Source of the DNA: Mobula hypostoma
Taxonomy: Eukaryota
Direction of reading: 5' to 3'
Length of the DNA stretch: 64,000 nt
Assembly: GCF_963921235.1 (NCBI RefSeq)
Contig: NC_086097.1
Location: 150,724,001-150,788,000 of the forward strand
Part shown: positions 1-64,000 of the stretch, one piece after another
Position numbering within the stretch: the stretch's first letter is position 1
How the letters are laid out: each line of letters begins with the position of its first letter
Notes under the pieces: generated by a model
Seen by the model: the letters and a program-made list of their open reading frames with translations, nothing else
Told to the model about the DNA's origin: nothing
Database searches by the model: none
Translations under genes and position numbers: made by a program

Positions 1-944
1 CCAATCTTGATGAATTTCTTTTTAGTTGTTCAAGAAAGCAGTAACCAACATCTCACCTGCGATAATCTGTGTATACCAAGCTTTGGAGGGAAAATGTGAG
101 AATCAAAACCATAATGTGAAAAAGTAACTAATGAATAAAAGAAAACATTGCCTAGATGTTCTGTTCTAAACTAGTTGTAAGAATAGGGCAAAGAGAACAA
201 CTAGAAGTAACAGGCAACTATAATGCATGGCATAGAACCTTCCTCACTTTATATCTGGTGTAGTTTCTAGTACCTAGATTAACAGCAAAGCACATGCCTT
301 AACGGATGACTGCTTCATTTGTTACACATTAATTTGGGTGCATGAAGGACTTCAGACTTTAATCACATGCAGAAGAAATGGATTTGGATTTGCTAAGCAG
401 TGTTAAGTATATGAAGGTCATGAAAAGGACAAAGTAATATTAAAGCAAGTGCACTTTAGCCATTTCCATTACAGCTGAGATTTTTAAGATTCTTAAGGGT
501 TTTGAAAAAGAGAAATCCTGCAACAAGAGGTCAATAATTTAGGAATAACATTAAGAGATTAAGTTTCATGGGTGACTTGGAGCAATCAAATTGGAAATAA
601 TTACGACAAGCGAATTTACAGTGTACCTCCAGGATAATTTCCTAAAACAATGTTATGGAACAAACCAGGTTATGGGCTATTGCATCTGGTAATGTGTAAC
701 AAGACAGGTTTAATAAATTATTTCAGAGTAATAGATTGCCTTGTAAGTACCTTTACAAATATGACAGAATTTAGTATTTAAACTGAGTGAAAAGATTGGG
801 TTTGAACAACTGCAGGAAATTTAAATGGGAGAATTGGAAAAGAATGAGAACGTAGTTGGCTAAATTGAAGTGGGCAAGTACATTGGTAAGTCAATAACTA
901 GTCAGTGGTAGATGGTCCATGACTCAAATCAAAAATACATCTTA

Positions 945-2235
945 GAATCATAGAGTCATGAAAAGTAGGGCACAAAACAGACCTTTTGGCTCATCAAGTC
1001 CACACCGAACCATTTAAGCTGCCTAGTCCCATCGACCAGCATGCTGACAATGATCCTCCATACCCCTGCCATCCATGTACCTATCCAAACTTCTCTTAAA
1101 CACTGAAATTGAGCTTGCATGCACCATTTACGCTGGCAGCTTATCGACACTGTCATGACCCTCTGAGTGAAGTTTCCCTTCGTGTTCCCATTAAACATTT
1201 CACCTTTAACACATGATCTCTACTTGTAGTTCCACATCCTCAGTGGAAAAAGCCTGCTTGCGCTTACCTTATCTATACCCCCCCCCCCATAATTTTATAC
1301 CTCTATCAAATCTCCCCTCAATCTTCTACATTCCAAGGAATAAAATCTTAATCTAGTAAATCTTTGCTTATAACTTAGGTCCTTCAGTCCCAACAACATC
1401 CTTGTAAACAAGATTGAAGGAGTACATAGAAATCTTTCCTGTAGGTAGATGAACAAAAGCACACACAATACTCCAAATTAGACCTCACCAGTGTCTTATA
1501 CAACTTCAACATAGCATCTCATCTCCTGTATTCAATACTTTAATTTATGAAGGCCAATGTGCCGAAAACTTTCCTAACAACCCTACCTGCTTGGACCTGT
1601 TTTCCCAGATCCCTTTGTCCTACCACATTCCTCAGTGCCCTACCGTTCACTGTACAAGACCTACCCTGATTGATCCTACCAAAGTGCAAAACCTCGCACT
1701 TGTCCGTAATACATTCCACTTGCTATTTTACAGCCCATTTTACCAGCTGGTACAGATCTTGCTACAACCTTTAATAGTCTTCCTAGATGTCCACTACACC
1801 CCCAATCTGATGTCATCTGCAAATTTGTTGATCCAGTTACCCACATCGTCATCCACATCACTGATATAGATGATAAACAGCAACTCACCCAGCACCGATC
1901 TCTGTGCACTCCACTAGTCACAGGCCTCCCAAAGAGGCAAGCGTCTACTACTTACTCTCTAGATTCTCCCACAAAGTCAATGCTTAATCTAGTTTACTAC
2001 TTCATCTTGAATACCAAGCAACTGGACTTCCCTGACCAACCACCCAATTCCAAGTAGACAACATCCACCGCTTTGCATTCATCAACTTTCCTGGTAACTT
2101 CCTCAAAAAACTTATTCAGTTAGACAACCTACCATGGAAAAGCAATACTAACTCTCCCTAATCAGTCCCTATCAATCCAAATGCTCATATATCCAATCCC
2201 TTAGAATATCTTCCAATCATTTTCCCACTACTGTT
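945..2235 (-). mobile_element. CR1-type LINE, degenerate 3' portion (RT and 3' UTR)
   Basis: The minus strand reads as a frameshifted CR1 RT region (SGV.Q.SVLG / FADDIRLG-like). The 3' end lies near 950. Confidence 0.8.
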
Positions 2236-2485
2236 GTCAGGCCCTGGGGTTTTTATCCACCCTAATTTGCCCCAAGACAGCAAACACCTCCATGCCCTGA
2301 ACTCATCTGCCTTCCCTACTTGCATTGAAATATATGCAGCTCAGAACATTAGTTGTACTATGCTCAAACTTTTGATTCCTGACTTTGAGGCCTCAACCTC
2401 TCCTCTATCTCTTCTGCTACTCTGATTCCTAACCCCCTGCAACTCTAGTTTACCCCCTCCCCCCATGCAACACAAGCAAACCTTC

Positions 2486-3884
2486 CCAATAGGATATTAT
2501 CATCATGAAGTGTTTCGAGAGGCTTGTCATGAGGCACATCAAGACCCTGCTGCCCCCCTCACTGGACACCCTGCAGTTCGCGTACCGTCCCAACCGTTCA
2601 ACAGACGATGCCATTGCCATCACTCTCCAGCTGGCCCTAACCCACCTGGACAAAAAAGACACGTACGTTTGAATGCTGTTCGTAGACTTCAGTTCAGCAT
2701 TCAACACAATCATTCCTCAGAAACTGATTGGAAAGCTAAGCCTACTGGGCCTGAACACCTTCCTCTGCAACTGGATCCTCGGCTTCCTGATTGGGAGACC
2801 TGTCAGTCCGGATTGGAAGCAGCATCTCCAACACCATCACACTGAGCACGGGGGCTCCCCAGGGCTGTGTGCTCAGTCCACTGCTGTTCACTCTGCTGAC
2901 CCACGACTGTGCTGCAACACACAGCTCAAACCACATCATCAAGTTCACCGATGACACGACTGTGGTGGGTCTCATCAGCAAGAACGATGAGTCAGCATAC
3001 AGAGAGGAGGTGCAGCGGCTAATGAACTGGTGCAGAGCCAACAACCTGTCACTGAATGTGAACAAAACAAAAGAGATGGTTGTTGACTTCAGAAGGACAC
3101 AGAACGACCATTCTCCACTGAACATCGACGACTCCTCCATAGAGATCATTAAGAGCACCAAATTTCTTGGTGTTCACCTGGTGGAGAATCTCACCTGGTC
3201 CCTCAACACCAGCTCCATAGCAAAGAAAGCCCAGCAGTGTCTACTTTCTGCGAAGGCTGAGAAAAAATCCATCTCCCACCCCCATCCTCACCACATTCTA
3301 CAGAGGGTGTATTGAGAACATCCTGAGCAGCTGCATCATTGCCTGGTCCGGGAATTGCACCATCTCAGATAGCAAGAGCCTGCAGCGGATAGTGAGGGCA
3401 GCTGAGAAGATCATTGGGGTCTCTCTTCCCACCATTACAGACATTTACACCACATGCTGCATCCATAAAGCAAACAGCATTATAAAGGACCCCATGCACC
3501 CCTCATACAAACTCTTCTCCCTCCTGCCATCAAGCAAAAGGCACTGACGTATTCGGGCTCTCACGTTTAGACTATGTAACAATTTCTTCCCCCAAGTCAT
3601 CAGACTCCTCAATACCCAGAGCCTGGACTGACACCAACCTACTGCCCTCTACTGTGCCTATTGTCTTGTTTATTATTTATTGTAATGCCTGCACTGTTTT
3701 GTGTGCTTTATGCAGTCCTGGCTAGGTCTGTAGTCTAGTGTAGTTTTGTGTTGTTTTACATAGTTCAGTGTAGTTTTTGTATTGTTCATGTAGCACCATG
3801 GTCCTGAAAAACATTGTCTTGTTTTTACTGTGTACTGTACCAGCAATTATGGTTGAAATGATAATAAAAAGTGACTTGACTTGA
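2486..3884 (+). mobile_element. Rex1/Babar LINE, 5'-truncated, nested in a CR1 ORF1 remnant
   Basis: ORFs 2673-2954 ([14 protein letters not shown]) and 2791-3315 ([21 protein letters not shown]...[12 protein letters not shown]). It ends in AATAAAAA followed by a (GACTT) tail. Confidence 0.9.
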
Positions 3885-4020
3885 TCAGTCCCCCTTTGGT
3901 CAGTGCAGATTCTTTTGTACAGGTCCCACCTTCACTTGAAGAGAGCCTAGTGATCCAAAATCTGACACCTGCCCTCCTACACCAACTCCTTAACCACATG
4001 TTAAGCTGTATGATCTTTAC

Positions 4021-5160
4021 TGTATAAAGCACACGGTATTGGGGGTAAGGTATTGGTGTGGGGGAGAATTGGTTAGCAGACAGGAAGCAAAGAGTGGGAA
4101 TAAACGGGACCTTTTCAGAATGGCAGGCAGTGACGAGTGGGGTACCACAAGGCTCAGTGCTGGGACCCCAGTTGTTTACAATATATATTAATGACTTGGA
4201 TGAGGGAATTAAATGCAGCATCTCCAAGTTTGTGGATGACATGAAGCTGGGTGGCAGTGTTAGCTGTGAGGAGGATGCTAAGAGGATGCAGGGTGACTTG
4301 GGTAGGTTGGGTGAGTGGGCAAATTCATGGCAGATGCAATTTAATGTGGATAAATGTGAAGTTATCCACTTTGGTGGCAAAAATTAGGAAAACAGATTAT
4401 TATCTGAATGGTGGCCGATTAGGAAAAGGGGAGGTGCAACGAGACCTGGGTGTCGTTATACACCAGTCATTGAAAGTGGGCATGCAGGTACAGCAGGCGG
4501 TGAAAAAGGCGAATGGTATGCTGGCATTTATAGCGAGAGGATTCGAGTATAGGAGCAGGAGGTACTACTGCAGTTGTACAAGGCCTTGGTGAGACCACAC
4601 CTGGAGTATTGTGTGCAGTTTTGGTCCCCTAATCTGAGGAAAGACATCCTTGCCATAGAGGGAGTACAAAGAAGGTTCAGCAGATTGATTCCTGGGATGG
4701 CTGAACTTTCATATGAAGAAAGACTGGATGAACTGGGCTTGTACTCGTTGGAATTTAGAAGATTGAGGGGGGATCTGATTGAAACGTATAAGATCCTAAA
4801 GGGATTGGACAGGCTAGATGCAGGAAGGTTGTTCCCGATGTTGGGGAAGTCCAGAACGAGGGGCCACAGTTTGAGGATAGAGGGGAAGCCTTTTAGGACC
4901 AAGATTAGGAAAAACTTCTTCACACAGAGAGTGGTGAATCTGTGGAATTCTCTGCCACAGGAAACAGTTGAGGCCAGTTCATTAGCTATATTTAAGAGGG
5001 AGTTAGATATGGCCCTTGTGGCTACGGGGGTCAGGGGGTATGTAGGGAAGGCTGGGGCGGGGTTCTGAGTTGGATGATCAGCCATGATCATAATAAATGG
5101 TGGTGCAGGCTCGAAGGGCCGAATGGCCTACTCCTGCACCTATTTTCTATGTTTCTATCT
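4021..5160 (+). mobile_element. Young CR1 LINE 3' portion (RT C-terminal half and 3' UTR)
   Basis: ORFs 4058-4387 (SGVPQGSVLGPQLFTIYINDLD...KFVDD) and 4574-5068 (YKALVRPHLEYCVQFWSP...NFFTQRVVNLWNSLP), with a (TTTCTAT) tail. Confidence 0.95.
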
Positions 5161-5720
5161 TCTGATTTCTGGCCTCACTAGCAGGTGACATGGATGGTGA
5201 TACTGCGATCACAACCCTGGAGGTCCTGTCCTTTGACTTAGCACCTAGTTCTCTGAACTTACTTTGTAGAACCTTGTCACTCTTACTATCTATACCATTG
5301 CTACCTTCATGGACCACGACCTCTGGCTGCTCACCCTCCCACCAAAGAATGTTGAGGACTTGATCTGAGATGTCGTAGGCTCTGACACCCGGGAGGCAAC
5401 ATACCGTCCGGGAATCTTGTTCTCATCCACAGCACCTTTCTGTTCACCAAGGAATCCCGTATCACCACAGCTCACCTCTTCTGCCCCCTTCACTTCTGAG
5501 TCACAGAATCAGACTCAGTGCCAGAGACCTGACTGCTGTTTGTTTCTGTGGTTGAGGGGAATGGCCACAGGGGCTTCTCTGCACTGGCTGTTTAACTCCT
5601 TTCCCCTTCCTGACTATCACCACTCTCCTGTATCCTCCACCTTGGTGCAACTACCCCTGTATATGTTCTATCATGCCCTCAGTCTCAGGCGTTCACCTAA
5701 GTCCAGCTCTAACTCCTTAA
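5161..5720 (-). mobile_element. CR1 ORF1-region remnant, continuing 2260-2485 and 3885-4020
   Basis: Visibly similar to the 51286-52480 and 55900-56880 copies. Younger insertions interrupt it. Confidence 0.65.
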
Positions 5721-5879
5721 CAAGGAACATACTAAGGAAAAGAATTCTAAGGAGATGAACAAACCAGACAAGAGAAGCCATAAATAAATAAATAAAAGAA
5801 TGAGGAAACAGGAAAAGAAGCAAAGGTTAGCAGTAGAACAAAAGTCTGGAAGAAATTCAGAAACCAGCAAAGGAGATGT

Positions 5880-6250
5880 ACAAAGCAATGTACATTGACC
5901 TCATTCAAACCTATCAAATGCTGAAAGACCTTGATAGGATGGATATGGAGAGGATGTTTCCTATGGTAAGGGAGCCCAAGACCAGGATACAGCCTCAGAA
6001 TAGAGGGGTGTACTTTCAGAACAGAGAAGAGGAAGAATTCCTTCAGCCAGACTGGCAAATCTGTGGAATTCATTGTTACAGGTGGTTGTGAAGACCAAAT
6101 CATTGGGTATGTTTAAAAAGTCAGGCATGAAGGGATACAGGGAGAAGGAAGGAGATTGGGGCTGAGAGGGAAAATGGATCAAGCATTATGAAGTGGCAGT
6201 GCAGACTTGATGGGCCAAATGGTCTAATTCTGCTCCTTTATCTTATGGTC
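5880..6250 (+). mobile_element. CR1 3' end fragment
   Basis: ORF 5876-6091 (DLIQTYQMLKDLDRMDMERMFPMV) followed by a CR1-type 3' UTR. Confidence 0.8.
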
Positions 6251-7406
6251 TAATTGTAGGTCCCTTACAGGATGATGCTGGAAAATTATTAAAAGCAAAG
6301 AGATCACAAAGGAGTTAACTATATATTTAGCATTAATCTTTATAGTCAATGATTAGTGACACCATTAATATGAAAAAATACAAGGGAAGAATTAAATATT
6401 GTTATTAGAAAGTTAATATTAGATAAACTAGTAAGACTAAAGGCCCCCAGACTTGGTTTGCATTCTACAATCATGAAGAAAATGGCTGAAAAGATAGTGA
6501 ATGCTATTTCTTATGTGCGGCTCCTAGCACATAAGATGACATAACAATGCCTCTATTGTCTTAGAAATTTGCGCATATTCAGAATGTTACCTCCCACATC
6601 AGCAGGTTCAGGAACAGTTGTTGCCCTTCAAACAATCAGCTCCTGAACGAGCATGGATAATTTCTCTCACTTCAACAATGAACGGATTCCACAAGCAATA
6701 GTCTCACTTTCAATGAATTACAATTTATGGTTTCAGTATTACTTATGTATTTACTTTTGCTCAATTTGTCTCCTTTTGCACATTGCTTGTTTGTCACTCC
6801 ATGTACAGCTTTTCGTAAATGCTATTGTATTTATTTTGCTGTAAATGCTTACAAGAAAATGAATCTCAAAATAGTATGAGGTGACATATACATACATTTA
6901 TAATAAATATGCTTTGAACTTTGAATGCAGCAATTGTAATGTTCCGTAACTACTTAGAATCTACAGGTACAAGTGACTGGAAAACTGACATTTATTAAAA
7001 AATGTGTGGGGCGGGGGCAAAAATCCATCAGAGTGGTTAGTTTAACAACTATAATTGGAAAAATGTCACATGGTTTCATGAAGAAAAATAATGTCTAACA
7101 AATTGATTGGAATTCTTTGAGGAAGTATCAGCCAGAATGGATGGAGTGTCCACTATCTCAACTTTTCAATATCCAGTAGATTTCCCCTTTATCCTGCCGA
7201 ACTCTAACAAGTTCAGGGACAAATGCTCCATTTAGGTTAAGCTTTCATTCCAGTGAAGCACCTCTGGACCCTCTCCAGCACATCTTTCCATGGTTAAAAA
7301 TTGCTCACAATATTCCTAATGCAATCTAACCAACCTCTCAGCAGTATATCCTTACTCTATGTTTTAGTCTTGATTAAACGAACACTAACATTGAACATAG
7401 AGCATC

Positions 7407-7854
7407 CATTCAGTGGCCACTATTAGGTACACCTGCTTGTTAATGTAAATATCTAATCAGCCAATCGTGTAGTAGCAAATCAATGGCTAAAACACACAAC
7501 AGGCATGGTCAACAGATTTAGTTGTTGTTCAGACCAAATATCAGAATGGGGAAGAAGTGTGACCTAATTGACTTTGACTGTGGAGTGATTGTTGGTGCCA
7601 GACAGGGTGGTTTGAGCATCTCAGAAACTGCTGCTCTCCTGAGATTTCCACACACAAAAGATCACAGGAGAATGGCCAAAATGGTTCAAGCTACAGGAAG
7701 GCAACAGTAACTAAAATAACCATATGTTACAACAGTGCTATTTAGAAAAGCATCTTTGAGTGCACAATATACAAAACCTTGATGTGGAAGGGCTGCTGCA
7801 GCAGAAGACCACACCAGGTTCCACTCCGGTACCTAATAAAGTTCCCACTATGTG
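7407..7854 (+). mobile_element. Tc1-like DNA transposon, internally deleted
   Basis: Imperfect TIRs CATTCAGTGGCCACTATTAGGTAC...GTACCTAATAAAGTTCCCACTATGTG. The ORF MGKKCDLIDFDCGVIVGARQGGLSISETAALL resembles a Tc1 N-terminal HTH. Confidence 0.85.
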
Positions 7855-7859
7855 TACAT

Positions 7860-8480
7860 ACAACAATTACAGACCCTCTGGCCCAGAATCTTGTGCCAAT
7901 CTTTTAAACTACTCCAAGGTCAATCTAACACTTCTCTCCCACATAGCCCTCCATTTTTCTTTCATTCATGTGCCCATCTATGGAAGTATCTGCCTTTACC
8001 ACCACTCTAGGCGGTGCATTCTACATGCCAACCACTCTGTATGTATAAAAAAACTCTCAGACATCCCCCTATATTTTCCTCCAATCTCCTGAAAATTATG
8101 CCATCTCATTTCCACTCTAGGAAAAAGTCTCTGGCTGTCCACTCATCTATGCCTCTTTTCATCTTGTACATCTCTTATCAAGTTGCCCCTCATGGTCCTT
8201 CACTCCAAAGACAAAATCCCTAGCTCACTCAACCTATTCTTACAAGCTATGCTCACCAATTCAGGTAAAACTCCTCTGTGCCATTTCAAAAGTTTCCATA
8301 TTGTTCTTATAATGAGGCGACCAGAACGAACGACAATACACCAAGTGGTATCACCAACATTACCTCATGGCTCTTGAACTCAATCCTCCAACTAATGAAA
8401 ACCAACACCAATGAAAAACAACACAAGTGCCTTTTCAACCACTCTATCAACTTGCATGACAACTTTAAGGGATCTATTGG
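7860..8480 (-). mobile_element. Degenerate CR1 3' end
   Basis: The reverse complement resembles the CR1 RT C-terminus and UTR of other copies in the window. Confidence 0.65.
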
Positions 8481-8875
8481 CACAACTTCCAAGTTAATCT
8501 TGAGGGAATCCTGAACTACAACTTAAGACCATTTGCATGTCTGAATTACAAATTCCATACCCATTTAGAATATAATCTATGCCTTTATTCTTCCTAGCAA
8601 TGTGCATAACTTTACACTTCCCTACACTGTATTCCATTTGCCACTTATTTATCTATCCAAGTCCTTCACAATATTACCTGTCCCTCTATCTTGATATCAT
8701 CTGTAAATGTGGCCACAATGCCATCAGTTCGTTCATCCAGATCATTAATTATAAAGTGAAAAGTTGTCCTGAAATTGACCCATGCGGACTTCCAGTAGTT
8801 AACAGCAACTAGCAACCATCCTTAAAAAAGGCACCTTTGTGCTCCAGTCTTTACCAGAATCTGGTTCTTTACTCA

Positions 8876-9168
8876 GAACCAGAGGCCATAGTTTAAGAAT
8901 AAGGGGTAGGCCATTTAGAATGGAGTTGAGCAAAAACTTTTTCACCCAGAGAGTGGTGGATGCATAGTCTGCCCCAGAAGGCTGTGGAGGCCAAATCTCT
9001 AGATGCTTTCAAGAAAGAGATGGATAGAGCTCTTAAAGATAGCGGAATCAAAGGTTACGGGGATAAGGGAGGAACTAGATACTGATTGTGGATGATCAGC
9101 CATGATCACAGTGAATGGCGGTGCTGGCTCGAAGGGCCAAATGGCCTACTCCTGTACCTATTGTCTTT
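8876..9168 (+). mobile_element. Young CR1 3' end
   Basis: Its 3' part is near-identical to 42843-43017. It encodes NFFTQRVV and has a CTATTGT tail. Confidence 0.85.
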
Positions 9169-10179
9169 AGTTCTACCAGTCAACCAATGTTCTATCAATG
9201 CTAGTATCTTGTCTCCAATACTACGGGTTCTTACTTAGTTTAGCAATCTTGTGTATAAAAAGTCCTAGTAAACATCCACTGACTCCCCTGTTATCTAATC
9301 TGTTTGCCTCAGAATTTAACAGATTTGTCAGGGAAGATCTCCCCCTTAACAAAAACTGAGCTGACTTTGCCCCCTTTTATCATGTATTTCCAAGTACTTT
9401 GAAGCTTCATCCTTAATAAAGGACTTTACAATCTTACAGACCATTGAGGTCAGGCTAACTAGCCTATAATTCTTCCTTTCGCCTCTTTCATTTCTTAAAA
9501 ACCAGGCAACAAGAAAATACAAAACTCTCCATATTCTTGAACATGAAGTCTCAACTCTCTTTCCAAAGATGCTGCTTTTTGACAATATGGGTAGCGTGCA
9601 TCACTAAACATTGAATATTTTCTCTATTGCCATCAAAAGTTCAGTGGTGGAAAAGGGCAGCAGTTAAGTATCAACACAGGATTCTTCTATTTGTGTTCAT
9701 TACTCTCAGGGGGGTACTGAAAACAAAAACAGCATATATCACATTTTCCCTTCGTCCTTCATTGCCCTTTCAAATAGGAGAAATGAGCAAAAGAACTACC
9801 AGAAATTTAAAAAAAACTGTTGCCCATTCCCAAAGCATTATGGAAACAAATACCAGCAGATTGAATTCTATTATATCTTATCAAAAGTGTGTGTCTGTGT
9901 TTCTTATAGTTATTCAGAAGAAATCTGAAATATTTACAGGGGAGTGGATAAATGTGCTCTAAAGAGGCAAATGGCATTTAAACTTTTACCTTTCTATTAA
10001 AACAAAACAGCTGCAACTTTCCAATCCTCTGGCACCACCCACAAATCTATACATATTTGGAAGAACCAATTAGTTATTCTAAAACAACAGGAATTCTGCA
10101 GATGCTGGAAATTCAAGCAACATACATCAAAGTTGCTGGTGAACGCAGCAGGCCAAGCAGCATCTATAGGAAGAGGCGC

Positions 10180-10215
10180 AGTCGACGTTTCAGGCCGAGA
10201 CCCTTCGTCAGGACT
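10180..10215 (-). ncRNA. Minimal type I hammerhead ribozyme motif
   Basis: The minus strand reads AGTC-CTGACGA-AGGGTCTCGGCCT-GAAA-CGTC-GACT: stem I AGUC/GACU, CUGANGA core, stem II AGG/CCU, GAAA, GUC cleavage triplet. Confidence 0.85.
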
Positions 10216-10229
10216 CTCTTCCTTCAGTT

Positions 10230-10265
10230 AGTCCTGACGAAGGGTCTCGGCCTGAAACGTCGACT
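10230..10265 (+). ncRNA. Minimal type I hammerhead ribozyme motif
   Basis: Same sequence on the plus strand: CTGACGA at 10234-10240, GAAA at 10254-10257, predicted cleavage after C10261. Confidence 0.85.
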
Positions 10266-10904
10266 GCGCCTCTTCCTATAGATGCTGCTTGGCCTGCTGC
10301 GTTCACCAGCAACTTTGATGTATGTTAGTTATTCTAAAATTTACATAAAAGGTTTCCCCTCTTTGTGGCATCTGCAAGTTTAACAATGGCATAATTTATT
10401 GACTTCAAAGTGTTTTCCTTTTCATATAGAATGTTGATTACTGTAACAACCTGGGCGTGCCTATAGAGTTAGGAATGTTATAATTCACGTTAAAATTCTG
10501 GAAGTTTCCCATGTCTGGCCTCCCACTGCATATGCTGACATGCACCAGGATAACTCTTATCCTAAATCTTGAAGACAATGTCAACAACCAAAAGAAAAAC
10601 AGTATAATCATACCAGAACATGTTTATTTGTGCAATCCAACTGAATACAGGGGGGAAAAAAGACATTCAAGCTACTGCTTGCAACATACAGTACACAGTT
10701 TCATGTACTAGTCTGAAAGTTTACAGCACAACATAGATTAAATAATCAATGCATCATGCAGTAATAGAAAAAATATCCTATAGAAAATCTTCCAAATTTG
10801 TTATTTTTACAGTGAAATCAAAACAGAAATTGTTGAAAATATTCATGTAGTAATAATGCTTGCAGATAGAACAGGTTAATACTTCAGGCATAGAACTTCT
10901 CTAA

Positions 10905-10947
10905 ATATTATTCAACCTTTTGTGGCAAGGGCCAAGTGAAACTCCCC

Positions 10948-10981
<34 letters not shown>

Positions 10982-11880
10982 GGGCCATACACAAGTTTTA
11001 TTTAATCACACGTAACAGAACTGACATTTTTAGTCATAAATATGAAAACATAAATGATAGTTGAATGGCCTATTTTCTGTTCAGAACAATAATCGTCTCA
11101 AAGAGCAGCAAACTATGCCCGGTGTTTGTGTATGTATGTAACCAATTTACTTGAAATGATTTTAATGCTTGCATCAGATATGTTGACTCAATACAAGCCT
11201 GCACTGCTTCTTAATCAACAATTATTTAATAACTTTAGAAATTAAAACTATTTTAATAGGTTGGTGTTCTAATATAAATTGCAATACAAATTGTTATTTA
11301 TTGCAACATCTATCACTCTTTTCCAGGGCTCCTTGGATTAAATACAAATCTATACATTTTTCTACACCTCTGCTGGAAGCCTGAGGGTCATTTCATCAAC
11401 TGACCAAACAAAGTATTCAGAACACAATGCCACAGAGGGCTTCTAGTCTAACCACCAACAGCAGTTCATTTACAGCCTCTGGAATTGATAGGGCAATTGT
11501 GTTATTAGCAGTACTTTAATCCAACACTGGAATGAACCCTCTTGCTCCAGCTTGATGCATGTATCAAGTAATCACTGTGTTGTTGCAAGGCCCTCATATG
11601 CCAAGTGAACAACTTATGAGTGGATAGATGTTGATTTGCTGCTTTTTTTTGACAAACAATGGCTTTTAATATGAAATAGAATGTAGTCAGCAGCTCTGTG
11701 AACAGAAAAATTGACTGGCTGAGGAGACTGCTTGATAGAAACTCCAAAGTAAAAGAACTCAGGCTTGTCTGGATATAAAGCATGAAAAACAACACCACTT
11801 CTACAAGAACATGTGGCAACCAATCAGCATGGACATGAGTAATGAAGAAATGCATTTGTTATGATCGTTCAGATGAAGTC
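10905..11880 (-). mobile_element. Possible ancient hAT transposon remnant
   Basis: Minus-strand QHSDYLIHASSWSKRV loosely resembles the hAT LLYHTEVRWLSRG block. A TIR-like TTCAACCTTT lies near 10911. Confidence 0.3.
10949..10976. repeat. (AAAT)n microsatellite
   Basis: Seven tandem AAAT units. Confidence 0.95.
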
Positions 11881-12331
11881 AACCTCATGCCATTTCAGAT
11901 TAACAGGACAATTAATATTTGATCGGGTTAAAAACATCACAAGTTAAAATTGAAATTGCTAAGTACCATTTATTTTAAAAAAAAATAAATCCTGCATTAA
12001 TCAGGCTTCTATAGCAAGTTAAAAAAAAAAGCATGCTAGCACCATTATAGGTGTTTAACTCAAACTAGCTGGAATTTTAAAATTTCTGTTAATCCACAAT
12101 CCTGTGGGAAAGAACTATTTCAGTAATACAATGAAACTTTCCATAAGATAACAAACATGATAAGGGTGAATCTTACAGTTTGTATTTTAATCTTGTATCT
12201 TATAATAATCAGCTGAACAGCATGCTTCTAACTTCATCTGGTTAAATGAAATCTTAGGTGTGTTTGTGAATATATACATCAAGATTTATTTGGAATCCCA
12301 TATCAAAAACGAAAATGTATTACATTTTACT

Positions 12332-12562
12332 GCAGCACACACAAAATGCTGGAGGAACTCAACAAGCCAGGGAGTGTCTATGGAAGAGTGTAAACAGCTG
12401 ATGTTTCAGGCAGAGACGCTTCATCACAGCAGTCATCAGTCCTGATGAAGGTTCTCACCCTAAAATGTCAACTATTTACTCTTCCATAGATGTTGCCTGA
12501 GCTGCTGTCCCTCCAGCATTTTGTGTGTGTTGATTTGGATTTCCAGTATCTGCAGGTTTTCT
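12332..12562. mobile_element. Older Penelope-like pLTR fold-back copy with a decayed hammerhead
   Basis: Imperfect inverted arms around about 12430. AGTC-CTGATGA-AGGTTCTCACCCT-AAAA-TGTC-AACT at 12438-12473 has GAAA mutated. Confidence 0.8.
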
Positions 12563-14234
12563 CGGGTTTGAGATACCGTATTTCACTACCTCCTTACTGC
12601 ACAGGAGACCATTTTGGCTCCGAGAGCAATCCCATTCTAATATATTTTTCCCTGTACTCTAATCTCTCCATATTCCCATTAAATCCCCCAGATTCTACGA
12701 CTCATCTACACACCAAGGGCAATTTATAGTAACCAATTAACTAACACCTCACAGATCTTTCGGATGGGGAGGGGAACTGGAACAGTCCCGCCCAATCTTG
12801 GAATGTGCAAACGACAGAAAGGTCAAGAATGGACCTGGATCACACAAGTTGTGAGACAGCATCTAATTGGAACATCTTGAGAAACCGGAAGAGAACTCAC
12901 TTGATGGTATATACTGCAGAATAACAACTTGCATTATGTTGCACCCTTAATGAAGTACAACATTCAAGCTTTCATTTCATAAAAGCTGGGATGTTAACAA
13001 AAAATCCTACTTTCTGACTCTTCACTTTGTATTTATTAAATAACCAATAGCAACATAATCTGCTCCATTACCAGGAATTAGCAACTATATAAAAAGTTAG
13101 AAGCACAAATTTTGCAACAAACAAAATTCAAACTAAGATTTTGAGAGGAGGAGGAAAACATACCTGTAGATCGATTCAGACCAAAGCACAATTATGTAGG
13201 AGAGTTCCACATCCAAACTCAAATGTAACATTAAAATCATGGAAGTTGAACCCTGACAGTTGTATTTTAATATTGTTGCTTCCCTTCGTCCAGCCTTCAC
13301 TGTTTTACCTCATGATGGCAAATGAGGAGCAGAAACATTGGGTAGGCTAGAGGCCCTTCTTGAATGCCAGGAATAAAATGCTCACAGAATAAGGATTGCA
13401 AAAGGATTTTCTCTTCCACATGACAACATCTAACTAAAAGAAATTCAACTCATCAGTGGCAATCAGTTATATTAACATAAACCAATTTTAAACCAGGGAC
13501 CATTAAAAAGAGTAAAATTTGGTAGTCAGCAAGGTGATATAAATTGTAATCAGACAGTGACAAATGACTGTCTCTCATTAGAAATATTAACCAATAACAA
13601 ACAAATCTCAGGAAATCCAATACTTTCAGCTGAGTCTGTCGTGCAAACTATATTGCTTGCTTCTATATTCCATAAGAAGCCCAAGTTCCTGTCAGTCACA
13701 TACACAGGAATGCCTGCTCAGGACACATTCCCGACATCTCCAGAGCAATTCATTTATTTAATACCACTATAAGTTTAATCCATGTTAACTGATCAGTGCC
13801 ACTAGAAATCAAGTTTTAAGAATGTTGAATTTTTTCGTGAATTTTCAGAAACCATATGTTCAAGGCCAAATACAGAAATCCAGAAGTCAACATTCTGAGG
13901 GTCATGATATATTATTTACATTCCTGTTATTTCCAGGAACTTCCATCTCCCTATCCAGAACACAGTTGGAAATATGTGCATGAGGAATTCCATTAACTCA
14001 ATAAGTTTTATTTTTGTTTTAAAAAAATGTATATTATTGTGTTACTACACACAATACAGGCTCAAAACAATTGAACAGCCAATGTTAACTCTTGTTTGGG
14101 TAGAAAGGTGAAAGAATGAAAAAGTGTTGTACAAGATCTTCTCAGTGGCAATACACTGCATTATTGCTCTTAATTCTGTAAAAAAAAAGTTTTAGAAATG
14201 CAATGTTTTCCAATTACAATACCCAGTGCTGCAA

Positions 14235-15150
14235 AAAACATGTCAAGCAGAATCTAACGAGGCAAAGGTATGATTGATGTTTCGGGTCAAGGCACTGCAT
14301 CCAGACAGACTATAGTAGGAAGGCAGCCAGAATATAGAGGTATGAGTGAAGGATGTTCAGGGCTGTTCGGTGATGGGTGGACCCAGATGAGGTAAGGAAT
14401 AATGAGATGGGAGGGTGATTGGTGGAAATAGATACTGAAAAAATTGGGCAGATAGAGCCAGATAGAAGGGGAAGGTAACAAATCTTGCTAACATGAGGGA
14501 GGGGAATGGAAAAGGTAAAGGAAAAGGGAACACAGGCAACCAGTGAAAGTGGGAAAGAAACACAGAGGTTGTGAACCACCAGAACTTGGAAGATTCATTT
14601 GTTAATGTCCCATGGTTGTTGGCTATCCAAGTGGAATATGAGGTGTTGTTCTTTTAGCTTGTATTTGATCACACTGTGGCAATGGAGGTTGAGGGCAGAC
14701 AGTTTGGTGTAGGTGTGGGTAATGGGAGTTGAAATGACGTGCAACCAGAAGCTCAAGATACTCATTACAGACAGGGCAGATGATGCACAAACTGATCACC
14801 TACTAAAAGCTTGATCACATTGATGAAAAAGATACAAGTGCAATAAACAAGGTCAGAGGAGATGCACTGAATCTCTGCCTTATGTGGAAGGAATGTTTAA
14901 GTCCATGGATGGTAGTAAGAGAGGTGTATAGGAACAATTGTTACACCTTTATGGCTACAGGGACAAATGCCAGAGGAGAGGGAGGGATGAGTGAAGCAGG
15001 ATCACGAGAGAGTGGTCCCTGCAGAGCAGAAATTTTGGTGGCAGAAGGGAAAATGGCACAGGTGATGGGATTCTCTTACAGCTGGCAGAAATGCTGGATG
15101 TAGTGCTTAGTGGGGTCAGCCGTTTTTTTTTTGCTCAATATTCCAGCAGC
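14235..15150 (-). mobile_element. Penelope-like element 3' remnant (GIY-YIG region and pLTR)
   Basis: The minus strand near 14600-14650 encodes EQHLIFHLDSQQPWDIN, like the PLE endonuclease C-terminus. A decayed hammerhead lies at about 14270-14306. Confidence 0.75.
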
Positions 15151-16169
15151 TGCAGTCTCTCATGTCTCCATACTTGTTGCAGACTAGGAAATTATAAAAA
15201 TGTGACAACTTTTACAAACCTCCTCCAGATACTTTCTCTTCAGACATTCTTCATTTAAAATGTTGCTGTTCCAAGCCAGTCAAGGTAAACAACCTTCCCT
15301 CAGCCCCTTTTCCTCGTTACAGCTGAGTGTAGGATGTTTACAATGGCTGTAGCTCAGTTATACACTGTCTAGGTCTCATTATTACTGAAATGACAAGAAC
15401 ATAACTTAAAAAAGAAAGACTGGAACTAAATTGTTTTATTAAAAGACTTACTCGAGCCATATAAATAAAGAGAAAATGTTGGAAATGAAGACAACATGTG
15501 ACCACAAGATGTTGATGTTTTAGGTAGATGATCCTTCTTCAGAAATAGGAAAATGCTCTTTTTTAAAAAAAACCTCAAGAGTCTGAGAGAGATACAGTGC
15601 AGAAATGGGCCTTCGGCCACTGTATCCACACCAACAACGCACTTTAGTTCTACTCCATCCTGCTTTATCCTTCCCACAATTCCAACTCTTTAGATTCCAC
15701 AACACATACACAATAGAAGCAATTTACAATGGCCAATTAACCTAGTAATTCACACATTTTTAGATGAAATCAGAGCCCTGGTCAAAGACAGAAAATGCAA
15801 TCTTCGCACTGACAGCACCAGAGGCCAGGATTGTATAATATTCTGCCAATCTGTAGAAAGAAAGCAATTGGAAAATAATGAATCCCGCATAATCAAGTTC
15901 ACTTTCTTCTACATTGGCTCTATAGGTTCAGAGGTGATTGGTGGGGCCAATATAGGATCTGCAGAATCTGCCAAAGGAAAGAAGTTTTTACTTAGTGGAG
16001 CAGGGAATTGGTCAGCTTGCAAGATGTTATGCTCCTTGTTTTGCTAACTTTAGCATTCTCTTGCATGATACAATGAATGAGTCAATGGTAATGTGGAAGT
16101 CAGCTTCTGCCTATGCACAGATACAAGTATTATCTGTGTAGTTCAGCTTGGTAAATGAAATCCACAACT

Positions 16170-16535
16170 GCAGAGGCATCACACAAACCAAACTTCTTTC
16201 CACGGACTCTGTCTACACTTCATGCTGCCTCAGTAAAGTAGCCAGCATAATCAAACACACCACTCACCCTAGACATTCTCTTTTCTCCCTTCTCCCATCA
16301 GGCAGAAGATTTAAAAGTCCAAAAGCACATACCACCAGACACAAGGAAAGCCACTGTTATAAAACTTCTGAACAATCCCCAAGTATGCCAAGACAGATTC
16401 TTGACCTCAATCTACCTTATTTACCTGCATTTTCTCTGTATAGTTTTACCTTGCATTGTGTAATGATTTGATGTGCATGAACATTATGCAAGACAAGCCT
16501 TCCACTGTATCTCAGTACCTGTGACAATAATAAAC
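16170..16535 (+). mobile_element. Rex1/Babar 3' end fragment
   Basis: ASIIKHTTHPRHSLFSLLPSGRRFKS motif; ends in GTGACAATAATAAACC. Confidence 0.8.
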
Positions 16536-16549
16536 CAATTCCAGTTCCA

Positions 16550-17600
16550 AGTTGGGGTAACACTGACTCTGGAGTGTAGGTTGAACAATTTCACATTGGT
16601 CCAGTGTTGAACTTGTGGGAAATGAGGGGCAGCATTGTTGTGGGAAAAATCTTCCTAAATACCAGCCTGTAATGGACCCACAGCTTAAGGTGATAGCTTG
16701 TATGTCATCATATATGCAGATGTTTAGTGGTGACATATTTCTGCAAACAGCTAAATTTGAAATGAAGCTCCATAATACCTCTTTATTTCTGGATTCAGTC
16801 TTTTGTATAATCAAAACCCATAGAGCAGCTTCATTTCTCTTGGAGTTGGCACTCAGCAGAGCTCACCTCCATCATGTAATTCGGGGAACAGATGTTTGAT
16901 TACCTGGAGGAGATCCCCAAGTGTTCGACATTAACATCACAGAAATATTCATATGTCAAGATTACCAATAAATTTCTACAGCTCTTGTAGTCTTTTCACA
17001 TACCATCTGTTCTTTAGGTCACAGGTTTTCTGTTGGACTTCAGGCTTGAGGTCTCACACACTCAATAACAATCTAAAAGGTGTCTAGATACAAGTGTCGA
17101 AGACTTGTGTTCATCCTTTTGGCAAAATAGGTGTTGCTTATGACAAAACCATACTCCCAAGTGCTTTGTCAGAAGGACTCTATTCAAATTAGTTTCCTAT
17201 CTCTACTATACTTTTCAGAGGATTGCACTGCTTCCAACCCTGGCTGTAAAGTTTCACAAGAGCATAATTTTGTCTTCAATGATGTGAGTCAACTTTCCTC
17301 CCAAGTCAGAGTATTATCTTCCTTGGCTATATCCATAACTTCTTGATTTGAAGAGCTTGATGTATGACTGAGCACACTAGCTTCATAGGAATGTGAACAG
17401 AAGTTACAATGTTTGCCATCAAGATGATGTGGTGTCTCAATAACTCCTCTTCTGTGGGGTAAACAAAGTTCACTCTAAGCAGACTGCACTTTTAATCCAG
17501 TTTTCTCTTCCAGAAGACAAGGTATTCAGCACCTAGTTCTTTCAGTTTATCATCATATTGTGCTAAAGGCAATGCCAATATCAGAATGTCCATGTTGCTG
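16550..17600 (-). mobile_element. Highly degenerate non-LTR retroelement fragment (clade uncertain)
   Basis: LNICIYDDIQAIT resembles an RT NIY..D/YADD region. The evidence is weak. Confidence 0.3.
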
Positions 17601-18714
17601 AGCTATAGCAGAGCACTGTGCAGACCAGCGATTCAGGAGCAGCTTCTTCCCCTCTGCCATCCAATTCCTAAACGGACATTGAACCCATGAACACTACCTC
17701 ACTTAAAAAAAATTCTTTTGGCATAATTTTTAATCTATTAATATACATATACTGTAATTGATTTACTTATTTATTATTACTATTTTATTTTTTCCTCTTC
17801 TATATTATGTATTGCATTGAACTGCTACTGCCAAGTTAACAAATTTCATGACACATGCCAGTGACAATAAACCCGATTCTGATTTGGAGACACGACTGTG
17901 GCTGTCCCTGTGGTTCTTTTTCCTAGGTTCTAAACATCCTAGTGAAGAGTCAAAAAATACTTGAGCATGACTTTTTTTTTGATAACTAGCTATCCCATAG
18001 ATTTGGCAAAATTAGGTCATAATCCAAGGGCAACAAGATCCATGATAAGAGGAGACCAAGTTTTTCTGTATGAATAAAACAATATAAAAATGCATACATG
18101 TCCCAATGCACACACGCACCAGCAAACACTAAACAGGTGGCTTTATCACAATGTCCTGTACTCTCCTTTCTTGCATCCAATCTTCCCATAGATTTCCCAC
18201 CCTTTAGATCTGTCCTATTCCCAAACCTCTTCTTTACTCCCCACTGTCCCTAAAACACTTCCCAACACCTTCCACTTCTATCCAACCATGCTTCTCCTTC
18301 ACCCAACTGCTTGGTCATCTCCTTTCTTCTCTGGATAAATTACTCAGCTCTCTCTCCTTTTCACTTCACTCTGTTTTATAGTTTTCTCCACTATCAGAAC
18401 TTTCCTTACTTTCCAGATGACAAATCCTCATCCCGGAGCCCAGCACAGGCCTCCTGACTTCTTCCATCATGAAAATCTGAGTGGAAAAGTATCTTGTTTT
18501 AATAATGGTCCCCCAAGTGTTCTACAGACCCTGACTAACAGGGTCATTCGATGACAGCATCTCTTTCTGCTCCTGTGGAAGATATTACTGAAGTTAAACA
18601 CATTGAAGGTACAAATGACATGCATCAGTTGAACCAGATCTGTTTGTTAGTGGATCTGGGACCTCTACAGCTTAGATAAATAAGAATCTCATTTATACAA
18701 TTGCTCATTATTTT

Positions 18715-18990
18715 ATTTAGAGATACAGTGTGAAACAGGTTCTTCTGGCCCTACTAGCTGCACCACTAGCAACCTATTTTATGCTAGATAATCACAAGAC
18801 AATTTACAGTGACCAATTAACCTACTAACAAGTACATCTTTGTATTGTGGGAGGAAACCCGAACACCTGGAGGAAACCCACACAAAGGAAGTACTTACGT
18901 ATTGAGTCCTATATTTCTGACAGGATATGGCTGTTGCTGGCAGCCAATTTGAAGGTGGGAACACAAAGGACTGGCGTAGAGTTCAAGTTT
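18715..18990 (-). mobile_element. V-SINE-like SINE (similar decayed copies at about 12600-12860, 15590-15830, 30230-30545)
   Basis: The reverse complement contains GTGGGTTTCCTCCAGGTGTTCGGGTTTCCTCCCACA, typical of the V-SINE central domain. Confidence 0.75.
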
Positions 18991-19580
18991 GTCATTCAAC
19001 CATACATGAATACCCAAGCATACAGCTAAACTCAACAGCGTTACTCTGGAGCCAAGGTGCAAAACACAGTACCAACAGTCATGCACAGCACAAGGCACAT
19101 ATAAGATAGCAAGTACTAAGTTCAGCTTCTGCAGTTTCTCTGCCAACAAATAACTTGTGATAGGTATTGAGGAATCAGGATTGAAGTGGCAAGGAGAAAA
19201 ATCCAGGCTCATCAAGAGTTTCCAAGAGATTTAACAACACAGGGTGGGATACTGCAAATGACTTAGACACCACTCTGTGAACGATAGACTGTGACAAGAA
19301 ACAAGCAACTTACCCTCCTCAGTTCTTTCTGTAATTCAAATTAAGATGAAGACTGATCTGATCGTAATCGCAACTCCACATTCCCAGCTACCTCCACAAC
19401 TTTTCATCTGCTTGCTGATGAAAGAATATATCCACTGGATAGTCGATATACAAATTGAGACAAGAAAACGGCAACTTAGCCACTTCAATTCACTCTGCTA
19501 TTCAATTAAGATAAAGAGTGATCTGATTGTAATCTCAGCTCCACATTCCCACCTATCCCCAATAACTTTTCACCTACGGT

Positions 19581-19742
19581 GTTTTTTTTTAAGCAGGCTC
19601 TCTTATTTTTACGAGGCCCAGTTGCTAGCTCGACACTCAACTCAGTACAGATGGAAAGCGTGCAAGGGAGCTGGCTGCATTCGAACTCGGGAGCCTTGGC
19701 TCCGAAGCCTGGCACTGATGCCACTACACCACCAGCCGGTGC
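19581..19742 (-). mobile_element. tRNA-derived SINE with an RTE-like body
   Basis: Minus strand has A box TGGTGTAGTGG, B box GTTCGAATGC, then GAGCTAGCAACTGGGCCTCGTAAAAA and an oligo-A tail. Confidence 0.75.
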
Positions 19743-20239
19743 ACGCGCGCATATGTATATGTGTATGTATATATTTTTTATATATATACACATACACACA
19801 CACACACAAATACATTATATATATTGATCAAATAATCCAGAACAAACACACTGAATCACATTTATTATCTTTGCACCAAGTACCTCCTCAAATTTAGTGA
19901 TTTTCTTTTTAAAAACAGCATTTATTTTCTAAAATTACTATAAACATTATGACATAAAGGGCAACATCTTACAATGTTCCAGGTATTTCTAGAGTAACTG
20001 TTTTGTGTTAAAATTGCTGAGCATCTCCAATTTAATATTGCAGCTGCAAAAGCAGTCAAAAGAATACTTTCAGAAACTGCGAAGGAAGTCTTATTTTTCA
20101 GGCTTCCACCAAAAAGTTCAAGTATGTTCAAATTAAATAATTCATGCACATACTCAAATTACATTCACATGAAATTTGCATCTACTATTAAATAAAATTA
20201 CGATATTATAACCTTGAGAGAAAGTGAACAATATTTTGA

Positions 20240-20780
20240 TGCTTAAAACTAGCTGCACTTGGAATAACGTGTGCATTTCTGGTCACCACACTAAAGAAAG
20301 GATACGATTCAGATGTGGAGGATACAAAAAAAAAGATACTCTAGGATATTGCCTGGACTGGTGTTCTTGATTTCAAAATAGAGTTTGGATAGGCTCGGAC
20401 TTTTTTTCCCAATCCTAGAGCAAAGCTAGCCGAGCGGTGACTAGACAGAGACATATAAAATTATGAAAGGTAGAGATAGGGTATATAGCCAATTTGTTTC
20501 CCATGGTAGGGATGTCTGAAAATAGAGGACTAAGGTTTAAGGCAAGAGCAAAGAAGTTTAAAGGAGATCCAAGCAGTAAGTTTCTCCACACAATGTAGTT
20601 AGTATCTGGAATGAGCTGTCAGAGGTGATGGAATAAACTGTAACAGCATTTAAAGTACTTGAATAAGCAGGACACAGAAGGAACTAATGCAAGCAAGTGA
20701 GATTAGTATAGATAGGCATGATGGTGAACAGAGATGTGGTGGAATGAATGGCCTGTTTCAATGCTGTACAGCTCTGATTC
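20240..20780 (+). mobile_element. Degenerate CR1 3' portion
   Basis: Colinear similarity to 4600-5150. Confidence 0.7.
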
Positions 20781-22865
20781 TTTTCCAAATCTTTAGCCCA
20801 GCTTTAAATGCTTTTGAATTGCTGACCAAAAAGACAAGAAAAGATGACATTCATGTACCAAAGCACTGCAAATGCTTATTATCATCAAATCATAACAGTA
20901 AGGATGTTTGCTCTCATAACTCCAGATTTTTGGTGTAATATCGAATCAAATAAATCAGAGGTGGAAACTGCAAAAGTTGGGAGCAATAGCAGTGATTAAT
21001 ACTCAAAATCCCACTGACTGAATTGGAAATAATGCATCTTACACACCTTGAATGGCATCAGAGCAGTTGATCCCTTGCAGTAAGAAGTTTGTCCATTTTA
21101 TCCCTTCATAATGATGGCAAATTGCAACATCTAGTGGAGTTGACCTACTGGCCCACAATGCTTCCATAAATCAGAACTTTATTTTTAAAACTTGTACAGA
21201 GAATTCAAAGAAAGTTATCACAGAGAGAATCAAATCAATTACGTTTCCAAAAGAAATCATTCCGCTTGAAGGTCAATTGAGAATGCCGAGCAACTCCTGT
21301 CATTTAAAGAATCTGCAGCCGGTGGTCGTAAACATCTGACTGAAAGCTAGAGAAATCTTTTACAGCTTCCAGTCGGGGATGTTTACAGCAACAGACCACA
21401 ACTGTATTACAGAAGACCCAAGAACATTACAATTATGTAAAGCAGAACAATACAAGAATACCTTGTTAAACTGTGGAAATATTCAGCAATTAATTTTGCT
21501 TCCTTGGTGCAACATTTGGACGGATGCTACCCTGACATCAAGGGTAGCAAATCCTACCAGTATTCTTGCATTCAGATTGCACTCAATTTTGTCTCAAGTT
21601 TGTATTTAGAACTGAAAGCTCAAAAGTAAATGTTGCTGATTTGCCATTTTTTTCATTATATAATTGATAACCTTTTATTTGAAGATTGAGAATAGCTGGG
21701 TCAAATATGTCTGTTTTATGGATAAGACTAAATAAGAACACAATTTTCCCCTCATTGTTGAGTAACATCAGTACCAGGGCACCTTATTTTTGTTATTTCA
21801 GAATAAAAAATTAAAGCACATAGAGATCCGGAATGGGGAGCAGAAAAAAATTTGCAACCAGTTCGAGAAAAATATATATACCCCATTTCTTTAAGTGAAA
21901 TTCCGTTGTCTTCATTTTCTACCTTCTTAGAAAAATATAAATATCTAGTAATTCCTAGATTTATAAGCAATACAGGTAAATATCACGGTCTTAAAACACA
22001 GAAATAAGGAAAGGCTATAAGGTATGATCTCTATTCATTCAAACACCATAGCTGATCTGGCTTCTCAAGCTCATTTTTCTGGCTGATTCTCATCTACTAA
22101 ATTTGTTAATGTCTAAAAATGTATTAGTTTAGTCTCAACCATACTCAATGACTTAATAATCTGCAGCCATGTAAGATAAAAAAATCCTTAACGTTTACAA
22201 CCCTCTGTGAGAAGATATTTCTCATCTCAGTCCTGAACAGTTTATCACTCATCCTGAAATTATGTATTTCAGTTCTATACTCCCAAGTTGGTGGAAACAA
22301 TTGAAACTGATTTTTATCATCTATCATGCCACTTGCAAAACTCCTGTGTGCTCCCAGTGAAATCACCTCCCATTCTTCTAATTTCCAGTGAGTATAAAGA
22401 ATAAAAACAGGGAAAATACTGCATGTCAGACAGCATCTGTGGAGAAAGAGATACATTGAACATTCAGTAAATGATTCTTCATTATATAGGCCAACCTTAC
22501 TCTCATCTTTCTCAAGATTCCCCTCATCTTAGTAGTCAGTCAGTCTTGGGACTTATTCAAAGTGTACAACTCTTCAAGAATAAAGGTCAAAATTGCACAA
22601 TACTTTAAAGTCTCAACAAAGGTTGGTACAACTTCAAAAACACTTCCTAACTTTTGTTCTCAATATATTATATACCTTTCCAATTGCTTGCTGTACCTGC
22701 ACATTTGCTCTCAGAACCAACTCACCAAACACCAAGTGATCTCTTAACATTTGGAAAGCATTTTGTTTTCTATCCTTCATACCAATTGAACAACCTCATT
22801 TTCCCACATTATGCTCAATTCCAAAAACCTTATGGCCAATTATTCTATCTATGATATCTCTTTTT

Positions 22866-23615
22866 TTTTTCCTTTTCAAGGTTCTTTTGAAGACCCTGAC
22901 CTGGAGTTACACTCTGACTTTGGTTCTTTGCGGGAAAGGGACCCACTCTCAGGGCCTCACAACTGGCCGCTTTTGATATCCCAAGGATGCAGCCTGGAAG
23001 ACTAGTATGCCTTCAGGGTGCCGGATTTTCGTGGCTCTGGAGACAGGCCAATTCTAGGGCGGTGCCCCTGACTGAAGCATCACAGGAGAACACGGAACAT
23101 CGGGAGCAGCGGCTTAGCTGCCGTTGATTGTGCATCCAGAGAGCTGCACCTTTCTGGGGCCAACTCTCTGGGTGCAGAGCTGGGAAAAAGCGACACAACA
23201 GACTTTAACCGTAAATCAGTGAGTTGTTTGTTATGTCTCCCCTCTCGCTGTGAAATGGGACACCTCTTTTTCTCTTATTAGGGAGAGAGCACCTGTAGCA
23301 TATCAAATTACCAGGTGAACAAACAGTGTTTTGGGTACTGTAAGTCTGTGCCTTTATTGATGCTTGCTGCATCCTTGATTGCTCGGTGGAGGATGCTGAT
23401 GCTTTTTTGCTGGTGGGGGTTGGGGGAGGTTGTTGCCCTGCTGCTGCTTATGCATGGGAGGGGGAGCTGGGGGGCGGGGCTTGGGGTTCTAACATTTAAC
23501 TGCCATTTATTCTTTGGGGTACTCTTGTTTTCGTGGATGATTGTGGAAAAAAGATTTTCAGGATGTATATTGTATACATTTCTCTGACATTCAATGTACC
23601 TATTGAAACTTATTG
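22866..23615 (+). mobile_element. Non-autonomous retroelement with a Rex-like tail
   Basis: GC/CpG-richer block ending TTCAGGATGTATATTGTATACAT...(TATTGAAA)2, similar to other Rex-type tails in the window. No protein motif recognised. Confidence 0.5.
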
Positions 23616-24360
23616 AAATTCTGTCTATATTCTCAAGTTCTCCCACAGTGCATTTTCCTATCAAATTTTATATGATCAACTTTTAAAATAAATCATAATT
23701 GCAGAAAATACTAAAAGAATCTGACAAAATGCATAGAAATAATTTGGTTTAAATTCAAAATTTTTCCCTCCAATTCTCATTTGAAATAATGAGATACAAA
23801 ACCAAGGATAATTTATAAGAAAATACCAAAGTTTCTCAAAAGTCAAATGAATATTCAAAATCTATTTAACATCACATATTAGTTCATTCTTAACTGTTTG
23901 CAACTGAGAGATATTTTTAACCTCCCACCAACAGTGGTACTACATTACTTGGCAATACATCTAGATACAGTGGATTCTGGTTAATCAGCCAACTGGTTAA
24001 TCGGGGCAGCCACTTACTTGGAACAATTCTTAAAGAACAAAAACTCATCGAGAAAATAGCTGGGATTCAATTAGTTTTATTTGGGACAGTATGCTGCTTA
24101 ATTTGGACAAAAGACTTGCCAAACAGTTTCTAACTAGTGCCCATCATGTGAACTTGTGAGGCCATTAAACACTACACCATGCTTAAGAGTGATCATTTAA
24201 ATAGCATCAGTTTGTGTTCAATGGCGTGTGTTTGTGTTCAAAAAGCAGTGATTGTTGACAAGAAAAAAGCTGAAGGATGATTTAGAATTGTTTTGCTCAG
24301 TGTGGTTTTAAGCATTCAGGCCTGACATGCCTGGAACAACCAGGTGAGAAAATGAAACTA

Positions 24361-25673
24361 CACCCTATCCCTGTTATATGTGAGGGATACGTTCCTCGCA
24401 GTCGACGCATAGTATGGAAAACGCATTACGTGAATAATTATTTAAATGGAGAAAATAGGGATGCATTCTGGAGGGCTTCCTATCTGTAATTTATTCACAT
24501 TTTCATACCAATATGATACAAAAGCAGTACCACAAGGCAACATTTGTATTACATTTCATCAATTTAAGGTAATATTCAACATAATAAATCATAGAAGGTT
24601 AACATACTAGGGTGTACAGTACTCACCAACAGCAGCAGGTCTGTTGGCTCCAGGAGATGAGTGGTTGTGCAGTGATGTTGGGGAGCTTTACATGGATGAG
24701 GTGGATGGTTGTGGGTCATCAGGATCATCAAGGACAGCAAGGGGTGAAGGAAGACTCACAGAACTCTCTGGCAAGTTAGTGGAACTCTCAGAACTGATGC
24801 CCAACTCAGCTATCATAGCCGGCAACTGAACAGGGTAGCATCCAGCAGCTTCGTGGTCAGCACTAGCCTGCTCACCACGCACAGCTAAGTTGTGAAGCCT
24901 CTGGCGATTAACAAAAATTAGAAAACCATCCCCTACTTGCATTAAAGTTAACAGTATCACTTGACACTTCCTCACTAGCCTCTGAACAAAGGTGACCATA
25001 AATTTCCAAAGCTTTCACATGAAGATGATCGGCACTGAGTTTTGTTTTTTCCTTTGTTTCATGCTCAATGTACAAGCTCAACATTTTCCTCATTTTTGTC
25101 ATAATCAGGTGATGCACTTTGGTAACAATCTTTGAAGACACTTGAGATGAATCAATCACTGCACTTTATTTTCTCAGCATTCTTCTTTATGTTCCTGATC
25201 GTGGACTTACCCAGGCCGAAGTAGCATCCCAGAGCTGTGTTACCTTCACCTGACGCGGCCCTGTTTATAATTTCCAGCTCTTTTTCAAGTGTTAAAGCGG
25301 TTCTCTGCCACTTAGGTGATGGCCCAGGACTTGACATAGGATGCTTAGGAGGCATGGTTAAATATTTCAAGCACAAAATCACTGCGCTGTAGGTAATAAC
25401 AACAAAAGGTTAAGAGTGCAAGATCGCACATCCACACGCTGCCACCACCAATACGAGACTGGCGGGAATGAGACTGTGAGGCGGCGTGCGTGGCTTGCTT
25501 TGGCGGGAAAACGGTCCCACACAATACTGGTTGGCCAACAGCCTCGCAGACTCCACCGCACTCGCATGCATAACTAAGAGTTTTGGACGTATTTAAGGAG
25601 AAGTTGGTAGAAATAGATTCAACGCACAACTGTGAAAACGCATTGTTTGAAGACACATAACGGGGATAGGGTG
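24361..25673 (-). mobile_element. pogo/Tigger DNA transposon, internally deleted
   Basis: 21-bp TIRs CACCCTATCCC(T/C)GTTAT(A/G)TGT flanked by TA. ORFs 25152-25382 (RTALTLEKELEII...GKSTIRNIKKN) and 24908-25159 (FNASRGWFSNF) are CENP-B-type HTH domains. No DDE domain is seen. Confidence 0.92.
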
Positions 25674-26460
25674 TATTTCATTACTTCAACGAGTTAGGCA
25701 CGAAGAAGAATTAGACGTTATGACAATCATCTTAAATGTTAAAATGTGAATGAAGATTTGAAAGATGCAATCTTGAAAGCACTGCATAGGAAAATTGTCA
25801 CCAGTGAACAACGTGACCACAGGCGGCATCCTCCAAACGGTTCACAAAACTACTTCTTTCACATCTTTTTCTTTCAAATGTGGTTCTGCTACTGTTGGAG
25901 CCTGTGGTCTACATTTTGGTGGTGTGTTTTCAGGTCGAATGAACAATCTGGTGCTTTGCTGTCTCCGAGAGGGTTCCATGAGGCTTCGAGCGAAGTATGC
26001 GGCCTGCAGGCCAAGAAGCCTGAAGACAGGACACAAGCCCATGATAAACTCTATTTCTCACCAAGCTCGCCAACTAAAGCTCTGAAGATTGAAACCATCA
26101 AGGACCAGAGTAGAAGGCAGACATTCAGCACCATCTCGCAGCCTCTCGCTTGCTGCTGCCAGAGGAAGATATCTGCATATGACGGTCTCTCTCTTGCTGC
26201 TCCCAATAGAAGGTCCCTGCATTCAAATAGTCTCTCCCTCCTCCTTGATGCTAACAGAGGACGATGCCAAAGTTCTGGGTCTGTGGTTTGTGGATTGGAC
26301 TATGTAGTTCATGTTATGATGTGTTTCTGATCACTTCATTTTTATGTTTCTATTTTGGGTGACTTTGAATCAGGCTGACCCGCTGATAAGGAACACTGAA
26401 CTGAACTGAATATGCCTGGAACCTTTCAAGTTTCCGGGTTTTTTTGCCCATTTTTTTGTT

Positions 26461-26461
<1 letters not shown>

Positions 26462-26536
<75 letters not shown>
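26462..26536. repeat. Compound (GT)n(AT)n microsatellite
   Basis: Directly visible, inside a Rex-tailed repeat (about 25790-26660). Confidence 0.95.
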
Positions 26537-26754
26537 AGTAAAGAGTTGTTTTTCTTCAAATGGATTCCACGGTTTTCTTTGTTTTGTGGCCGTCTAAGGG
26601 GAAAACAAATCTCAGGGTTGTACACCACGTACATACTTTGATAATAAATGTACTTTGAATCCTTGAATGAAGGCAGTCCATTATCTGCATTAGAAGTCTG
26701 TGCTAATTTTGTTCATTTATAGTCAATCAAAAGAACACAACAGCGTGTTAATTG

Positions 26755-27191
26755 CCCATTGTATCTGACGATGACAGTGAAATCTGTGCACAAAGGTTTT
26801 TAAAAGTGGAAAAGCCATTGCGCTGGGACAGTTCTACTCTCGACCTTGGATGTCTGGGTCCAGTGGAATGAGTAATCGTAGATAACCATGACTTCTTCTG
26901 CACCTTATCATGCCTTCTGCTCTTCAAGTGTTGCAGAACTGCTTTCTGGACTGTTGGACCTCACTGTTGATCTCACCCGAAGCTGACTTTGCATGCCAGG
27001 ACAGGTATGTCCCAACTTCACCGGGGGTATGAGGCCCACCAGCTAACCTCAGCTGGTTAGCCCGCCTGTCGAAGTAGTGTCCCAGGATGAGGCCGCTGTC
27101 ACTACTTGGAAACACAGGTGAAAGCTGAGTATCCAGTGAGTACCATAGGTGAATGAGCTACTCCAGAGGTGCAACCCTTCTTGAACACCCT
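26755..27191 (-). mobile_element. RTE-type 5' UTR fragment beginning with a decayed HDV-like ribozyme
   Basis: HDV-order pairing elements are traceable at 27047-27191. The RTE assignment is inferred. Confidence 0.5.
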
Positions 27192-27197
27192 GTATAC

Positions 27198-27324
27198 ACA
27201 AAATAATCTGCAGATGCTGGGGTCAAAGCAACACTCACAACATGCTGGAGGAACTCAGCAGGTCGGGCAGCATCCTGGAAAAGATTGGTCGACGTTTCAG
27301 GCCGGAACCCTTCGTGTTGTGAGT
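27198..27324 (-). mobile_element. Penelope-like pLTR fragment with a short inversion
   Basis: CTGCAGATGCTGG...GTCGACGTTTCAGGCCGGAACCCTTCG, then TGTTGTGAGT, the inverse of ACTCACAACA. Confidence 0.75.
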
Positions 27325-29551
27325 ACAGCAGCATATGTTGGATGAATTACTCTGTTGGTAACCATTAGGAACCAACAATACAGTTTTATAGTACTTTATT
27401 AGCATTGATAGTATACTAATTTGTTCTGTATTTCATTTAAATACATAATTGTTACTCAGTTAAATATGCCTCCAACTGCCCCGAGACCTCATCCTTAATG
27501 ATCGACTCCAATCTCTTCCTAACTGCTGACATAAGACTAACTAGCCTATAATTTTCTTTCTTCTGCCTCTCTCCCAATTGTCCCAATTTAATGGACTTCA
27601 TTGTACTTGTTGTTTCTTTAAAAAGGAGTGTTCAAGTATGCCCTTTATCAAATTTCTACTCTCTTCTTTCCGTATTTTTATTCTATTGCTTAACTTCTAT
27701 ATTTTATTAGTTACCCAGCAAAAGACGAAGGTGAAGACCACAAAACTCCATTACTGATATTGGGCATTTCATCTGTTCAATGGCTTTAGGTCATTCTATT
27801 GAGTTCGCTTTTATACTTTTAATTTAAAAAAAGTCTATTCCCAACAACGATAAAATCTCAAGCGTTAAACATTGACTTCTAGCAAGCTTTGCATAGAATT
27901 TTTTCTTAAATCATTCACAAGATGCAGACGATTTCTGGTACGGTCAACATTTATTGTCCAGTTTCTGAAGTGGTGCCATTTGCTGTGGAGCTGAAATAAC
28001 CTGTACTATTACATGCAGTTTCAGAATTTTCTTCCAACAATGATATAGGAACTGTGACATATTTCCAAATCAAAACAGAAATGTGTCTGGAAGATGTTAT
28101 GTTTGCCCCGAAGCTTGCTATCCTCATCTTTTTAGGTGTGAGAGATTACTAACTTGCCAGATATTGTCAAGGAATCCTTGGCAATTTGCTGCAATGCATC
28201 TTGCAGAATTGAAGGATTTTAAATCTATGCCAGACGTCCATAAATAGTCAACTTAACGATGTCACCTGGACAATATTAACTTCAAAGATTTGCAAACCAC
28301 AAGTGACAGGGTTAAGTAAATGAAGGGTGCTATAATCTTTTAAGCAAAAATGTAGGTAATGGTTATTAGATAGGTATTATCAATTGCAGTAAAAAATCTA
28401 AAACTTATTTGTAAAAGCACCACTGTTAAGGTTTTACTATGTAATTTGGCTGTCAAACTCTGATTTTCTGGACCTCAACCATGACTCCTGCCACATAACT
28501 AAGCCACAACCTTGAAATCCCAGCTCACATTCTGGACTAATGAACGAGCCAGATGTTGAACCAACAGCATTTCTAAACAACTGAATGCTGGATTATTGAA
28601 GTTTTTCCAGTATGTTATAATGGTTGGACAGGTTCAACTAATCTTATGCTATTTATATAAACATATTATGTTAAGGTATTGGATTCTGTATTTTTCCCCA
28701 ATATGATAGGATCCTAAACAGATGGGTAAATAACAAAATGACAATGAAATGTTTTTGTACATTTAATGCTGTAGCAGAATTTCAAACAAATTTCTAAGTG
28801 TTTCACTCTTGCACCAATCACATGATTGATATTTTAATGACATCATTGCAAGCTCTAATTGACTCTTAATCAGCAGTTTTAATCACTCCTACAAGAATCT
28901 TCATTAACATTGTTGGAAGAAATTCCAATATAAAACAAGTCCATCTATTATCTTTGTACCCAAGCGTGACCACACTTTAACCAATCACCATTAACACTAG
29001 ACATCTGGTATACCTGTCCTAAACATAGATGATACTCCAGATTATACCCCAACAGGTCCATATTAAATTCTGACACCCCAATCATCAACTGATTATCACC
29101 TCAAAATGTCCACCCACTAGTGTTTAACTCCCACCTCAGCTTCTGATCAGCAGTTGACACACTACCTCCCATTCTCCCATGGCCATTTTCACTAGTTATG
29201 TTGATTCTGGAGGTCAAAGTGCACCAGTATTCCAACCAGAGGTGGTAATAGATTTTCTATTCTGAGAAGTGTAATATAAAAGAAAATGCAAGTCCAGTCC
29301 CAAGGCCTTGTCATTACCCAATATTACAACAATGGGTTAATAAAATTACATACCATTTCCTAGGAAACCATTTTGATCTTGTTCATAATGTTGCAAAAAC
29401 ATCTAAAGCACTTTTAAGTCAATATAAAAACCAAATCCAAGCCCAACGGAAACTATACTATAATTAGCTATTTTATGCAATACATATTAGCACAAATGCC
29501 ATGACCATTCAAGTGTTCATCATTTCAAGAGTTAACCTGTTAAAACTTCCA

Positions 29552-29769
29552 AACAACAGGAATTCTGCAGATGCTGGAAATTCAAGCAACATACACCAAA
29601 GTTGCTGGTGAACGCAGCAGGCCAAGCAGCATCTATAGGAAGAGGCGCAGTCGACGTTTCAGACCGAGACCCTTCGGACGAAGGGTCTCGGCCTGAAACG
29701 TCGACTGCGCCTCTTCCTATAGATGCTGCTTGGCCTGCTGCGTTCACCAGCAACTTTGATGTATGTTGT
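29552..29769. mobile_element. Penelope-like pLTR fold-back insertion
   Basis: 90-nt arms 29587-29676 and 29679-29768 (2 mismatches, 2-nt spacer). TSD CTGTTAAAACTTCCA at 29537-29551 and 29770-29784. Confidence 0.9.
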
Positions 29770-32700
29770 CTGTTAAAACTTCCATCAGCTTACATGCTCC
29801 TTTCCTGTATCCAAAGCTCATTGTTACTACATATAGCAACTTCTCCAGAACAGAATTTATTACTGCAATGCTAAATTTTATGTCCTTAAAAACAGTGGCG
29901 CTTTTCACTGTGACAATGGCAGGCAGAGCTTGCTTGCACATATTAAGGTCTTAGTTACTCTCAGTTGCTACATTTAGCAAGCCGTGCCACTCCTGAAACA
30001 AACACTATTTGAATTTTGTTGTGGGAGATGACTAGGCCTTTAAGCAAAATGATTCAGGGATGTGCTCAAACCTTCCTTGAAGATGTGCAATATCCCCACT
30101 GACCTCTGGCTCATGGCTGCTCAAAGTGAATTTGTAGTATTTGGAATGGTATTGAGAATATTCTAAGAACATTCATTGTACATACTCAAGAATTGTAACT
30201 TTCTCCTGTAAATTAGTAAGAGAATCAAAATCATATGGTACAGAAACATGCAATTTGCCCCACCATATTCACACCAACAATCAAACATCCATTTACCACC
30301 CTACCCATGTTCCCATCAAGTACCCCTAGATCCTGCCAGTTATCCACTTACTAGAGACAATTTACAGTGGCTAATTAACTTACCAACCCATATCTTTAGG
30401 ATATGGAGGAAACCACAGCACCCAGAGGAAATCTATGATCACCGGAAAAAAAAACATACATACTCCACATGAACATCAAAGGTAATAATTGCTTGGATCA
30501 CTAGCACAGTGAGACAGCAGCTCTTTGAATCACACCACTAAGATGCCCAAAACTATCCACATACAACGTGTAATACAGTGAAATGCTAAAGCAAAGTCTG
30601 GATGGAAATAAAATACATAACAGGAAGGCACTTCTTGGCATTTTCAAAATCTTTATTTGATAGTAAATTCAAATAAAGGTTTCCTCACAAGTAGTGAACT
30701 CCTAGTGTTCCATTTCTTCAAAATATTACAAATAATCATGACTGTTTGAAAGCTAGGCATGTAACTGTTTCTGAGCCATATCTGTCTTTCCAAGAGAGTT
30801 TTTAGGGCAGAGTCAGTTTATCTACTTAATGAAAATGTACATTTGCTGAATTTCAATTAGACTAATCTCAAAACACACAGTAGAAATCCCCAGAGAGGGT
30901 TTCTTGGGCCTTCGATGATCCTTCAATAAGTCTTTAACACCAACTGAACAGTCATTACAATGTGTAGCAATAGTTATTCCAACAAAGTAGTGATGGCCTT
31001 TTGTTGTTGCTCACACAAAGGAACAGTACTACAGCAGAATGTGGGCACAGCCTATGAAGTTTTTACTAGTCATTATTCCATGAGCCACAATTTTATCATC
31101 TCAGTGGCCCAACTATTTCATACATTTCCCTTTTCAAGCAATGACTTCATGAACCTTTCAACTAAGGTATAGATAAGACCTGGAACAATGACAGAGCAAA
31201 CAGAAAATATTTTCTTGGGTAATGACTATTTTGTATTTATTATGAAAATAAACATGATTAAAGTGTATTTGACTCCACTAACAATCATCATAGTTTACAC
31301 CATTCTACTAGCATACAAACTGCAATCATCCTCACAGATTTAATCAACTTCAGAATTCCACTAAGCTTCAACAAATAACTCAATAAACAGGAATAAATAT
31401 ACTCATTGAAGCACAAACAAATAGAGCATTATAGCTGTAACAAGAGTCTTTTTCTATAGCAGGTTCTCTCAAACAGCACAATGGTCTTTAAAAAGTAGGA
31501 TACATTTAAATTCAAGTTTTCTAATGAATTTATGATGGCAATCCAAATGGGTAACACACACATTTTGTGAACCTGCTTGTGAAACTGTAAGCACAGATGC
31601 AGGAAACAAAGACCCTAGTTAGTTTTCCAACACTGGAGGGGAGATGTCTTATCTTTATCGGTATGCTGCAAAAAAAAGTATACTTGTCTGGCATTTCCTT
31701 CTGACCCCACCCTACACTAAACTGGAAGTTGAATCTGTAGTGAACAAAACACAATCAAAAGAACCATAATATGGAAGAGAGTCATACAGCCAGGCACATC
31801 TCCATGTGGACGATTTCATCAGTCCCATTTCCCGACTCGTTTCCTACAGCCCTGGAATTTGTTCTAAAGTTCTATTGAATCTCTTTAATTTGTTGACTCC
31901 ATTTCCACTGCTCTAACAGATAGCAGATATTGTACCACATCATCATTCTCACATTCTCTTTGCATCATTTAACTTGTTTCCCTGTTCCTTGAACCATCAG
32001 CCAGTGGAACAGCTTCACTCTTCCCTCTGTTGGCTAAATTTGTAGTCACAATCTTTTATATCACATCCAATTAAATATTTGATACTACTTCATCTTAGCT
32101 GTCCCACTTCATCCCATCCAATTTGCCCATCTTCAATTTCTACTTTAGATTTCTCACTTACTTTCCTTCCCCCCCCCAACCAAACCTCATCAACTGATGA
32201 CTACTACTGCTCAAGTGCATTTTCTACCCCCACATACATGTGGTTAATTTAACCCACCACAGGCCTGAAAATAAGATCCAACAAAGCCTCCATTTTCATA
32301 CTGATCAAGAAAGTCCGCCTTAAGTCATTTTCCTCTAAAATTATTCCAATTAACATAGGGTAACTGAAATTACCCAATATCACTACTCCTTAGCTCTGGC
32401 ATTTTCAATAAATTTACTCATCTCTACTTTTCCCATTACTTGATGCCTTATAGAATATACATAGCTTGACAGCTTCATTCTAACATTTCAAGAATTTACC
32501 ACGTTCAGCAGTACAACATCCTCCTTGATTAGTATCACCACCCTTATCACTCCTTCCCTACCTTCTGTAAAAGCCTTGTGACAAATTAAATGCTCAGTTA
32601 TATCTTTTGACTTGTATAATTCCACTAAGCCTATGCATTTGTAACTCAACTTTATTCACTATACTGCACATATATAAACACATGCAATCTATTTTCACAT

Positions 32701-33329
32701 TCGGTGTAATCTGTTCCTAATACTGCACTGCTTCCTTCCCCATTGTCATGTAACAGTCCCATCCTTTTGTGCACCTTGTTCCTTTTAAACCTGAAGTATG
32801 TTGGCATCTATTCTCAGCCAGTTTAATTTAACACTCTGAAATCAGACAACTTTACTTTTAAAATGCAGCTCATCCATCTGCACAACAACCTACAATGTTA
32901 AAGTGTGCTAGGGTACTATAAAAAACAAAAGCTCTCCCTCCTGCACCAGGTCTTTACCTAAACATTCATCTGACTGACCTATTTCCATTCTTACTAGTAC
33001 ATAATACCAGGATAAATACAGTGATTACCTTTGCCCACTTGATAATCTCTTCCTGTCCAACGTACCCAATGGTTAATGTTGCAATTTGCATGCTACCATG
33101 GAGCAAGCATAGCATTCCAAAGTTCTTTCCGGTTGATGCATAGTGTCAAAGAAGCAATTAATGCTTGCCATAAGGATAGCTTCAAAGACTTCCTCAATCT
33201 CATGAGAAATCATGAACTCTATCCCACAACAGCTTATTCAGGTGACCTTTGCTACCACTCTAGACCAATTTCGAACAAAATATTACAAAGATTTCAGGAA
33301 ATTATATTCCTGCTGAAATCTTAAAACTC

Positions 33330-33870
33330 AGTAGTGAAAATCATTAGTCACAAAGCCACTGCCTCTCTGACAACATGTGGTGTGGGAAGAAAATTATGTT
33401 CCAAGGGACCTTCTGAAATGCTATAACCATGACCAAGTAGATATCAGACCTTGGTAACTGCAGAGGGGGCTCCCTGCTCTTTCTGCAGAGAAAGTCATTA
33501 ACAGCATCTTCCTCAACATCTACTACCTGTAGCTGAAGAGCTGCTCTTCAAGTATAGATTCCATCCCTCCAAAAGTGCAGTAGACAAGATCTTCACCCAG
33601 TAACAAATGCAGTAAAAATGCAGAGTGCAGCAGCCATCAGCCTGATATTTACTGATTGATCTATAACAGAACCATTCCTAATGTATGTGCCAAGCAAAAC
33701 TACATAATTGCCTCATCACATTGCCGAATCTTTCTTAACAGTACTGTTTCTCATCTCGACCACATTTCCTGTGCAAGTGAAGCTAATCTTCAGAACTGAT
33801 GGGAAACTGTTCAACACAGAGTCTCAACTCCAGAACCAAGACTACTCAAGCCTCAGTAGAGATGCAAAAG
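33330..33870 (+). mobile_element. Degenerate RTE-clade LINE RT fragment
   Basis: Encodes VKLIFRTDGKLFN near 33777-33815, an RTE/BovB-like motif. Confidence 0.65.
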
Positions 33871-34291
33871 TCAGAAAATAAACATTTTATAAATTAATAA
33901 ACCTTACTCTATAGGGCTTAAATACATGTTTGAGGCGAAAGAATGAATGAAACATTAGGAAAGAGTGTTAAGGTATTCCTACTAGAATCAGTTGAAGCCT
34001 GTACCTAATGACATTGATAGGAAAGTACATAAATTAGTTTATTCAAAAAAATTAGGACGCAGCGATGGAATGAAAGGCACAACTCCAAAATCTGTCACAG
34101 AAAATGAACCAAATGGCCCATTTTAGTAAAATATTCAGTCTTTGAAATCTCCTTTATTAAAAGGAAAGATAGGAACCTAATCTTAGGAACAGAAAAACAA
34201 ATAACAGGGATTTTATCTGATAGAAGATGCAAGGCTAAAGAGGTTTCAATTGCAGCCTTCAAGAGAAAATAATTTAAGCAAAAGGATGAGA

Positions 34292-34956
34292 CAGGTCGAG
34301 TCCCCTTATCCAAAATTACAAAATCTGAAATCCAGACGAATTCTTTTTTTTTGCTGACATGAAGTCACAAATGGAAAATTCTACCAGGTGCAGGGAAGGT
34401 TCCCAGCTGATGCAGATGTCTCTGTGCACCACAGACAGTTGAGAATTGACCTTACATATGTAATGAACAGAAGTTAATGAAAAATAGAATACACTGCATG
34501 AAGCAAAAAATAAAGATCCCGATCGTGTATTCGTCAGTGTCACAGTGAACATGTGCTGTTAACGGTATGCTGATCATGAAGCAAGCAAAGTTCTATCACC
34601 GCAAACTGAAAACTGAAGGCAAGTGTGAATATTCAGAAGGCTGGTTGCAGAAACTTAAGTAAAGGTATGGCATTAAAGTTTTAAACATCTGTGGCGATAA
34701 AGTGTCTGCTGATCGCAAAGCAGCAGAGAAATTCATTGATGAGTTCGCCAAGATCATCGACGATTAAAATCTAACACACTGAATTGCCGCATCAGTATGT
34801 CTGATGAACGACAGCAAGACAAAGAGTGCTTCCCGGTAGTATAAGAATTCAGTCAGAAATGATGGCAATCCCCAACTATTTTATTATTTATTCCAATGTC
34901 TGAAAAAATGTGACGCTTCTGGCCCCATGCATTTCGGATAAGGGGTCTTCAACCCG
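34292..34956 (+). mobile_element. Tigger-type transposon remnant
   Basis: TIR-like CAGGTCGAGTCCCCTTATCCAAAAT / ATTTCGGATAAGGGGTCTTCAACCCG. Encodes EYSEGWLQKL...GIKVLNICGDKVSADRKAAEKFIDEF. Confidence 0.85.
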
Positions 34957-35593
34957 CATATTAAAGATAGCTTAAATGCATGTCCTTTAGCAACTGTGTA
35001 AATGCTGCAATCAGAAGTCCAAAGATAGCAAAATTCAAAGAATTGAAAAGCTGTCATCTAAAATTTATTGGAATCTTATTTAAAGGTAGCATACTTTAAA
35101 ACACATGGCACACCTAAGAGTTGATGGTATTTGAATGAGAAACCAAATGGTCATTTTAATCTACATTTTAACATTCCGTGACATTATAATCAAACTCAGT
35201 CCAGTTTGTACCAGATGGCTATACTGTGTATCTAATAAAAGAAATTGAATAATAATTAGAATTGTTTTATTGTTAATTTTTCCTTCCGCCACCTTGAAAG
35301 ATACAGAAGCCAACATAATATTTCTCGATTTAACAGCAACCTTGACATGATTTACTACTGACGGCACTCTTGAATTCCCTTGATTTCTTGAGGCAATCAT
35401 ATTCTATAATGAGTTAGGCAAGAATTTGCTTGAAATAAAGATACAGCAATGTGCTCAAATCAAGATGGTATGCTGATATGGGAGAGCCTCTGGCAGCAAC
35501 TCCAATCAATCAACTGCTCCACTCTTACTATAATTGAGCTTTTAACTCAGCTCAGTTGTTAGTTTTCCATTACAGCTCTCATAAGACACAAGA

Positions 35594-37142
35594 CAGTGGT
35601 CCCCAACCACTGGGCCGCAAAGCATGTGCTACCGGGCCGCGAGGAAACATTATTATTTGGCGGTATGAAGCGATATGAGTCAGCTGTACCTTTCCTCATT
35701 CCCTGTCATGTCCACTGCTGAACTTGAACGTACGCGAGGTCATCAGTCAGTATGAGTAAAAAACAAATGTCGCTCGAGTGTTTCTTTGGAAGAGGTGGAA
35801 GGGGACATAAAAGGCCTAATGATTGATGGTAACGCAGAGAGCTGAGGCAGAGACTGCGAAAAAAAAGCTTCCTTCAACAGAAAATATGACAAGTCGTACA
35901 TAAAATATGGCTTTATTGCAACCGTTAACTCGCACCCTCCAAGCCCCGTGTGTGATATGTGGAGACAAGCTGTCTAATGAGGCAATGAAGCCCTCAAAAC
36001 TGCTTCGGCAACTTGAGTCAAAGCACCCTGCACTTAAAGACAAACCTGTTGAGTTTTTTGAGGGGGAAAAAACATGAGCAAGCGGGACAGAAGCAAGTGC
36101 TGAGATCAACCACCTCCACAAATGCTGCTGCTCGAGAGCGTCGTACTTAGTGGCTATCTGTGTGACATCTTCAACATGCTCAATGAACTCAGTTTGTCAC
36201 TTCAGGGGAGAATGACAACTGCCTTCAAGTTGGCAGATAGTGTCTGCTTTCAAAGCCAAACTGGAACTGTGGGGACGACGAGTGGACAGGGGCATTTTGA
36301 CTTGTTCCCAATATTAACTGGGATTTTGGGAGAGACTGAGGCTGCACCGTCTTTCTCACAGCTGGTGCGCGATCACCTAACTTCGTTATCGGCAGAATTT
36401 GAGTGTTACTTCCCAACCGCAAATGACCCAGGACGTGCAAAGGAATGGTTCCGTGACCCATTTGTGAATGTCCCCGGTGAATCATCCATGTCAGTGCAGG
36501 AAGAAGATCAACTCGTCGAGCTTGCAAATGACCGTGGGCTGAAAAGTATGTTTGACATAACATCTCTGCCGGCATTCTGGATCAAAGTCAAGGCTGAATA
36601 TCCTGAGATAGCCACAAAAGCACTGAAAACGTTGCTTCCATTTCCAACATCATATCTCTGCGATAATCTCTGTGAATGCAACGAAAACTAAACTGCGGAA
36701 TAGATTGGACATAAGGAACCCCTTTAGAGTATCGCTGTCTCCCATCACCCTCGATGAGACCAGCTTGCTGCAGGGAAACAAGCCCAGGGCTCCCACTGAT
36801 TCACCGATATTGGTGTGTTGCAATGATTTTATATGTTCATACGAGGAAAATATGCGCTGTGTCTCTAATATCCAAACGTTACTTAAAATGTTATAATGCT
36901 TATAATTGACTTATCACTATATTCATGGGAGGAAAATAGGCACTGTGTGTTTAATATTAAATTCGTTAGATAAACCCTTTCAGAAACAAAATTGCGTGTA
37001 TTATTAGCCACTTATAAGTAACTTATAGTTTCACTATATTCCTGTCGTAATTAACACCCCCCCCACCCCCCAGTCAGCCGGTCCGCAAGAATATTGTCAA
37101 TATTAAACCAGTCCGCGGTGCAAAAATGGTTGGGGACCCCTG
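35594..37142 (+). mobile_element. hAT (Charlie/Buster-type) transposon, internally deleted
   Basis: TIRs CAGTGGTCCCCAACC / GGTTGGGGACCCCTG; TSD ACACAAGA/CCACAAGA. A BED finger (CVICGDKLSNEAMKPSKLLRQLESKHP) is joined to the C-terminal dimerisation domain (FWIKVKAEYPEIATKALKTLLPFPTSYLC). Confidence 0.95.
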
Positions 37143-37457
37143 CCACAAGATACATTGCCTAAGAGGCAAGTTGCATAGTGGACTATGTTTTCCATAATCT
37201 CTGCACTGGTACAGTGTAATGGAAATTATGCCATGAAGAAGTCCCTTGTATCCAAAATCTTGGCTTGCATGCAAACGGGGATGAATAGGCCATTAGAGAG
37301 ATCAGCTAATGCAGCTGATGAAGATTGTATGGCTAGGTGCAATAATGTAGGTAACAAGTCAGTGGACATTTAATTAAAACAAAATACTTTGTGATCAATT
37401 GGTCCAATGATTATTAGTTTTCATTTATTTCTGAATCTTACATTTTCTTCAATGTTA

Positions 37458-37661
37458 ATCCAGCCGGCTCCCCTACGCGCTTTCTATCCGTGTTGGGTTA
37501 CGAGCTGGTGATCTCTTTGGAAACTCACCCAGCAGAAGGCAATGGCAAACCACTGCTGTAACTTGCCTCGTACACGGTTCCCCACTACGTCAGAGAGGCG
37601 TGGAGGGAAATCGTCCGCTAACCGGAGAAACTCCAGATGCGATGTACCTTTCCTTTCCTTT
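37458..37661 (+). mobile_element. 5'-truncated RTE-related SINE
   Basis: Body homologous to the 19581-19742 SINE, GAAGGCAATGGCAAACCACT motif, (CCTTT)3 tail, CpG-rich. Confidence 0.65.
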
Positions 37662-38008
37662 ACTTCTTTGGGAATAAACCCTGTTCCCTAGTTAGCTTTG
37701 GAATTTGTGGAGTGTTAAATTAACTGCTCTTCAGATTTCAAGGCTAGTTTTCCCCCATATCAAAAAAAAGCATGCAGGCTACACAGTCAAAACAGCAACA
37801 GTGGTTTAAAAACAAACTAGATCTTACAATATTAGCATGTAAAGTGCATAGAAAAGACAAAGTTTGCACACATATATCACAGACATTAAATTTCAAGAAC
37901 ATTTCCAAGTTCTGATAATTATGCAATAGATTAACAATGGTATGCAACAGTAGAAATACACAAGTAGCTCACACTTGACCAGAAACAAGTCAAACATAAC
38001 GGATAGAA

Positions 38009-38088
38009 CAAGGGTTCCCAACCTTTTTTATGCCACAGAGCCTTACCAGTAACCGAGGGGTCCATGGACCCCAGGATGGGAACCACTG
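38009..38088. mobile_element. 80-bp hAT-type MITE
   Basis: Termini CAAGGGTTCCCAACCT...AGGATGGGAACCACTG. Confidence 0.7.
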
Positions 38089-38289
38089 AATGACAGGAAG
38101 CATAAAACGAACTGCAAATACTTTTAACTATTGAACGAAAAGTACTCACTTAAGTTAAGGCAAGAAATCTGGATCATCATACAAGTGGATTTTTTTTTAA
38201 ACTGGAATGATGACCCAAGATTTAGTTGCCAGTAAAGTAGAGAAAGCAAATTTCAAAAAGAACACAATGGCATATTGCCCTTCATGTTA

Positions 38290-38640
38290 TCAATGTATTT
38301 GAAGATAAATAAATGATTTCTAGATTGCAACGGCCAATTTGAGAAGAACAAATAAATCACCCGTAAACTTACCTTAATTGACGTAGACTGGAGAATAAAA
38401 TTAGCAAGGACATCACAGAAACTTCGAGATCTTCTTCAGAAATGGCTCAAGATCTTTTGCAATACCTGAAGAGGTAAATAGGGCTCAGATTAAAACTAAA
38501 TAAAAAGAAACACCATCTATGAAACATACTTGAATAAAGCACTGAACTTCAGGTCTAGACAATGAGCCTCAGATGCCATGGACTTTGAAACCATAACTTC
38601 TACTTACTTGTGAATATACTACCAGAGACAAGTAATGCTA
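38290..38640 (+). mobile_element. Ancient Deu-domain SINE (AmnSINE/SacSINE-like); similar relics at about 45280-45570 and 57160-57360
   Basis: AGGACATCACAGAAACTTC..TCTTCTTCAGAAATGGCTCAAGATCTTTT..ACCTGAAGAGG resembles the Deu-SINE core. Recognised by eye only. Confidence 0.5.
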
Positions 38641-38998
38641 GATCTTAAGTGCCACTAGTACGTAAAGGTTAGGAGGTATATAAAAATACATGCACCAGAA
38701 ACAAAACAATGTCCTTGTCAGGAGAATGCAATTACGCAAGAGGTTTGCAAGATAACATGATAAAATAGTCATGATAAAAGTGACTTATGATTTGAGTTAC
38801 ACACAGCTACTTATGTGCTAGGCATGAGACAATTTCATGATGTACATATAACTCACCCTAAAGATGCAGCATCGCACATAATAGCTCCATTTTTACCTCC
38901 AATGCTCTTAATACAAAGGCCAATGATTGGAAACTAAAGAGACAGACAAGGTTATTTAGAGTTCAGATGTTTTGGGAATCAAAAGAAAGTGGAATTCA

Positions 38999-39126
38999 AG
39001 CAACACACATAAAAGTTGCTGGTGAACGCAGCAGGCCAGGCAGCATCTCTAGGAAGAGGTGCAGTCGAAGTTTCAGGCCGAGACCCTTCGTCAGGACTAA
39101 CTGAAGGAAGAGTGAGTAAGGGATTT
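38999..39126 (-). mobile_element. Penelope-like pLTR fragment with a hammerhead variant (39063-39098)
   Basis: TSD GAAAGTGGAATTCA at 38985-38998 and 39127-39140. The minus strand reads AGTC-CTGACGA-AGGGTCTCGGCCT-GAAA-CTTC-GACT. Confidence 0.85.
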
Positions 39127-39507
39127 GAAAGTGGAATTCATGCAGGAATGCAATGCTGAGGTAAGAAGTCAGCCAGGATCGTAATGAATGGTAAAGCTAG
39201 GGCAAGATACTTAATGGTCTATTCCGGCTTCTGTTTCTCATATTCTTTTAGAAAACATTTAACATTTGTCCAAAATGAGTTGAGGAAAAAATATACTCCA
39301 AAAAATTAGTTCCATTGTACTCATAAGCTAATGCAAAAGAACAATTTGATCTAATAACTCATTACAATGAATACAAACCCAAATTCTTCTGGTTGGCACA
39401 GAAAACAGAAGCAAAAAATTAATGCATTTTAAGACTTGTTGCACAACATTTGTTCTGATAAGAACACAATCTTAAAAAAAAGGAAAAATCACAAATAAGA
39501 GAAAAAT

Positions 39508-39616
39508 CGGCAGATTATGGAAATCCGAGCAACACACACAAAACACCGGAGGAACTCAGCAGGCCAGGCAACATCGATGAAAAAAAAAGTACAGTTGATG
39601 ATTTGGGCCGAAACTG
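39508..39616 (-). mobile_element. Decayed Penelope-like pLTR fragment
   Basis: GCAACACACACAAAACACCGGAGGAACTCAGCAGGCCAGGCA matches the other copies. Confidence 0.7.
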
Positions 39617-40635
39617 GCTCTGTACTAATATTAAAAAATAAATGTGATCTCTTGAATATACCTACATAAATTGCACTTCACTGTGGTCTTATATGCCAAA
39701 TTGCTCTCTGTACTGTGAAAAAAAGATTAGAAGAAAACATTTGAAGCAGTTTACGTGGATAAAGCATTTTTAAAAACCTATGTTAGCAGCTTGATGGAAA
39801 GAATGTTAGCAAATTTAATAGGCAGCAATTGAACTTTTAAAGGTATTCAAATTCTAGGTGAGAGATTCATGTCCGTAATGCTTCAAGATGAAAGGACAAA
39901 TTGTCAATTTAGTAATCAGACAAGATTAATTTGCATTGTTTTTTCCATGCAGATCTCGCAGCCTGCAAACAAACGAGAGGTGAGAGTTTACAATGTTTAA
40001 CAGCCTTCTCTGAGCATTCAATACCCCATTAATACTTAATAGAATTTTCTTTATTACTGGGTGACAGATCTTTGCAGTTAAGTTTCAGAAATTGCAAAAA
40101 GTTCACCCTCATCAATTGTCCTTCAAAGTTTAATTTGAAACATTTTAGCCCATTCCTGACAATCTGATAGTCTACCACTACAGACAAGACCTAACTCTAT
40201 GCATAGCAGGCAGGGACTTCATAGCAGAACAACAGGTAGTCACTTAAGCTATAGAATATTTGCAAAACAGTGCAGTGAAGCTTTTGCAATTCTAAACTAA
40301 CAAATAATTGTACAATGTGTGGATACAACATGTACTAGGCTCATCCCCAAATACTGTATAGTAATTCTTCCTTCTTCAGTCTTTTTAGTTCTAATTTAAC
40401 AGATTATATTTCCTATATATTCATCCAACTCAAGTACAGCTGTTATCCAACACTGGCAACTACTCAACAAAATGGAAAACAAACCTGGTCTTTTTTAAAA
40501 TATAAAAGGCAGAACAAGTCTTACAGATTATCTTTCCCTGAATGATGGAAGTTTTCACTAACAGCTAGTTGTTCACCATCACTTATATGTTTATGTCCTA
40601 CCTTGACACCTCGATTCCAGATTTCAACTATAAAC

Positions 40636-41160
40636 AATCAGAATCAGGTTTAATATCACTGGTCTATGTTGTGAAATTTGTTGTTTTGCAGCAGCAGTAC
40701 ATTGCAATACATAATAATACAAAACTATAAATTACTATAATTAACTAAGTCATGCAAAAATAGTGAGGAAGTGTTCATGGGTTCACTGTCCATTCAGCAG
40801 TCTGATGATGCAATGGAAGAATCTGTTCCTAGAACGCTTAGTGTGTGTATTCAAGCTCCTGTACCTCCTCCTTGATGGTAGCAAAGAGAAGAGGGCATGT
40901 CGTGGGTGATCCATCTTTTGAAGGTACCCTGAACGCTGGCAAGGCAAGTGTCCATTGTGAAGCCGGCTGAGTTTATGCCTTTCTGCAGCTTTTTCCAATG
41001 CTGTGTAGTAGCCTCTCCATACCAGATGGTGATGCAACCAGTTAGAATGCTCTCCACAGTACATCTGTAGAAATTTAAGAGTGTCATTGGTGACAAATCA
41101 AGTCTCTTCAGGATTAATGAAATATAGCCTGTCATGCCTTCTCTGTAATTGCAAAGACAT
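40636..41160 (-). mobile_element. Rex1/Babar 3' portion
   Basis: ORFs LLNFYRCTVESILTGCITIWYG and HPRHALFSLLPSRRRYRSL. Confidence 0.88.
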
Positions 41161-42020
41161 GCCTTTGCAATTTTTCTGATATTAGTGTCAGCCATCTCCC
41201 TTATGCTATCTGAAACAAAATACAAAATTCTTAAAATACCTGTTGATAAACAGCACCAGCAGGAAACCTCATAACACTGTTCTAAGAAACAGCAGGCAAA
41301 TTTCCATCATAAGTTGCACTGTTCCTCACAATTCTGATCTTAGGAATTGCTCCTTGAAGGATCCAATCAAAATTTAATCTGTACTTTTTCAGCAAGTGAG
41401 CGTGCACACAAGAAATGCATCAATAATAGGGAGGGGAAGGCAATGTAGGTTTTTGATAAAAGAGTACAGGAGTATCCATGATATGAAGTTTGGAACTATC
41501 TACCCAAGAGGGCTGTGGAGGAAGAGTTAGAGTGTACTGCAAATAGATACAGACTTTTGGATATTGAAAGGAATTATTTGATAAATTAAGGGATTAAATC
41601 ATATTAAAGGATATATCTAGGGTGCCCAAGACTTTTGCTTGGTACTGCAGAAATTTTATATATTGCACCGTACTGCCGCCGTAAAAAAAATTTCATGACA
41701 TATGTAAGTGATGATAAACCCAATTCTGATATGGGTCTCTATTGTGGACTGAGTGTGGGAAGGAGGCAGCGAGAGAGGAATCATGGCTGGGAAAAGAAGG
41801 GTGAGGGGAGTGGGAAGCACCAGAGAGACATTCTGTAATGATCAATAAACCAGTTGTTTGGAATTAAAGGACCTTGCCTGGTGTCACCCATGCCACATCC
41901 TGCCCCGGCGCTCCTACTGTCACCTGTCCCTCACCTCTCCCACAGTGCTTCACCCTCACCACTCTCAACGTCCTTTGCCCCGCCAGATTTACAAACTTGC
42001 TTTCCACTCATTGAAAAATA

Positions 42021-42087
42021 CAGTACTGTGTAAAAGTGTTCGGCACTCTCGCTACATATATGTGACCAAGACTTTTGCACAGTACTG
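42021..42087. mobile_element. 67-bp Tc1-type MITE
   Basis: TA-CAGTACTGTGTAAAAGT...ACTTTTGCACAGTACTG-TA. Confidence 0.75.
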
Positions 42088-42842
42088 TATATGATAGATC
42101 TCAGAAGAGACAGATTGCAGCAGTCCTGAGAAAATAATCTGTTTGGATCACATTCTTTGAGATTTGTTGCACAGGATTCAATCTATAAATGCAAGTTGCA
42201 GGTATCCAACCCTTGAAATGAAATTCAGCTTGCACCTTCAATGTTAGTAAAAAGCTGGGTAGTTATACGGTAAGTAAACAGCAAACTAATGAGGCTAAAG
42301 ATTTTGCCAAAATATAATTGAGCCCTGTATCATTGTCAATGTCATTTGAATATTCAAATCTGATTGTCAGCATCTGTTGCAAAAATTCTTGCAAGTCTTT
42401 TTCTTAATAACAAATGGCATTTAGTCACTCAGATGTGTTTAAATGACTTAATAACATTTCATCCACATAACTTCTTTTGGATACATATTGTGTAGATGAA
42501 CTGCTAGCCCTATTATTTAGCAACCTTGTTTTACACAAATTAGTTGGTATATTTACCAACAATAATCAGCTGGGAAACAATCAAGAGATCATACAAGATT
42601 CTATAAAATGCAAGCTCCTTTCTACAGTGCTATAAGCTTTGGATAATATACTTGATCTCTTCTGTTATTGTTTAACTTGTGCTTACCTACAAATTTAGGT
42701 GCCCCCTATGATGCCAAGAAAGATACTAAATACTATCTGGGTCACTGAAGCAAATAGCTCCAGATTCCATGTACTCCAGAATTGACTGCAATTTTGCAAA
42801 TAATTCTACACAAATACAAAGTAAATATATCTTCTGCATGTG

Positions 42843-43017
42843 TTTCTGGATGCTTTCAAGAAAGAGATGGATAGAGCTCTTAAAGATAGTGGAATCAAAG
42901 GTTATGGGGATAAGGCAGGAACTGGATACTGATTGTGGATGATCAGTCATGATCACAGTGAATGGCGGTACTGGCTCGAAGGGCCAAATGGCCTACTCCT
43001 GCACCTATTGTCTATTG
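42843..43017 (+). mobile_element. Young CR1 3' end
   Basis: Near-identical to about 9000-9165, with a (CTATTGT)2 tail. Confidence 0.85.
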
Positions 43018-43757
43018 TTAGCATTGTATATTCTTTTTCCTCCGTAAGGAACATAGTGAGTTAATGCTGACAGAAAACAGTTTTCTGATGTTGGAAGATT
43101 ATAACCCAGTTATGAAATTTGGAATCCAAGAGCATCCTCAAACTACTTGTCTATCTCTTCCTCTGATATTACATACACATTTTACGTTATTGATCTGCAC
43201 GCAAATAGCATCTGATTCCAATATAAAACAGCAAACAAGGGAGAAACAGCACTTATTTGTAGTTCACATGCCAAAAGTGAAAGGCCAAGGAATAGAACCA
43301 CTGTACTCATTTCACTCCTATTTCTTCTTCTTCTTCCACCCTGGATAAATTACAAACCCGACCAAATAGGCTTATTTTGTTAGTGTAAAACTAAATTAGA
43401 TGGCATATCTTTCACCTTTAGAAGGTTTGACCTAAATAGAATAGGAAGTATTTACAGAATTGTTTTAAAACCATTTATAGCAAAGGTTTTGACTGTATTT
43501 CCCGAAATAAGCAAAACAATATGCTACCTGCATGGGAACTTAGAGGATGGACATTCATGAACTCAGTCAAAAGCTTATAGTGAAGATGAAAATTAAGATG
43601 TTTGCAGTGACAATAAAAAGGGTTCTCATGATGTGTGTTATTATTTATTTGTCAGTATGGAAAAACAACCAGGGATTTTAAAGACAGGGAGAACAATTTT
43701 GGAGTATGGACTGATGCATAGAAATTGCATACGCGTTCCAGACATGTCATTATAGAT

Positions 43758-44333
43758 CAGTGGTCCCCAACCACCGGACCGCAAAGCATGTGCTACTGGG
43801 CCGTGAGGAAACGATATGATTTGGCGATATGAAACGATACGAGTCAGCTGCACCTTTCCTCATTCCCTGTCACACACTGTTGAACTTGAAATAACCTACC
43901 AAATCATAACAAATAACACACAAAACCTAAAATAGCACTAACATATAGTAAAAGCAGGAATTATATGATAAATACACAGCCTATATAAAGTAGAAATAAT
44001 GTATGTACAGTGTACTTTCACTTAACGAAATCGGGAAGATTAAACCAAAACTGATTTATAGAGAAAAAAATTGGCACGTACATGCATGCACACGTCAATG
44101 TATGCGTATGTCATGCATGCGCACACAGGTGCCCGCGCAAGGCTTCATGGTCATGGTAGTCTTTCTCAGGGTAAACACAAGTGTCCCATATTTGACTGCT
44201 ACTTTTGTCCCTTATTTAGGAGTGAGAAAGTTGGCAACCCTATTTGAACACCCCCCACCTCCCGTCGGCCAGTCCGCAAGAATATTGTCAATATTAAACT
44301 GGTCCGCGGTGCAAAAAAGGTTGGGGACCCCTG
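43758..44333 (+). mobile_element. Non-autonomous hAT element of the same family as 35594-37142
   Basis: Same TIRs and shared subterminal sequence, with a different non-coding interior. Confidence 0.9.
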
Positions 44334-46779
44334 TGTAGATGACCAAGGGAAAAGAACAAATTATTTATTCCAAAACAAATTTATTAAGATATTAATTTCT
44401 TCTTCATCACAGATGAAAACTTTTGTGGAAACCTCAATTCACCTGCACCAATACATCCTCACCAGCAGATAACCATCACTTTCAGAGCCTTATTAAAATT
44501 GGGTAACAATTGCAAATTTTCACTGGTGTCAGAAAATACTACCTCATTCTGTTAACAATATACAATTTAACTATACTATGAGAACTTTAGAATTATTAAA
44601 CATCCATTTAAAAAAAAAACAGGGGATTCCCTTTCCACCAACTATTTGGAAAATTCTCATCAACTGTCTTGTATTCCTACTGTAATGCTAGAAGTTTTGA
44701 ACCCTTCATTCCACTTCCCCAAAGGAAGTTTCATGGAATCCCTACTTCAGAAAATATCACGATTGCCACTGAATAAACTATTTTAGGAAGGTGATTCTGC
44801 AGTGGTTGAACACTGACTCCATATTACCTTAATGGTCTCCTTCGCTCTCCCCCCCCCCCCATAACTGCATACCATTTTCTTGACATTTGCCATGTTCAAC
44901 CTGTTCAAATGAGGATTCTTTTGGTTAAAAAAAAATACTTCCTCGCATAAACTTCTCAGGGTTTTATTTTAACTATACTATGTATGAGTAACTAACTTTT
45001 GAGGGAAATACATTAACCAAGGAAGGTAAATAAACGAGGAAAATTTTACAATCACATTATTCCTTATTAGAAAAAAAAATAGGAGTTGTATTCGAACTTA
45101 ATCACTGTTTCACCTCAAGATGGTTTAAGGTAAACTTTGTTGTCCCAAGATTTCCCTAAATCTCTGCCACAAATTTAAAAATATAAAATTTTTAATTGGC
45201 AGGGAAGAATTGTTCTGAAAGTGCTGTATCATCATGATCTGTAGTCACACCGAAGGATCTCACAGTTAAAATATATTAATTGTGGGCAGGCAAATTCCAC
45301 AAAGGAAAATTCCATAAGCAAAGTGGTGTACATGGCCAAATGAAGTGTTCCTTTGCAATGCTCATTGGAGCAATAAATATTCACTAGGACTTCAGGAAAA
45401 CTTCCTTAACCTTTTTGATGAGCGATAGGATTTTTTTTGCCTACACCCAAAGCATTGGTTTAAAAACGGTCTGAAAAATAAGACCTCAATCAATTCAACC
45501 CAGAGTACATACTTAAATCAATAGAGTGTAGATTGAACCAACAGACTTCTAGGGTCAGATGATCATTACACCATGGATTCAAGTCAGGACAAACAGGATG
45601 CAAGAATTAAGATACTTTCTGAAAGATGGGAAAAATGTCTCAAGTGTGAAAATTTCAACACTAAATGTTACTTTTTTCCCCCTCTTCAGAGTTCTATGCC
45701 TATTCAAATTGCCTGCATACACAACAAGATAACTCTAGGTTGTTGCCAAGATTTTGAAAATCACCCTATTATTTTCCACAGTTAATATGTTTAAAAACCA
45801 TAAATAAATCTCAAATGCATTACCCATTGTATTTGTAAAGATAATTGTGCAAATATATTCAATAATCAACAGACATGCCGTGACACTGTTCTCTTCTGTA
45901 GTTATAACAGCTACTAATAGCCTAAACGTTATACGTAATTTCCAGTCTCCAAAGTTTTCAGACAAGATAATTAACCAATTGATCCAAGGTTGTTTACTCA
46001 ACAATTAGACAGTTTGGCCTCAGAGCAACCACTCCTTTCATTCGAATTGCACCGGCAATGTAGCGAAACACAAGCTTGTTTAAAACACTAGACTGTAAAC
46101 ATTTAAATCAGAAGTGAACAGCTCAAATCTAAATGGCAAAAGGGAACATACTTACTAAATCATTTCTTGTTTTTTTTCGCTCTCTGTCAGGTAACCTGCC
46201 TTCCTGGGAAAAGGAAAGGAAATTCCTACCCTATCAAATTGATCTCAGGATGTAACTACTAGGAATTCCCCATCGGCAACTGCTAAGTAACATTTTAAAG
46301 GAATAGAACCCAAGCTGTCATACTCTGAAATCAAGAAATACCAAATGTTACTAGTATTAAATCCAAGTGCCAGAAAGTGAAGAACCACCCGCCAGTCAAA
46401 AATCAAAATGCATCCTGATATATGCTTTAACGGCAGCACGGGGGGAGAAAAAGAGGTAGCAAAATTGTGCTAAAAATATGGACGAAGGGCAGACTTAGAA
46501 AATCTCTGCTAATGACAACCAGTTGACATTTCACAACAAACAAAATGGAAATTCCAGAAGAAAAGACCTCACCCTTTGATCAGTGAAACATAAAATAACT
46601 TTTGGACAGCCGAGAAAGTAAATATTTAAACAAAACTTTAACAAACTAATATATTCATCTTAAAATAAATAGAAGTGCACCGAATCTACTTTATATTCAT
46701 ATAGTTCAATTATTTGCTTTAAAACAAATTTGCACTAAAATATTTGTGAATTACCGTGATTACCGTTTATTCAAGCAAA

Positions 46780-47570
46780 AGAAAAAGATGGAATTAAACA
46801 CACAAATTCGGGATGAACCTCAGCGGATACTAGACAGAAATTTAGCAGTTCTTTCTCCCCAGCAGACAGGGGTTTAGTTACAGCGAACTCCGCCACCACG
46901 GAGGTCACTGAAACATTGACTCGGTCTCAAGCGAAGGCCCCTGCTGAAGTGGCGGCCTGTCGTACGACTGCCGCCGGGGTCGGCATTCGTCAGCCGCTCG
47001 CTCCCTTCCTTCCACCAGTAAGCACTGTCAACTTAAATAAATACTAAATGCTGTAACTTTATTTTACGCTGCCAGTTGTCTGATCCCGTCCATCTGTTCT
47101 GCGATCCGCCTCTGTCTTTCGTTTGACCTTTTTTTCCTCCGGTGTTTTTTTTCTCTCTCCAAACTACCGTTTCCCCTCACAACAAAAATATCACCTAGGC
47201 CCCAACCGTCACTCCCACTGCACCCCATCCCTCCCCTAGATTGACAATGCAACCAGCCAATAAAATATAGGATTTCCTTCCCTCCCCGCCCAGCCTCTGG
47301 ACCTCTTTTCGAATTGACATAGTTTGAACCCAATCACAATGCCCGACAACTCTCACTCTCTGCCAATCGGCATTGGAGGAGGCGGGGCTGACTTCTGATT
47401 GACAGAAGAGGTTGAGTTCCATTCCATTGACGTAAGCATCCTTTCCCGGATTCTTTTATGATCGACCGCTATGTTACCCAATTAGCGCTCAGACCGAACA
47501 ATCAGAGTTAGGGGTGGTGAGGTCGGGCAGGGTTGACCTGGATAGTGACGTTAGACACCACCAATTTAGC
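46780..47570. promoter_or_regulatory. CpG-rich promoter-like island
   Basis: Local CpG enrichment with no repeat recognised. CCAAT boxes at about 47258, 47330, 47363, 47478 and 47561; GC boxes CCCCGCCC (47284) and GGAGGCGGGGC (47378); CRE-like TGACGTAA (47428) and TGACGTTA (47546). Confidence 0.7.
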
Positions 47571-47689
47571 AAATTATTCGTTGTTATATCCAAATCATTG
47601 AAACCTATCGAATTTAGATACGGTGGAAGTGGAGAGGATGTTTCCTATAGTCAGAGTTGAATAGCAATTCATTAGTAAGGGCAAATAAA

Positions 47690-48350
47690 AAATAAGGACA
47701 AATGGAGTGGCCATTGTGTGAGTGGACCAGTGTCAGAGTGGGGAGGCTTCGGCTCAATAGGCTTAGGCAAGGTATGTTTCTGGTAGCTTTCTTCTTCTTC
47801 ATTCTTCATTCTTCGTCTGTTATTACATAGCTAAAGCAATGAGAATGGCTCCAGGGGCAGTGTTGTATTCTTTATATGAGATGTGGGAATTCAGGGAAAC
47901 CTCCAGGTTCCTAGATAAACACATCTGCACCAGGTACACTGAGCTGCTGCTCCTCAGAGGATATGTTAAGGAATTGGAGCTGCAGCTCGATGACCTTCAG
48001 GTGATAGATAAGACTATTGGGAGGTAGTCACCCCTAATTTGCAGGAGGCAGGTACTTGGGTGACTGTAGGGTGAGGGAAAGGAATGGGCAGCCAATGCAG
48101 TGCCCCTCTGTGCCGTTCCCCTCAATAATAAGTATACCGCTTTGGATACTGTTGGGGGGATGGCCTAGCAGGGGGAAGCCGCAGTGACTGAGTCTGGTGC
48201 TGTTGCTCAGAAAGGAAGGGGGAAGAAGAGGACTGCAGTAGTGCTAGGGGATTCCATAGCTAGAAGAGTAGACACGAGATTCTGTGGACACAGTAGAAAT
48301 TCCTAGCTGGTATCTTGCCCCCTGGGTGCCAGGGTTAGAGACATCTTGGA
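47690..48350 (+). mobile_element. CR1 5' UTR/ORF1 remnant, resuming at about 50326-51285 (ORF1 end and endonuclease)
   Basis: HICTRYTELLLLRGYVKELELQLDDL, then EQLVIEPTRGSDILDWV...SDHNMIEF in the distal part. Confidence 0.8.
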
Positions 48351-48354
48351 TCGA

Positions 48355-49039
48355 TCTAGGAATAATGGTGCATAGTTCCCTGAAGGTGGAATCTCATGTG
48401 GATAGGGTGGTGGAGAAAGCTTTTGGTATGCTGGCCTTTATAAATCAGAGCATTGAGTATAGGAGTTGGGATGTAATGTTGAAATTGTACCAGGCCAAAT
48501 TTGGAGTATTGTGTACAGTTCTGGTCACCGAACTACAGGAAAGATGTCAACAAAATTGACAGAGTACAGAGAAGATTTACAAAAATGTTACCTGGGTTTC
48601 ATCTCCTAAGTTACAGAGAAAGGATGAACAAGTTGGGTCTTTTTTTCTTTGGAGCGAAGAAGGTTGAGGGGGGAATTAATAGAGGTATTTAAAATTATGA
48701 GGGGGATAGATAGAGTTGACATGGATAGGCTTTTTCCATTGATAGTGGGGGAGATTCAAACAAGAGGACATGAGTTGAGATTTAAAGGGCAAAAGTTTAG
48801 GGGTAACATGAGGAAGAACTTCTTTACTCAGAGAGTGGTAGCTGTGTGGAACGAGCTTCCAGCAGAAGTGGTTGATGTTGTCATTTAAAGTTAAATTGGA
48901 CAGCTATATAGACAGGAAAGGAATGGAGGGTTATGGGCTGAGTGCAGGTCAGTGGGACTAGGTGAGAGTAAGAGTTCGGCATGGACTAGAAGGGCCGAGA
49001 TAGCCTGTTTCCGTGCTGTAATTGTTATATGGTTATATG
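48355..49039 (+). mobile_element. Young CR1 3' portion
   Basis: ORFs EYCVQFWSPNYRKD and NFFTQRVVAVWNELP; (GTTATATG)2 tail. Confidence 0.92.
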
Positions 49040-50002
49040 ATTTCTAGAGCCATCTCCTTATGTACCTGAGATGCAGACCATCAGGCCTTCAGTCTCATCA
49101 GTCTACCCAACACCATTTTCTGCCAAATATGAATTTACTTCAGTTACTCCGTTACCTTCGGTCCTCTGGCCACTATTACATCTGGGGGATTGTTTGTGTT
49201 TTCCCTAGTGAAGACAGATTTAAAGTACCTGTTCAACTCATCTGCCATTTCCTTGTTCCCCATAATAATTTCACCCGTTTCTGTCTTCAAGGGCCCAACT
49301 TTGGTCTTAACTAATTTTTTCCTCTTCCCATACCTAAAGAAGCTTTTACTATCCTCCTTTATATTCTTGGCTAGCTTACCTTCATACCTCATCTTTTCCC
49401 CCCCGTATTGCCTTTTTAGTTATCTTTTGCTGCTTTTTAAAAGTTTCCCAATCCTCTGTCTTCCCCCTCATGCTTGCTATGTTATACTCCTTCTCTTTTA
49501 TTTTTATACTGTCCTTGACTTCCCTTGTCAGCTACGGTCGCCCCTTACTCCCCTTAGAATCTTTCTTCCTCTTTGGAATGAACTGATCCCGCATCTTCTG
49601 TATTCTTCCCAGAAATACCTGCCATTGTTGTTCCACTGCAATCCCTGCTAGGGTATCTTTCCAGTCAACTTTGGCCAGCTCCTCCCTCATGGCTCCATAG
49701 TCCCCTTTGTTCAACCGTAATATTGACATTTCCAATTTTCCCTTCTCCCTCTCAAATTGTAGATTAAAACTTATCATATTATGGTCACTACCTCCTAATG
49801 GCTCCTCTACCTTGAGCTCCCTTATCAAATCCGGTTCATTACACAACACTAAATCCAGAATTGCCTTCTCCCTGGTAGGCTCTAGTATAAGCTGCTCTAA
49901 GAATCCATCTCAGAGGCAATCCACAAACTCCCTTTCTTAGGGTCCAGTACCAGCCTGATTTTCCCAGTCTACCTGTATGTTGAAATCCCCCATAACAACT
50001 AT
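49040..50002 (-). mobile_element. CR1 ORF2 endonuclease/linker fragment, inverted
   Basis: ORFs EPLGGSDHNMISF and NIKEDSKSFFRY...EMADELNRYFKSVFTRE. Confidence 0.9.
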
Positions 50003-50322
50003 AGAAGGTTGAGGAGAGTAGGAGAGATTCAAACAAGAGGACATGAGTTGAGAGTTAAAGGGCAAAAGTCTAGGGGTAACATGAGGGGGAACTTCTTTAC
50101 TCAGAGAGTGGTAGCTGTGTGGAACGAGCTTCCAGCAGAAGTGGTTGAGGCAGGTTCGATGTTGTCATTTAAAGTTAAATTGGATAGCTATATGGACAGG
50201 AAAGGAATGGAGGGTTATGGGCTGAGTGCAGGTCAGTGGGACTAGGTGAGAGTAAGAGTTCAGCACGGACTAGAAGGGCCGAGATGGCCTGTTTCCGTGC
50301 TGTAATTGTTATATGGTTATAT
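50003..50322 (+). mobile_element. Second copy of the young CR1 3' end
   Basis: Near-identical to about 48740-49039. Confidence 0.9.
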
Positions 50323-51285
50323 GGAACATATAACCTGTACAAAAGGGACAGGTTCTATCTGAACCTGAGGGATCCTTGTGGGCAGGTTTGCTAGGACTAA
50401 CAGGGATTGTTTAAATTAATTTGGCTGTGGGATGGGAAACTGAGTGACTGGGCTGAGGATGGGGCAGTTGGTATACAAGTAGATGCAATGTGTCATGACA
50501 CTGCGAGGAATGACAGGTAGATGGAAGGGCAAAGCTGCTGTCAGTGGGAAGAGTTGCAGTATAATGGGGACAAAATCGAAAAGGGTCATGAATACAGGAC
50601 TGAAGGTGTTATACATGAATCCACGCAGTACATGGAATAAGATCTCATAGCATATTTAGAGATTGGCAGGTATGACGTTATGGGAATCACTCAGTTGTGG
50701 GTGAAAGAAGATTATAGTTGGGAGCTAAACATCTAAGGATACACAGTATATCGAAAGGACAGACAGGTAGGCAGAGGTGGTGGGGTGGCTCTGTTGGTAA
50801 AAAAATGAAATAAAATCCGTAGAAAGAGGTAACATAGGATCAGGACATGTAGAATCATTGTGCATAGAGTTAAGGAACTGCAAGGATAAAAAGACACTGA
50901 TAGGAATTGTATACAGACCTCCAAACAGTAGCCAGTATATGGGGTACAGATTACAATGGGAGATAGAAAATGCATGTCAAAAGGGCAATGTTATGATTGT
51001 CATGGCTTTTCAAAGGGGAATATGCAGGTAGATTGGGAAAATCAGGTTGGTGCCGATCTCGGATCCTGAGAGAGAGTACGTAGAATGCGTATGAGATGGC
51101 CTTTTGGAGCAGCTTGTGATTGAGCCCACTAGGGGATCAGATATTCTGGATTGGGTGTGTAATGAACCAGATTTGATTAGGGAGCTTAAGGTAAATGAAT
51201 CCTTGGAAGACAGTGATCATAACATGATAGAATTTATCCTGCAATTTGAGAGAGAGAAGCTAAAGTCAAATGAATCAATATTACA

Positions 51286-52480
51286 CATTAACCAACCTTC
51301 CCACTAGGATATTAGTCCCCCTCCAGTTCAGATACAAACTGTCTCTTTTCTACATGTCCCACCTTCCCTGGAAGAGAGACCAATGATCCAAAAATCTCAT
51401 GCCCTTCCTTCTACACCAACTCCTTAGCTAAATGTTAAACTGTATAGTCTCCCTAGTTCTGTCCTCATTAACACATGCCACAAGTAGCAATCCTGAGATC
51501 ACAACCCTGGAGAACCTGCCCTTTAACTTAACACCTAACTCCCGAACTCTCTCTGCAGAACTTCATCACTTGTCCATGTCATTGGTATCTATGTGGACCC
51601 TCCCACTTGAGAATGCTGAGAACTCGATCCAGGATGTCCCAGGCTCTGGCACCCGGAGGCAACATACCATCCAGAAATTTTGTACTCGCCCACAGAATCT
51701 CCCATACATTCCCGTAACTAACGAATCCCCTATCACCACAGTGTTCCTCTTCTTCCCCACTTCCTTTCTGAGTCATAGAGGCAGACTTAGTGCCAGAGAC
51801 CTGACCACTGTGACTTTCCTCTGTGAAGTCAACACCCGCAACAGTATCCAAAGTGATGTTCAGGGGGATGCCACAGAGATACTCTGCACTAGCTCCTTAA
51901 CCCCTTTCCCCTTCCGGACTGTCACCCAGTTTCCTTGCGTGTAACTAACTATCACCCCTTCAGCCTCCCGAATGATCTAGAGTTCATCCAGTTCCAGCTC
52001 CAACTCCTGAACACGGTTTGTTAGAAGCTGCAGCTGGATGCACTTCTCGCAGTTGTAGTCATCAGAGACATAGGAGGTCTCCCTACCTTCCCACATCCTG
52101 CAAGAGGAGCATTCAACTATTCTGCTTGGCATCTCTACTGTCCTAGCTGAACAGATATCAAGAAGGGAAGGAAAAAAAATGACTAAAATGTTGCTTTCTC
52201 TAATTGAAGCCTCTCTTCACTGAAGCCTCAAGATCACCGTTCTAACTCTGTCCACTCAGACGGTGGCCGCTGTGCCCACCCCATCTACCTTTAATTTGCT
52301 CTTGCTAATCCATCTCAAACATGGATTGGTCGCTGGTCAATGCTCTATTATGGTGCTGCAACTGCTGCTCCCTTTTTCTACTTGGGCAGTGGACCTGAGT
52401 GAAATCCCATCCTCTCAAACTTCTGATGTCTGAATTGGTTGCTGGTCTAAGCTCGATAAGCTCATAAATTCCTCAGATCT
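51286..52480 (-). mobile_element. CR1 ORF1 (SGNH esterase-like) and 5' region remnant
   Basis: ORF RNTVVIGDSLVTG...FCG...MVCCL...VHIDTND. Confidence 0.8.
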
Positions 52481-52818
52481 TCAATTTTCTTTAAATGAAG
52501 AAGTAAGTAAAATTATGGCACAAGAAGAAGACACTTGGCCCGTTGGCACCACTGTGGCCAATATTTCGAGTTCTCCCACTTCCTAGCTCTAGACCGTCAC
52601 TTTGTAGTTAATGCATTTCAAGTGCACGCCCTGTTTTCAAATGCAGTGAGTGGGCCTGTATCTACCACCTCAGCAAATGAATTCCAGACACCAATTCTTG
52701 TTGAGTGAAAAAAAACCTCTCCCTTTTGTAAGCATTTCTTAGGCTCCCTAGATCTTGCCATTGCAAAGGAGAATACATCCATACTTTGCCGTCTTTCTAA
52801 GTGAATTATAATTCAATA

Positions 52819-52943
52819 CGAAGCAACACACACAAAATGCTGGAGGAACTCAGCAGGCCAGGCAGCATCTATGGAAAAGAGTAAACAGTTGATGTTTCGG
52901 GCTGAGGCTTTGGATCTGCAGCATCTGCAGATTTTCTTGTGTA
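52819..52943. mobile_element. Penelope-like pLTR fragment with an internal inversion
   Basis: TSD TATAATTCAATA at 52807-52818 and 52944-52955. Orientation switches at about 52900. Confidence 0.8.
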
Positions 52944-53465
52944 TATAATTCAATAGATCTCAGTTAAACTTTTCCTCGGTCTACATAATATAAATAATTT
53001 ACCACTAGCTGAGCAAGCCTCTCTTCCTAACAATTATTCTTCAGCACTGGCAATATCCCCATAAATTTCCTTTGCATTGTCTCCAATGTTATCATATCCT
53101 AAGTATATTCCAGATAGAGATTAACATATTTTTTGATATTAAAGAAATTAAAACAAACCGGGTTAATACAAGAAAGTGATACCAAGGGAAAAGATCATCC
53201 GAGAACTTCTTTTGAACAGTAGCATGGGCTAAATGGCCTAATCTTGCTTCCATGTTTTATGTTCTAATGTTGTTATGTTTTATTGTACAGTAGAAGAGGG
53301 TAAATGATGATGTGCTGATAATTGTAAAGTATCCAGTGATAATAGATGTCAAATGAAGGCAAATTATGCTTGGGAACCCCTCCACCCCACACACACAAGC
53401 ACACGTGGAAACACTAATGTACGTAGAGTCATACAGTTATAAAACACTACAGCACAGAAATAGGC

Positions 53466-53705
53466 TCCATGATGAGGCCACCATCAGGGTGGGGGAGCGA
53501 CACCTTCTAATCAGTCTGCGTATCCTCTATTCTGATGGAATGAATATCGATTTCTCCTATTAAAAAGAAGTTCCCTCATCAACTTTCTTCTTCTATTCCC
53601 CATTCTGGCCTCTTACCTGCCTATCATCTCCCCCTAATGTCCCTGCTTTTTTCCTTTCTCCCATGGTCCACCCTCCTCTCCTATCTTTTCTTTTTACCAG
53701 GGCTT
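53466..53705 (+). mobile_element. Penelope-like endonuclease C-terminal remnant
   Basis: HDEATIRVGERHLLISLRILYSDGMNIDFS followed by a pyrimidine-rich UTR. Confidence 0.75.
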
Positions 53706-54430
53706 CTTCCTTGCCACTCTTTCTGTAAATACCTTTTATGTGCAAGGCCTTAGAGATTGTGAAGCCACGAACTTCATCTCCATTTGCAGCCACTGACCGC
53801 AGCAGCTCACTCAGAGTGACTGTTGGGGTCACAGTACCCTCTCTTACAAGTGCTGTTCTTCTCTGGTGACTAAGTTTAGAGGGGAGGACTGATCTGGGCA
53901 GTGTGGCTGTGGTTTCAGATTTTTTTCCTCTTTTTCATGGTGGATTGTATTGAGCATGTTGGGTGCCTTTGCAATGGTCTTGTACCCTTCCCCAGATTTG
54001 TGCTTCTCTTTTGTCATTTCCCTGGCTTGTCTTGAATGCTCTTTCGTCTTCATTTTGGTTTGGTCTATTGAAAATCTACCGTAGTGTTGAACCTTACAGA
54101 GGAGAAGGGGGTATTTGTTTTTATGAATTCATTCAAAACAGATGCAACATATTGAGTGAGTTGGTAAGGTAATACCATATATTGCACCTAAGGAAAGTTA
54201 GCATAGTAATTACAAAGGGGATGAATATTTTTCCAATCTCAGAATTTTGGTTTTTAAGTTTTAATAAATTGTTGACAGGTTTTGGAATTTTTTTTTCTTT
54301 TGATTTGACATGATGCACAATGTTTTGTAGATTAGCTAAAAAATTCCTACTTCAATATATTTTAAATTTAGAAAATGAGACAGTAAACTGTACAAATAGC
54401 TGCAGGGGCTGAATACTTTTTCAAGGTATC
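53706..54430 (-). mobile_element. Tc1-like transposon 5' remnant
   Basis: ORF MKTKEHSRQAREMTKEKHKSGEGYKTIAKA. Confidence 0.85.
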
Positions 54431-56880
54431 CACCCAATTTGCTCCAAGACCGCAAACACCTCTTCCTCTGTAATCTGCTTCTGGGTCCATGGCCTTGCTG
54501 ATGCTTTCTCACTTCTCTAGACACTATGTCTGTCCCCCAAGTAAATATAAATGTGAAAAATCCTTTTAAGATCTCCCCATATTTTTTGGCTCCATGCATA
54601 GTTTAGCACTCTGATCTTCCAAAGGAACAGTTTTGTCTGTTATCCTTTTGCTCTTTATCTACATGTAGAAGCCCTTAGGATTCTCCTTCACCTTGTCTGC
54701 CAGAGCAATATCATGTCTTCTTTTAGCCCTCCTGATTCCTTTAAGTATTCTCTTGCATTTCTCTACTCTTCAAGTACCTTTTCCTACCTGCCTATATCTG
54801 CTATGTATCTCCTTCTTCTTCATAACCATGGCCTCAATATTTATTAAAACGAAGGTTTCATAAAGATTCTTTGCCTTTTATTCTGACAGAAATATACAAA
54901 CTCTGATCTCAAAACATCACTTTTGAAGGCCTTCCGCTTACCAAGTACACTTTTTGCCAGAAATTTACTGGTCCCAATCCACACTTATCATCATCATCAG
55001 GGACCCACGCCACTCACGTCCTGCTCCTTTCTCACCGCTGCCATCAGGAAGAAGGTACAGGAGCCTCAGGACTCACACCACCAAGTTCAGGAATAATTAC
55101 TACCCCTCAGCCATCAGGCTCTTGAACCAAGGGGATAACTTCACTCATCTTCACTTACCCCATCATTGAAATGGTCCCACAACCAATGGACTCACTTTCA
55201 GTGAGTCTTCATCTCATGTTCTCAATATTTATTGCTTATTTATTCCTTATAATTATTTCGTTCTTTTTATATTTGCACAGTTTGTGTCTTTTGCATACTG
55301 GTTGAATGTTCAAGTTGGTGGAGTCTTTCCTTGATTCTATCGTGGTTTATCCTATTGTGGATTTATTGAGAATGCCCACAAGAAAATGAATCTCAGAGTT
55401 GTATATGGTAACTTATATGCACTTTGATAATTAATTTAGTTTGAACTTTCAACTTGAAATATCCTTTCTGATACCATCAAAATTGGCCTTTTTCCAATTC
55501 CAAATCTCAACCTGAGGACCCGACCTAACCTTTTCCAAAATTACCTTGAAACTAATGGCATTATGATCACAAGAATCCCACTCTCTCCAGTTGGGACTTC
55601 TATGTACTGGTTATGGAAACTTTCCTGACCACATTTGACAACTCTTTCCCATTCAGCCCTTATACAGTATGGGAGTCCCAATCAATATGTGGAAAGTTAA
55701 AATCAACTACTATCATAACCTTATCTTTCTTTTAATTGTCTGTGATCTTTCTACAAATTTGTTCCTCTAAATCCTGCGAATTGTTGGGTGGTCTGTAACA
55801 TGGTCATACCTTTCTTATTTCACAGTTCTACCCATAATGCCTCACTAGACAAGTGGTCAATGAGAGCGCGATTTCAACGTTTGGTTCCCCCCCCCGCCAC
55901 TCTAGTTTAAACATCCTCCCCCCTCCCCCACCCCTGCCATGCGGCACTAGCAAACCTTCCCACTAGGATATTAGTCCCTCTATTTCAGGCGTAAACGCTC
56001 CCTTCTTTACAGGTCCCATCTTCCCTGGAAGAGAGTCCATTGATCCAAAAATCTTATGTCTTTCCTTCTGCATCCCTCCTTAGCCTGTGTAAAAGGTATG
56101 ACATTCCTGTTTCTGCACCCCCTCCTTAGCCTGTGTAAAATGTGTGATATTCCTTTTTCTGCACCCCCTCCTTAGCCTGTGTAAAATGTGTGATATTCCT
56201 TTTTCTGCACCCCTCCTTAGCCTGTGTAAAATGACTGATATTTCTATTTCTGGCCTCACTAGCACTTGGCATAGCTAGCAATCTCAAGGTCACAACTCTG
56301 GAAGTCCTGTCTTTTAACTTAGCATCTAACTCCCTTAACCCACTTTGCAGAACCTCATCACCCTTGGCACCCATGGCATTGGTATCAATGTGGACTGCAG
56401 CCTCCCATTTAAGAATGCTGTGACCCTGGCACCTGGGATTTAACATACCATCCGGGATCTCGTTCTTTTCCACAGAACCTTCTTTCTGTTCCCCTAAACA
56501 ATGAATACCCTGTCACTACAGCTCACCTCTTCTCCCACTTCCCTTCTGAGCCACAGAGTCAAACTCAGTACCAGAGATCTGACTGGTGTGGTTTTGCTCT
56601 GCTAGATCTTCCTCACCGCCCCAACAGTATCCAAAGTGGTGTACCTGACGTTGAGGGGAGCAGGCGTAGTGGTACTCTGCACTGGCTGCCTATCTTTTGA
56701 TTTCATTCAGTTCCAGCTCCAAAACCTCAATACGGTCTGTTAGAAGCTCTTCTTGCAGTTGATGTCATCACGAACACTGGAGATGTCCCCACCTTCCCAC
56801 ATCCCACATCCCACATCCCACAAGAGGAGCATTACACTATACAGCCTGGCATACCTACTGCTCTAAATGTGGAATAAGGA
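54431..56880 (-). mobile_element. Degenerate CR1 (ORF1 to ORF2 N-terminus) interrupted by a Rex 3' end (about 54990-55450, plus strand)
   Basis: ORF 56126-56473 (VHIDTNAMG...LRELDAKLKDRTSRVV). The insert encodes IIRDPRH..FSPLPSGRRYRSLR. Confidence 0.75.
56066..56245. repeat. Minisatellite, about 46-bp unit x4
   Basis: TTCTGCACCCC(C)TCCTTAGCCTGTGTAAAATGTGTGATATTCCTTT units start at 56066, 56111, 56157 and 56203. Confidence 0.92.
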
Positions 56881-57628
56881 AGAAAGAATAAATAATACAA
56901 AAATGCTCTCTATCTTACAACAAAAAGGAGGTTGCCAATCATTATCTAGACTTACGCATGAGAAGCAGCTGTCAACCATGAAACTGGTCTTAATTGAATA
57001 CTAATTTATCAGATCATTTGTTAGTGAAAAGTAAATTTAAACTAGATTTTCGTATATATTATTTACTAAAGCATAATTCACCAATCTCTGATATGATGGA
57101 AATTTGCAGAACTAGATGCCGAATCTGTAAATGAGCATACCTTAATTCACAAACAAACATTGGTAGTTAATCTATTTGGCAAACAGCTAATTAGTGTAGT
57201 TCTGTTTAAGAGCTCAGCTACAAAAGATACCTCTGACAATTCAGTGCACCAAGGGTAATATTAAATTTCCTTAGAATTTATAACTGGGAAATTTATTTTC
57301 ATCCCATTTTGCAACAAACCTTTTTTATGGTGTTTGAGTTTGAATCTTACAAGTGTCTTGTTAAACATTGTAAGACTTCAGTAAGTTAATCAAATCAGGT
57401 TCCTGCAGTGCACATTGCTCATGAAACTTGACATAAAAGCAGGGTGAAAGCCTCTACCTTGAGAAGGTATGTGGATTTAATAGGTCACTATGGGCCAGGA
57501 AAAAGAGAAGGTGTGTGGTCATGGTCCTCTGAAGTAAGATAACCTTCAGCCTACCTATACTGATCACTTCCATTCATTTGCCTACTCTGATTGTTAACCT
57601 TTCCCTATCCCATTTTGAACATCAAAAA

Positions 57629-57855
57629 ATCCCAAAGCTCTGCGATAAAAACAGAAAATACTGGATGCACCCATCACCCTTTGGAAAGAATCAGAGTTGA
57701 ATGTTCTCCCTGTGACCCCGTGCATTTCCTCTGGTTGCTCTGATCCCGAAGCTCTGCGATAAAAACAGAAAATATTGGATGCACCCTTCACCCTTCGGAA
57801 AGAATCAGAGTTGAATGTTCTCCATGTGACTCCGTGCATTTCCTCTGGTTGCTCT
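57629..57855. repeat. 114-bp tandem duplication
   Basis: Two units start at 57629 and 57743 and differ by a few substitutions. Confidence 0.92.
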
Positions 57856-58059
57856 AGTTTTCTCCCCCGTTCCAAAGGCTTATGGGTTACTAGGTTAATT
57901 GGTTACATGGGTGTGATTGGGTGGCATGGGCTCGTTGGGCCGGAAGAGGATCTTACTGCGCTGTAAATCTAAGCAAAAATAAAATAAATAATAATAATAT
58001 TTTGAGTTGAAGACTCTGGATCAGACAGGAGGAAGAGAGGGAAGGATCTGATTAGGGGG

Positions 58060-59510
58060 TTTCAACCTGGCCTTCATCAGCAAGTGTTTTGAGGACTGTG
58101 TACCAAAGCAGACAATAAAAGTATTCCCAAGCCAGAAAACGTGAATGAACCAGATTTACTACCTACTGCAGTTCAGGAATGCAGTATTTAAATCAAGTGA
58201 CACTGACATAGAGAAGTAATTGAGATATAATCTCCATCAGGCGATCAGGGATGACAAGACCCCAGAGTGAGTCCCAGACCAGCTATCAGTCGTGACAGGG
58301 CTTATGTTGCTATAATGGGCCACGAGACAAAGTCAGGCAGCATTGCCGACCACAGCGCATCCCTTCCTGCTGAGCTTAATGCATTCTATGCACACCTTGG
58401 ACAGAAGAGGATTGAAATGTCACCACCTACTCTGACAATCTCCAGTACAAAACCCCCAGCCATCACTGCAGACACAAGATCACTCTTCCAGAGTATGAAC
58501 CTGTCCAAAGGACCTGGCCCGGATGGTGTTCATGATTGTGTTCTTAGATCAAATACAGCTCAGCTGTCAAGGGTATTTGCAGATATTTTTACCCCCTCCC
58601 TGCTTCAGGCTGTAGTTCCCATCTGATTTAAGATTGGAACTATCATCCTGGTACCTAAGAATAACAAAGAAACATGCTTTAATGATTAAAGCCCATCCTA
58701 CATCCTCCATCATGAGGTGTTTTGAGAGACTTATCATGGTACACATTAATTTCAGTTTCCCAGGCAACTTGACTGATGGTAATTCACCTACTGCCGAAAT
58801 AGGTTTACGGTGGACACCATCTCCCTCGCGCTATACTCACCTCTGGAACATCTGGGCAGTGAAGGCATCTATATTAGACTTTTGTTTAATGACTATAGCT
58901 CCTTCGGTACTATAATTCCAAGCAAGCTTTTCTCCAAACCCTTAGATCTTACGTCCTGTTGAAACTGTATCCTTGGCACCCTGACCAACAGGCTGCAGTC
59001 AGGATACACAACAACACCTCTGCCATAATTATTCTCAACAGTGGTGCCCCACAAGGTGGAATCCTCAGCCCCTCTTCTACTTCCTATACAGTCATGACTG
59101 TGTACCCGATTCTGCTCTAAACCTTTCGCTGTCTAAGTAGAGCAGCCAACATAATCAAAAATTCCACCCATTCTGGACATTCTCTCTCCTCTTCCCCCAC
59201 TGGGCAGAGATATAAAAGACTGAAAGCATATACCACCCTGCCTAAAGACAGCTTCTATCTCACTGCTGTAACATTATTGGATGATTCCCTAGTATGATAA
59301 GGTGGAGTCTCGACCTCACAATCTACCTCATTATGACCTTATTGTCTGCCTGCCCTTTACTTTCTCTGTAACACTTTATTCTGCACTCACTTATTGTTCA
59401 CCAATGTTCTATCTGAATGCACTGTAGTAATAAAATAATCGAAATAATAATCTCTATGCTAGTTAGGTGTTTCATTGCACCTCAGTACATGTGACAATAA
59501 TAAACCCATT
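58060..59510 (+). mobile_element. Degenerate Rex1/Babar LINE
   Basis: ORFs SLPAELNAFYAH...KGPGPDGV...QLSRVFADIF and TSSIMRCFERL. Confidence 0.85.
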
Positions 59511-59779
59511 TACCAACTTATCAATTGTTGTTATTCTGCTGCTCTAAGCAGTGTAAGCCTGATCATTCAAATGAGATCAGTAACACTGTTTAAGGGAGTA
59601 CATGCATGTAAATGGCTCACTTTTTTATTGTAACTTTATCTTAATAGTTTTAATTCATTTCTAATGCTATGCTTTAAATTAAACAGCATTTTACTTCTCT
59701 CTATTTTAAACTATTTAAAATTAAGTTTAATTGTCTCATTTGAAAGTCTTTGTTAAAAGACCATTAGGGCTTTTATTAA

Positions 59780-60110
59780 GGGCAGCGTGGTAGCTTAGCG
59801 ATCAGCATAATGCTTTAAAGCGCCTGTGATTGGGGTTCATTTCCTGCTGCTTCTATAAAAGGAGCTTGTGTGTTCTCCTCTAGACCATGTGGGTTCCCTT
59901 CAGGTGCTCCAGTTTCCTCCCAGATTCCAGAGATGTACGGGTTAGTGTTAGTAAGTTGTGGGCATTCTACGTTGGTGCTGGAAGCATGGCGACAGTTGCG
60001 GGCTGCCCCCCAGCACATCCTCAGACTGTGTTGGTCGTTGACACAAATGGTGCATTTCACTAAAAGTTTCAATGATACAATGTACATGTGGCAAATAAAG
60101 CTAATCTTTA
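59780..60110 (+). mobile_element. tRNA-derived V-SINE
   Basis: A-box-like TAGCTTAGCGA, B-box-like GGTTCATTTCC, V-domain-like GTGGGTTCCCTTCAGGTGCTCCAGTTTCCTCCCA. Confidence 0.75.
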
Positions 60111-60895
60111 TATCCTTGCTAGGGTGTTATGAGGATGTGCAGGGGCATGTTCTCAGGGTACCCTCCTGCTCATTCACTCTCAGTTACAGTGAGTTGGTTC
60201 AGCAGACACTCCATTACCAGAACAGGCTCTTGTGGGTAGACTCCACAAGCATATTAAAAGAAAGTGCTTCAACTACTCAGCCTGGAGGGAAAATAATGAA
60301 AAGGAAAAGTTGATTGATTCTCCTCTCCATTAAGGATTTTCACTCTGCTTAAAAGCATTTTCAGATCTGGTATGTCACAAATGACTTTTGAATTTGTATA
60401 GATGCTCAGTGGAGCGTGTTCTGCCTGGTTGCGTTACAGCCTGGTCTGGAGTCTCTGAAGCACAGCATCGCAGGAGGCTGTAAACTCAGCCAGGTCCACT
60501 ACAGGTGTGACCTTCCCTACCATCGAGGACATCTTCAAGAGGCAGTGCCTCAGGAAGGGGGCATCCATCACTAAAGACCCTCAGCATCCGAGACATGCAC
60601 TCTTTTCAGTACAACCGTCATACAGGAGCCTGAAGACCCACACTCAATGATCCTGAAACAGCTTCTTCCCACCAACATCAATTTCTGAATGGTCCATGAG
60701 CCCATGAGCCCATGAACACCACCTTGTTATTCCCTTTTTCCCCATTATTTATTTATTTTCATAATTTTTTTTTTTAGATTAGATTATGAGGACACGCAGT
60801 CCTCTTTTATTGTCATTTAATAATGCATGCATTAAGAAATGATACAATATTCCTTCGATGTGATGTCACAGAAACACAAGACAGACCAAGACTGA

Positions 60896-62438
60896 TGTAA
60901 AGGGGTTTTGTCTTTTATGTTACTGTGTAGGCTAATTAAAATGGCTTCTTTGTTATGTTATACTTGGGAATGCTTCTTTGTTATGTTAAACGCTGAGAAA
61001 GTTCTTGCGCTGGTAGTTTGTTTTGGATTATCTACTGGTAAGAGGACAAATGAACCAATTGGGTTAGTTGTTATGCCTGTGGGGTGTCTGTAAGAGATTG
61101 TATGCGCGGGGTTTTGGGGGAGAAGACGGGAGAGAGAGACAGAGGATGGACCAGGTGCTGTGAGTCCGCTAACCGGGTCGAACCCCAAGGAGGGTGTTCG
61201 GCGAGGAGAGGAGACGGAGACGGACTCGTGTGGAGCGTCTGGTTGACCACCGTTGTTGGTCCCAGGCGGCTGGTCGAGGTGGTCCAAGGGGTCACAGGGT
61301 GAAGAAGAAGAGTCCTGAGCTCCAGCTGTTTGTGCACGAAGAGATTGAACTTTGATAAGTGTGGCACCTTTTATTTTCCTTTTATATTTTATTCTCTATT
61401 AATTATATAGTTCCAGTAATATCTATAAACTATAAATCATTTAATCGTATCTGGTGTATTGTCTGTTATTTGGGCGGGGTGGGGTACATCACACAGCATC
61501 CACATGAACTAATTACCCGGTTTGGCAGGGCCGAGGGCTGTTTCCATAGACGACAGCAAGCTGAGCGACCCTGAGGGTGGCCAGAGGGGCTACATTGTGT
61601 GTGGGCTTTCGTCCGGAATTGGATCCACTGTTATGCTGTGTGGTTGCCCTTTTTAAATCTGTAATGTGTGTCTCTGTGGGTTATTTGCTGGTTATTGCTG
61701 TATGTGTGGTGGGTGTGGTCTTTGTTCAAGTTCAGACTAGCATTGACGAGTTGGAGGTGGCATTCGGGGCTGTCCATGCTGTTGGGAGACAGAGGAAAGA
61801 GTGGTCTGATTTGGAGGTAGGGTCTGCGAATAAATGTTCTAGCTCTAGCCAAGAGGGGCGGAGGCGTGCGAGACGTGGGCGGTGCGGACCTTTCAGTTGT
61901 TAGATGAGTGACAGTGCTCCAGTGAGGGAGAGCGGCAGGGATTGGTTGAAAGTTTGAGTAGGCGGGCTGGTGATGGTGTTAGAGCTGTCAGGTTCACTTA
62001 CACCGTAGTGACAACTGTCAGTTATTTGAAAGAAGGGGGAAAGTTTTCAGTGTGTCTTCTCTGGCTAGGAGGGGGGCTAAATTGCTTGCAGTGCCAGGGG
62101 GATCATTTCAGGGGATCAGCCCCTCCTTCAGTTGTTCAGCTGATCAGAGAGGTGTCGGGAAACTTAGTGGAGGCCCAGTGGGGGAACGGCTTGGGGTCTC
62201 TGGGGAAGCATGTTCCCAGCAATGTACCAATGAACTTCCGAAAGGAAAAGACCCTATTCCTGAAGGCTTAGAGGGACCACGCCCCAGGGTGTCGTTACGG
62301 ATAGAGGGAAGCGATGCTAAAGCCATCCTCGACCCCAGGGTGCAGGTCAAGTTGTTGTACAGTTTGTTTTGCAACCGATGTCTGAAGCATTTACCCTTGA
62401 CAACCGCAAGGGCACCGGAGATTTTGGGTGCCAGTAGT
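60896..62438 (+). mobile_element. Gypsy-type LTR retrotransposon remnant (LTR about 60896-61594 plus decayed gag/protease)
   Basis: TGT...ACA-bounded LTR-like block, decayed Zn knuckle (CLQCQGDH) and aspartic-protease-like [21 protein letters not shown]. Inserted in another repeat (about 60770-62945). Confidence 0.75.
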
Positions 62439-63111
62439 TAAACTAACAAAAACCACATAATTATAACATATAGTTACAACAGTGCAACAATACCAAAATT
62501 TAATGAAGAACAGGCCATGGTCACAGTAAAAAAGTTCAAAGTTTCTCGAAAATCCCACATCTCACGCAGACGGGAGAAGGAAGAAAACTCTCCCTGCTAT
62601 GCCCGACCACAGTCCAACTCTGAGTCGTCTGAAAACTTCAAGCCTCCGATCAACCCTCCGACACCAAGTACCGAGCACCATCTCTGCCGAACGCTTCGAC
62701 CCCAGCCTTGGTCACCAGCAGCAAGCAAAGCCGGGGATTTTGGGGCCTTCCCTCCGGAGATTCTCGATCACACAGTAGCAGCAGCAGCGAACCGGGCATT
62801 TCAGAAGTTTTCTCCAGATGTTCCTCTGTGCATCTCACATCTGTCTCCATCAAAGCAGAATTGTGCACGGCATCCTACTTACAAATACGATATCATTTCA
62901 CCGGAGAGCTGCGCACACTGCGTCACGCCGCATCTTCTCCTCCCGTCTAATTTATAATAATTTTATGCTTTTATACTGTACTGCTGCCACAAAACAGCAA
63001 ATTTTATATTGCATAAATTAGTGATAATAAGTCTGATTCTGATACTTTTTATTTCAAATCTCCAGCATTCACATTATCTTGATTTTGCAATATACTACAT
63101 ATTTGTTGTTT

Positions 63112-64000
63112 CTTTTTTTTTAATTTTATTTTTATTTGAATAAGGAGTTCACAATTATCATGTACCTTTTTCACACATATAACCTTTTCCATTTTTTTAT
63201 ATGTATAAAACTACAATTATTTATACATTCTTAAGTACACATTGAGATGATATAAAAGCAAAATAAACATTTAAATAGATAATTATGTACTGTGGTAAAT
63301 CTAACCTATTAGGCTAAGTAATGAAATTAGTTGTTAAGAAAAATGGTAATAATAGTTTCCATACAACCCTTCTGGACCATTTCCACTGGTCCAAAATGTT
63401 GCATACAAGCCTATATACCAACCATTGTAGGCGTTTATATCCCAATTTGTTCGTGCTTGTTCCTGCCCGCAGACATAATTATCCAATCCCTATGTACTTA
63501 TTTACTTAATTTTTTCATTTTTTTTTAATCCCTTTCCCAAATCTTTCCCTTTACTTGTGTTAATTCTCTATTTTCCAAAAAAAAACAACAAACATTTAGA
63601 CTAGGGGTGCTTACCTTAGCAATATTACTGTGTTGATGAGAAGAGCGATATAAATCATTAGGAGAGTCATCTAAAGTCTGCTCGCATTGGGGTTATATAT
63701 TCAATCCATTTATTCCAGATTTGATAAAATGTTTCTTTTTGAGTTCTCAGGGAGTAGGTCAACTTTTCCATTTTAAATATTTCCAAGATAATTTCGTACC
63801 AATCTTCTAATGTAGGTGGTATTGGATTTAGCCATTTTCTAGTGATTGATTTCTTACTTGCCGCTAAGAGGGCCTGCAGCAACTTTATATCTTCCTTCTG
63901 TTCAAGGAACAATACATGCCCCAAATAGAGCGTCTCAAAGTTCAGAGGTATCTGGGACCTAAGTACCTTAACTAATGTTCTATGAATACCTTCCCAAAAT
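63112..64000 (-). mobile_element. L1-clade LINE 3' end (ORF2 C-terminus, 3' UTR, poly-A), running off the window
   Basis: ORF LLAASKKSITRKWLNPIPPTLEDW...MEKLTYSLR...FYQIWNKW; T-tract at 63112-63121. Confidence 0.88.

Follow-up and report, generated by a model that had tools for sequence, protein, structure and literature searches.

Within a 64,000-nt window of the Mobula hypostoma genome (NC_086097.1, positions 150,724,001 to 150,788,000), several intronic pLTR copies of Penelope-like elements (PLEs) break off at or near a hammerhead motif, which raises the question of whether the ribozyme itself determines where they end. A sequence-only reading of the window had listed five such junctions and proposed that the folded or dimerised ribozyme stalls the RT, triggers template switching and thereby generates short genomic hairpins. 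We mapped 15 arm ends from nine insertions (A to I) by hand, with the hammerhead cleavage site as the zero point (C17 = -1; stem I has its outer edge at -32) and the interval from -33 to +5 counted as ribozyme. The starts of H and I were judged by eye, and four fainter relics (near 9544, 10816, 22418 and 57650) were excluded as unmappable. The search profile was made from short arms and is therefore biased toward short copies.

Head-to-head pLTR insertions in the window

Insertion A consists of a tail-started pLTR copy on the minus strand (10085..10215), whose 5' end lies at -32, and an internally started copy on the plus strand (10216..10326), which ends at -46 and meets the left arm in a blunt joint. 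Self-comparison revealed an inverted repeat with 97-nt, 100% complementary arms and a 14-nt spacer, and the target duplication is 15 nt long (10070-10084 / 10325-10339). Insertion D (29553..29770) is a near-perfect hairpin with a blunt joint, the arms of which end in the core at -24 and -26 (29676/29677); its target duplication is also 15 nt (29537-29551 / 29770-29784). The right arms of A and D are identical over 91 of 91 nt, yet their joints are unlike. In the older-family hairpin B (12322..12572) the left arm ends at -27 (12426) and is followed by about 10 nt of filler and a right arm that runs from about -33 and carries the tail. Insertion C (27200..27325) has an antisense arm ending at -25 (27315) and then a 10-nt sense piece (+52 to +61). 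In E (52820..52943) an internally started arm ends at -16 to -18 (about 52906-52908) and the inverted second arm is the tail alone, from about +66, a twin-priming-like arrangement within a 12-nt duplication (52807-52818 / 52944-52955). The partner arms of C and E stop far short of the ribozyme, 50-65 nt on its downstream side. The junction positions reported earlier, including 10215 in A, were thus correct, and they mark independent events, since the joints differ and A, D and E (as well as F) possess target duplications of their own. Inverted repeats are confined to A, B and D; neither C nor E is a hairpin.

The earlier sample was incomplete, as it lacked F, G, H and I; G supports the proposed clustering, whereas H and I do not. 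Insertion F (38993..39134, minus strand) is a single arm ending at -61 to -68, and its 5' joint overlaps a 14-nt target duplication (38985-38998 / 39127-39140). G (39495..39615, minus strand) is an older single arm with a tail, ending at -18 in stem II. H (14237..15075, minus strand) is a long decayed copy comprising a pLTR and ribozyme relic (14237-14301; nhmmer E 1.8e-4) with a decayed ORF end upstream; its extent is tool-supported to 14729 and judged by eye to about 15075. The short, tail-bearing segment at 15091..15169 (plus strand, start at about +15) is a probable but weakly supported inverted arm of H, with an nhmmer E of 0.71 and a local score of 32 against a shuffle maximum of 33. Fragment I (53426..53700, plus strand) preserves the degraded end of an ORF together with a 3' region from an element of this type, and no ribozyme was found in it. 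Both H and I extend 400-450 nt or more upstream of the ribozyme. Of the seven insertions checked for target duplications, four (A, D, E and F) had one of 12-15 nt; none was found in C, and none was clear in B or G.

The coding remnant of H matched protein P0001 in tblastn (E 8e-9), although P0001 had itself been found using the H stretch; I matched it with E 6e-5, compared to a best E of 1.7 in the reversed-window control. The direct DNA match between H and I was no better than shuffles. Pfam gave zero matches for all six frames of H and I and for P0001; no RT was detected, and protein searches for a full-length ORF found none. The nearest family-bearing Atlas cluster of P0001 is GIY-YIG (15% of members, score 0.89), which serves as a lead only.

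These insertions are best read as ordinary Penelope-like insertions with a two-ended layout (probability about 0.8). The arms stand head to head; priming at both ends is what this layout suggests. The target duplications lie at AT-rich sites, a Penelope-like (EN+) trait, and A, B, D and E display the inverted 5'-truncated pLTR arrangement with a tail of about 30-35 nt on one arm. The target would be cut in a staggered fashion and the RT primed at each of its two ends, one cDNA starting at the tail and the other at an internal start about 33-35 nt upstream, and end-joining of the two would leave the arms head to head. In A the tail is present in the left arm only, and 14 upstream bases are present only in the right one. 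Thus, neither can have been copied from the other, and the arms of E barely overlap, which argues against the proposed fold-back template switching; a single-cDNA fold-back was rejected for both insertions. A master-copy hairpin of the MITE or SINE kind was rejected because the joints differ between copies. Twin priming of L1 yields a structure resembling E, with inverted, barely overlapping arms within a target duplication; in contrast, the arms of A, B and D overlap, which requires a second RNA or the re-use of one.

Arm ends relative to the hammerhead

The minimal type I hammerhead-like motif in A (10230..10266, plus strand), identified by a motif search and by inspection of the sequence, comprises stem I (10230-10233 with 10262-10265), the CUGANGA (10234-10240) and GAAA (10254-10257) boxes, stem II, a UH site and a palindromic box, with the cut predicted after 10261. 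According to the motif search the hammerhead is intact in both arms of A and in F; a search of Rfam gave no hammerhead match. The G10.1-C11.1 position is a G-U pair in A, D and F, and the G-C variant made up 19-50% of the depth at 39075 across four public sequencing runs.

Eight of the 15 arm ends fell within the ribozyme. The clustering was confirmed in part; F ends beyond the ribozyme, and H and I run at least 400 nt upstream. With the scale set in favour of the null, this count had a P of 0.0014 under an exponential, 0.008 under a gamma 2 and 0.045 under a gamma 4 distribution, and of 0.0012 and 0.049 under log-normal nulls; counted per insertion (5 of 9), P was 0.03-0.07. A smooth decay without a peak, which would have spoken against the clustering, thus fits the window ends with a P of 0.001-0.05 depending on the choice of the smooth null. 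All eight ends lay in the 5' half of the ribozyme, the last part that the RT reaches (binomial P 0.008). The tail-started arms ended on average at -26 and the internally started ones at -36 (n = 5 each), close together despite starts about 33 nt apart, which favours run-off. No end of the 15 was within 10 nt of the cleavage site, and run-off at that site was rejected as the main source. Moreover, the ribozyme is located 60-135 nt from the two RT starts, and short products would therefore stop near it regardless. The surplus of ends beyond that probably reflects a modest hot spot on the 5' edge of the ribozyme.

Contigs from the public runs were compared with the 140-nt insertion F as the reference copy, which carries a change of its own at 39069. 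Run X4, possibly the source sample of the window, contained 70,364 matching contigs, so the family is very abundant. Loose ends at 39098 (-32) were found in 343, 240 and 273 contigs of X4, X8 and X13, respectively (among the best 24 of 629 loose-end rows, ordered by support), whereas this position was not among the best six rows for X9; in three of the four runs, the outer stem I edge thus stood out as an abrupt break and a possible single-base hot spot. The other stem I edge, 39062, had a similar peak (278, 236 and 237 contigs, among the same best 24 of 629 rows). The consensus beyond 39098 was alike in three runs, and a motif from it recurs in H. At least some of these loose ends come from sister families that diverge at the stem I edge, which confounds the break at 39098. 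At 39106, a second upstream subfamily accounted for 21-23% of the depth in three of the runs and for 98% of it in X13. Upstream of stem I the modelled depth was 165k, down from about 455k, but a step in copy length was set aside as the explanation, since the second subfamily is lost there to the 80% filter. A rough depth model gave a read-through past stem I of 0.52-0.98 in X4 and X8 and 0.43-0.68 in X9, by which 50-98% of young arms would read through the ribozyme and the majority seem to pass -34 to -40. Four of the 10 back or inverted joints listed (best 12 of 51 rows by support, with the joint type not stated in one table) leave the element at -32/-31 (corrected P 0.003), and the first added letter was C in all four, as expected of a cap-copied base. 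Runs X17-X19, which contained none of the search words, were excluded from the counts. A pattern scan for extra copies yielded none in viral contigs, none and then two in metagenomes and one in prokaryote genomes; the three matches were dropped because their similarity was confined to the pattern itself.

Possible causes of the hot spot

The likeliest cause of the hot spot, to which we nevertheless give somewhat less than even odds, would be run-off from an RNA 5' end at or just above -32. The RT would begin in the upstream pLTR copy, copy the entire ribozyme and exhaust its template at or slightly above -32, after which end-joining would trim up to about 15 nt; longer copies would stem from starts in the downstream pLTR. 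As most young arms seem to pass -34 to -40, such run-off would explain a minority only. In A, B and F, the A at -32 belongs to what we take to be an initiator-like motif; four occurrences of this motif fall within the 40 nt upstream, and H lacks it at -32. PLE transcripts start within the pLTR (PMC6765202), the product length of the anole PLE PAc tracks the template 5' end (PMC11167929), and PMC11702581 describes full-length L1 joints with an extra G. However, transcription of D. virilis Penelope begins about 120 nt above helix I (PMC2377424 with PMC4209133), which counts against run-off at -32. More tentatively, the PLE transcript could begin at the first base of the hammerhead and give rise to a strong-stop-like cDNA of 95-130 nt with a cap-copied end, pairs of which would be joined into hairpins. 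The RT may also jump onto ribozyme-cut RNA ends.

It is conceivable, though doubtful, that no special site exists and that short products, selection against long intronic inserts, ribozyme-based detection and family divergence at stem I jointly mimic the clustering. The peaked smooth nulls (P about 0.05), the per-insertion values, the omission of H and I from the earlier sample and the high modelled read-through are consistent with this, and the second upstream subfamily can account for the drop in depth; at the same time, broad nulls gave a P of about 0.001, the ends in the ribozyme share one half of it, and the four joints at -32/-31 lack intervening upstream family sequence. Stalling of the RT is a weaker reading than run-off from a short RNA template, and we consider it unlikely. 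In its most workable form, two RTs, one at each target end, would copy two RNAs paired head-to-tail through the ribozyme and would halt near or past the duplex centre, bringing the cDNA ends together. A duplex of two ribozyme copies was predicted in silico at -30.3 kcal/mol versus 2 x -11.0 kcal/mol (a gain of 8 kcal/mol), PAc itself is predicted to be a dimer, E and G end at about -18, close to the duplex centre, and two opposite-strand joints among those listed involve -17 and -31. Moreover, no other 38-nt stretch of the arm is as stable as the ribozyme (-11.0 versus -4 to -9.6 kcal/mol elsewhere), where -11.0 kcal/mol is the predicted energy of a rod and the active-like monomer reaches -5.6 kcal/mol. 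However, a monomer fold would block the 3' half, which the RT enters from +5 and where none of the eight ends lies; the fold did not stand out from shuffles (z of -0.93 as RNA and +0.53 as cDNA), most young arms seem to read through, and the joints of A and D are blunt. Joining by stem microhomology found no support, with 0 nt of it in A and D, 1-2 nt in E and filler in B. In addition, core mutants of the PAc ribozyme, which may retain the stems, gave the same insertion band in vitro (PMC11167929). The folded ribozyme thus accounts less well for the junctions, though a dimer effect may still contribute. A splicing origin, in which the AG at -32/-31 and the pyrimidine tract before it would form a 3' splice site and copies of spliced RNA would leave the element there, appears improbable. 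The sequence upstream of the AG is 78% pyrimidine in F, 97 loose ends of X13, long and heterogeneous, lie at -30, immediately past the AG (among the rows listed), and the intron of D. virilis Penelope extends to the 5' limit of helix I (PMC4209133), but no upstream exon is common to the window joints and the ends at -18 to -27 are left unaccounted for.

Relation to known elements

Neither the elements nor their inverted layout nor the ribozyme is new. For EN+ Penelope-like elements, the accessible parts of PMC8557442 and PMC3846280 describe an inverted 5'-truncated pLTR copy and a 30-40 bp tail, with head-to-head arms, the tail on one arm, a ribozyme in the pLTR and 12-15 nt target duplications as observed here; the present inserts differ in being mostly pLTR-only and 120-250 bp long. 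The same portion of PMC3846280 invokes self-priming on an antisense template for inverted joints, whereas the arms here better fit two priming events. PAc, a Poseidon element of Anolis carolinensis, cuts and extends both target strands, and its RT starts at two sites that flank the tail and lie 111-118 nt inside an ORF whose start is at the ribozyme (PMC11167929). In both systems two RT starts frame the tail, close to an AC-rich stem-loop and about 100 nt below the hammerhead, but the young family here has no start codon at the ribozyme. That study maps RT starts, not genomic 5' breakpoints, and in the open-access literature, to which our search was confined, we found no paper mapping 5' breakpoints against the ribozyme. 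Minimal PLE hammerheads, as described in the available text of PMC4209133, have the same core boxes, an extra base after A9, a short stem I and a palindromic box replacing helix III; here, stem II has just 3 bp, the G10.1-C11.1 pair is G-U in the youngest subfamily, and cleavage is predicted. The same text reports opposite-strand hammerhead pairs 100-700 bp apart in Schistosoma.

The junctions bear on how PLE insertions are completed and on the role of their ribozyme. Since the family is so abundant, its junctions form a large natural record, and a family-resolved junction histogram could separate run-off from stalling and perhaps locate the RNA 5' end from DNA alone. If the transcript does begin at the hammerhead, many short pLTR inserts would be complete run-off products and not truncations; if the RT jumps onto ribozyme-cut RNA ends, the junctions would provide a genomic record of cleavage in vivo. 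Short PLE-derived ribozyme units are likewise described as non-LTR retrozymes, with one cartilaginous fish reported in the available part of the preprint (bioRxiv 10.64898/2026.07.22.740005), where they form direct tandem arrays, a layout that differs from the present one. Self-BLAST of the window found no direct tandem units of this family with a complete hammerhead; among the joints listed for X8, one is possibly a tandem of about 110 nt.

Arm ends at the hammerhead

The sequence-only reading held that pLTR breakpoints cluster at the hammerhead in five insertions, and its five junction coordinates proved right. Relative to the predicted cleavage site (C17 = -1; outer edge of stem I = -32), the 5' ends of the arms, each one pLTR copy, lie at -32 and -46 in insertion A (10085-10326), -27 and about -33 in B (12322-12572), -25 and +52 in C (27200-27325), -24 and -26 in D (29553-29770), and -16 to -18 and +66 in E (52820-52943). 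That reading had overlooked four insertions, with ends at -61 to -68 in F (38993-39134), -18 in G (39495-39615), -450 or further (by eye about -790) in H (14237-15075), whose probable second arm (15091-15169) ends near +15, and about -400 or beyond in I (53426-53700). With these added, the 38-nt ribozyme still holds 8 of the 15 ends (P 0.001-0.05 under five smooth nulls tuned in favour of chance), in a count that omits four faint relics and draws on copy detection biased to short copies. Per insertion, five of nine have ends there (P 0.03-0.07). The clustering is partly confirmed and the excess is probably real but modest; such clustering was not found in the open-access literature searched. 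Of the five insertions first named, the inverted-repeat search recovered only A, B and D as hairpins. If transcribed, hairpins A and D would yield double-stranded RNA of 90-97 bp.

Very old pLTR-arm-like relics whose ends are unmappable occur at 9544-9577, 10816-10900 and 22418-22477; the similarity of the latter two seems to peter out close to the ribozyme core. Two 113-nt tandem copies (57629-57855, 95% identical) match the pLTR profile faintly (E 0.05).

Junctions in contigs of public runs

Contigs from four organisms (runs X4, possibly the window's own source, X8, X13 and X9) were aligned to copy F at 80% likeness, giving 70,364, 52,877, 9,490 and 1,860 contigs, respectively. Among the rows listed, the top upstream-side loose end was 39098 (-32; 343 contigs in X4, 240 in X8, 273 in X13), the same base as junction 10215 of insertion A; it was absent among the X9 rows listed. 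A similar peak marks the opposite edge of stem I, and 234 (X4) and 271 (X8) contigs continue beyond F's own end. The -32 consensus is similar in three runs and its motif recurs in H (one match, 0.01 expected), which implies that upstream-divergent sister families collapse onto -32. The peak is therefore confounded by sister families. The loose ends agree at only 0.37-0.40 and their loose parts have medians of 105-145 nt, leaving room for true junctions at -32.

Less confounded are the joints. Among those listed (12 of 51, picked by support), four of the ten back or inverted joints exit at -32/-31 (P 0.003 after correction) and pass into another element piece with upstream family sequence absent between.

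Three of the ten resume at 39070 (39064-39070, blurred to several bases by F's private base at 39069, in a table without joint type), and their added letters follow the family sequence until close to the cleavage site (-2, -1, +3); these may reflect RT jumping onto ribozyme-cut RNA ends. One X8 joint, 39098 to 38993, at about five times single-copy depth, connects -32 with the tail region and may represent a retrozyme-like tandem unit of about 110 nt.

Read-through was modelled in X4, X8 and X9 (X13 being too distant) from the depth of overlapping 31-letter words with 12 settings per run. The fit to the profile's left edge was close in X4 and X8 and poorer in X9. Modelled read-through past stem I was 0.52-0.88 (X4), 0.58-0.98 (X8) and 0.43-0.68 (X9), with a floor reaching -58 to -68 of 0.21-0.38 (X4, X8) and 0.08-0.27 (X9); as depth is not copy number, these values are rough, but they do indicate that the ribozyme is no wall.

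Possible causes of the clustering

We favour, at a probability of about 0.4, run-off, in which RT would reach the end of its template at an RNA end lying on the edge of the ribozyme. Ends track position more than arm length, weakly (n = 5 and 5). The first added letter is C in all four joints at -32/-31; an additional G is found at the joints of full-length L1 copies (PMC11702581). An initiator-like motif lies at -32 in three copies, and also at three other upstream sites. PLE transcription starts within the pLTR (PMC6765202), though the D. virilis start lies some 120 nt upstream of helix I (PMC2377424). Geometry and bias alone are a somewhat less likely explanation. Stalling of RT by the folded or dimerised ribozyme, the cause first suggested, is the weaker explanation and is unlikely: the ribozyme is predicted to be the most stable local stretch of the arm and can dimerise by pairing in silico, but RT would meet the predicted rod-like fold at +5, whereas all eight in-ribozyme ends lie in the far half, at -16 or beyond. 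Moreover, RNA and cDNA folds were no better than shuffles, the joints in A and D are blunt, and in PAc, the Poseidon PLE of Anolis carolinensis, ribozyme mutants left the product unaltered (PMC11167929). Use of the AG at -32/-31 as a 3' splice site is the least likely of the four readings.

Element identity, arm layout and neighbouring features

The window is vertebrate DNA; the sequence-only reading places it in a cartilaginous fish, which would fit this repeat. BLAST, inverted-repeat and profile searches delineated a family of 100-250 bp inserts. Each arm covers part of a single sequence made up of a pyrimidine-rich stretch, a minimal hammerhead-like motif and a stem-loop, to which some arms add a tail of about 33 nt. 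Like the PLE ribozymes described in PMC4209133, the hammerhead-like motif has the core boxes, an extra base following A9 and a palindromic box; Rfam gives it no score. Target duplications of 12-15 nt flank four of the seven insertions tested. The protein fragment P0001 matches both H (E 8e-9), with which it was discovered, and I (E 6e-5), the only independent support; the best reversed control gave E 1.7. A tie of P0001 to GIY-YIG is a lead; Pfam gave no match for it or for the H and I reading frames. The element is of a known kind and its arm layout is known: PLEs typically leave copies that are inverted, truncated at the 5' side and tailed at a single end (PMC8557442, PMC3846280 and PMC8969392).

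Each arm of A carries bases absent from its partner and the arms of E scarcely overlap, so the second arm was not copied from the first. Two priming events, one per target end, would produce the two arms. This agrees with the Anolis element, in which both strands are cut and extended and two start sites bound the tail (PMC11167929).

Two mir-30 precursors lie on the minus strand (15276-15350 and 21319-21395), the first about 105 nt from the end of H; their host gene is presumably NFYC. At 42018-42090, inverted arms of 29 nt bound a 73-nt element that is probably a small DNA-transposon derivative, and a 195-codon open frame (36104-36691) resembles the C-terminal region of hAT-type transposases. 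Numerous LINE-like RT fragments, labelled by eye, occupy both strands of 1000-5600 and 48000-52200.

What the first reader, a model, noticed from the sequence alone, without database searches (positions are those of the whole stretch)
10180..10265. Two intact minimal hammerhead ribozymes on opposite strands of one small insertion
Seen: each strand carries AGUC-CUGACGA-AGG(GUCUCGG)CCU-GAAA-CGUC-GACU, which has all conserved core nucleotides, a 4-bp stem I, a 3-bp stem II and helix III reduced to palindromic ACGU. Known: Penelope-like elements carry such minimal type I hammerheads in their pLTRs, thought to cleave as dimers through the palindrome. Inference: any transcript crossing this site in either direction contains one ribozyme plus its exact antisense, a built-in competition between self-cleavage and hairpin formation.
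Basis: partly seen in the sequence, partly recalled or inferred. Interest (0 to 1): 0.85.

Follow-up and report, generated by a model that had tools for sequence, protein, structure and literature searches.

The report
Fold-back Penelope stump carrying two hammerheads
The two mirror-image hammerhead motifs are real, but they are the two cut-short ends of an abundant Penelope-like jumping gene joined head to head, a pattern already described, and the perfect hairpin they form is predicted to keep both ribozymes from folding.

Summary
Observation confirmed: the same 36-nt minimal hammerhead lies at 10230-10265 (+) and 10215-10180 (-). It sits in a 240-bp insertion (10085-10324, 15-bp target duplication) made of two 5'-truncated ends of a young Penelope-like element (RT + GIY-YIG, Neptune-type linker), joined head to head, with the 34-nt tail on one arm. 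Both arms match a near-full-length copy with no difference. The genome holds 32,886 exact copies of the motif, 1,039 pairs 0-30 nt apart, and 2,426 pairs (one subtype) joined inside or below the ribozyme. Junctions differ from copy to copy, so keeping both hammerheads whole is incidental. The proposed competition fails in folding models: the antisense arm is transcribed first in both directions and the hairpin wins by about 71 kcal/mol. Opposite-strand pairs and inverted-plus-tail insertions are published, and this scan noted the family before in this and other genomes. Residual interest: 61 of 62 pairs have exactly one tail and either arm may be longer, which favours two cDNAs primed from both target ends. 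Arm ends pile up at the ribozyme's 5' edge (6.5-fold), not at its cut site. Cleavage and transcription are untested.

The parts
10070..10084 (+). Left target-site duplication, 15 bp; its last 3 A also match the tail end
   Evidence: exact 15-bp direct repeat
10085..10118 (-). 34-nt PLE 'tail', on this arm only; with 10119-10123 it reads as the first 13 codons of the parent ORF (ATG at 10123-10121)
   Evidence: (ORF of L299 begins MLLEFPASAEFLL)
10119..10215 (-). Left arm: pLTR 3' part, positions -31 to +65 relative to C17; with the tail, 0 differences in 131 nt from the upstream pLTR of L299
10180..10215 (-). Minimal type I hammerhead motif, predicted cut between 10184 and 10183
   Evidence: numbering from the sequence
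10216..10229 (+). 14-nt loop = parent pLTR positions -45 to -32, belonging to the right arm; blunt head-to-head junction at 10215/10216; holds a pyrimidine tract + CAG and an initiator-like TCAGTT (10224-10229; consensus recalled)
10229..10266 (+). Minimal type I hammerhead motif with 5-bp stem I, G10.1-U11.1 stem II, ACGU in place of helix III; predicted cut after C10261
10216..10326 (+). Right arm: pLTR positions -45 to +65, no tail; 0 differences in 111 nt from L299
10325..10339 (+). Right target-site duplication, 15 bp; first TT shared with the arm end

Best explanation
This is a very short, recent insertion of an abundant Penelope-like retroelement, made of two 5'-truncated copies of its hammerhead-bearing end joined head to head, likely built during integration, and its RNA is predicted to form a hairpin that keeps both hammerheads inactive. 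Shown: identity to the parent pLTR, 15-bp target duplication, tail on one arm, copy numbers, copy-specific junctions. Inferred mechanism: the element's RT-endonuclease nicks both target strands about 14 nt apart; each 3' end primes a cDNA, one at the outer start (about +101, with tail) and one at the inner start (about +65); both cDNAs usually come from the same source copy, often stop near the ribozyme's 5' edge, and are joined by their 3' ends (blunt, 1-3 nt microhomology or a few added bases) and filled in. The paired ribozymes are a by-product with no likely function at this locus.
For: Parent: 3,512-bp unit, direct pLTRs each with the identical 36-mer, open 1,043-aa frame with RT (YIDD, DKG) and C-terminal GIY-YIG. 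Counts: 32,886 exact motifs, 1,039 close pairs, 2,426 pairs joined within 60 nt between downstream anchors in one subtype; inverted pairs also seen with arms of hundreds of bases to >1 kb. Exactly one tail in 61 of 62 pairs and 48 of 49. Tail arm longer in 24, short arm in 32, equal in 5; 15/21/12. TSD 12-16 bp in 48 of 62. 39 different loops in 49 loci; the same loop recurs on different haplotypes and in both orientations. Arms of one insertion agree at six subfamily-diagnostic columns in 40-45 of 45 loci against 18-38 expected. In vitro, the anole PLE protein cuts and extends both strands, starts RT at two sites bounding the tail and is predicted to be a dimer (PMC11167929). Folding.
Against: Two-ended priming is inferred from genome patterns only. 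High arm concordance needs one template or one active source per event, which needs strand displacement that nobody has shown. 4 locus-private variants sit on both arms (against 18 on one arm; 41 of 49 loci), which also fits one arm copying the other or later gene conversion. Pfam RT and GIY-YIG scores of the parent are below the curated cut-offs. No empty-site allele was seen; it was not tested.
Confidence: 0.78

Rival explanations
1. Same element, but the inverted arm comes from self-priming: one cDNA (or an antisense RNA, as proposed in PMC3846280) folds back and copies itself.
For: Arms of one insertion share haplotype; 4 private variants on both arms; 1-3 nt microhomology at 18 of 49 junctions.
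Against: A fold-back of the tail-bearing strand cannot make the tail-less arm reach further upstream, yet it does in 21 of 48 and 32 of 61 pairs; a fold-back of the tail-less strand cannot add the tail. It would need extra steps.
Confidence: 0.15
2. The 240-bp hairpin is a non-autonomous family (MITE- or SINE-like) that is transcribed and retrotransposed as a unit.
For: Many near-identical 240-bp copies; some loops recur, such as one 10-nt loop in 5 of 49 loci.
Against: 39 loops in 49 loci; recurring loops sit at microhomologies, on different haplotypes and in either orientation to the tail; continuous range of arm lengths; the window copy's arms equal an autonomous copy base for base.
Confidence: 0.04
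3. One reading: a transcript across the site holds a ribozyme and its antisense that compete, giving a cleavage switch.
For: Both cores are intact. A transcript starting inside the loop, at the initiator-like 10224-10229, would carry one ribozyme without its complement.
Against: Antisense arm is made first in both directions; 71 kcal/mol gap; stem pair probabilities 0 in nascent folds. The lone monomer prefers an inactive fold pairing G5-G8 with 15.2-17 (-11.0 vs -7.0). Published min-HHR monomers did not cleave and dimers were weak (PMC4209133); the anole one needed its protein (PMC11167929). G10.1-C11.1 is absent.
Confidence: 0.02
4. Hammerhead cleavage of the element RNA creates the template 5' ends, so the short arms record ribozyme activity in vivo.
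For: Arm ends cluster around the ribozyme.
Against: At the cut site (-2 to +4) 3 of 101 arms end against 2.8 expected, and 0 of 18 TSD-flanked solo arms at risk; the cluster lies 24-45 nt upstream. Neither arm here starts at the cut site.
Confidence: 0.01

Closest known systems
Minimal hammerheads (min-HHR) of metazoan Penelope-like elements, Cervera and De la Pena 2014 (PMC4209133; read parts 1-2 of 4: abstract, results, discussion; supplements not opened)
   Same: Type I core, 4-5 bp helix I, unpaired base after A9, palindromic 15.2-16.2, location in pLTRs, thousands of dispersed copies. The paper already reports dual min-HHRs about 100-700 bp apart on opposite strands in Schistosoma.
   Different: Here the pair is 14 nt apart, helix II is short (4 bp), the dominant variant has G10.1-U11.1 (32,886 vs 4,891 exact copies with C11.1), and the exact-match count is above the 2,000-9,000 they report per genome.
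Canonical EN+ PLE insertions with inverted 5'-truncated copy and one-sided 30-40 bp tail (PMC8557442 passages; PMC3846280 passages; PMC2377424 passages)
   Same: Head-to-head inverted copy, tail on one end, TSD, tail coding for the first ORF residues, partial tandems.
   Different: The insertion is reduced to about 100 nt per arm with no ORF; TSDs are 12-16 bp against 8-10 bp in Adineta.
Poseidon of Anolis carolinensis (PAc), Frangieh et al. 2024 (PMC11167929; read parts 1-2 of 4, the main text and start of methods)
   Same: Two RT start sites bounding the tail downstream of the hammerhead; both target strands cut and extended; cleavage not needed for insertion.
   Different: The parent here has a CX4CxxC linker (Neptune/Nematis type, absent in Penelope/Poseidon per PMC8557442); its ORF starts downstream of the ribozyme, not inside stem II.
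Non-LTR retrozymes (bioRxiv 10.64898/2026.07.22.740005; read part 1 of 5 and passages; supplements closed)
   Same: Non-coding, PLE pLTR-related, type I hammerhead.
   Different: Retrozymes are direct tandem repeats that allow dimeric cleavage; this is an inverted pair flanked by a TSD.

Membership tests
PLE minimal hammerhead (min-HHR) | Conserved core CUGANGA, GAAA, UH | tested here: met
   both strands
PLE minimal hammerhead (min-HHR) | Helix I of 4-5 bp and a helix II | tested here: met
PLE minimal hammerhead (min-HHR) | Palindromic 15.2-16.2, no true helix III | tested here: met
   A-C-G-U at 10257-10260, read from the sequence
PLE minimal hammerhead (min-HHR) | Unpaired base between 9 and 10.1 (recurrent trait, not in the published descriptor) | tested here: met
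   lower-energy parse; C11.1 variant and sister family pair G10.1-C11.1 in this register
PLE minimal hammerhead (min-HHR) | G10.1-C11.1 pair (recurrent trait, not in the published descriptor) | tested here: not met
   U at 11.1 (10253) in both arms; the C form exists at 4,891 places
PLE minimal hammerhead (min-HHR) | Located in a PLE pLTR | tested here: met
PLE minimal hammerhead (min-HHR) | Self-cleavage as dimer or with protein | not testable with these tools
   needs bench assay
Rfam hammerhead families | Covariance-model match | tested here: not met
   no hammerhead family at E<=10
EN+ Penelope-like element | Single ORF, RT plus C-terminal GIY-YIG with CCHH (parent) | tested here: met
   L301 frame; Pfam RVT_1 E 2e-5 and GIY-YIG E 0.002, both below cut-off; 943 relatives at E<=1e-20, most of the 120 listed with RVT_1 and some with GIY-YIG
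EN+ Penelope-like element | pLTRs from partial tandems | tested here: met
EN+ Penelope-like element | Inverted 5'-truncated copy, tail on one end, TSD | tested here: met
Neptune/Nematis clade | CX2-5CxxC linker between RT and EN | tested here: met
   CKRNKCYTC in L301; definition from PMC8557442
Neptune/Nematis clade | RT phylogeny | not tested
Non-LTR retrozyme | Direct tandem units each with a hammerhead | tested here: not met
   inverted pair, single insertion
MITE / non-autonomous unit | Conserved internal junction shared by copies | tested here: not met
   39 loops in 49 loci
miRNA precursor | Rfam gathering score | tested here: not met
   32-45 bits vs 61-200; generic hairpin matches

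The most novel reading that the evidence does not exclude
These mini fold-backs are a direct record of how Penelope-like elements integrate: a dimeric RT-endonuclease makes two cDNAs from the two RT start sites of one RNA, one from each target strand, both halting at a fixed barrier at the hammerhead's 5' edge (the transcript's 5' end, a splice-acceptor-bound complex or a local hairpin), and then joins them. The ribozyme would act as a landmark for the protein, not as a cutter.
Probability: 0.35. Interest if true: 0.55.

Novelty: new member of a known kind. Interest (0 to 1): 0.2.

Why it matters
As a single locus it is ordinary: one of about a thousand like it, of a published kind. The family matters modestly. 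How PLEs make inverted arms and the one-sided tail is called undefined in PMC8557442, and tens of thousands of young copies give counts that separate two-ended priming from fold-back. They also show that the predicted cut site leaves no mark on insertion ends. About a thousand near-perfect 100-bp hairpins could be a source of double-stranded RNA if transcribed (inference, untested).

Tried and rejected
Rfam scans found no hammerhead model. PDB sequence search of the parent ORF: no match at E<=0.01. Host gene: 87 of 103 frames of 85 aa or more were scanned with Pfam; only transposon-type or weak hits came back, so no host gene was identified, and short exons would be missed. Expression: no RNA holder listed; the four runs laid were contigs, which cannot show starts, ends or cleavage. 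Spliced-template idea for the breakpoint cluster: solo arms ending at -35 to -30 share no upstream sequence by eye and are flanked by TSDs, so no exon 1 is seen. Transcript-start idea: only partly holds, since just 3 of 21 at-risk copies that keep the ORF 5' end begin in the zone. Arm-length correlation within pairs was not significant (rho 0.30, p 0.15, 24 pairs). A junction pattern for the ORF start found only 5 places and was replaced by a DNA search. One search mislocated the cut-site offset and the junction columns. Literature searches listed no paper on hammerheads or fold-back PLE stumps in cartilaginous fishes or on a breakpoint cluster at the ribozyme's 5' edge; the library lacks most subscription journals and Repbase, and supplements were not read. 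Two passages read for G10.1-C11.1 name the pair but give no rate effect.

Full report
Observation. A relaxed descriptor finds 3 hits in the window against a mean of 0.18 in 50 shuffles. The two hits are one sequence seen twice: they lie in 97-bp arms that are 100% complementary, 14 nt apart. The insertion runs 10085-10324 between exact 15-bp direct repeats. No Rfam hammerhead model matches here or in a single-arm copy; the published min-HHRs were found with a custom descriptor (PMC4209133).

Ribozyme anatomy. The genome has 32,886 exact copies with U11.1 and 4,891 with C11.1, and a sister family keeps C11.1 with a different loop. So the dominant form lacks the G10.1-C11.1 pair that PMC4209133 calls highly conserved. 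That this lowers cleavage is recalled, not shown by a call. The monomer's lowest-energy fold pairs the core with 15.2-17 and is not a hammerhead (-11.0).

Parent element. Following the arm upstream gave a 3,512-bp unit with direct pLTRs, each with the identical 36-mer, around an open 1,043-aa frame (L301). [quoted passage not shown] Pfam RT and GIY-YIG hits are below cut-off; 943 relatives were found, the top named ones from a shark at 68-72% identity. The linker marks Neptune or Nematis (PMC8557442); no tree was built. A cartilaginous-fish host is inferred from this, not given. The window's arms differ from the upstream pLTR of L299 at 0 of 111 and 0 of 131 bases, the loop is simply parent positions -45 to -32, and the tail codes for the first ORF residues. 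The insertion is therefore a very young copy of the element's end, twice.

How common. There are 1,039 places with two ribozyme 5' halves head to head 0-30 nt apart. In the first 50 listed, one dropped as a segmental duplicate, both arms carry an exact motif in 26 of 49 and there are 39 different loops: 18 with 1-3 nt microhomology, 6 blunt (this one included) and 25 with added bases. For one subtype alone, 2,426 places are joined within 60 nt between anchors downstream of the cut site, too close for two whole ribozymes. The window's own copy at 29554-29768 is of that kind. Longer inverted pairs reach over 1 kb per arm. Two whole hammerheads are thus a chance outcome of where the arms stopped.

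How the inversion forms. Leaving out the 27 pairs among L001-L030, which were chosen for likeness to this copy, 61 of 62 pairs have the tail on exactly one arm and 48 of 62 have a 12-16 bp duplication. The tail arm reaches further upstream in 24, the tail-less arm in 32, and 5 are equal (15/21/12, an overlapping set). Simple fold-back predicts that the tail arm is never the shorter one. The two arms of one insertion agree at six subfamily-diagnostic columns in 40-45 of 45 comparable loci (of 50) against 18-38 expected. I infer two cDNAs, one primed from each target strand at the two RT start sites, usually from the same source, then joined end to end. This matches the anole PLE in vitro: both strands cut and extended, two start sites bounding the tail, predicted dimer (PMC11167929). 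Against it: 4 private variants lie on both arms versus 18 on one (41 of 49 loci, 8 divergent or gapped ones dropped), and PMC3846280 proposes self-priming on an antisense template.

Where arms stop. I sampled arms by a downstream anchor (67,900 places): 82 of the first 88 listed on contig C1, plus 19 neighbours without the exact anchor, 101 arms in all. The 6 left out lie in loci fetched earlier; five are long and one ends at -32. 37 of 77 arms at risk end between -45 and -24, 6.5 times the rate further downstream (p 1e-12); at the cut site 3 end against 2.8 expected. The cluster holds for TSD-flanked solo arms (10 of 17; 0 of 18 at the cut site) and, by eye, for tail and tail-less arms alike, so it looks tied to a template position. 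Candidates are the transcript 5' end (initiator-like TCAGTT, consensus recalled), the pyrimidine tract + AG that abuts helix I here and in a sister family (the D. virilis intron ends at helix I, PMC4209133), or a local hairpin. Against a plain 5' end, only 3 of 21 at-risk copies that keep the ORF start begin in this zone (27 distinct copies from 35 loci, 6 duplicates and 2 without an upstream match left out; Fisher p 0.006). This is unresolved. End positions come from BLAST alignments of one region of one contig.

Head-to-head order means that RNA polymerase meets the antisense arm first in either direction. The full RNA folds to -214.2 kcal/mol; forcing the + hammerhead gives -143.3. In nascent RNAs the ribozyme bases are paired to the upstream arm with probability 1.0 from the first length that includes them, and stems I and II have probability 0. 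Only a transcript starting in the loop would free one ribozyme, and published min-HHR monomers do not cleave alone (PMC4209133; PMC11167929). These are model results; no transcript is known for the locus.

Comparison and verdict. Opposite-strand min-HHR pairs (PMC4209133) and inverted-plus-tail insertions (PMC8557442, PMC3846280, PMC2377424) are in print. This scan holds 81 notes matching 'Penelope hammerhead' in this genome and similar reports from other genomes. One of them reports the same 5'-edge cluster; I saw it after my own test. New member of a known kind; interest 0.2. The supplements of PMC4209133 (alignments of vertebrate motifs), which I did not open, may already list this family.

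Noticed in passing
window 29537-29784: Second fold-back of the same subfamily with a 15-bp TSD; its junction falls inside the CUGA core, so neither hammerhead is whole.
   Followed up: yes
window 38985-39140: Solo arm on the minus strand with a 14-bp direct repeat at its ends; hammerhead core intact but the ACGU palindrome is changed to ACUU.
   Followed up: partly
window 12332-12570, 27207-27315, 39504-39610, 52821-52915: Older, 70-78% identical relatives; the first is a decayed fold-back, and the others also end in or near the ribozyme region.
   Followed up: partly
G000-wide; L119-L148, L169-L208: 5' ends of arms cluster at -45 to -24 (ribozyme 5' edge), not at the cut site; cause unresolved.
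   Followed up: partly
L061 5300-5325 (-); L076, L084, L113: A pyrimidine tract ending in AG abuts helix I in this family and in a divergent sister family, like the D. virilis intron end; no spliced copy was seen.
   Followed up: partly
L299 1235-1290 vs L301: The youngest subtype has ATG where others have GTG at the start of the tail-encoded frame, 27 codons before the next Met.
   Followed up: no
G000:C58:11270000-11295000 (L275-L279, L312): Five near-full-length copies with the same 5' end spaced 4.6-5.1 kb apart, a tandem array.
   Followed up: no
L244 and L257 (C1:111302597, 111312810): Same fold-back with an identical 25-nt loop 10 kb apart, treated as a segmental duplicate.
   Followed up: no
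window 2791-3544, 4553-5065, 24911-25409, 36104-36688, 53596-54128: Fragments of other transposons: LINE-type RT, Tc5/CENP-B-type and Tc1-type transposase pieces; 4553 and 36104 judged by eye only.
   Followed up: no
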